Of a stretch of DNA of 51,120 bases, positions 1 through 51,120 are shown in pieces. A program made the position numbers and the translations under genes. Every line of letters begins with the position of its first letter. Positions within the stretch are counted from its first letter, which is position 1. The stretch is from Girardia tigrina. Lineage: Eukaryota. Location of the stretch: positions 4,283 through 55,402 of the forward strand of contig MQRK01237226.1 of the NCBI GenBank assembly GCA_001938485.1, read 5' to 3'. Below the pieces are notes generated by a model. It was not told the DNA's origin and did not search any database. It saw nothing but the letters and a program-made list of their open reading frames with translations.

Positions 1-26
1 TATATATACATATATATATATATATA
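1..26. repeat. (TA)n microsatellite
   Basis: Direct reading; other TA runs at 22363-22400 and 33173-33196. Confidence 0.9.
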
Positions 27-470
27 TTATCTGTTATTTATCGAATTTTAATTTGCAGAATTTCCAACTGCCTTTTAAATTTAAATTATCATATTTTTAT
101 TACATCTCTGACAACAAAAATTTTAACAAAAAATTCTTCCGAATAACTCTTAAAATAAATGCAAAATAATTAAAATTCAATTATTTATGAAATTAACTTT
201 TTAAAATTAATAAAGATTTTTTTTACTAATAACTGTTTAAAACTTTTAATTTTATTTTAGAGATTATTTATAATTAATTATTTCCAAAAATTTAAAGAAT
301 GAGCCTGTTCTTTTTTTTAAGAATTTAAAAGGTTTTTATTTTAAAGAATTATTTCATTTTAATTAATCGAACATTATTTTTAATTTACTTAAAATACAAA
401 TATGATTTTTAAAAAATATCAAAAATTTGAAGTTCATCAAAAGGAACCCCAACAATCAGTATTGATCTAG

Positions 471-517
471 TTTTGCCTGATGATGGCGGTTGATCCATTG
501 AAATTAATAGCAATAAA
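471..517 (+). ncRNA. Minimal type I hammerhead ribozyme (PLE pLTR type)
   Basis: TTTTGC-CTGATGA(477-483)-T-GGCGG ttgat CCATT-GAAA(500-503)-TTAA-TA^GCAA; stem I TTGC/GCAA; stem II weakened by G-U pairs and one mismatch. Confidence 0.7.
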
Positions 518-1759
518 TTTTGGTGAATATTTTTTTGTCTTTTAAAGACATCGTTTTTAAAATTTTTATATAATAAATATTAAATAGATATTTATTATTT
601 GTAACAATATATTGTCATTTTTCATCAAATTTATTTCTCGCTTTTTAATTAAGACTTTCCGAAATCATTCAAGTTATAATTATTGAAATCTCTACTGATA
701 ATATTAAATAGCGAAATAAATATATTTTAAATATAAATAATGTTTAAATTAAAACTTTTGAAATGGAATTAAAATTTCATATAATAAATTTTAACGATGA
801 AATAAACAGAAGAAATAAAAGTTTAACGACGTATTCTTATGATGTCGACGTTTCGTTCCCACCTGTAAATAGGAAAAGTTGCTCCCCAACTTCGCCTTAT
901 GTGATTCTCTCATGTCTGTTTAAGGGTGATTAACAATTCCCATTGTCCTGACAATGGGTTCCTGAATTCCTTTTAGAGAACCCCTTACACATTTGATTCA
1001 ATATACGCTTCTTTAAAGTATCTCTAAATAAATTTAAATATTTATAACTTTTGATTCAATTTTTTGGTTAATAAAAGTAAATATTAATTAAAATTAAATA
1101 TTTTTATTTAGTAATTTTTATTTTAAAACAAAATTTTTATTTTGTTTGATTCAGAACCTAATGTTATAAATGACATTAAAAGCAGGTCCCATATTAATGT
1201 GGTGCAGCAATAATTTAGCCGTTGCAATAATTACCTTGGTGTCACAGGTGTCAGTGGTGACCTTTGAAAATCAGAGGGAGTAGTTATTAATTTTATTTCA
1301 AGCCGTACCGATATCTGTAGCAGATTAGAAGGTGAGCAGCTTATAGTTTTAGAACAATCTAGTTATTGGAAGTCGGTAAATTAGATTTGTATTTTAAGTA
1401 AAAAAATTGACTCCTGCGGCTCTGCATGATGGGTTTAATCAAGAAGTTGATTGATTTGGAATTAGACTGATTTGATTGTATCTTGGCAACTAGAGTTTAA
1501 ATATAACGCTTTAATTTGGGAATTTTCGGATTGATGATAGTCACTGCGCAATTATCGGTCAACCTAGACTAACTTATTTCAGAGGCTAAATTATTTCCAT
1601 TACCCAAATAAAATGAATAATAGAAATTTGTGTTATTTAAAATTTCGAATTAACCTTGTAATTTAGATAAAAAAAATCAAAATTACAAATTAAAAAATGT
1701 AAAAAAAATAAAATTGTTTGAATGTTCGGGATTTTTATGAAATTTTTGAATTGTATATA

Positions 1760-2435
1760 AGAAAGGTCTCTGGGTTTTGGGTGCCGAGAATGTTAACCGA
1801 CGAGTAAAAGTAAAAACGTGCCTAAATTTCTAGATCAAATCTTGAAAAGTTCCCAGCAGATCATCAGAATTTTTTGTTTCGTTTTGTGACAATGGACGGG
1901 ACCTTCATCTTCCACTTTCATCTCGAAATTAAACAAAAATCGAAATGAGTCGACGAACCCACGTCGAAGAAATTCAAAGTGTCAAGATGAGCAGGGAAGA
2001 TGGCGTCCGATTTTTGGGACGCTGAAGGAATTATTATGGTAGACTATTTGAAAAAGGGAGCCACTATTACAGACTCCTACAACAAAGATAAAATATGAAG
2101 ATTGCTGATGGCTATCTTGGAGAAAAGGTGCAGTAAACTGTGACCTGGAGTGTTGTTTTACAAAGACAACGTGCCGGTTTACACAGCTACAGTTGCCGTG
2201 GCCACCATTCAAGAAGCGGACTTTGAACTAGTGCAATACTCTACCCTCTATTCGCAAGATCTAGCTCTCAGTAACTTCTTTCTCTCTCCTCGGTTCAAGA
2301 AACACCCCCGGTGCAAGAAATTTTACGATGATGGCGAGGTGATGACCGCTGTTAGGAATTATTTTAAGTGTCAAGATCACGAATTTGTTTCTAAGGAGAT
2401 TGCAACTTTAGAAAAGAGATTGACTGCATGTTTAG
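1760..2435 (+). mobile_element. Decayed mariner (DD34D) transposase
   Basis: Frames give WVPRMLT, FVTMD, FWDAEGIIMVDYL and YSQDLALSNFFL (WVPHEL/YSPDLAPSDF equivalents); stops and frameshifts. Confidence 0.85.
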
Positions 2436-2645
2436 TAACCTACTGTTTACTTTTTATTTATAATAAATTATATGTGTATATATGGATATATATCGCTATA
2501 TATAGATGTATATCGCTAACGGATTCCACTAATCGAAAATCCTGTTAAATAACAGAATTTTCGAGTATGTGTTGATTTTTGACAATTAAATAAAGTCACA
2601 ATCAGACCAGAACATTTCAAACGAATCGTACACATATTTCAAAAG

Positions 2646-3757
2646 TCGTGAGCAAAGATAACATAGAAACGAATAAAACGAAAATTGAAGCAATCGAAAA
2701 ATTTCAAAATCCTTCATACATTAAACATTTAAGAAGTTTTTTGGGGCTAACGAACTATTATAGAAAATTTTTGAAGGATTCAAAAATACTGGAAGGGCTG
2801 TGTGAAAAAAATAAAGATAAAAATTTGATATGGACAAACGAGTGGGACAAAGCATTTCAGTCATTAAAAGAAAAAATGACAAAAACACCGATCCTAGCAG
2901 ATCCAGATTTTGAAAATGAGTTTGTACTGGATACAGATATCCTTTTTGTTACGATCGGGCAGTACTTGCACAGAAGGATGTATACTGAAGGGAAAGAGTA
3001 ATTGCATATAGATTCCACAAGATGAACAAACACAAACTGGGATACTGTATTACAAGAAAGGAATTATTGACAATTTATTACTCCACCCAATATTTTAAAC
3101 TTTTCTTATACGGAAAGAGCTTCCTACTTCGAACGGACCATCAAGCCATCACATTCATGATGACAACGAAGAACCCAATAACTTCACAATTCCAAACTTC
3201 GATAAACTTCCTTAGTGGACTAGACATGAGGATGGAATACCGCAAGGGAGAAAAACACACCAATGCAGACGCAATGTCGAGAAATACACGTGAACTATGT
3301 GTACAATATCAGACAATGCTCGATGATGCTAAAAAAAGAAAAGTTAAAACTAGAATACTTGCATTAACTGAAGATTTAGAAGAGTTCATTTGGCAGACGA
3401 ATGATAAAGAAATAAAACAGATTAAAGAAAATATTAGAATGTGAAAGACAAAAGAATGACTTCTAAAAAACAATATCGTGTCGACAAGAGATAAAAAATA
3501 TTGGATCCCAGTGAAAAAGCGAACCGACTTTATAGAAGATATACATAAAATGTTATACCATGCGGGAAGTAAGAAAGTATACAATTACATAAAAGATGAT
3601 TTCGATATGTATGAAATAAGACAACAGATAAAGAAAATCATACAAAGTTGTGCAAACTACCAGAATAGGAAGACTCTGACAGCAAAGACGAAAGAGAAGC
3701 ACATTAAAAAATTCACCGACGAACCATTTCAAAAAATTTACATGGACTTTTGCGACC
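2646..3757 (+). mobile_element. Ty3/Gypsy pol fragment (RT C-terminus, RNase H, integrase HHCC), frameshifted
   Basis: LRSFLGLTNYYRKF, FVLDTD, KELL..F.LRTDH, H..L.H.G..C; same family as 37000-38130; cut off at MDFC by the PLE. Confidence 0.92.
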
Positions 3758-3759
3758 GG

Positions 3760-5060
3760 CAAAAGAGTTAGAAACCTCTAGCGTATAAACACTGGGTTTA
3801 TGATATTTTTTTTTATTTTACAAAATGAAAAAGATATTTCTCCCTTTTTAAATTATATGGATTCTTTGCATTCAAATGTAAAGTTGACTATGGAGATAGA
3901 GCAAGATAAGAAATTGTCCTTTCTTGGTTTGTTAATTGAGAGAAAAAACGAATGTTATGAGATGGAGATTTACAGAAAGAAAACTGACACGGGGTTGTAT
4001 ACAACAACGAATAGTTTCTGTGAATCCAAATATCGTCGAAATATTATTAAAGGTCTTATTTTTCGCTCATGGGATCTTTCATCTACATATAAAGGATTTA
4101 ATGACAGCCTTAATAAATTAAACAAATTATTATATGATAATGGATATTCAAAATCGATAGTGGAAAAATTAACAAAGGAAACTATTGATAAATTAATCGA
4201 CAAAAATAATACTAAAATTTTATATGTTCAAGATCAAGAGCAATTTTACAAATTTAATGATAAAAGTTTAGAAATTGGATATGTATTAGCTGTAACATAT
4301 TCAGACAGGTTTACAATATCTAAAAATTCTATTTTTAAAGCGTTAGATAATGCTATACGTTTAAAAGTAACATCCCGTACCCAAAAATTGAAAAAATGTT
4401 CGACAATAAATCTCCAGCGCCGTTAGGATTGTTTTCGGATCTCATTTACCAATATAGATGTAATGGGTGTAAGGCCACATACATTGGTGAGACTTTACGT
4501 TATCTCTGTAAGAGAATCCAGGAACACAGTCGCAATGAAGGTGGATATAACATTGCAGGAGATAGAAGACATCGTAAAGGAGATATAAATTCACAACACT
4601 TAAAATTCCAGTGCACTCAATTTAAAAATTATTGGGAGAGAGTGACATATGAAGCGTTATATATAAGATCTTTGGATCCTAAAATTAACGTTCAAAGTGC
4701 ATTCTCTACAACTTTGTTCGGAGTTTTTAAATTATATACTGATGACGTATTGATTACTTAATCATTAACTGCACTATATAAGTAAATTTCGCTTGAAAAA
4801 TAATTTTTTTCTGACGATTACTGTTAAACCGTTGAAATTAATTATTATTTTTAGTTAATGTTTTTAAAAATTAGAAAAAAATGTTCACATAATCGTGATA
4901 AAAAATAGAAATTAAAAAACCAATTAGAGCGATGTCCAACAGTCTTGTAATGACTCCAAATGTGATAATAATTAAAATACTAATGAAAATTGTCTCATTA
5001 TTCTTATCAGACATGATTACAATAAATTCAAATAGTAATAATTTGAAAATGACTTAATAT
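3760..5060 (+). mobile_element. 5'-truncated Penelope-like element: RT C-terminal half + GIY-YIG endonuclease + pLTR
   Basis: KPLAYKHWVYDIF (decayed YVDD), LTMEIEQDKKLSFL, IYRKKTDTG, NGYS; LIYQYRCNGCKATYIGET..RIQEH..EALYIRSLDPKIN; frameshift near 4390; hammerhead core downstream. Confidence 0.92.
4805..4845 (+). ncRNA. Degenerate hammerhead ribozyme core
   Basis: CTGACGA(4811-4817)..GAAA(4834-4837)TTAATT about 50 nt after the GIY-YIG stop; stems I and II poorly paired. Confidence 0.55.
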
Positions 5061-5167
5061 TTTGTTGCTCAATATTTTTTGTTTGACTGCATCTTGACTA
5101 TTACACACATCAATAAAAATTAATTAAAATTATTAATAATTTGTTGTAGTGATCAGTATTTTAAAAA

Positions 5168-6219
5168 ATGGAAAAGGCAAAAGATTGAACTATTATGAAG
5201 TACGAGTTCCTACGTGGAACCTCAGCATCAGAAACCATACGAAACTTTAATAGGGTATTTGGACACAATGCTACTTCGCAAATCGGTTTCAAATCGGTTA
5301 AGGAAATTGTGAAAGGTAATTTTAACATCAATAATGAATCCCGGGGTCGCACAGGAACGCTGGTAGAAAATGACGAACTGAATAGTAAACATGAATTCGG
5401 ATTCATCAGAAAGTTCCCATGATTTATTTCTAACGTTTGCTGTTACAAAGCAAACAATATTGAATCACTTTACTAAAATTGGTAACGTGAAAAAGTTGGA
5501 TAAGTAAATTCCACATGAGTGAAATGAAAAGCAGAATAAAAAGCGTTTGGATTCTTACTTGATGATGCTTTTTCGTTATAAATGTTATCGATTTTTGAAT
5601 CGAATTATCACCTGAGATGAAAAGTGAATCCAAAGGGATAACTGCAAACATTCAGCAAACAATGAAGCACCCAAATACAGTCCAAAGCACAACATTTATC
5701 TAAAAATGTTAATGCTGAGTGTTTGGTGGTATGTAGCAGTATGTTCATGAAACCTGGTTCGTCGATTACAGCACATATCTACTGCCACCTGTTGAAAGAT
5801 ATGATGCGGAAACTCAAAGAAAAACAGCTACGTTTGGTTATCAGGTGTACTCCCATCTTGTTTTACGACAATGCTAAACCACAAACTGCATTTATAACTG
5901 TGAAAAATTACATGAACTTTAGTTATAAGTTTTGGGTCATCCTCCATACTCACCAGAACTAGCCCAAACTGACTACAATTTCTTCCGCAATTTGAATAAC
6001 TTTGAGATAAGAAAACATTTCAATTCCGAAGATATCGAAAAGGCCTTCCAGGAATTAATAGATTATCACCCACCACATTATGACCTCAACAAGCTATCTC
6101 TCAAATGGAAAACGTGTGTCAAAAATATGGGTGCATACTTTGATGAACGGCATAATTATTTGTATTGGTAAATTATCAATAAACTTTAGTTCTACAAATT
6201 TCATACTTGACAACCTTTA
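5168..6219 (+). mobile_element. Decayed mariner element with 3' TIR
   Basis: MKYEFLRGTSASETIRN, RIIT, ILFYDNAKP, HPPYSPELAQTDYNFF; 3' end AAATTTCATACTTGACAACCT followed by TA. Confidence 0.88.
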
Positions 6220-7208
6220 TAAATAATATTTTAATATAAATGTCAATATTTTAAAAATACTTTTTCTCAATTATCTACAGAGTCATGCCCAATAATGTCT
6301 ATTCCTCTCTTTTAATTATCAATTTAAACAAATAAAAGTTGAGAACAGTAGAGTGTCTCAAGTACTTTTTCTGCCTTTCTCAAACAATTTTTGTGCAAAT
6401 AGTAGTAATTGCTTCTGTTAAGTTTATTATTATATTTATTTCACAAAAATAAATATTATTAGGATATTATAAAATAAATTTGATGTCAAAAGACATGAAA
6501 ACATGTTTCGTATCAAGCAAAAATAAATATCAGTCATTTTCAATTTTTTTATTTTCAATAACTTTTAATGCAAAGTAGTTTTATTTCTTTTGCTATATCT
6601 TAAGATACAAAGACCGGCATTTTAAAGATATTTTAGAAATCTTAAAGGGAAATACTTTATAAATTTTATCATAAAAAATATCTATTTTTGAAACATCTTA
6701 AAAAAGGGTATTTGTTTCATCTGTCCATGTATCAATTACTTAATTAGACTCCACTGCGCAACGCACGAAAGTAAAACGGTTATAAGGGATGATTAATTTG
6801 TACCAACATTTCTTTAGTTATTGTTCCACTCTTCTCTTCCTATTCTCTGATCTTATTAAAGCCATTTAATATATTAGATCTCTTGGAAAAGTGATTTGGA
6901 TAATGACTTTGAGAGAATATAAAAGGCCCTTAAAGAAACAACTCAGTTGAAGATAATACAAGAAGATTCAGATCTGATACCCCTAATGACGCATAATTAA
7001 TAGCAATCAAAAGAATTTTCGTACAAAAGGTCGTCAATGATCTCGCATTTTCTTATTCAAAGCTTTATACTATATATTCAAGATATTAAACTATTGCAAG
7101 AGTGTTGAAAGAAACAAATATACATGAAATACATTTATGAAAGGTTATAAAAAGCTTATGCGAACAATGTTGTAAATGAATGAGAAGATGAAACACACGC
7201 TTTCTATA

Positions 7209-8106
7209 CAGTGAAAGCCACTTAATAGGACCATTGGTTAATAGGACCAAATTCTGTGGAACCGAATCATTTCCTATGTTTCGAATATTAAAGCAGCCGC
7301 TTAATAGGACCAGTAAAAGTCGGTTAATGNNNNNNNNNNNNNNNNNNNNNNNNNNNNNNNNNNNNNNNNNNNNNNNNNNNNNNNNNNNNNNNNNNNNNNN
7401 NNNNNNNNNNNNNNNNNNNNNNNNNNNNNNNNNNNNNNNNNNNNNNNNNNNNNNNNNNNNNNNNNNNNNNNNNNNNNNNNNNNNNNNNNNNNNNNNNNNN
7501 NNNNNNNNNNNNNNNNNNNNNNNNNNNNNNNNNNNNNNNNNNNNNNNNNNNNNNNNNNNNNNNNNNNNNNNNNNNNNNNNNNNNNNNNNNNNNNNNNNNN
7601 NNNNNNNNNNNNNNNNNNNNNNNNNNNNNNNNNNNNNNNNNNNNNNNNNNNNNNNNNNNNNNNNNNNNNNNNNNNNNNNNNNNNNNNNCCTAACTCGACA
7701 TCAATCTTGCTAGAGCACAATGGGGAGGGTTGCAGACTGGCTGCTGACGAGAGCTGCAGCAAGCTCACACCCTCTTATGAAATCGTCACCACCAACTTCT
7801 CTCTTGTTGGTAGGACGCTTCTTCTCTTGCTGCGTGGGTGTGTGCTGTGCGCTGAGTGAGAGAGGATAGATCAGATTAGAGTGCAAGTTGCCGAATCCTA
7901 AGTATGCTGATGCGAAAAATAAATCAGACATCATTCATCAGGTGAATGCTTGACACGCTGTCTGGACATTTGATTCTATAGTTTGATTCCCTGCTCGAAA
8001 AGTGTACTTTGTCAAAAAATAACACCACTTCGATTAATGGGACCAGTCGGTTAATAGGACCAGTTGGGCTTGGGACAAATGTGGTCCTATTAAGCGGCTT
8101 ACACTG
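7209..8106. mobile_element. pogo/Tigger-type TIR element (spans gap)
   Basis: TA-CAGTGAAAGCCACTTAATAGGACCA ... TGGTCCTATTAAGCGGCTTACACTG TIRs; internal repeats of TTAATAGGACCA at both ends. Confidence 0.85.
7330..7688. other. Assembly gap (N run)
   Basis: N run. Confidence 1.
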
Positions 8107-8672
8107 TTTTATATTCTATTTACGCTTACTGTACAGTCATATTTCACACACCACGAAAATCAGATGCAGATAAAAAGTAAACTCTTTCTTTGTTTTATTA
8201 GAAATTATAAAAGATGATGTGAAAAAGATACCGTCTTAAGCGGATTCACCCATTAAGTCAGAAATAAAAGAATAAAAATCTCCAAATCTTGAAATTTAAT
8301 CAACATATGCTTAATCAAAGGAATATGAAATGATATAACATTTTTCCCTAACAATTTAGGTAAACGGTTTCAAACATTTGCCATCTAACAAGTTCTGAAC
8401 CCAGAAAGTAAGCCTTTTCATTGACATGACACCGTTGAAAAAGAATAAAAAACTTCAAAAATCATTAAAATGTTGATTGGCGAAAATGTTAAACGACCGA
8501 TATTGAAAAAAACTTAAAAAAACTGATTTTTGTTTAATTAAATTAAACAAATATTTAAGTGAGACAGTTTTAAATTTTAATGTTTGGAATTCACAAATAC
8601 AATGCTTCTCAACATAATCGTGCTTTTTTATTCTTTATCGATAATTTTTTGATTCCCTTTATCGAACTTCAA

Positions 8673-9026
8673 ATGCAACCGTTCGGTTCAGACCGACCGA
8701 CACCTCCCTAGAGGTATCAGTATACAGATGAAACAAAAATCGATCAACTGATCGAGCCGATCATCACCCGAGACGGAACCGATCGCCAAATGGAGAGCGA
8801 AACACAACTCTGAACCGCCACGAGTCGGTCGCGGGACCGACATCCGATGACGTGTCGACCGATGGTTATTGAACCCGATCAGTACACGGACGCCGTCGAA
8901 CTGACACGTCGATCTTTCCAGACACCAAGTCCCGACACATTTAAGAGGTAATGGTCGATGCCACTCGGTCCGGCTGTCGGCACCTCATGTTGTTTTCGTC
9001 GCACACTAACCACCAAGGAACAGTAA
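8673..9026 (+). pseudogene. GC-rich decayed reading frame, unknown product
   Basis: ATG-started 118-codon frame with internal TAG (8709), TGA (8811) and TAA (8949); composition sharply different from the flanks. Confidence 0.35.
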
Positions 9027-9249
9027 ACAACTTAATCACCGAAGTTAGAGAGTCTAAAACAACCACAAAGTAGCTGTGGAAATGAGCATCATCAATTGTT
9101 CCTGAAGAATAAATGACATTCTGTAATAAAATTTCAAAGAAAAATTTAACTTATGATACCATTGACGTGGGCGCTGAAAAACAGAGAAAAAACGAAAAGG
9201 CTTGATAATGATGTTGAATACCCCTGGTGAAACTTTCAGAGTTTTCGTT

Positions 9250-9848
9250 TAATCCAGGGAATTACTTTTTTTAACATGAACACAAACAAAAAGATAGATC
9301 AAAACAATAAGGATATATTGGATAAATTATGTACACAAACACTGGTTAGGAAAGAATTAAATAAAGAAAACATTACATAACACAATCCAATAATCAAAAT
9401 ATCATATTCTGCGGGATTTGAAACGTTTAAGAAATGTATTTGCAAGATAAGAAGTAGTGTTAAAGTTGCTTCAATGACATCCAACTTTCAAAGCTTCTTC
9501 GTGTAGTAATCGAAAACGATTTTTAGATTGCAAGCTAATCTGATGCATAAATTTGATTGTCACGGGTATCAAAACTCGTACATCGGAGAGATAAATCGTC
9601 ATCCCAAAACCCGGATTAGTGATCATTAACAATCAAATCGATCGAGAAAGGTTATTGATCATCGGTTACATTGTAAAAATAGAATCTCTTCAGTTTCAAA
9701 GGATGAGTTTACTGTTTTTCAGAAGGGCTTTGATTCATACTATGAGCGGCAGTTTTGTCAATTATTATTGATAAGACACTTCAACCCATAAATAAACATT
9801 CAAAATGGACAACGTAAAGCCGTTTCAAATCTTAAAATTTTTAATTAA
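9250..9848 (+). mobile_element. Penelope-like GIY-YIG fragment (second subfamily)
   Basis: Frame from 9540: LMHKFDCHGYQNSYIGEINRHPKTRISDH*..LLIRHFNP*INIQ. Confidence 0.8.
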
Positions 9849-11070
9849 AATTTTTAAAATTTTATCATTATTATCCAATAATATTTTTAATTTTATAAAA
9901 TAAATACGATTTTTGTTCACTTTTAAATAACATTATACAAAAGAAACATTAAAACAGTAACTTTATAATTGGTGATGATGGAGAATATTTCAAAAAATGT
10001 ACTGTAATCTATTTATTAAAAAAGCTTTAACAAAATTATTTTTTACAATATTAAATCAGTGTTCACAAGAGACAGTATTATATATATTTATATATCAATG
10101 TGTGCAAGTTTTATAAATAATAAAATATTTTATATAACTTATTTTTAATTATTACAATAATTAAAATTTATAATTTGTAATAATTATATGTTGTAAAAAC
10201 ACTAACGCGATTTTCAATACATTTATTGGCATCACAACTCGAATATCCTCCAGGACAATTCTCCATAAAACTTTCGCAGCTAGTTATCTCGATTGATAAA
10301 TTTTAATTTTATTTCTAAACCTCTATTTATTCAAACAAATTTAAATTACAATTCAATTTACAATTTCAATTACAAAATAATTTACAATTTAATAACAAAA
10401 TAATTTTAAATTATTTTAAAAAATATTTTAAATATATTATTTTTATGATATATTAATTTAAGTTAAAAGTTGTTACTTACAATTTTAATTTGTCCGAATA
10501 ATCCGACGATTTAAAGTATTTAAAATATCAATCTTCCATCTGAGTGGGAGAAACACTATCCTAAAACAACGTACAATAAGCACCATTCAAATATATTCCT
10601 CACAATATGTATTGACATTAATTTATCACCTGTAATATATTCTGTTTTTGTCAAAGTACAGAAACTATCAGTCTGAATTGTCTCTTTAATTTACAGAGAT
10701 TCTTCATCTTTTTACACGATAAAAAATAAAAAGAAAGAAACCTTGATATTTATAATTTAAGAAACACGAAGGATTTATTTGGCTATTTTTACTCTAAACC
10801 TAACAGACTGGGTACGCGACATTTGGCCGTAGAAAACTCGTCGCAAAAATTAATTTTAGGACATAATAATGGTTTTAGTTTAATTGTACAAATTTATGAT
10901 TATAATTTTAAAATCATTTTGATTATTTATCACATTTTATTTCTACTTTAAACATTAAATTTCATTTTTGTTTTAATTACATAAAATTTACTTTAATTTT
11001 ATTCATGATTAAACTTTAATTTTCATTTTTTATAATTATAAATTTTATTTTTTAATACTTAGAACACTTA

Positions 11071-11634
11071 CCGTGTTTCGCACAATATAAGACATCCCCT
11101 AGTCTTTAGTAATCCCCCAGCAAAATTTTATGAAGTTTTATTAGTTTTTCGATCAAAATAAACTGTTGAATTCGAATAATATCGGCGACACTAAAATTAT
11201 TAAAACAAATGTATTAATAATAACATAGATTTATACATAATTTTATAATATAATGACTTTTACTTAATTAATTTGCACTAAAAACTGTCATTTTTAACTC
11301 TAAACAAAAATCTTTAATTTTATTTTAAATTATGATATTCTATTTCTAATAAACCTTTTCTTAGAAAAAAATTAAATTAAAATTAAAAAAATAAAAATAA
11401 TATATAATTATATATTATAGTTAATCATTTGATTTAATAATATTAATTAAAATGTGAGTTTTTAATTTTTAATATAAATATTTTATAGGTGATATTTCCG
11501 CAACGATGAGAGATAAAAATATCCCACGAGAAGAAGAAATACATAAGAAAAGGTAATAAATCTATTTCTCATAAAATTTTGCTGGGGGGAGATTACTAAA
11601 GACTGGGGGATGTCTTATATTGAGCGAAACACGG
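11071..11634. mobile_element. MITE with ~63-bp TIRs (pogo/Tc2-like CCGT ends)
   Basis: TA-CCGTGTTTCGCACAATATAAGACATCCCC..AAAATTTTATGA (11071-11133) is inverted at 11569-11634. Confidence 0.9.
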
Positions 11635-12435
11635 TGAATATTTTAAATCTGCATTTAATTTCAATTCCAAATAATTTTTTTAAATTTAGATCAGCAAACT
11701 GAAGATTAACTTACTCCTCGTAACTTTAATTTTTTTCATGATTAAACATTAAAGTAGGTTACAATAAAAGCCTTAATTTAATTATCCTTAAAATTTTATT
11801 TTTACCATTGTGCTCAAACTTGATTTTTGATCTTTGTGAATTAGTTAATTAAAATTTTACTGCAATCATAAAATAATCCTTTAAAAATTATAAACAAAAT
11901 CCTGCGGCGAGTTGTCCTGCTCCGAGCAGACTATATTCGTATTAAAGCGACATCAATCCTCACCTCAATCATTTCATTCAGTAATAAAATTATAAAATTT
12001 GCCATATCAGTTACAGACTCAGTAGTAAAGTAACTTATTTATTTAATTATCTTCCTTAACAGTTTTATTGAATTATCCAATTAATTCTTCTTTTTATTTC
12101 GTCCGTTCATTGATGTTGACATTATTACATATCTGTTAACTCCTTTTATATTAATTAATTTATATTAGTTAATAAAAGCAATTAATTAAAAATTATAATC
12201 AATGATATAAGAGTATGATAATTCTTCTTAAAATATAAATTAAATTATAAAAATAAATAATTTCATTCTATTTAATTGCCTTTATTTTGAAGTAAAAATA
12301 TAATTTATTTAATTTTATATTTGAGTCCATTAATAGTTTTTATATTACTTTTTATTGGAAACATTCGTTTCAATTGTGGCTTTCATATTTCTCCGTAAAT
12401 ATAATTTATTTTTTTTCCTATATTTTTGCTGGGCT

Positions 12436-13400
12436 TTAGAGCGTTTTTCTAAATATTTTATTTTCATGGTTCAAGATTTTAAATTGAGTTTTTTGATCTG
12501 AGATAATTTTATCCAGTTCGATCGACCCAAAAAATAAATAAGAAATCATTATATTATTCACATTAAAATTTGTTAAAATGATATTTGTCAAAATATTAGT
12601 TTTACTTTTTAATAGAGTTTTCAAATAATTAAAATTTTTAAGAAAGTTGAGACAATTTTCATTTGAATTTTTATTATTATCCAATATATATTCGCCAAAA
12701 CTCTCAGAAGATTGTTTACTGTTTGATATCACTCAAATTGTTTTTTTAAATTTTTTTTTCTATTGTTAATCTTGATTATTCGAAAAAAAATTTCTAAATC
12801 TTTTTAATAATTTTAATTAAAATTAATAATTTTAACCATTTAATTCAAAAAACTCAAAATAATAAAAAGGTTATCATTTTGTTAAAAAATTAATTTAATT
12901 TAAATTTTATTAGTTTTATTCATATATAATTAAATGCTTTTCTTTTTTTAACAACTATTAAACTTGATTTTAATTCTTAAATTTAAAAATATAAAGTTAT
13001 CAAATTCTTATTTTAATTATGTTTGAATAATCAATTACTGAAAATACAAAAATAACAATTTCCATTTGGGTGGGAGAATTCTAACTTCAACATACTCGAA
13101 TCAAAAAACATCATTAATACATTTATACAATTTAAAATATTCATCACAAAAAGTGGCATTTTATTTTGAAATAAAGAAAGACTTTATTTAAAGAAAATTT
13201 TGTATTTTTATGCACAATTAATTTTGGTGGTAGTTATACCACATGCCATAAAGAAAATATAAATTTAAAATCAGCTGTTATTGGTAAGCAGTGATTGTGC
13301 AATAAATGAATGTGTTTTCTAAATATACTCAATAAGATTTTCGAGAGACCCGTTTGTACATTAATTTTAAAATCTAAAGATATGACACATAGTGATTCAC
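12436..13400 (-). mobile_element. PLE 5' region: upstream pLTR (GIY-YIG tail), leader, and ORF N-terminus
   Basis: ESLCVISLDFKINVQ matches the GIY-YIG C-terminus; decayed hammerhead near 13210-13250; exact 16-mer AATGAAAATTGTCTCA shared with 4982-4997 downstream of the PLE hammerhead. Confidence 0.65.
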
Positions 13401-13404
13401 AGAG

Positions 13405-13565
13405 TAAAGTGCAAACAGGTCTATGGAAAACCCTATTGAGTGTGTTTAGATGACACAATTACTCGATGATTACACAATCACTGCTTGCTAATTTGTACAA
13501 ATTTAAAATCCATATCTTCCTTATCACTTGAAGGTGACGGTAATACCGTCGAAATTAATTGTCAA
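13405..13565 (+). repeat. Inverted copy of PLE pLTR with decayed hammerhead (13525-13563)
   Basis: Homologous to the reverse complement of 13210-13360; TTGAAGG-T-GACGG taata CCGTC-GAAA-TTAA-TT-GTC. Confidence 0.7.
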
Positions 13566-14589
13566 AATGAAATTTTTAACTCATTTAATTGCGTCTTTAT
13601 GTATTTAATAAGTTTGTTTTACCAGTTTTTATTTATTGTTATAAATTATTCTTTTTAAATAGAAATTATCCGAGCTCGGGTAAACGTCTTCCTTGAATAT
13701 AAAATTTATGTATCTCTGAGGTTGTCCTTGTTATTATTATTTAACAAAAAAACGAATTCTTTTAATAAAACGAAATTTTGCGTATGTTGATAAAGACTGC
13801 GATGAAATAATAACATCTGACATGTTTCATGAGCGACTGTATTAGTTTGACGTTTGAATAATACATTTCAATCATTACAAAATTGTCATGTCATTAGTCG
13901 GAATCACGATTTTGATTATCTGTTGATTTGAACTGCCTTAAACAATCATTAGATAAAGAATTAAATGATTATCAAGGTCGTAAATCCCAAAAATGTAGGG
14001 GTTAAATCTTTCCCCATATTGCACAAAATATTTCACCAAAAAAGCTGCTGTATCACTGTATCTGTTATCCTTTGGGTAACACATTGTGTATGGACCTATT
14101 AAGCTGCCCGTAAGCTATTTTCAACTTCTGGAGATTTGTCTATATCTTCATGTCAGGGCAGTAAAATATTAAGAATATCATCATAAAGATGACTAACCCT
14201 CATTTGCAACAACATTATTGCGAAAGAAAAGTGCATGAAAAATTCCATTTCTTGACCATGCTGCTAGCGCTTTAATTGTTTTGTGATTTCTCTATCGAAT
14301 TCAATCTCCTTCAAGTCTATGAGCTGCACGATATTTTAATTTCACCGACCAGGTCTTAGCGAGCTCCTAGAAACGCTGAGATAGAAAAGATGAAAATTTA
14401 TCTACTATTATTTCTATCAGTGGATCATATCATTCATCAAATACAAACCCCAATGCATCGGAAATCTCAGTACCAGTTTCAATAGTGATTCGTCCCAATA
14501 TATAAAATCTGGAGGGTCAACAATCCGAAATTGTTTTTGAAATTTTAATTTTAAAAATCGGGTTATCTACCAAATCGTATTAACAAACT

Positions 14590-14760
14590 TCCATCGATGA
14601 AGGGTCAATAGATCGACAACGATTACAACATTTAACTATTTGTTTAATCTTCTCTTTGCTAAGCTTATCATTAAAATGTCTAACCAAAACTACTCTTTTT
14701 TCCACTCCTCTCTGACATCGATTGTGTAATCATATTAATTTCTTATAACCACCAAACTGA
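14590..14760 (-). mobile_element. Gypsy integrase zinc-binding (HHCC-like) remnant
   Basis: LHNRCQRGVEK..KIKQIVKCCNRCRSIDP. Confidence 0.5.
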
Positions 14761-14980
14761 TCTCTCACACCTAAATAAAATATATATTTTTATATATGCA
14801 GTTGTTTCCAAAAAATGTTATTGAGGTCCGCACCACTTCATGAGTACAAAAGTATTTCCTTTGCATTTGCTATAGGTAAAACTTCTATATAAGTCAAAGT
14901 CACCTTCGGCAAATCATCACATTTGAATTAAGTTACTGAATTGTATTAATCCTAGTTGTTGATGATGTAGGAAATTATTA

Positions 14981-17900
14981 CCCTGTAATACCAAAAGTCT
15001 TCAGTCAGAAGCATATTTAACTCTTTTCTGTTGTATTAGGACTTTATTGAGAAAATCTTCTAAAATGAAAGAATTATAAGGCTGTCATACTATCAGTATA
15101 TTGAAATAATAAAGTTTATATTTTTGCTGGTCTTCCTATTGGTTGTCTATAAATCTTAGTCTATAGATATCTTCGAAATGATATTGCATGAAGCATTTTA
15201 CTATTTTATTATTATTCACTATATTGCTGAGCATGGCATTACGAAAGGAGCTTACGGACTTTGAGAAGGACGTCATCTATAGCTATTATCTGTGCAGCAA
15301 ATCTAGAGTGAAATTTGACAACTAACTTGTCACCCCAAATCAACAATCGATTCATTTCTCTGAAAGTATCGCAGCATGTACAGTCATGTGAACAGGGAGC
15401 GATCTGGCCGACCGAAATATTTAGGCAATCGTGACCAACGACAGCTTGTTCGACTTCTGAAGCAGAACAGGCGCATGCCCTTGGCGCAGATCACTGCTGA
15501 GTATAATGCAGGTCACACATAGGCAAACATGTCTACAGTTCGCCAAAATCTGCATTCCTTGGGTTTCTATGGGAGAGTATGTACAAGAAAACCATTTAAG
15601 TATCCACTGATTTATTTCAATCCTTGGGGTTCAAATAACTCAATTACTCAAATAACTCAATTATGAAAATTATGTCATAATTTAAAAAATGCTATTAAAT
15701 CATTTGGAAAAATAATGAAACACTATTTTTACTAAACTTTATTTCAAAACAAAGCCATGATCATCGAATTTTGTTTGTTCGGAAGCCTTTTATTTTTCAA
15801 TATGATAAATTTTCTTAATTTTGTTCAAGGATTGAAATAAATCAATATCACTATTCAATACACATAAGAAAATTTCTCAATGTGTTTATAACCTCATATA
15901 CAACTTGATATCCTGGTTTTTTTGAGTCTATTATCTTCATATTCTTCTTTGTTGTTAACAACGTCTTCAACCAAATTTCTAGACTGATATTTGCAATAGC
16001 TATTGCAAAAATCTGATCCACTGTAACGATTTCCTTTATGTAGGAAGGATTAACGTTACAGATTTCATCAAAAGATGAGTCTGTGTTTAAAAGATCCTGT
16101 AATTATTTTACTTCATTTTATGCATCAGCTTCAAAGTAAAATTCATTGTTTGTAAAATATTCATGACTATTACAGCTATGGTAGTAGTTGGTAATTACTT
16201 CCTTTTCAATCATATCCGACACCTCCGATGTCAAATAAATTGCTTCAAGAAGATTAACACTTTTAATTAAAACATTTTTTTGACATTTATTGGCTAGCAT
16301 TTTCAACAGACCCTTTTTGTAAAATGACTTGAAACTTTTTATTATTCCTTGATCAAGTGGCTGCAATATAGATGTTGAAATGGGAGGTAGATATTGCACG
16401 TTAACATTTTTTAATATTAAAGTGGGATTAAGACTGCGGTACGGTGCATTGTCTAATAGTAAAACGATTTCTCTCTTTCTTCGTATCATTTGACTATCCA
16501 CTTTCTGAAGCCAGGAGTTAAATATCTTACTGTGCATCCAGGCTGATCTGTCAGATTCATAAATAACTGGGAGACTTTTTACATTTCTGAAACATCTAGG
16601 TTTCTTAGATTTTCCAATAACAAGTGGTGGTAATTTATCAGACCCAGTAAAATTTGTCGCAAACAAAACAGTGATTTACATCTGTCATCTTTAGTAGTTA
16701 AGGTTCTATCTGGTAAAAGTTCAAAAAATAATCCTTTTCATCAGCATTGTAAATTTGTTCTGGAGAGTATTTAGCCAATATTTTCGGTAGTTCATTTTCT
16801 TTCCCCTCATCTGTAGTTTGATGATCAATTCTGTCTTCGTTTTTACGGTTTTCTTTACTAATAAATCGTGCCTATTTTTAAATCCAGCATACCACCCATT
16901 ATTGGCTTTAAAATCATTGATACACAAACTTGATGCCACTTTCTTCGCTTTTTCTTTAATTAGATCAGCATTGGTAGGAATTCTATGATCTATCAGTAAT
17001 CTTATAAATTCCAAAATTTTATCTTCCAGCTATGGATATTTTCCTTTTACAATTTTCGACTTACCAATTCTACAATTTGAGTCTGCCATTTTAAATATTT
17101 CTTCTTTTTTCTTTTCCAATTAAAAATTATTTTATCACTTATACCATATTCGGCAGCAATATCTTTCTGTGTCTTCAATTTTCTTCAAGTAGTTTGAGAA
17201 CTTTCGCTTTCTACTTAAAAGATAAGCTGATTTTTCGTTTTCTTGAAAGCTTTTCATTTTTATTAATCATTTTACGCTTCTAAAAAATAAAATTAATTTA
17301 TAAAAATTAAAAATCCCTGTGTAAAAACTTGACATTTTCCCTATAATAAATACCAAATAAAAAGACTTACTTATTTAAAATGGTATTTTTAAAATGTATT
17401 TTTAAAATAACATTAAATTATTTGAATTTTTAATTGTAATATTCAAATAGCTAAATAATTTAAATAACTCAGCCTTATTCAAATAACTCAGCTAAAATTT
17501 TAAAATTTTACTTTTTTCTTCAAATAACTGAGAGTTTAAATAACTCAATCAGTACTGTTTTTCAGAAGCCATTCGCGTGCGGCGTCTTCGTTGGTGCAAT
17601 GCCAGATGTATCTGGACTCCTGCTGATTGGCAGAAAATTATATGGAGCGATGAGTCCCGTTTTACGCTCTTCCATTCCGATGGACAACAATTTGCATGAC
17701 GACGCTGTGATGAACGATTCCATTCTGATTGTACTCTTCCAACAGTCAAGTACGGCGACGGCTCCATTATATTTTAGAGTTAATTCCCTATCAATAGTAC
17801 TGGCCTATTAGTAAAATGACTAACAGCAAGAATTCCATGGATACCGAGCAATCCTTAAACATGAACTGGTTGCATTCCTCCCAGAAATTGTCGATATGAC

Positions 17901-18300
17901 TAACAATCTATACGTCGCACCTAATTAGGGATTTCTTCGAAACAAGTGGCATAAATTTAATGGAATCGATGCCACAAAGCCCCGATTTTAACCCAATCAA
18001 ATTCATTTGAGATGAGGTAGACCGGCGCGTTCGTAAAAGGCGCGTGCCTCCATGGAATGCCACTGAATTGTAACTTCTGCTGCGGGAAAAATGGGCAAAT
18101 ATTCCTCCTCAGCTCCTGAAAAAATTGGTCGATTCTATGCCAAACCGGGTAAGAGCTAAAGGAAACTGTACTAAATACTATTTTTTTCCATTACCTCACC
18201 TGTCTTCTGCATTCTATTTGGGTTCAAATGTTATAGAATTCATTGCAACCTGTTAAAAGTATGAAAAAGCTACAGACCAAAGACTTTTGGTAGGGTAGGG
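14981..18300 (+). mobile_element. Tc1 (DD34E) element, interrupted by a pogo insertion
   Basis: TIRs CCCT..TACCAAAAGTCTT / AAGACTTTTGGTAGGGTAGGG flanked by TA; ATG at 15233 MALRKELTDFEK, RSGRPK, TRKPF | SEA..WQKIIWSDES, TVKYGDGSI, PQSPDFNPI. Confidence 0.88.
15599..17557 (-). mobile_element. pogo/Tigger (CENP-B-like) transposon, decayed
   Basis: LIKEKAK..FKANNGW..FKNRH (HTH), GSDKLPPLVIGKSKKPRCF, LLLDNAP, LQPLDQGII; degenerate CAGTA TIRs; AAATAACTCA subterminal repeats at both ends. Confidence 0.92.
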
Positions 18301-19302
18301 TATTATCAATAGTGAAAAACTTTATTGAGGAACTTTATTACCGGCCTTCGTTCAAAATAGAGCGATTTCTTGGTCAACTCAGATATTGATGTAATCGCCA
18401 TGTTTTCACTCTAAATGTATAAATCAGACTAAACTGTAATTACGCACGCAATAAAAGAGGACACTTGACGAGATGCAAAGACATATCTTGATTTGTTTAG
18501 CAATGCCCTTCACACTGAAGTGGAGACATATTTGAAATCTTCTCGACTATTTTTGACAAATACAAGGGATGTTTTGCAATCTTCCTTTTATTCTTTTCAG
18601 TTTATGTCTACTTTCTAAAAATAAGATCCTGGTATTTCTTTATTAGAATTTATATTTCTAATTCTTGAAAATAAATACTTCTTTGATTTACTTCACTCTG
18701 ATCAGAAATCTTCGTTCGATAATAAATTAAATAATTCTAAATTTCAGTAAAAGTTTTTTAATTAGTAAATTTTTAATTTGTGATATTTAAAATTCAGAAA
18801 AACAACGGAAAAAATTTTAGTTTTTCTTCACTAAGTTCTTTTGGTACCATAAGCAAAAACGAGTTAAATTAATTAAATAACTTTAAATCCTTTCTTTTTA
18901 CTTTGTCAATAAATAAAGCGTTCTCAGTTAGATGAAGTAAAAATGGATTTTAAGTTTTTTCTTGTGATCGTAAAGGTTATACTTGAAAAACTCTACTTTT
19001 AACTTATTGGGCGTTCACGATTGTAATTATTTAATTAAAACGATATTTTGAGGAACATAAAGGCGTTTCTATCTAGCTTTTAACAGTAAATTTTCATTTG
19101 TGAAAAGAAACAATTATTAATTTATCAGTTTAATAATTAAATGAGGTTTATGATTCTTTTCTCTCTGTATTTTACATAGACTGGTAGTACTAACTGTTCT
19201 ATAATATCCTGATTTTATGGATAACTACATTATCAGCATTGTTGCAGACTGTATTGAACCATAGGCTCTGTTCTAAGTAAAACATTTCAAATAAAACTGA
19301 GA

Positions 19303-20493
19303 TTAGCTATGGTTTTCCTCACGAGGTGATATGTAGGTCAGAAATATTTCAGAGTTGTGGTTTTTTCGACTCTCAAAGACCAGGTGAGATCTCGTTTTCT
19401 ATGTTTTTTTATCTGTTTTCTTGGCAAATATTTTCCATAAACGAAGTCAAAGGTACTTTCATATATGTCAGCTAAAAACCCTTTCTCTATAATCTCTTCC
19501 AGCAATCATTAAATTCATCTTCCATTATCTTGTATCTCAGAGTGAGTCTTTTCATTCATTGACTCCCGTATTTCAAGTCGGATATTCATCATCTGATTGG
19601 CGATCATATTTGCCAGATTATAGAACTGTTCAAGCAATTGTTTTCTACTGAAAAAAATTCTTGTATTGGTATACCATAAAATTATTTCTTTTGTCCAAAA
19701 TCTTGATTTCAAAAACCAAATTATAAAGTCAACGTAAATAATTTTATTTGTAAAATAATTTTGTAATTCTCCTTCAATTTACGTGTGATCTTTTTGAGAA
19801 ATTTTCGTGCAAATCTTTTTACTGTTTTAACTTTCAAAACGAATTTTAAACTGGGTACTAAAGAGAAAAGACTTTCGTCAATCACCGAGCTTAGAATCAT
19901 ATTGAGAATAACGCTAGAGTGAACGAGATAATAGTCAGAGATTATATCTGACGTCTCAGACGAATTATGAGACTTTTCCATTAAATGATAGTGCATATTC
20001 ATTGATAATCGAAACAATTTGATGTGATTTGGAGATTGTTTGATAGACCTCAGAATTTTTTTTATCTTCACATCACATCTCTCATTACGCCATAACAAAA
20101 GATAATTAAAATATTCAACAAAAATGTACTCAATGTCGTTATAAACAATCGGTTGATTATTTAATATCGAAAGTTTTAGTTCGAATTCAAAATCGTTAAG
20201 TCAAACAAATCGCCCAAAAACAATCGGCGAAATCGCAAAATCGATCGATGATTTGCGAGATAAATCGATTAATTTGATATTTCCCCTCGCATAATCACAG
20301 AACAGTTGAAAAAGTGAAAATAATAAATTCCGTCTCGAATTTTTTGTCAAGTAAATGTGAATTAATTTCGAAATATCGCTAAAAAATTCGGCAGACAATC
20401 GCGAATTATACAAATATCGTATCTTTGATTTTTTAGACACTCGAATATCAATTGAATCGAATTAATTTTAAATTTTCTCATATCTGATTGCAT
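19303..20493 (-). pseudogene. Decayed intronless ORF (~390 codons), unknown product
   Basis: ORFs 20440-20201 and 20098-19721 are one frame separated only by TGA at 20201-20203; further pieces join by frameshifts from ATG 20493 to TAA 19303. Confidence 0.55.
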
Positions 20494-20644
20494 TTTGAAT
20501 TTACAAAAACAAAATTCGAAAATTCGATAATCTTTATTTTACCACATTAAACAAATTTTTTTTATTTTTTTCGTAAAACTTTTGGTAATTGTGAATCATC
20601 ACAAAAAAATCTATTTTTTAAACACGCACACACATTTTTCCCCA

Positions 20645-21097
20645 AACTCACACATTTGACAGAACATTTATTACATTCACATTTCTTATCATCTTTATGA
20701 TGATCAATAGTAATACTTTCACTATAATCCATCACTCAATTTTCAATATCTCTCATTATAATCTGAACTATACTTGAGAAAATTATTTTATTAAAAAATA
20801 TTAAATTTAAATTTTATTGACTTAAGGAAAATATTTCTATAGTCATTTTTAAACATTAATTTGATTTTAATTATTTAAAAATTTACAAAAATAAAATCAA
20901 TAAAATTATTTAAAAGTTGCAATAATAAAAACTAAAAATTTGAATATTAAATCTAAATTTAAATAAATTAGTAACAGATTATAAGAATTAAAATATTGAT
21001 CATCCATCTGATTAGGAGAGGCACAATCCAAAATCAACATACAACATTTAAACATGCAAACACTAAAAAAACAATTACACACCCCATATTCCTCACA
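20645..21097 (-). repeat. Copy of the Gypsy 5' LTR / PLE leader sequence
   Basis: Colinear high-identity match to 40516-40968; lacks the terminal CTCTTAACA. Confidence 0.9.
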
Positions 21098-21486
21098 ACA
21101 CACACTGGCACACACATCACTCTTCCAATTACACATATACACACACTCAACACAACCACACACACTTTCACATAAGAAAAATCATCGATCTAATTGGTCC
21201 ATATTTGTAACTGTGATTTAAAGTCAGATCATTTGAAAATATTCGTTTTATTTTCCTTTAAAAAATATCTATTCAAGAATTCAAAGCCAACTTATTTGAA
21301 ATTAATAGTTTTTTTATTTATTTATTTTTTTTATAGATTTTTTACTTTTTATTTGCTTTTCAAATATCAGATTTATGAAAGTCATTGACTGAATTGCAGT
21401 GTTTCTTTTCTTCAAATTTAAAAATTTCTTTTAGAGTAAATTAAAACTTCGGAAAATTGAATAAATTCATCGTTTAGATTTTTTTA

Positions 21487-21855
21487 TTATTCCTTTAGTC
21501 GGTGGGAACTGATAGATTCACAAGAAACTTTCGATGCTTTATCCAAATATGATAACTCAGAAATATAATTAATCAAAGACGGAAAATGATTTTTTATTTG
21601 ATAGACTAAAAAACTCCATTAGAGTGTTTTCATTTTGATTGTCTTTTGTATCAGAAAGTTTTGAGAGATAATTTATCTGAAAACCGATTGTTTGACAGGA
21701 TTTTGAAGAACTATTTATGAAATTACCCATCAACAGAATCAATTGTAATAATTTCCAAAAATTGCTACTGTTTCTGATTTCCATGAGAGCTAATGTAGCG
21801 TAATTAATAGCCGGTTTGATATCGGAAACTCGTTCATTAAATTTCATTTTAAAAG
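21487..21855 (-). pseudogene. Diaphanous-type formin FH2 domain fragment, frameshifted
   Basis: LLQLILLMGNFINS..GFQINYLSKLSDTK..TLMEF; removing one T from the run at 21608-21613 continues LVYQIKNHFPSLINYISELSYLDKASKVS. Confidence 0.85.
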
Positions 21856-21950
21856 TGCGGCAAACAACAAACCAAACGTTAAAAATATGCCATCACAAAA
21901 TCATATGATCGTGATGGTTTTATAACTATATTTTTAGATTTATACATATA

Positions 21951-21976
21951 TCTATATTATAAAAGCCCAAGTCACT
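21951..21976 (+). mobile_element. Possible Helitron 5' end running into the gap
   Basis: A|TCTATATTATAAAAGCCCAAGTCACT resembles non-autonomous Helitron starts; 3' end not visible. Confidence 0.3.
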
Positions 21977-22362
21977 NNNNNNNNNNNNNNNNNNNNNNNN
22001 NNNNNNNNNNNNNNNNNNNNNNNNNNNNNNNNNNNNNNNNNNNNNNNNNNNNNNNNNNNNNNNNNNNNNNNNNNNNNNNNNNNNNNNNNNNNNNNNNNNN
22101 NNNNNNNNNNNNNNNNNNNNNNNNNNNNNNNNNNNNNNNNNNNNNNNNNNNNNNNNNNNNNNNNNNNNNNNNNNNNNNNNNNNNNNNNNNNNNNNNNNNN
22201 NNNNNNNNNNNNNNNNNNNNNNNNNNNNNNNNNNNNNNNNNNNNNNNNNNNNNNNNNNNNNNNNNNNNNNNNNNNNNNNNNNNNNNNNNNNNNNNNNNNN
22301 NNNNNNNNNNNNNNNNNNNNNNNNNNNNNNNNNNNNNNNNNNNNNNNNNNNNNNNNNNNNNN
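21977..22362. other. Assembly gap (N run)
   Basis: N run. Confidence 1.
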
Positions 22363-22404
<42 letters not shown>

Positions 22405-22829
22405 AATTTATTTATTTTAATTACTTGATTATTTTTACTTTAATTACTTATTTTATATTTAATTAAATTTTTTACTTTATTAAATTTTAATTCATTTAAT
22501 ATTTTAATTTAAATTTAAACACACTAAGAACATAATTTGTAAGAGTCAATGAGTTTTCCAATTATCTGTCTTTGTGCTCTGTGTAGTCAGTTGATCAAAA
22601 AAGTCCACATTCCTTATAATAAAAATAATTCAAGTGTCAGGTGTACGTCAACGAATTTCAGGATCATATAAAGCTAATAGCGGTCCTCTGCGAATTAATG
22701 ACATTTCTTATTTGTTAGCTGTTAAGTGGCTTGATTTCAAGATAATTATTTTCTTCCATTTAAAGCTAATAGTAATATTTATTTTCCACGATTTATTAGT
22801 AACACACAAACGAAATTATTCAGACAAAT

Positions 22830-23300
22830 TACTGTGAAGAATATTTTAAATTTAGTATGATGAAATTGGTTTGTTGAATTTTGTTTGTTGAGTTTAGTAT
22901 TTAAAAATGCGCTTCTCCCACCCAGATGGAAAATTGGTATTTTATTTGTTTGCGATGAATAGTTATTCGAGTATAGTTCGTATTTTAAATTACAATATAA
23001 TATATTAATAAACTTCTAAAAAATTAAACTGTTGAAAATTTAAATATTAAAAATTTTGTTAAGTAAATAATTTTTAACGTATTTTTAAATTGATAATAAT
23101 TTTTTTCTTTAAATAAAATCATTTTTAAAATTAAATTAATAGTTAGATAACTTTATTAACGAAATTATAAAAGGAGAATTTTGAAAATAAAATCTGAATA
23201 TAATTTAAATGAAAATTTCTTCGAATAATTGTTTATTAACAAAAATTTATCAATTCAGCAAGATGGTAAATTACAAAAAACTTTACTGAAAATTGTCTCA
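22830..23300 (+). mobile_element. PLE leader/5' region remnant
   Basis: TGTGAAGAAT..TTCTCCCACCCAGATGGAA motif and TGAAAATTGTCTCA (23287-23300) shared with other PLE copies. Confidence 0.55.
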
Positions 23301-23620
23301 AAGACAATTTAAGCTGTGATAAAAATAATTGTGAGGAAAACCATATAGGTTCTAGGTGTTCTTTATGGGAACATTCATTCTATATTCATCAATGTTATTT
23401 GATTCAGAACGAAGTCTTTGAAATGAGGAACTAAAAACCTGAAAGATCAACAAGTGCAGAATTTTGAGTAATTTACATTGCACTGCATTAAATGTATAAA
23501 TAGAAGATAATTACAGATATTCTAAAAAGTTTTATGAATTTTAATTTCCTTTTACATTTTACTTCCGTTTTACACTGTTGTGAACTAATAAAAATAAAAA
23601 TAATCGAATAAATTTATATA

Positions 23621-24887
23621 CAGTGCGTTCAAAAAGTAACTGTGCACCTGCAATTTCAAAACAAGAACGATATCCTGTGTTCTAAAAATCAATAACAAAA
23701 TATTTTGAATAGTCAATTTTATGTGAAAAACAATGACCGTCTCTTAATTTATTAAAAATAACAAGAAAATAGTCACAACAACTGCTGGAAATGCCCACCA
23801 AGTTCGTGAATAAAACGTTAATTTGACGTTTCAAGTTTTCGAACACTCGATGAATTTCCTCTTGGGTGATGGCTTCAATTTGGTGTAGGATGTTATCACG
23901 GAGGTCTTGCAAAGTTTGTGGTTTGTTTCGGTAAACCTTTTGCNNNNNNNNNNNNNNNNNNNNNNNNNNNNNNNNNNNNNNNNNNNNNNNNNNNNNNNNN
24001 NNNNNNNNNNNNNNNNNNNNNNNNNNNNNNNNNNNNNNNNNNNNNNNNNNNNNNNNNNNNNNNNNNNNNNNNNNNNNNNNNNNNNNNNNNNNNNNNNNNN
24101 NNNNNNNNNNNNNNNNNNNNNNNNNNNNNNNNNNNNNNNNNNNNNNNNNNNNNNNNNNNNNNNNNNNNNNNNNNNNNNNNNNNNNNNNNNNNNNNNNNNN
24201 NNNNNNNNNNNNNNNNNNNNNNNNNNNNNNNNNNNNNNNNNNNNNNNNNNNNNNNNNNNNNNNNNNNNNNNNNNNNNNNNNNNNNNNNNNNNNNNNNNNN
24301 NNNNNNNNNNNNNNNNNNNNNNNNNNNNNNNNNNNNNNNNNNNNNNNNNNNNNNNNNNNNNNNNNNNNNNNNNNNNNNNNNNNNNNNNNNNNNNNNNNNN
24401 NNNNNNNNNNNNNNNNNNNNNNNNNNNNNNNNNNNNNNNNNNNNNNNNNNNNNNNNNNNNNNNNNNNNNNNNNNNNNNNNNNNNNNNNNNNNNNNNNNNN
24501 NNNNNNNNNNNNNNNNNNNNNNNNNNNNNNNNNNNNNNNNNNNNNNNNNNNNNNNNNNNNNNNNNNNNNNNNNNNNNNNNNNNNNNNNNNNNNNNNNNNN
24601 NNNNNNNNNNNNNNNNNNNNNNNNNNNNNNNNNNNNNNNNNNNNNNNNNNNNNNNNNNNNNNNNNNNNNNNNNNNNNNNNNNNNNNNNNNNNNNNNNNNN
24701 NNNNNNNNNNNNNNNNNNNNNNNNNNNNNNNNNNNNNNNNNNNNNNNNNNNNNNNNNNNNNNNNNNNNNNNNTCTATTTCATAGTTCGATTTCATAGAAA
24801 TTTGCATTTAAAAAGTCTGCTACAACGCTGATTATCTAAAAATAAACCAGGCAATGAAAGGTGCACAGTGACTTTCTGAACGCACTG
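23621..24887 (-). mobile_element. Tc1/mariner-superfamily element (mostly in gap)
   Basis: TA-flanked 29-bp TIRs CAGTGCGTTCA(A/G)AAAGT(A/C)ACTGTGCACCT; C-terminus KVYRNKPQTLQDLRDNI..IEAI. Confidence 0.9.
23944..24772. other. Assembly gap (N run)
   Basis: N run. Confidence 1.
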
Positions 24888-26599
24888 TATATATATAAAA
24901 ATAAATATATATGTATATATGTATAAATAATTAATTAATAATTAACGATCAATAAAGAATATCGTTCATAATATGTCGCGTTATTTTTCAATTTGTCCAT
25001 TTATCCAAGTTTCCAAATTTTTTAAAATTATTTTTATTTACTTCATTGTTAAAAATAGGCTAATTGTTAAATTTAGTTTTCATTCATCAATAAGTCTATT
25101 ATTTACACACTCCTTTAATTCTTCATTCTCTAAACAAAATGTTTAATTAAACAATAACCACATTTCGAAAATCGAATGATTAAATATATATAATCATTTA
25201 TTCCTCATTTTTTTCAATAGGAAATTAGTATTTGTTATTGTAAAAGTAATAATGGTTCTTCCGTTAGAATTATCTTTAACCAATAAATAAAAAAATGAAT
25301 ATTAAAAGAATAATATTTTAAGATATTTAATTAATTAAACCGAACGGAAAAAAGGTTGATAAAAAGAACGATCACATATAACTGGAAATAGAGTTTTTAA
25401 AGGAAAGTTAGTAATGAATTAGTTTCTTTGGGTATTTGAAATACCAACAACGTCTTTAATTTTCGTGGCTAACAGGGATCTTTTCTCTTTGAAATTGTAT
25501 GAATGAATTGCTGTTTTTTTATTTGATTTATATAATTGTATGACCAATGGATAAATCCAGTAGATATTAATTCTTGAGAAATTATTTCGTTGATGGAATT
25601 TTGCGATGGAAAGTTTTTAGAATTGAATGGTTACGAACTTGCACGATTTCTCAAAGAATCCACGAGAAATTATAGTCAATTAATATCAGAAGAATAACAA
25701 GAATAAGTCCAGTCAAAAGAAAATAATAATAATTTGAATTTACTAATTATTATATCGATTTTTTTATATTTATACAATAATTATATAATGAAAATATATA
25801 TGTTAGTGACTGGTTCACTACAGTTATCATTAAATTCATCACTTTTTCTCTGATGCGTATACGCAACACATTTCTTATTTTTATATTTTAACCACCTATT
25901 TATAATTATAATTATTTATCAGTAGTCTTTTTATTTATTATCTCATTTATTTTTAATCATTAATTCATTACAAAACTCTGGTCCAGTCTGACAGACGTTT
26001 ATTCGGCGTTCACGTTCAGACAGTTGACCACCTTATTTATATATAATTAATTTAATTTTATGTTTATATTTTAAGGATGATTTGTATATGTGTATTTCTT
26101 ATAATAAAAGTAGTTTCACCAATAAATACGATCTTAGTTATTAATGAAACTACTCTGATAGGTTGTGTAAAATAAAAAAGTAATCAATTGATAATATTTA
26201 AAGATATAAAATTATAAACAATCTAAGAAGAGGGAACAAGATAATATAAAGACTTGATATCACAAAAAATGAAAAATTGGTTCTTTTCTTTAAGAAGGAG
26301 AGTGGAATAATTAGTTACTTGTCAATGCCAAGGTGGTCAACCAAAACAGAATAATTCAGATCTTCAAGAAGGCGAATGGCAGAAATAATAATGATGATGG
26401 TTTTTTCTTTTTTTTATTCTTCTCTTAGAGTTAAAATGAACTGCAGAAGACGAATGAAATAATCTGATATGATATTCAGTTGTATTTAGTTTATCTTGGC
26501 AATAATGATTTGATATTGCTTCTTGTTTTCTTTTTTTTCTTTTCTTTGGATTTTTTCAAATAAGGACACCAATTTTATTTTGATTTGAGGCAGTTTGAA

Positions 26600-27497
26600 A
26601 ATGTAATAAAAACTTAATTTTACCCCCACCAGCTTCTAATTTTACTTATAACTTATTGCTGTCTCAATAGAAATGTTTGCTTTCTGCATTCTACTAGCTC
26701 CTCTTTAAAGCGAACTTAAAGCGGCATCTGTTGTCACTTCATCACTGCATGTATACATTTGGAAGAAGTGAGAAAGTGACTGAATCATGTATTCATCCAA
26801 TATAGATTTGAGTTCTACTTCGCAATTTTTTTTCTGGGTGTATAAGTAGGCATTGGACTTTTTGGCAATCCAAGGACTTTCTTGTAGAACATTTTGATTA
26901 TATTGTCCAGACTGTGCCTGGTTCCATAAAGATTATTATATGAGATGAAGAAAATCCGATTTTTTAAGATGAGCTTTGAGTGTACCTACACCAAGTAGGC
27001 TTGTAATTTCTGCCAAGGGAAAAGTATTGATGTTATGATTGTTACCGTTTCCCTCACCATCGTTGCAAATATCTGTACTGGTGATTTCTTGATGTTCTTT
27101 AAAAAATTGGCGACCATGGTACTTTATAAACCCACCTTCATCTATTTCTGGAATTGTTTTCCTATATCTCTATAGTGTCATTGACGTTGTGAGGCAGAAC
27201 AATATGTGTACACGTGCTGGGTCTAAATTGGATTCCCAACACTTCGGCTAGTTCAACAGCCTTATCAACAAATGTCTGCATATTGTTTATGTTATTCGCA
27301 AACAATACCAAGTCATAAGCATATGCCATACAACTAACTCTGACAATCATAAATCCTCCTTGACTTACTTTGTCAAGTTCAATCAACACAGGGTTAATTG
27401 CAATGTTAAACAACAAAATGGATAAAGGACATCTCTGTCTGACTCCTACTAAGATTGGAATCTGCTCCGTAACTGTGTTGCTGCAGTCCGTGTTCAT
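26600..27497 (-). mobile_element. Non-LTR retrotransposon RT fragment (R2/NeSL-like), decayed
   Basis: GVRQRCPLSILLFN (GVRQGCPLS) and MAYAYDLVL (YADD); left boundary uncertain. Confidence 0.8.
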
Positions 27498-27784
27498 TAA
27501 ATAATATCACATTACATTACATTAACTTATATTTTTATTCATATATTTTAGCATATATAAAAGTGAATTTAAAGATCGACAAGTCGTTATCTATCAGCTC
27601 ACTTTTGCTTAAGTATTAACGAATCTTTAATTTTTTTTACATTCTGCTTCCTTTTATACTCCTTTTATTCTTCATTCTCTTACAAAATGTTAATGAAAAC
27701 CATAACCACATTTTAAAGATCAAATGATTGAATATATTTAATGATTTATTCCTAAATTGTTTCAATGGGAAGTCAATATTTTTT

Positions 27785-28003
27785 TCATTAAATTTATCAC
27801 TATTCCTCTGAATCGTATACGCAACACATTTCTCTCTGTTTCAAATTTAATTAGTAAAGTACAATTTAGATTATATCAAAATTTTTGTCAAAATTTGACG
27901 TAATGAAAATGGATTTTCAACGCGATTTCTTTACTTAATCAAACGAGTTTTCACTGTAAGACTTCATCTTTCCATATTGTACGATCTTACTTTACCGCGG
28001 TAA
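27785..28003 (+). repeat. Left arm of ~220-bp inverted repeat
   Basis: Near-identical to the reverse complement of 30548-30765. Confidence 0.9.
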
Positions 28004-28518
28004 TCGGTTCATAGAGATCATATAAAATTTACAATAAACAGAAAAAATATTTAAATATTTCTCTTAGAATATGCATAAAAAATAATATTAAAAATATTAT
28101 TTGGCATGATTATTTAAACAGATATTTAACAATAATTACGATAATACATTTTAATTTCTTTATTTTAATAAAATATTGTAATAAAAATAATACAAGTTAT
28201 ACTAAAAATAATAATATCCCAAAAAGAGGGGCCAACTTCTTCAATATGCTGGATTACCTATGGGTCCGTCACCTGTGCTTTATTAGTTTTTAATCAAATT
28301 AATTTCAGCAGGGTAATGTCCAAAACTCATTTACTAATGGTTAAAGCAGTACTTCTCCAGTGGGGTTTCTACGTTATTTTCACTAGTACAACAAACTGTC
28401 CAAATTTTATTCTTATTTATGAAAATGTTTTATAAGAAAATTTATGAACATTTTATACAAAAATACTTTATGATTGATGAATGGACAAAACCTTGAATTG
28501 GACAAAACCTTTTATTGA

Positions 28519-28640
28519 TATTAAGAGAACTCACACATTTGGAAGAACATTTATTACATTCACAGTTTCGATCATAGTTATGACAATCAATAGTATTGCT
28601 TTATATTTCGATTTCGTCATTGATTGATTTATCGGCTAAG
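28519..28640 (-). repeat. Diverged fragment of the Gypsy LTR terminus
   Basis: TATTAAGAGAACTCACACATTTGGAAGAACATTTATTACATTCACA matches 40507 onward and begins at the same boundary. Confidence 0.8.
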
Positions 28641-28739
28641 TAATACAAAATATTCAATGATCAAACAGTAATTCAATCAATAAATATGTACTAAAATCTT
28701 TTAAAAATGTCTTTAATACTTGAAATTCATTTGACATTT

Positions 28740-29590
28740 TCCTGAAACCATTTTTATTTATTATAAAACTAGCTTCACAGAAAGCTCTTTCCGATGTTGC
28801 AGAATAAGCTGGTACACTAAAAATAAGTTAAGAGACTCGAGTAAATTTAGAACAGCGACTTTCTCTGGATTTCCACCAATCCATGAAATCAACTTCAAGA
28901 TTAACACTTGCTTCTTCTGAGTAAATGTCCAGTTCTCCTTTGAGAGCTGTTTCCTCCACATTGTTCCCATACAATTTAAATCTAATCTGTCTTTTTGAGT
29001 CATTGCTCCGATTCAACCTGTCTTGATTGACTCAATCTTATACTGGTCTTCATTTTGCCAATTCGATAGGCTTCAAGATTAGGAAGTATGGCGGTAAATA
29101 AAAAATTTCCATATAGCTAGGGGTAGACATACCACTATGTATTGATGCATTATTAATGATTAGATAATGTCTTGTATAAGGTAGACACTGGATAAGCTCC
29201 GAGATAAATACCTGATACGTCTCTCAGTTTATTGAACCACTTAGAACAGTAAAATACTGTGACCTTTTCACCGTAATGGCCATAATTAATGAATGATTTT
29301 TTCCACTGTTAGTTGGAATAATGGAATGAATTCATACTTCCTTTTTCGAGTGTCCTGTTGTTTTCGGAGTCTTCAGATTAAAACCAATCTAATCAATATA
29401 GATGATTTTGTTTAATACTTACATTTTGTAAATAAACAGGAAAATGTAGGTTTTCAATCCTTGTGATAAATCGGATATTCGAACTGAAATCGATTTTTTA
29501 AACTGTAACCCGAACCCGACCCGACTTGAATTAACAGATCGCTAACCCGACCAAACCCAACCCGGTGCGAGTTGTGTGGTTGCTGTTACA
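28740..29590 (-). mobile_element. hAT transposon remnant
   Basis: ELDIY..DFMDWWK..FSVPAYSATSERAF (hAT dimerization domain); ACCCGA-type subterminal repeats at 29508-29565. Confidence 0.8.
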
Positions 29591-30547
29591 AAAATCATTA
29601 TCAGAAATATGATTGGTGTTGGAGAAATTTGTAATAGTTTTTTAGTTTAGTCGATTAGTTTAGTCAAACATTTTACAAAAATAAAAATTAATTAAAGAAA
29701 CGTAGTTTGTGATTAAAAAAAATAAAGTGTGATGAAAGTCTGAGTATGGATATTTTCGAATCTGATGTGAAAATTGATAGATTTGTTCAACCGATTCCAA
29801 TGAGTAAAAAACTGCAAAACAGAATAAATAATATCCTACGAGGATTTCAACTTTCACATCGATTTCTTTGCCTCGAAATTACCTGAAAGGTTCCGTCATG
29901 AGCAACTGGTTTTAAAGTTAGCTTCATGTGATAAAAACAATGGATTGTACTTTGTGGAATGAACATTTTTTGTTTATCTGTTAGTAATACTTAAGATGCT
30001 TTTAACTGAAAACGCTAATAACCTTTATAACAACCTCAAATTTTACAAAAAGCCTTAATTAAATATTTTGTCAATGATATTTAATTTTATTCATAACAAT
30101 ATGTTTTGATATATATATATATATAGGCGTGTAATTATAGTTATTCAAAAATATAAAAAAAATAAAAATGAGAATATAAATTGTGGACATATTTCTTTGA
30201 CAAGTACTGAGACTGTAGTTCCAGGCGTTTTTCTGAGAGATTAATTGAACAATTTAATGAAGATAATTTATTTATTTTAACATTTCCAATCCAGAACTCC
30301 CAGGAGGAATTGATGTCGTTTGTACACAATTTCAAGCCTCTTCCTTTATACGTACATTATATCTACCAAAAATATACCATTAATAATTTATAAATAATAT
30401 AATATTTTTCATATTTTAATTTTATATTTATTTTACCAATATTTCATTAAAAAATTATTTAAAAAATTATTAAAAGATAATTGCCAATAATGTAAAGAAT
30501 CTGTTATAGTAAATAATCTGTATAGTAAATAATCTGTATTAAATAAG

Positions 30548-30765
30548 TTATCATGGCAAAATAGGATCGTGCAATAGGGAAATATGAAGTCTTACAGTGA
30601 AAACTCGTTTGATTAAGTAAAGAAATCGCGTTGAAAATCCATTTTCATTACGTCAAATTTTGACAATAATTTTGATATAATCTAAATTGTACTTTACTAA
30701 TTAAATTTAAAAAACAAGAAATGTGTTGCGTATACGATTCAGAGGAATATTGATGAATTTATTGA
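30548..30765 (-). repeat. Right arm of ~220-bp inverted repeat
   Basis: See 27785-28003. Confidence 0.9.
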
Positions 30766-30859
30766 AACAAATTTTACTGAGACTTGTGAACGCTAATTTA
30801 ATATTTTTGAAAAATAATTTTGTTAAAAATTTTTTAAGAAATTGAATATTGTACATATT

Positions 30860-31350
30860 TGGGAAATTTGTTTTGCATCGTCATCAATTATATTTTGTTA
30901 GTTACTTATTTTTAATGTTATTTTTTAGATAGTTAGTTTTAAAGATAAAAATTTATTTATTTATTATTTAATTTAAGATATATATTGGATAATATAAACT
31001 AAATGTTTTAAAAATTTTTATTAAACATTATAAGATTTGGAATCGGCTTTACTTTGTCAATTTTGAATGTTTATTAACCCATTAACGCCGAACGGGAACA
31101 TTCGTGCCCATCTAATAAAAATGGCTGTAAAAGTAAAGACATTGCATTTAGCTATGTTTCGTTGATAAGGTGTGTACTCTGAAGGTTCATAACACATACG
31201 GAACATATTTTGTTTCTCTGTCACCAGGCATGCATGCGCAGTAGCCGGCTGACCTTGACCAAGAAAGGAGTGTATGTAACATGTAAATGCATATTACATA
31301 ATTCTCGGCATTAATGGGTTAATGTGTTGTAGTGTCTTATTAATAATTTC
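30860..31350 (-). mobile_element. PLE 3' end (same subfamily as 9760-10000), split by a MITE
   Basis: Reverse complement matches ATAAGACAC..AATAAACATTCAAAAT.GACAA.GTAAAGCCG.TT.CAAATCTT on both sides of the MITE. Confidence 0.7.
31078..31318. mobile_element. piggyBac-type MITE
   Basis: TTAA TSDs (31074-31077, 31319-31322); TIRs CCCATTAA(C/T)GCCGA. Confidence 0.9.
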
Positions 31351-32518
31351 ATCCACGAGAAGACTTCTAGTTAAACTTTAGCACAATGATATGCAGATAC
31401 GTAGCATTTAAAAATGCAACAATCAAAATTCGAAAATGTTTTCAATTTTTTAGTAATCCCTCCCCTTTATAAACATTTTGTTGGAGAATAAAGGATTAAA
31501 ATATTTCAAAAATTAAAAATATTATTTTCAATTATTAAAAAATGATATTTTAAAATAACTAATGTTGTTTTAATAATCAGAATTATCAATTAATAAATAT
31601 TTTTAAAATCGTGTTTTCTTTTTTTTAATAGTCGATGAATTAAATTTACATTGATATATCAACTAATAATTTAAAAACAGCTTTTGATTAATTTATTTGA
31701 AGCTTAATGTAGTCTGTAAGTAACGTTTATGTCACTTTCATTATTATCATTACTCATGATTTAACACCACAATCTTTATTAATATCAACAATTCACATAT
31801 TTAAACAAATTTCTTGTTAATTCAATTATTTCGCCCAAAATTAATCTATTAAATTTTTCTTCCGATTCAATTTTGAAAATTTGTTAAATTTTAAACTTTA
31901 AAATATTTTTACATTTTTACGAAAATTTATCATAAAAACTAATTAATTTAAATTTACTATTAGCCTTTTATTAAAAAAATTATTTCTTAAAATATTACAA
32001 AGTTAAACTCGTTTATATATTTTAAAATTTATTTAAACTTATTTCATAACTTTTATTAAAATATATCAATTTTTATGACTGTAAGCATATTTTAAATAAG
32101 TATTTGATTTTATGATATTTTTACTTTACTTTTTAATTTTTAATTTACTTTTTTTAAATTTTCAAATTAAAAAAAACTATTTTGGTGAAATGCAAATTTA
32201 AACTAACCCCTCATTCAGTCTAAACCATCTTAAAATTAAAATAACTACGATAATTTACTTTTGTAAAGTTGTTATTTTCATTTTTCAATTGCATAAATAA
32301 TCCGACGGTTTAACCTATTTAAAATATCAATCTTCCATCTGGGTGGGTGAAACAATTCTAAAACAATATGCTTAAAAACATACAATAAGCACAATTCAAA
32401 ACTATTCCCCACATCCTCCTTGATTTAAATGGCTTTAACCATTATACATTCCTGATCCAAATTCTACCATCTAATTCAAAATTCATAATTTCTTTAATTT
32501 CTTCGGTTCTTTATTGTT

Positions 32519-32847
32519 GCTGGATCGGGCTGTGAAGGCAAGCACCCGTTTCTTGTGCGGGAAATCATCGCTCGGTGAGACGGATCGGCCAGTCTAGTGT
32601 CGACCAGAATTCGGAGTACCACTGAGTAACGGTGTCACATTCAAATCATCGCAACTTCCTGTTCAGCGTCCCCGTTGCTTTGACCGCCGATAAGACTCGA
32701 TGTGGTGAATTATTCGATTGGTTCATCGACACGCGGCCCCAGTGCATGCTCGATGAGGTTGTGGGCATACGTCATGCGTTGCTAAATTGTGAGGCGATGG
32801 CGCACGGGATCAAACCGATCTGGGCCGCTGCATTACAGAGCGGTTTG
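32519..32847. other. GC-rich island of unknown origin
   Basis: Abrupt composition change; no recognisable protein or RNA family. Confidence 0.4.
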
Positions 32848-33217
32848 AATTATTATTCATTATTAAACGACAATCAACAAAACAAAGATTATTATTACAA
32901 TTACTAAATTTAAATTGTATTTTTTTTTAAAAATTGTTACGATCGCAATATTATTAAAACAAAAATGTAATTTTATTTAATATTCGAGCATCACACATGG
33001 TCAACAAGAAATTCTTCTTCGGAGAGTTGATTACATTCAATGTATTTTCTTCTTATCAAAATTAATTATACCTTCTGCAAATGATAATTAAATATATGAT
33101 TCTTAAAGATTAATTACAAATAGTTAATTACGAATCAATAATAAAAATCAACATTACGCATTACATGGCCTAATATATATATATATATATATATATTTAT
33201 ACTCATATTTGTATTAA

Positions 33218-33449
33218 CCCTAATGGAGCCGAAACTATTTCCTTTAGAAAAAATGAATTTTTGATATTAATTCTGGTTTATTATATCTAAATAACTTGTT
33301 CTACATTAAAAAATATTTTTTGTTTCATACGGTCTTTTTGTAATAGCGTGTGCTTTTAAAAGGACGGTGGCAACTGTTGCTGAGTCGTCAAATTGATGTA
33401 AAAAATATTTGAGCAGTGTTCTTTTAAAAGGACGGTGGCCCCATTCGGG
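33218..33449. mobile_element. piggyBac-type MITE
   Basis: TTAA-CCCTAATGGAGCC ... GGCCCCATTCGGG-TTAA; internal direct repeat CTTTTAAAAGGACGGTGGC x2. Confidence 0.85.
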
Positions 33450-34599
33450 TTAATATTCGTTTTATTTGTATTTACATGTTCTAATGTCCATGATCAATGT
33501 TGACAAGTCCCGAATTTTCAAATTTTAATAAAATACAATCATAAAAGTAAATTTTTAGTAAATGAGATATTATTATATGTATTAATATTTATTCTTTATT
33601 TATAATGGTTTGTATTAAAAGAAAGTAACTAGGTTTCTCGAAATATTTGTTAAAAAATCGTAATTTTTATACTAATAAAATTTTCGTGCTATGAGTTTAA
33701 CTTTTGAATTCGAACCTAAAAGTCTGTATCTGCCATTGTGTAGTGTGAGTGTCTTTTATGATTTATACAGAAGCTTGTTTTTTCTTTTTTTGATTATTTT
33801 GATTCGTTCTAAAGATTTCCCATCAAGGTCTGAGCTCTTGTTAAAAAATACTGTTTTGATTTTTGTTTACCTTGTTCTGCGTTTTTCAATCAATCAAAAA
33901 CGCAAGAACTGACTTACCAACTCAATATTATGAATAGAATGTACAATAAACTCATTTTATATTATAAACCCTTTGGATTAAGAAAAAAAACATTTATAAT
34001 ATATGCAAAGTCTGGATACTTTAAATATATTAAAATTAATATTTAGATGGAGTCCAAACGTAGCAGTCCTAAAGTTTTAGTCCGTCCCATTTTAGCTGGT
34101 ACTTAGTTTGTATAAAAAAAGAAACCAAATGGTCATCGACGAAAATGCATTTTTTCAGCTGAAAATTGAATTGTCTTATTATATAAATTGTAAAAATTAA
34201 GCGCAAGTGACATTGGAGTTTGAAAATTAAATATGATAAGCACAATAAATGCTGAAAAGCAATATAGAAAATTATTCCAAAATTTTCAACAGAATTGCTA
34301 ATAGCGAATATTTATAAGATGAAATAATGGTTCTCCACCTTATTTCTGGAAGGACTCTTAAGCATAAAATATTAATCCCGGGACATTTCATCTTAAATTA
34401 CTATTCTTATCATATTTAATTCTGTGCGGCACTTCACTCAATTAAGTTGTGGTGCTACATGCTTTATTAATACTAAATTCTCATTCTTCTTTCATCTAAA
34501 TTAATGTTCTCAAATGTTCTCATTTATTAAAATTAATATTTTCACTTCTCTACTATTATTAAAAGATAATTCATAAAAATACAATACAATAAATTCAAA

Positions 34600-35090
34600 A
34601 ATAACTTCCCGTACCCAAAAAAATCGAAAGTGAGTTTAGTAATAAATCTTCAACTTCGTTAGGATTGTTTCGGATCTCATTTACCAATATCCATGTAATG
34701 AGTGTAATGCCACATACATTCGATAGATTTCACGTCATCTCTGTAAGATAATCCAGGAGCACAGTCGTAAGGAAAGTGGAAGAAACATTGCTGGACATAG
34801 TAAACTTTATAAAGGGACATAAACATCCATAACTCTAAATTTCTGTGCACTCAATTTAAGAATTCAATTTAAGGAAAGGAATGACATGTGAAGCGTTATA
34901 TATAAGATTTTTAGATTCTAAAATTAATATTCAAATTAATATTCAACGACCTTATTGTGGTTTTAAAATGATTTATTGATGACGTGTTTATTGCATAATC
35001 ATAAGCAGTATATATGTACAGTTTTTTTAAAAAGATCAATTGTTCTGAAGATGACGGTTAATCCATCGAAATTAATAAACAATTTCAATT
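34600..35090 (+). mobile_element. PLE GIY-YIG/pLTR fragment
   Basis: Clear nucleotide match to 4368-4850. Confidence 0.88.
35038..35084 (+). ncRNA. Minimal type I hammerhead ribozyme
   Basis: AATTGTT-CTGAAGA-T-GACGG ttaat CCATC-GAAA-TTAA-TA^AACAATT; perfect 7-bp stem I; predicted cleavage after A35077. Confidence 0.85.
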
Positions 35091-36249
35091 GGATTTTGAA
35101 TTTTAATATATTATTCAATGAATTTCATTTAAATTTCTAAAATCTCACAGAGACCAATATTGACTATATAAAGTTAATATTATTTCAAAAATTATTTTAA
35201 AAAATAATATAAAATATTAATAATAATTTTAAAAATATTTTAAACTATGGGATACAGTCTTTCATAATTTAATAACATAATTTATATCAGTAAAATTATA
35301 TTCATTTTATTTAAAATCTAAATATATCGCTATTTTATTTATTTATTAATAAAGAACAAGCAAAAAATAAAAACCGCTTTATTTAAGTCCTTCCATCATC
35401 AAAATATGGTGTGAAAATATAAATGATTAATTTAATCTTCTTTACCCATAAGAATTAAACAGTAAAACATCTAATGCCACAATGTAATTAAATTTTCTTA
35501 GTTTCGGTATTCTTTGGGGAACGAAGAATTTTCTAATTTTCACTATGTATTCAAATTAAAGAAAATAAATAAAAAAACATTAGAAAAAATTGTATTTTTA
35601 TTAAATTCTAATTTGCCCACATTCCTTCAGGTTAGACGTAATTGTATTTTTGTTGCTTTAAATACGATAAAATAATTTTAATTGTATTTTTTAATAAAAT
35701 TGATATTTATATAATATTATTGAAAAAGCAAAGTATGAGTTAATTACTCTTCTCAGTTAAAATAAATAATCTACTCATTGTGGTAATTGAAAAAAATAAA
35801 TTGTAATTTATTAATGAATTTTTGATGAAAGGCGAGATAAATTTATAAGAAGACGTAATTAGAATAAGAAATATTCTGCTTCCATTAAACGTGATGGAAA
35901 ATTATAATATATTATTTATTTTTTATTTTAAATGGTTTTATTTCTATTTAACGCGGGTTAAACTAACATTTAGCGTTTTTTTCTGAATTCGTTCTTCTTA
36001 AATTATTGAAAATATATTAAATTACTGCAAGGTCTCGTTTGATGTGGTGAATTCGTTCTACAGAAAATACTTTGAAAAGACTTTACTTGCCTTAAAAAGT
36101 AGGGATACGTTCCAGACTTTTCTAAAATCGCATAAAACCATAACAAAGCGTTAAAATTAACTGAAAACTTCTTGAAAAATTTGGAGAAATTAACAAAAAT
36201 AGGCTGCGTAATTAGTTACTTCGAATGTCTGAAAGAAATTCATATATAA

Positions 36250-37388
36250 ACTCATAACTTCTTTCATGTCTTCTGCTTTTTACTGTGGCTGGACCCATAT
36301 ATCGATCTTCTTTCTTTGTAGCATTATCTTTTTTTATCAACACTTTATCCCCCGTATAAAATATTCGTCCTGTCTCTATCGTATTTTCGCTCTTTTCTTT
36401 CTTATTACAACTCTGTTTCATAGTATCTTTCCACCAATGTTTTAGCTTCCTACCAAATATCATTTCTGCTGGTGAGATTCCTGTGGTATCTTGAATTGTG
36501 CTGTTCATCATAAATTCTACTTCTGGCAAAATTTTCGTCCAATCTTTGTGGGCTTGATTTTTTATCCTTATGTTCATTGCATCTCTAGTTCTAAATTGTC
36601 TTTCAATGATGCCATTGATATTGTGATGATAAGGACTGGAATAAATTATTTCTGCTTTAAAACTCTTCAGTGTGTCTTTGAAGAGTGTAGATTCGAATGC
36701 TTTACCTCTATCCACATGGATCTCTTTTGGTGGTCCGAATTTCCAAATCCATCTGTCCAGTAGTGTTAGGATTTCGAAAAATACATATGAACACTTTTGA
36801 TAAAATTTTATGTAGAAAAAATTTTAAAATAATTCTTTTAGTAAAATTATAATTAATCCATCTATCCAGTAGTACTTTCCGAGCAGTTTTCTCATCTTGA
36901 TGAATTACAGCATTTAGACTTATATACCTGCTAAATTGATCAATTATAGCTAATATATATTGATATCCATTTAAAGTCTTTTTAAATGGTCCGCAAAAAT
37001 CCATATACATCTTTTGAAATGGTTCATCGGCAAATTGTTTAATAAAACTTTCTTTCGTTTTTGTGGTTAAAGTCTTTCTTTTTTGACAGTTTATGCAACA
37101 TTTTACAATTTCCTTAATTATCTCTCTCGTATTAACCATATCAAAGTCATCTTTCAAATAGTTATAAACCTTTTTACTACCAGTATGGCATAGAATCTTG
37201 TGAGCGTCTTCCACGAATTCTGTCCTTGTGGTTCTCGGAATCCAATATTTATTATCTATTGTTGTCACAATATTGTCTTTCAGTATCCATTTCTTTGTTC
37301 TTCCCATTCTAATATCTTCTCTGATCTGATTTATTTCGTCATTATCTTTCTGCCATTTGAACTCTTTAGATTCTTCGTCTAAAGCCAA
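36250..37388 (-). pseudogene. Gypsy integrase
   Basis: AHKILCHTG..CINC, MDFCGP, IIDQFSRY, DRGKAF, SPYHHNINGIIER, YMGPA. Confidence 0.92.
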
Positions 37389-38861
37389 GATTGCGTTTTA
37401 ATTTTTTCTTTCTTAGCTTCTTCGTGCATGGTTTGACACTGACTACATAATTCACAAGAATTTCTCGACATTGCATCTGCATTTGAGTGTTTTCCTCCTT
37501 TTCGATATTCCATTCTCATATCCAGACTACTAAGAAAATTTTTCCACGTTTGAAATTGCGGTGTTATTGGGTTTTTCATATTCAGCATGAATGTAATAGC
37601 TTTATGATCGGTTCTTAGTAAAAATCTTTTACCGTATAAGAAGTGTTTAAAATTATGCATAAAATAATAAATTGCCAGCAACTCTTTTCTTGTAATACAA
37701 TATCCAAGCTCATTTTTGTTCATTTTATGTGATCCATACGCGATCACTCTCTCTCTACCATACGTGTCCTTCTGTGATAATACTGCCCCGATTGTATCGA
37801 AGCTTGCATCTGTATCCAGTATAAACTCCTTCTCAAAATCAGGATACGCCAGAATCGGGGTGTCGATCATTTTTTCTTTCAATTTTTGAAAAGCTTCCTC
37901 GCATTCTTCACTCCATATTATTTATTCTTGTCTTTATTCTTACCACACAAACTCTGCAATACATTTGAGTATTTTACGTAATCTTTTAAACATTTTCTGT
38001 AGTAATTTGTTAGACCCAAGAAACTTCTCAAATGTTTGATACATGATGGTTTCTGAAATTTTTTAATGGCTTCAATCTTTGTTTGATCAGTTTCTATACC
38101 ATTCTTACTGACAATGTATCTTAAAAATTTTGTTCTTTCTGTTAGAAATTGGCATATTTCTGGGTTAATTCTTAAACCTGCTTCCTTAATTTTTTTCCAT
38201 ATATATGTTTTATTCGTTGCATTTGCTCTTCTTTATTTTTTGCAAAAACCAAAATATCGTCCAAATATACTACTGCCTCTTTCCAGTTTAAATCTCCTAG
38301 GACTTTGACAATTAGCTCTTGGAAAGTTGCTGGGGCTGCTGCTATCCCGAACGGCATTCTTTTGAAACAATACTGTCCGTTCTTTGTTGCGAATGCTGTT
38401 TTAATCTTTGATTCTTCTTCCAACTCGACTTGGTAGTACGCGTTTCCCAGATCACTTTTATTAAAATATTGCACACCATTCAGTGTGTTCAGCATGTCAT
38501 CTACATTTGGCGTAGGGAACGCTGGCCTGACGGTAATTCTATTTAACTGGCGGAAGTCTACACACACTCGAATATCTTGTTTTTCCTTCTTCCACACACA
38601 TACTAAAGGGAAATTCCATGGTGAGCTACACTTTTCGATTATGTCATTTTCTTCGAAAATTTTAATAACATCATCCAATTTGTCCTCAAAGTGTTTTGGT
38701 TGCCGATAAGGTGTTACTTGTATTGGATTTCCATGTGTTTCTATTCTGTGTTTTGTCAATGATTTTTTCCCAATATCCCACTTATCAGTCATGAATACTG
38801 ATTTATAATTGTTTAGAATCTTCCTTAATTGCCCGTCAATTTGCTTGTTAAATATATCCAT
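37379..38861 (-). pseudogene. Gypsy reverse transcriptase / RNase H
   Basis: SPWNFP, RVCVDFRQLN, RMPFGI, YLDD; ILDTDAS, KELLA, RTDH, NADAMSR. Confidence 0.95.
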
Positions 38862-38885
38862 TATTCTTCTTAGTCTGTCTTCATC

Positions 38886-39281
38886 TTATGGGTTGTCTCT
38901 AAACACCAATTTTTCTCTACCTCGAGGTATCTGTCTTTCCGGTTTTATTCCGAATTTATCGTAAAAATCTGCACCTGCGATCATTTCGGTGTCTAGTTCT
39001 TTGACCGCATAAAACTCTATTAACTTTTGTGTTCCCTCAATAACCACATTTAATTGAACGATTACATAATTGATCAGTTCTGAATCATTTGCACAATGGA
39101 TACGTTTTTTCGTTTCTCTTATTTTAATTTCTTTCATGTGTTTGATTATCTCCGCTTTATTTACATTCACTCTTGCTCCAGTGTCCAAAAGGCAATGAAC
39201 TTTCCTATCTTTCACATAAAAATCCACTCTTGGATATCCTTTCAATTCTTTATAATTTATCTTAAACTTTGATATCTTCAA
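38886..39281 (-). pseudogene. Gypsy aspartic protease
   Basis: LLDTGA and IAGADF motifs. Confidence 0.9.
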
Positions 39282-39739
39282 TATTTCCGTTTTACCATTT
39301 AGTTTTTGTCATCTAGAGTTGTCATACTATTACACAGCTCTCGATTTACAATATCTTGACATCCAAGTTCGCACATCTCTTGAGAAATATTTTCATATGT
39401 AAAATCAAACACACAATCACACACTCATTCATACATACAATCAAACATACATTTACATTGGTTTTCTAATGAAGCACACTGATCACCTCTCCTTGTTATC
39501 GTGCGTCCTCGTTTCCCTGTTCGTCTCCAGATTTTCTTTTACCTCTAGAATAATCTCTTGCTGTATTCTCTTCTCTTCTATCAGACATTTCCGATCTTCT
39601 GTTCATTTCATCATCCCTGTCGTCTAACTCCGGCAAGTGTTGTTTCTTATTCATATTCATATTCTCTATATCTGTGATTAGAATAATCTCTCTTGTCATT
39701 CCAACGATTTCTATTATTGTCCCATTTCCGTTGGTTACG

Positions 39740-40507
39740 TTCTTTAAACCTATTTTGGTTTTCATAACATTGTGTTCATAGGTGTCCTCTTCTTTGACAG
39801 TGGCTACACTTAACGTTTGGACATTCTCTTCTAACATGACCTTCCTCATGGCATGCCCAACAAATTATTTTTCTGACTTTATAATTTCGACTTCTACCGT
39901 CTCTCTTTACTTCATCGTTCCGTGGTTTTGGCGTTCTTCTTTTATTCTCCACAGTTTTCCAATCGTTTTCTTTTCTTGTGTTATATGCTGCAATTGGTGA
40001 ATTTCTTTTCTTTTTCCCGTAATCATACATCCTCATTTGTATGTTTTCGATCTCCTCTGCCGTTGTTACACCTCGAATCGCTATCTCTTGATCAACGTTA
40101 TCATCGTCAATCATATTAGCATAGACCAAGTTTGATAGTTCTTTCTAACCAAACTTTTTCTCCGCTAATTTTTTGATTATCTCATCTGCTTTGCGGAACG
40201 CAAGTGACTGGTCACCACAACCTACTCTTAACTCTATGAGATCTTTCATCAAATCCAAAGTAGATTTCTCTTTTGAAAATGCTGCTCGCATTTTCTCTTC
40301 GTAAGTACTCCCTGGGGCCTTGTCGTATCTCAGAATCGCATCTAGAGTCAAGTAGGGTGTTACGAGTAGGATTTTTCTCTCCTCTGATAATCCCATAATC
40401 TTTGAATACCTGTTAAAACTTATCAGGAATTCTTCTAATTAGTGCTTCGATCCATCGAATGTTTCTGAACCTTTGATGTTCGGAGTCACGTGGTGTGAAG
40501 TCGCCAT
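39740..40507 (-). pseudogene. Gypsy gag with zinc knuckles
   Basis: ETFDG..LEEF N-terminus; CWACHEEGHVRREC and CSHCQRRGH; in-frame stops. Confidence 0.88.
40494..40506 (-). promoter_or_regulatory. Primer-binding site
   Basis: TGGCGACTTC directly after the LTR end ..TTAACA; cognate tRNA not determinable here. Confidence 0.75.
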
Positions 40508-40994
40508 GTTAAGAGAACTCACACATTTGACAGAACATTTATTACATTCACATTTCTTATCATCTTTATGATGATCAATAGTATTGCTTTTACTTAAGTC
40601 CATCATTCAATTTTCAATATCTCTCATTATAATCTGAACTATGCTTGAGGAGATTATTTTATTTAAAAATATTTAATTTATATTTTATTGGCTAAGATAA
40701 AATATTTTTATAGTCATTTTTAAACATTAATTTGATTTTAATTATTTAAACATTTACAAATATAAAATCAATAAAATTATTTAAAAGTTGCAATAATAAA
40801 AATTAAAAATTTGAATATTAAATCTAAATTTAAATAAATTAGTTTCAGATTGTGAGAATTAAAATATTGATCATACATCTGATTAGGAGAGGCACAATCC
40901 CAAATCAACGCACAACATTTAAACATGCAAACAATACAAAAACAATTACACACCCCATATTCCTCACACACACATATGTATATATATATTGACA
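40507..40994 (-). repeat. 5' LTR (homologous to the PLE leader)
   Basis: Ends TTAACA before the PBS with AATAAA ~30 nt upstream; possible start TGTCAA at 40994; copies at 20645 and 28519. Confidence 0.7.
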
Positions 40995-41006
40995 TTTATT
41001 TTTCAC

Positions 41007-41045
41007 GACAATTAATTTCGACGGTATAACCGTCATCGTCAGGTC
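41007..41045 (-). ncRNA. Minimal type I hammerhead ribozyme
   Basis: GAC-CTGACGA-T-GACGG ttata CCGTC-GAAA-TTAA-TT^GTC; intact core, perfect stem II, stem I GAC/GTC. Confidence 0.85.
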
Positions 41046-41089
41046 TCAAGAAAAAAAGAGTTTTAAATCTGCTTATATAGGTCAAACAG

Positions 41090-41725
41090 TTTTTGTGAAT
41101 CTCGATACAAATATAATATTATTAGAGGATTAATTTAAGAATCTTGGTCATTATCATCAACTTATTGAAAAATTTGTGATATCATTAAACAATTAACCAA
41201 ATTATTGAATAAAAATGGTTATTCAAAATCTATTGTTGAGAAACTGACTAAAAAAACAATTTATAAATTAGTTAATAAACCGATTAAAAATTATAAAGAA
41301 GAATCAACAACTTTAAAATACATTTTAAGCATTCCGTAATCCGAAATATTTGGTCCATTAAAACATTCAATTTTAAAATACGCAAATAATTTTAAATAAA
41401 TTTAAAAATAATATCACAAATATATATAAAATTGAAAATGTATTTTATAATAAATCTTCGACCCCATTTGTATTATGTTCGTACTTCATATATAAATTTA
41501 CATGTAATTGGTGTAATACATCATACATTGTACAGACGTCCCGTCATCTCTGTAAGAGAATCCAAGAACATGGTCGAAAATTTAGGTGTGAATAATATTG
41601 CAAAACACAGAAAGGGTTGTAATTCTAACGAAAATATAAACATAAATGATTGAAATATTCTGTGTACTCGTTTTACAAACTATTGGGAGAGGGCGGCCTG
41701 TGAATCACTTTATATCAGATCAAAT
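41090..41725 (+). mobile_element. PLE RT-tail/GIY-YIG remnant
   Basis: Matches 4035-4670 (NGYSKSIVEKLTK, CKRIQEH, NYWER..ESLYIRS). Confidence 0.85.
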
Positions 41726-42546
41726 AAATTAACATATATTTATATTTACAATTATTTTGATATTATTGGATTGTGCAAGAAAAATTAAAAATCTTTTCTC
41801 AGAAATTTACTAAGGTAAAACTTGTTTATATATTATTTTTATTGTTGTTATTAAATAAAAGTTTCAAAAATGTCCTTTTCTGAATTTTCATCAGAACTCA
41901 ACCACGAACCTAATAATTTAATTTATAAATAGAAAGCATTTAGGGGACAATTGTAAATTTGATTTTTTGTTAAAAATGATTAATTGATAATTCGTATAGT
42001 AAATGTTTCAATGGATTCATGTAATTTTACCTGTATTCACATCTGCGCAAAATTTTAGCTCAATGAAACCATCAGAAGTATGTGAAAATTCATTAGCGAA
42101 TTTGTGGGCATATATACATATATACACATTCAGATATTTAATGTAGTCCATATAAGTATTGTAAAAACAAACGTTTTTTTTAAATATTCAATCAATGTTT
42201 CAAGAACGTATTCATTAAACATAATAAAATAGTTTCCTTCTTTCATTTTATTATTATTATAATAATTATTATTATTATGATTGTTATTATTACTATTTTT
42301 ATTGTATTTTCAAAATACTTTCCTTACTCGTGACATTATCATGTATAATTTAATATTTTAATTAAAATTTCTATAATTATAAAATTGAATTTTTTTCTGT
42401 GTTAATCATCCGGTTACTGTTTGCATGTAACTTTGCAAATTTACGCGAGTCAGAGTTATAAAAAAGTACCTTGTGTTATTATATTACTTGCTAATAAATG
42501 AAACGTGAAGGAACTGAATGCTGTCACAGCTGAGCCCCTTTGGGAA

Positions 42547-43990
42547 TGTTAATAAAACTTACACAATTCCACAGATGTAGTTTTCAATTTTCATATTATA
42601 TTCTTTCAGTTTGAACTTAGGTTCAGAAGAGAAACGAAAGTTCTGAAACAGCAAAATTAACTCATTAATCCTTCACTCAAATTTCAAGTTATATAAAAAG
42701 GATCCATTAAAATATTTATAAGAGAAAGAAAAATGGAAAAATTTTATGATGATTTACTTTTCAGTTGAAATTTTAATTTCTTATTTAATTAAAATCACAA
42801 AAACATGTGGTTTTAAGTTTACTTTCGTTACTTACAATTTTCTTACTTTAAATAAGAACGGTTTATGTTATATCAAGAACTCTTGGGTTTTCTTTTTCTC
42901 ACATCATGTGGAGATTGGATTTTTACCTGACGATCTTGTATGGGCCTTCATATTGGAAATCATTCTTGTTCCTTTTGTTAGGATCTACCATGATCAGTAC
43001 CATATCCCCCTCCTTGAAATATCTTTCACCTGGGATCCAATTTTGATATTTTTTCAGTTTCTCCGCTGTCATTCTGGAATTAATCCAGCCTTCTGCAATA
43101 ATCTCATCTCTTGTTTTAGTATGGCAACCAACTGCGGAATGGATGTTCACTTTCCGTTCTAAAAAAATTTCAAAAGGCGAAAAGTTTGTTGAATCTTGTT
43201 TGGTGGCATTTAAGCTCAATTCTATTCGTAACAATAATTCATATCAATTTTTTCTATACACTTCCCTTTTAGTGAAGTGACAATCATGTCTCTCACTGTT
43301 CGAATCGCCCGTTCTACCAAACCGTTTAATTGGTGTTGGTAGGGCACGCTAAAGTCTTGTTTGATTTGCAACTGACCCAAACTTCTACTCATGAATGTGT
43401 TCTGAAATTGTCTACCCCTGTCCGTCTGGATATTTTACGGCTTTCCAAACTTGTAAATCTAATTGTGCAGAATGCAATTAAATATGGTATGCTCATCCTG
43501 TTTGGAAAATGCATTTAAATTTACCAATTTACAGAATCTAACTATAATTACCACAATATATCTTTTTTTGGATGCAACTTTATCCATCTGTGCGATGTCT
43601 ACTACAATTTGATCCTGGAAATTGTTTCTAATCCGTGGTAATAAAGTTTCTTTCGTTCTTGTTTGACCAATTCACCTTTTCACACATACGATACATTCAT
43701 TAATACACTGCCGTATAGTTTTGTACAATGATTGCCAGTAGAAATTATCCTGCATGTATTTAGATATCTTTTTAATTCCAAGATGAAATAGATCGACATG
43801 TATATTTTTAATAAATTCACATACATATTCTTCACGAACGATCGTCAACAGATTGTTGTTTATCTCGACCATTAAGAGTCCATTTGATACTGCTAGCTGT
43901 TTTATCAATTTGTACAGCTAGCTTCTCTTAAAACACTTGAAAAACTTTCATTATAATCTGTCAATGCATCAATCGCTTGTTTTATAACTA
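42547..43990 (-). mobile_element. Gypsy integrase 3' part with putative 3' LTR (42547-42836)
   Basis: IHVDLFHLG..ECIVC, FSPFEI, YEGPYKI; purine-rich tract then TGTAAG...TTAACA. Confidence 0.85.
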
Positions 43991-43994
43991 AATT

Positions 43995-44400
43995 AGAATG
44001 CTTCTTTTCTTCGATCGTCTTGATTACATCATCGTCTTCTGTAGGGAATTCGAAATGTCGCCGCTGCTGTGGAAAAAACGTAACAATTTTCTTGTAAAAA
44101 CAATGCCAAATTTACCAATTCCGATTTTATATTGGTCATCATTGTTGCACGGAAAATTCGTTGATTTAATAATTCGTTGTTTTTAAAAATTTTCGTTATG
44201 CTCACTCAATATGTTCTCATATCAAAACCGCTCTATGAATGATGATGAAAGATAATTTGAATCTGATGATGATTACATTCATTGTTGCATCCGCCGAGAT
44301 GATACTCATGATGATCTGTGTGAAAATCTTGACGTTTTAGAATTATTCGTCGACCGAATATTCAAGCAAATTTCTTTTTGGTAAATGTACCTCGATTTAA
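43995..44400 (-). pseudogene. Possible protein-kinase fragment
   Basis: YKIGIGKFGIVF (GxGxFGxV) at ~44096-44134, then VIKT after a frameshift; upstream frame has stops. Confidence 0.35.
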
Positions 44401-45589
44401 TGAGTTATAATGGAATTTGATTTAAACTCTGATTTTTCTTTATGGAAATTTTTTCTCCGAGAAAATTTTCTATTTTCTATCAGTATTTTTTATGTGAATT
44501 TGAAAAAAATAGAATTCACAAATTCTTAGCAAAAAAATTCCATTGAAAATTCTGTTTAATGTTTTAAAAAATGAGGCAGTAAAATTTTTTATCCATTTAT
44601 TGACGAATTTACGAAAATTTTTATAATATGGAAATCAACGATATATAAAAAGAAAACGATAACTAATTGTACAATTAACAAAACAATTCAAAATCCATAG
44701 ATGCAGTATATCAATTTCCAGAAGTATTAACAGATTAAATTTTTCGTTGGTTTTGACAAAGATTCATTTCTTCTCAATATTCCAAATTATTTATAGTTTA
44801 ACAACGACCAACAAGTAAATTCTAGTTTAATTGTTTCTCTATCGGTCCAATAATTTTGTTTATAACTTACAGAAACTAGGATAATACTTAACCACATATA
44901 ACTGATAAATTACATCCAGCTGATTGTCAAATCTAAATTTACAAATTCCTATATTATATTCTTCAATCAACTCTATACGACTCGTTCTTATCATTCAACA
45001 AAAAAAATCACCATTTCATTCTGAGAATTTTCTTCTGATCGATTCTCGCGAGTATTATTAAAAATTATTTCGTGATACTGACAATTTTCGTTACCTAACA
45101 AGATTTCACGTTACATATATTCGTCTTATTGTATAAACTTATTACATTAAATTTCGTTATTATTAATATATCGCTATAATTGAGATATTTTTATTATCAA
45201 TATTTATTATTGGAGGTATTATAACTATCAAATATCCACAGTATATCTTTCGAAATCACTAGTGGTATTTTACATATTTTGTTTGAAACAAGAACCCTAA
45301 TTAACTCATTTTACTTACTATAGTTTAAAATACGAACCACTGAGAGTGTATTGTATTTCGAACTATATATATTAGTGACTATAAGTCACTAAAATACTTA
45401 AACAAAGCTTTAACCATTTTGAAAGTTCATGACTCGATAACATGTTATTAAAACTAATAAAAAACACATCAATATTAGATGATTAAAAATTGTTTCGTGA
45501 ATTTATATTTACTTGATTTAAATAAATGACACCCTCCTTTAAACGACGTTCACAAATAGCGCAAATTTTATTAAACACAATACACAATG

Positions 45590-45800
45590 CAATGTTAAAT
45601 ATTTTAAAAGAAACATTGTTTATAAGATCATATGATCCTAAAATCGATACAAACTCGACACTTTCAACCAATTTGTGAAGATTTTTTGATTATTTTGCCT
45701 TCAGAGATTATACAATAATTTATTTCTCATAAATCAATAGTTAAAAGCACATTTATCAGTTATCTGATGAAGGCAAAACCATCAAAATATATTTTAAAAT
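45590..45800 (+). mobile_element. Old PLE 3' end with decayed hammerhead
   Basis: ETLFIRSYDPKID resembles EALYIRSLDPKIN; CTGATGA at 45764 but GAAA is lost. Confidence 0.45.
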
Positions 45801-45936
45801 GGCGTTATTTTTTCTGTTTAAGAAGATTGCCATTATTTTTAAAATATATTTTAACAGTGCAATTTGTTAATGTGTAATCTATCAGAGTAAATGTTTAAAT
45901 TTAATATTTAAGAGTTTTTATTATTTAAATGGATTT

Positions 45937-47007
45937 AGTAATATAATTTGAAACACTGAAAATAAGTCTAAAGTATATTTATAAAGTAAATTACTCAGGA
46001 ATAATTGAACTCAGAGCATAAATAACGCACATTAAAACAAATGTTACAAAATAGTAAAGTAAATATTAACAATCCAGATATCAAACTTAATATACAACTG
46101 TACTGAAGCTGTGTTAATGTTACAATCGACATTGAAAATGTTCCCTGAAAGCTATTTCTTAGGAATTCTCTTGAGGAAGTCCTTTTTCGCTTCAGACCTT
46201 ACATAAACCAAAAATATTTTAAATTATGTTTTGGGACAATATTCTTCACTAGATTCAATCTCCTGCGAATTAGCAGTTCACAAGTGGCTTTCATTTTTTT
46301 CTTTCGGTATCCTCAATCACCACCTCAATATCCACCAAATTTTATGGTGATTCATTTCCGTCGTTCTTTCATCACTGACATTGGACTCATCTGAATTTTT
46401 GTAGGCCTTAATATGGTCAGTATTACCAATATCACGTCCTATTTTGATGTTATTTGGGGATGCAACCATTGAAATATAATGTTCAGTATTTCTTTTAAAT
46501 ATCGACAAGTCTTTAGCTAACTTTAACAAATACTTAAAAAAATTTACTTCAATACTTTTAACTTCTTTTTTTTTATTTCAGCTGAAAGATCATAGTAGAA
46601 TACGCACAGAGTGTAACCCTTCTCGTATTGTAAACACGTTTATATCAGCACCATTTCATCCACTATTTGTATTTTACAAGTTTACGATTCATCGTTTGAT
46701 CGTATGCGTTGAACTCTTCTAAATCAAACACCTGTCATAAAACCTTTTCTCTTCCTCTATATTCTCATATATTTTTCCAGGCTCATTCGAGTCCCGAATT
46801 CCTTATGAACTAGCGACGACTTGTAATATCAGAACACTGGAAAATAAACTCAAAGTATATTGATAAAGTAATTTACACAGAAATATTCGAATTCAGAGCA
46901 TAAGCACAATACATTTAAGCAAATGTCACAAAAGATTATTGTTAACAATCCAGTCATTTAATTTTCACCCAGCAAATTATTCTAGAAGTTATTTTTGAAC
47001 GTTAACA
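45937..47007 (-). mobile_element. Internally deleted LTR element with two ~187-bp LTRs
   Basis: Direct repeats 45937-46124 and 46822-47007 ((T)GTAATA...TACA/AACA); the interior has an integrase-tail-like peptide (DHIKAY). Confidence 0.65.
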
Positions 47008-47404
47008 GGGGTTTGAAGGGGAGCGCCACATTTTCAATTTGAACAAACGGGGACAAGTGTTCGGAATTCGAACATTTCAATTATTATATTTTGTTTTTTT
47101 TAATTAAATTAAATTATCATTATTATATGTATATATATAATTACATTTCTTTTGGTATGTAAATTTTTTTAAATTTTTTTGATGAAAAGGTTTTTGAATT
47201 GTGGAAAATACCAGAAAGAAAGTTTGAACGGTTGTTTTAATCGAACCGTTGCATAGCAACATTGATGATTTGAATTTTGATTCGTGAGTTGTGTTAAAAA
47301 CAATAAATATTTCTGATTTTGAATTACGAGTTTTAAATTCTGAATTTGTCAATATTTTTCTATTTTTTTCTACTGTTTCATATTGAACAATCAACTCTGA
47401 ATTA

Positions 47405-47983
47405 ATGCTCTTTCGAAAACCGAGCAACTCTGAAATCACAGAGAAATTCAAAATTCTCAACGAAAAAGCTGAATCGGTGTTGATCGAAGTGGATTTTCTG
47501 AAAAATACTCTCTTAACCGATGACGGTGTGTTGAATGAAATTTTGATAGATTTGAATTGCGAATCGAATACGAAATTGTTGTCAGATAGACTTTCGAGTG
47601 CCGATATTGAAACGAATAAATCGAACCTAGAACATTTGTCTGGAATTCGAGAGAAGATTCTCGATGAATTGTATTTCCATTGTCATTGTCTGATCGAGGT
47701 GATGGACACCAAAGATAATTTTATGGATCTGTTCGTGTCGTATTTGGAGTTGATTGCGAATTATTCGGCAATGATGATCATTCTCAGTGGAATTGTTCCG
47801 CAAATAAAATCGATTCTTGTGTTGTGCAGTTTCGCGGTGTTGTCAGAATTCGATCAAGACGATCGGTTCTATCATCGATTGTGTGAAGGATCATCTCTAT
47901 GGGTCCAGATGCTCCCTTCTTTCGGACAATTCAGAAACAACAAGAGTTCAGAAAGGTTTGGAAACACTAAATTAATGGATTAA
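47405..47983 (+). CDS. NCKAP1: NCKAP1/Hem (WAVE complex Nap1) N-terminal region; first exon or truncated copy
   Basis: ITEKFKILNEKA ~ LAEKLTILNDRG; LIEVMDTKD ~ FVDVMEFKD; YLELIANYSAMMIILS ~ YLDLIITYTTLMILLS; DRFYHRL ~ DREYPRL; similarity ends ~47885. Confidence 0.75.
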   Translation: MLFRKPSNSEITEKFKILNEKAESVLIEVDFLKNTLLTDDGVLNEILIDLNCESNTKLLSDRLSSADIETNKSNLEHLSGIREKILDELYFHCHCLIEVMDTKDNFMDLFVSYLELIANYSAMMIILSGIVPQIKSILVLCSFAVLSEFDQDDRFYHRLCEGSSLWVQMLPSFGQFRNNKSSERFGNTKLMD

Positions 47984-49010
47984 AAACCCTTTCTTTTAGA
48001 ATAACACTGTAATATTTACGTTTTGTAGGATTGATATTTTAAAATTTTTTAATAATTATTTCTAAGGAAAAAATGTTTTAAAATATAGCAATTTTCTCTG
48101 ATTAAAAATATCTCTTAACTCCATTAAGTCAGTTACAAACTTAATGTTCGTGCATATTTTCTATGATTAACGAAGTGAATAGTAATTAGAAATTCATTCA
48201 ACAATAAATTAGCGACGATTAATTTTATTTTCATTTTTTTTCTTTTATGTCAATCTTATGCAATTATAATTTTAATTCTTGTCTATGGATTCTCGTTTTC
48301 ACTGTCGAAATTATTCCTCGGTGTAATGTGGAATAATTATATAATTTCATTTTGCAAAAAAAGATTGTCTAAAAGATTAAATCACTCGAATTTCTGTCGA
48401 TGTTCCATTAAAAATTTCCAGGAAGCCAACTGAAAAATACATATGACATGGATTTCACAGTTGACAAAGTAAATTTTGTCACATAATAATTGACAAGAAA
48501 ACCAGTTTCAGTTTTCCTTCTCGTGTTATTTTTTGTTAAAATTATAAAAAAAATAATTAAAATTTATTTAAATATTTTTGGACTTTTTTTATTTAAATTA
48601 ATTTGTTTTAAAAATAAATTAGCGCAAATTTATTTTAATATTCTACTTTTTGTTATTGGATTACATATGTTATCTTCTTTCGGAACGGCCGAATACTCCA
48701 TAATAAAAAAGTAAATAACTTTTTACTAAAAATTTATTTCTTGAAACAATTTTCTACTTTTTTGAATTTTTTTCCAAACCCTGAATATTAAAACAATTTC
48801 TTTATTTTAATATGATTCAGTTTTTTTTGGAGGAACCAATTTATTTAAATTACCAACCATATATAGTACAAATATTTATATACATAAAAATAGTTTAATT
48901 ATTTAACTTAATTATTATGTTAAAATTTTCTTAAAGAATTTTACATTATTATTATTCATTTAAATTAATTTACTACATCAAAAATTGTAGCTTCCAATTT
49001 AATCCCTAAC

Positions 49011-49340
49011 ATTCCCCCTCTTCTTTAAAATTTTTGAACTTCTCTACGTTTCTCACCATCTGTTTCCTGTGTATGTCTTCTACCCTATAACTCCTATCGT
49101 GAATCTTTTCAATTATTGTGTACGGCCTTATCATATCAGGCCATTATCATATCGGTCCTCATCTTTTTTTCTGTTTTCCTTCTTGACCCATACTTTGTCC
49201 CCAACTTGAAATGTTTTCTTTGTTTGCACTTCAATATGTGTATTCATGTCTTGTGAGCTTGCAGTTGTGTTTTCTCTCTTCGATGTGTTTTCACTGTACC
49301 ATTTTTGTCTGTCTATCTTCCTTCCAAATATAACTTCGTC
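49011..49340 (-). mobile_element. Gypsy integrase tail, PPT and 3' LTR start
   Basis: IFGRK..FQVGDKVWVKKENRKKDEDRY; PPT AAAGAAGAGGGGGAA (49012-49026) followed by TGTTAG. Confidence 0.85.
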
Positions 49341-50153
49341 GATGGTACGACCATTTGGAACCAGCTCGAAGTGAATCACACCTTCGAAATTCCATCAAAC
49401 ACACAAAAGTGCCTTCCTTGAGAAACGATCTCGTTGCGCTACCGGTTTCACCATTTGTCCGGGGTCCAACCATTGATTTTGTTGGTCTGGTTTACTGAAG
49501 AAAACTCACTTTTCATCGCAAGTTACAATTCGACGGATGAAACGGTCATCGCGCGAATTTTAAGCAATTTTTGACAAGTTTTGAAACGCTTTTCGGTTTG
49601 AATTTGTATCAATTCATTTGGCACTTCTCGACATAGTCTATTGATCTTGCCAAGAGCGTGAAAGTGTCGTACAATGGATGTTTGAAGAATATCGAGTTCG
49701 GCCGACAATCTGCTAGTACTTATTGACGGATTTGTCTCGACGGCTTCACGAATTGCTTCGGAATCTACAGTGATAGGTTGGCCTGAACGTGCATTGTCTC
49801 CGAGGTCAATGTCGCCTTTGTTGAACCTTTTGAACTAATTTTGTGCAGTACGATTTGAGAATACATTATCGACTCCAACTTTGCATATCTTTTTTGTTGC
49901 TGCAGTTGCGTTTAAGCCCTGTTTCCTGTAATGGTGTAAAAGAACACGAATTTAAAAATTTTTCATGATTTTTCTAAAAGACCATAAAAATTATATTAAC
50001 AAATAATTAGAATTTTTAATATATATTGTGATAGAGCAGTTCAAGAGCTTTAAAAACATATAACACATGTATATAAAATATCTTTATTAGGTAATAAGAA
50101 ACAATTGAACAAAAAGACATAGAAAATACGAAAAGACTTTTGGTTCACCCTAA
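49337..50153 (-). mobile_element. 3'-truncated mariner element
   Basis: TIR TTAGGGTGAACCAAAAGTC; ATG at 49966; VPNEL, IVTCDEK, GVIHFELVPNG. Confidence 0.88.
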
Positions 50154-51120
50154 AAAAACGTGACGCGAATCCACTTGAAAAAATTTCAAAATACATAAAA
50201 ATAAATTAAATGTCACAAAAAAGACAAGGCACTTTAACGTAACAAAGTACATGATTATTAGAAACACCAAGTAGTAAAAAAACAGTATGTGTTCTGTGAG
50301 GTTATTATAGTCACTTCTTCAAGACATTTTGATTAACAATTTTTCTTTTTTGTTCTGTACTAAAAATAATACTTTTTTAATGAAAAAGGGTCACAAATTC
50401 TTCATTAAGAATATCAGTATTTACACTTTCCTCATCATAGATTTTGATTTCTAAAATAAAAGTTGGTCTGATTTGTAAACGTTGTCTCCTTCTAGAACTG
50501 TCAGGAACCGCTTGAAGTTTGTATTAAAGTTCGGAAATATAACTTATTTAACAATGATCAAAGTTTTTTTAAGGGAATTATCGACAGACTTCATCACCTC
50601 TTCTAATCCGTGTTATTCTTCAAAAATCCACAAAAATCATATAAAAATAAATTTATAAATTTATATTTCAAATTTTATAATTAGAAAACGATTTTCTTAT
50701 TGATAAAATATAAAAGTTTATAAAGTAAATAATTTCTAATTAATTTTTTTCTTACTTAAAATAAAAGTTGATTCTTTTGCATATTTAAAAGCAAACAAAT
50801 ACACAAAATATTGTAATACTTCATTTTGAAGTTTGAAAGCAATCTTTTATATATATGCAAAAGTAAAAAAAGATAAAATAGTTACACAAAACAACTTTTA
50901 TAAGAATTGAATTTTTTGCCTCTTTTCTTAAAAACCTTTTGATCATTTAAGAGAATTTCTAAACTGAGTCGAATTTCTGACAAATTTTTAATCCTTTTAC
51001 TTATAAATCACTCAGAAATATTTTTACATTTTTAATTTTATTAAAAGATTCTCTTAAAATTTTAATGTATCTGAAAATATTATTTATTATAAATTTTTAC
51101 TATTATTTTATATTAAAAAA

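Follow-up and report, generated by a model that had tools for sequence, protein, structure and literature searches.

Minimal type I hammerheads are known from the pLTRs of metazoan Penelope-like elements (PLEs), where self-cleavage was low for a dimer and absent for a monomer (PMC4209133). By our hand count over the 56 rows of Fig. S3 of that paper, helix III is all-AU in 12 motifs, six of which have the hexamer AUAUAU; all six are from Drosophila, and one duplicates D. virilis. The cleavage triplet is AUU in five rows and AUA in two, and position 17 is U in 24. According to a review (PMC3138052), cleavage at AUA can lag orders of magnitude behind that at GUC. The hammerhead of PAc, the Poseidon element of Anolis carolinensis, cleaves once its protein is added, so that help from the protein may take the place of RNA dimers (PMC11167929). 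In the same study the element inserted in vitro without needing cleavage, and the cut site was not the end of any RNA-seq read.

The window examined here, ie the whole 51,120-nt stretch of DNA that was analysed, has a G+C content of 28% and holds seven hammerhead sites. These sites are very probably pLTR relics from a single, high-copy group of Penelope-like retrotransposons with an endonuclease, likely of the Penelope/Poseidon type, and each site carries a minimal type I hammerhead. All the copies are truncated and decaying, and none lies in a complete element.

A 33-nt hammerhead pattern detected five copies in the window with 0-3 mismatches each, and none of 100 shuffles gave any match. Even when 9 of 32 positions were allowed to mismatch, the number of chance matches expected was zero. 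C3 was found where the preliminary description had placed it, at 477, 4811, 13528 and 35045 (+) and 41042 (-), all within three mismatches of the pattern; the spacings between copies are 4334, 8717 and 21517 nt. The core written in that description is matched exactly only by 41042(-), the other four departing from it at one to three positions. The order CUGANGA...GAAA...UH of a type I core is present in four of the five full copies, the exception being 13528 (U3, G9). All five carry an additional U between positions 9 and 10.1. The G10.1-C11.1 pair is G-C in three copies, G-U in 477 and lost in 4811, and H17 is A in 477 and 35045 and U in 4811, 13528 and 41042. Only 477, 35045 and 41042 passed a minimal hammerhead descriptor (0.02 expected per window). 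The same three keep both the core and helix I; 4811 and 13528 are damaged. Intactness had been overstated: three of the seven copies could form the fold, and at most three may still cut.

The copy at 473..513 (+) is a solo pLTR fragment with an intact core, a 4-bp helix I and an AUA triplet (H17 = 509). Its helix II is weak, with two G-U pairs and one mismatch, which are its three departures from the written core. No match to PLE protein was found upstream of it. The possibility that the 4811 element has its 5' pLTR here was rejected, as positions 510 to 3772, queried with the 743-aa ORF of the relative L086 and with P0001 and P0002, gave no PLE coding match. The copy at 4811..4843 (+) keeps the core boxes and has lost helix I and, among its three departures, G10.1-C11.1. 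At 13524..13564 (+), helix II is perfect and helix I has a C-C mismatch; its two departures, U for C3 and G for A9, both affect the catalytic box, and this copy is probably inactive. The hammerhead at 35038..35084 (+) has an intact core, a 7-bp helix I and an AUA triplet, with the cut predicted after A35077; its one departure is a C-A mismatch in helix II. The best preserved copy, 41007..41045 (-), lies within an inverted pLTR and has a perfect core and helix II, a 3-bp helix I and an AUU triplet (H17 = 41010).

Two further sites are decayed. At 13212..13252 (-) the CUGANGA box is absent; there is another, perfect 6-bp helix II, and AUUAAU plus U is kept. At 45764..45795 (+), which is heavily decayed, CUGAUGA is kept and helix II and GAAA are lost; together with the flank downstream, it resembles the L086 pLTR (blastn, 80% over 41 nt, E 4e-5). 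Both had been put forward as decayed versions, near 13230(-) and 45764, and they are homologous by position only, behind an endonuclease end. A covariance model of the five copies scores neither of them at E up to 2.

Most copies had been said to adjoin GIY-YIG ends. This was borne out by tblastn for four of the seven (4811, 35045, 13230 and 45764) and by the translated upstream frame for 13528. Five sites therefore lie just downstream of a GIY-YIG C-terminus on the same strand, one is in an inverted pLTR and one is solo. Upstream of 4811 is a 5'-truncated, frameshifted PLE ORF at 3772..4761 (+), comprising the end of the reverse transcriptase (RT), the thumb and, at the C-terminus, a GIY-YIG endonuclease (tblastn with P0001 and P0002, 50-62% identity, E 3e-87; Pfam GIY-YIG, E 5e-5). 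A frameshifted GIY-YIG remnant was found by tblastn at 34594..34934 (+), in an element that shares 77% of its sequence with that of 4811 along about 440 nt, and an endonuclease C-terminal remnant lies at 45562..45714 (+) (tblastn E 3e-4 to 8e-3). Two pLTRs form an inverted, head-to-head pair, its arms 69% alike over 283 nt (13248-13524), with a C-terminal remnant on each arm. That of the minus arm, at 13321..13407 (-), was detected by tblastn (E 8e-4). That of the plus arm, at 13394..13453 (+), overlaps the minus arm by about 15 nt; on inspection its translation looks like the P0001 end, with no tblastn match. The 41042 pLTR is head-to-head with a 5'-truncated RT-thumb and endonuclease remnant at 41082..41722 (+) (tblastn E 1e-40), whose own 3' pLTR was not found.

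The endonuclease has a CxxC inside GIY-YIG (a CCHH finger), which in the window ORF and its relatives takes the form of CNGC preceding YIG. Both His of this finger are invariant in seven relatives, and the second is out of register in the decayed window copy. The CX2-5CxxC linker finger, a feature of Neptune and Nematis (PMC8557442), is absent from six of six relatives and, by eye, from the window ORFs. The elements are probably of the Penelope/Poseidon type of EN+ PLEs, an assignment made by motifs and not by a tree. A homologue search with an Nckap1-like fragment found nothing among longer proteins, an NCBIfam search gave nothing useful, and a PDB search gave weak retron RT matches only.

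The same arrangement recurs in relatives, which are single ORFs with RT and, at the C-terminus, a GIY-YIG carrying the CxxC and two conserved His. Their PLE loci yielded 15 hammerheads in 15 of 35 loci (0.15 expected). Thirteen are downstream of the endonuclease on the same strand, and two are inverted upstream, like 41042. A covariance model built from the window copies alone finds L086 at E 4.5e-7 and seven more at E < 0.01. L086 is the closest relative, its helix II region being 93% identical over 28 nt to copy 41042. The preliminary description had assigned the motif to the minimal hammerheads that PMC4209133 reports from PLE pLTRs, in which helix III is palindromic; this is supported.

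In two DNA sequencing runs, which may be the window's own source, 1,596 and 1,387 contigs align, with cover peaking on the core. A G at 35065, which restores helix II of that copy, accounts for 826,078 of 971,095 and 510,046 of 575,398 depth units, summed depth not being taken as a copy number. Helix II is fully paired in most aligned contigs, and N7 is variable while neighbouring positions are not listed as variable. Loop II is almost as invariant as the core, so that selection, a recent common origin and bias in the alignment cannot be told apart from the contig table. Run X4, of unknown kind, gave three contigs on the core, and X9, only guessed to be RNA, one contig off the core; neither bears on expression.

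The three helix I pairings given in the preliminary description (TTGC/GCAA, AATTGTT/AACAATT and GAC/GTC) are correct, with 4, 7 and 3 bp. Helix I is thus paired in three of five copies with three different sequences; a C-C mismatch breaks it in 13528, and it is lost in 4811. Over the five sequences 80% of cells are paired, equalled in 18 of 500 shuffles, and eight cells are changed on both sides, a number as high in 4 of 500. The covariation score was reached in 25 of 500 shuffles and the number of further pair types in 222 of 500. Covariation on five sequences is modest, and the structure was drawn from those very sequences. The 15 metagenome motifs were left out of this count because the descriptor had selected them for pairing.

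How such a hammerhead would work can be outlined from published work. In a live tandem element, an RNA would run from one pLTR to the next. Helix III, with 2 bp and a 2-nt loop, would be unable to close, and therefore two hammerheads would pair via AUUAAU, or the element's own protein would assist. The paired or protein-assisted hammerheads would then cut slowly after AUA or AUU. On folding the three intact copies, the hammerhead was not the minimum-energy structure, either alone or co-folded. The computed duplex energy is -0.2 kcal/mol for AUUAAU and -0.8 kcal/mol for AUAUAU.

So weak a duplex, together with the non-optimal triplets, would also fit a motif retained as a structural or protein-binding element of pLTR RNA or of promoter-proximal DNA, in a lineage where cleavage is a by-product or has been lost. 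The anole element's insertion in vitro without a need for cleavage (PMC11167929) and the spread of Naiad PLEs without hammerheads (PMC8557442) point the same way. However, the catalytic boxes and the NUH triplet are kept in relatives with wholly different helices, the anole hammerhead does cleave when given its protein (PMC11167929), and published PLE hammerheads have equally weak palindromes. We regard this explanation as possible, though doubtful.

The palindrome AUUAAU is found in all five full copies and in 13230(-), ie in six of the seven sites. The all-AU helix III with AUA or AUU triplets had been singled out as a notable variant, which is not supported; such helices and triplets are already present in Fig. 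S3 of PMC4209133, and the 15 hammerheads from relatives include two with an all-AU helix III, one with AUA and one with AUU. AU-rich helix III being in a published alignment, the finding is real yet ordinary. The hexamer AUUAAU itself is in none of the 56 rows of that figure and in none of the 15 motifs from relatives. Its DNA form occurs seven times in the supplementary text of PMC8557442, at least two of them in coding sequence. Searching the literature for 'AUUAAU' with 'hammerhead' gave nothing on PLEs by title and start of abstract. Lunse et al. (RNA Biol) reportedly described PLE hammerhead variants that cleave as dimers, and their alignments may contain AUUAAU. The constancy of the hexamer across differing helices I and II, and its absence from the published rows and from the relatives, might suggest that AUUAAU with AUA or AUU is a mechanistically distinct variant, for example a deliberately weak dimer switch. 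Yet AUUAAU is a permutation of the Drosophila AUAUAU with a similar duplex energy, L086 has AUAU and AUA with an almost identical helix II, and palindromes switch freely between families, with seven kinds among the 15 motifs of relatives. A distinct variant is very unlikely.

It is highly improbable that these sites belong to non-LTR retrozymes, which are short hammerhead-bearing repeats in tandem. Type I hammerheads in many copies would fit, and retrozymes are reported to be pLTR-derived (bioRxiv 10.64898/2026.07.22.740005), but retrozymes are tandem repeats of 150-450 bp without coding remnants, whereas these copies are dispersed kilobases apart and six of the seven adjoin PLE coding remnants. 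An AT-rich repeat resembling a hammerhead by chance, for which the low G+C content and the failure of Rfam covariance models to match the window at E up to 1 could be cited, is refuted by the near-zero chance expectation, by the recurrence of the motif at this position in relatives that are distant, and by a pattern scan of viral contigs, in which 85 loci gave no PLE protein match and none of the 84 parsed matches had both helices of at least 3 bp.

The interpretation of the sites as pLTR relics can be extended to the start of the RNA. TATA-like boxes of putative function lie 36 nt before C3 at 4775..4781 and 35009..35015 (+), and another lies 37 nt before C3 at 41073..41079 (-), at the inversion junction, sharing sequence with the opening codons of the RT remnant on the plus strand. 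Of 21 motifs, 10 have a TATAWA that starts 32-42 nt before C3 (0.44 expected), and so do four of the eight families not used to set that distance (0.37 expected from local shuffles). Transcription would therefore start at helix I, the box setting the RNA start near its first base. An initiator-like TYAKT just before helix I was not enriched (4 of 21 vs 2.07 expected). In 10 of the 21 the first ATG follows the cut by 6-16 nt, an uncontrolled count. On a possible, though doubtful, reading, a TATA box at fixed distance would start the RNA at helix I in many Penelope/Poseidon-like lineages, so that the hammerhead would be the whole capped leader. A slow dimer- or protein-gated cut would remove the cap and about 40 nt, leaving an RNA with a 5'-OH and, a few bases on, the start codon, and would act as a switch between capped message and decapped RNA. 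The decapped RNA would be a template, or would be translated without a cap. If the box is real it marks the start of PLE transcripts, a short fragment with a cap and a cyclic phosphate end is to be expected, and the purpose of PLE hammerheads becomes testable by 5' end mapping.

The window adds one genome and one palindrome to a motif reported in thousands of animal copies, most of its own copies being dead. With the metazoan PLE hammerheads of PMC4209133 it shares the type I topology, CUGANGA plus one additional base, G10.1-C11.1, the palindromic helix III, a short helix I and U or A at position 17. Also shared are the occurrence mostly as single copies of truncated elements, opposite-strand pairs 100-700 nt apart, and a truncated element with an inverted copy at its 5' end (Fig. 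S4A legend). It differs in AUUAAU, missing from the 56 rows, and its element and host are apparently absent from Table S1. The Penelope hammerheads of D. virilis, rhopaloa, elegans, ficusphila and kikkawai (PMC4209133, Fig. S3) likewise have a six-base all-AU palindromic helix III, with an AUU triplet in three and a helix I of 2-3 bp, but theirs is AUAUAU and their helix II is bulged. The D. virilis promoter, unlike that proposed here, has no TATA box, and helix I is where an intron ends (PMC2377424). The hammerheads of the Schmidtea mediterranea PLE (PMC4209133, Fig. S3) and of L086 match in the all-AU helix III, AUA, 5-bp helix II and 5-nt loop; their helix III, AUAU, is two bases shorter. 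PAc has the same RT, C-terminal GIY-YIG and hammerhead at the pLTR-ORF junction, but its start codon is in stem II, upstream of the cut (PMC11167929), whereas here the first ATG, where present, is downstream. In the available part of PMC3846280, the TATA box of Adineta vaga Pen2a is not related to any hammerhead; the Pen2a pLTR nevertheless resembles those described here in having a TATA box with an initiator-like sequence, the first ORF codons inside the pLTR, and an inverted pLTR that overlaps the direct one by 15 bp.

The minimal hammerhead core that the preliminary description placed at 477, 4811, 13528 and 35045 (plus strand) and 41042 (minus strand; sites are named by the position of C3) is present at all five positions in the window, which is 28% G+C and contains 1,574 N. 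The 33-nt pattern as written is matched exactly only at 41042, with one mismatch at 35045, two at 13528 and three each at 477 and 4811, and is therefore a consensus. It was matched nowhere in 100 dinucleotide shuffles of the window, and a gap-free scan using the 41042 core recovered the same five copies and no others at up to 12 mismatches in 32. In the 13528 copy the catalytic box carries U3 and G9 and helix I is interrupted by a C-C mismatch; at 4811 both helix I and the G10.1-C11.1 pair are gone; 477 has a weak helix II and 35045 a single C-A mismatch. A minimal-hammerhead (min-HHR) descriptor requiring helix II, a palindromic helix III and a helix I of at least 3 bp was passed by 477, 35045 and 41042 only (0.02 expected per window). 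An Rfam search of the window gave zero matches. The motif is real and correctly assigned, its intactness and novelty having been overstated. Changes of CG to TG or CA make up four of the nine departures from the pattern (477-509, 4811-4843, 35045-35077), and 477 and 35045 have one of them in common.

The decayed versions proposed at 13230 (-) and 45764 (+) are real by position, but a covariance model trained on the five copies left them unscored; its seven matches in the window at E ≤ 2 were the five training copies and two at E > 1. At 13230 the CUGANGA box is missing, and a different, perfect 6-bp hairpin is followed by AUUAAU and U as in the other copies.

Stem I was said to vary and still pair. 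In the five-sequence alignment two-sided changes occur in six of the seven helix I pairs; 80% of helix I cells are paired (equally high in 18 of 500 shuffles) and eight cells carry a two-sided change (4/500). The covariation score was reached in 25/500 shuffles and the further pair types in 222/500, and slid structures on the same alignment were 27-59% paired. With so few sequences, related to one another and themselves the source of the structure, the covariation is supportive, not decisive.

The all-AU helix III with AUA and AUU triplets, put forward as the notable variant, is already in print in Fig. S3 of Cervera and De la Pena 2014 (PMC4209133). The accessible part of that paper gives an extra base after position 9, G10.1-C11.1 and the palindrome as min-HHR traits, and also states single dispersed copies and opposite-strand pairs. 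By a hand count over the PDF text, where the GAAA column stands apart, 12 of the 56 rows of Fig. S3 have only A and U in helix III, which reads AUAUAU in six of these; five rows have the triplet AUU and two AUA, 24 have U at position 17, and none has AUUAAU. The self-duplex energy of AUUAAU (-0.2 kcal/mol) lies between those of AUAU (+1.6) and AUAUAU (-0.8). A full-text search for AUUAAU with hammerhead returned nothing on PLEs (Penelope-like retroelements), judged by its listing; it may occur in Lunse et al., the main paper on such variants, or in the hammerhead supplement of PMC8557442.

With the PLE proteins P0001 and P0002, single ORFs of RT plus endonuclease, as queries, PLE remnants were located at 3772-4731, 9375-9833, 13321-13407 (-), 34508-34934, 41085-41722 and 45562-45687. 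These proteins are the closest relatives of the RT-thumb piece in the window (55% and 49% identical, respectively). Most copies do adjoin GIY-YIG ends, as first described: 4811, 35045, 13230 (-) and 45764 lie behind an endonuclease end on the same strand, and by eye the frame upstream of 13528 resembles the same endonuclease C-terminus. The 13230 (-) and 13528 (+) sites are arranged head to head as an inverted pair with 69% likeness across 283 nt. The 41042 (-) copy lies in an inverted pLTR (PLE terminal repeat) that directly adjoins a plus-strand ORF remnant at the remnant's truncated 5' end, and 477 is a solo copy. Inverted 5' copies are a PLE trait described in the accessible parts of PMC8557442, PMC3846280 and PMC4209133 (text and Fig. 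S4 legend). At both inversion junctions, 41069-41082 and 13394-13407, the arms overlap by about 13-15 nt, and at the former plus-strand RT codons coincide with a minus-strand TATA-like box. A CxxC precedes YIG in the endonuclease and the CX2-5CxxC linker was not found in six of six relatives, a combination which, by the accessible part of PMC8557442, points to Penelope/Poseidon, on motifs rather than a tree. A further PLE lineage, more remote in sequence (31-34% identical to P0001/P0002), lies at 9294-10090 (+) and approximately 30760-31075 (-). Its 3' flank is present twice, each time with a decayed hammerhead-like stub (near 9973 (+) and 30883 (-)) scored by neither the descriptor nor the covariance model.

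Terminal inverted repeats mark short elements at 11059-11646 (60 nt, 88%) and, around an assembly gap, 23612-24896 (38 nt, 92%), and a dispersed repeat lies at 20635-20944, 28518-28602 and 40506-40815, two copies being 93% alike over 300 nt. Broken LTR-retrotransposon pol/gag pieces, which from their motifs we take to be Ty3/gypsy, occur at 2594-3771 (+), 36212-40144 (-) and 42923-43243 (-), with an RVT_1 match at 38175-38885; the first two are 70-76% alike. The minus strand holds a DDE_1 transposase remnant, a non-LTR-type RT fragment and two further fragments (16118-17029, 27162-27506, 2144-2548, 49523-49834), the two further fragments being putatively mariner-type transposase. Host genes are represented by formin FH2 (21569-21892 (-), E 2e-22) and an Nckap1-like piece (47387-47983 (+), E 7e-12); no relative of the latter was found among longer proteins, which could mean that the host lineage evolves fast.

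Scanning metagenome contigs with a protein alignment gave 35 PLE loci, 15 of which carry a hammerhead by the descriptor, one each, against 0.15 expected. Thirteen are downstream of the endonuclease on its strand and two are inverted upstream. Their palindromes are ACGU (five), ACAUGU (four), AUAU (two) and ACGCGU, ACUAGU, AGCU and AACGUU (one each), and position 17 is U in 11, A in three and C in one. A model of the window copies only made 18 matches on these loci at E ≤ 1, eight of them at E < 0.01, all E-values being rough; the best is locus L086 (E 4.5e-7), whose helix II is almost that of 41042, though with AUAU as its palindrome and AUA as its triplet.

Four of 11 listed sequencing runs were aligned to 34985-35115 at 80% likeness. 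Two DNA runs, X1 and X2, contain the stretch and are possibly the window's own source; 1,596 and 1,387 of their contigs align, some short AT-rich alignments perhaps by chance. Cover peaks on the core and drops by about half at helix I, which fits a high-copy family with a common core and several helix I versions, and is not a copy count. Most of the depth at 35065 is G (85% in X1, 89% in X2). This base completes helix II, and the C-A mismatch of the window is thus a minority state. N7 is variable (C 25%, U 6% in X1), and no other catalytic-box or helix III position was listed as variable at 3% or more. Loop II is almost as invariant as the core in the same contig table, which counts against a reading of selection.

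According to the accessible part of PMC4209133, single min-HHRs did not cleave and dimers and trimers cleaved weakly. The anole PLE hammerhead cleaved only in the presence of the element's protein, the element inserted in vitro without need for cleavage, and among RNA-seq reads none had its end at the cleavage site (PMC11167929, accessible part). The window shows the anatomy and placement of the motif; the ancestral tandem element probably gave an RNA with two hammerheads, which would pair via AUUAAU, or fold with protein help, and be cut slowly after AUA or AUU. The active form is not what folding predictions prefer for any of the three intact copies, whether monomeric or co-folded. All seven sites are probably relics, as none lies within a pLTR-ORF-pLTR unit.

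The sole point worth following up is the spacing of a TATA-like box, first noted 33-37 nt before C3 in 4811, 35045, 41042 and L086. With an interval of 32-42 nt, fixed after those four, the box is found in 10 of 21 motifs (15 relatives and six window copies; 13230, having no C3, was omitted), against 0.44 expected. When the relatives were collapsed by eye into families, with L086 excluded and shuffles of the local 80 nt as the null, four of eight families had it, against 0.37 expected; in a fifth the box stands at 46-50 nt, and the other three lack it. TATA-to-start spacing is usually about 30 nt, which would place the transcription start at helix I or immediately upstream of it. The first ATG is 6-16 nt after the predicted cut in 10 of 21, a count with no control, and no locus links a pLTR to an ORF start. 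An initiator-like word is not enriched among the 21 motifs. At 477 and 45764, and in the majority sequence of the 35045 family, C3 is preceded at 4-6 nt by an AG (468-472, 35036-35041, 45756-45761), a candidate initiator or 3' splice site, cf. D. virilis Penelope. One family without the box, with hammerheads at 87 (-) in L108, 3400 (+) in L113, 1614 (-) in L114, 2162 (+) in L119 and 3409 (+) in L120, has an initiator-like TCAGTT, its A 41 nt before C3, in five of five loci, like a TATA-less Penelope promoter.

In the accessible literature on Penelope or pLTR TATA boxes with hammerheads or transcription starts, most subscription papers being outside its scope, no link between them was found. 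In some RNA viruses type I hammerheads immediately upstream of start codons promote translation (PMC13725137, accessible part). Among known elements, by the accessible parts of the reports, D. virilis Penelope is TATA-less (PMC2377424), and the Adineta Pen2a pLTR includes the first 12 codons together with a TATA box and an initiator-like sequence (PMC3846280).
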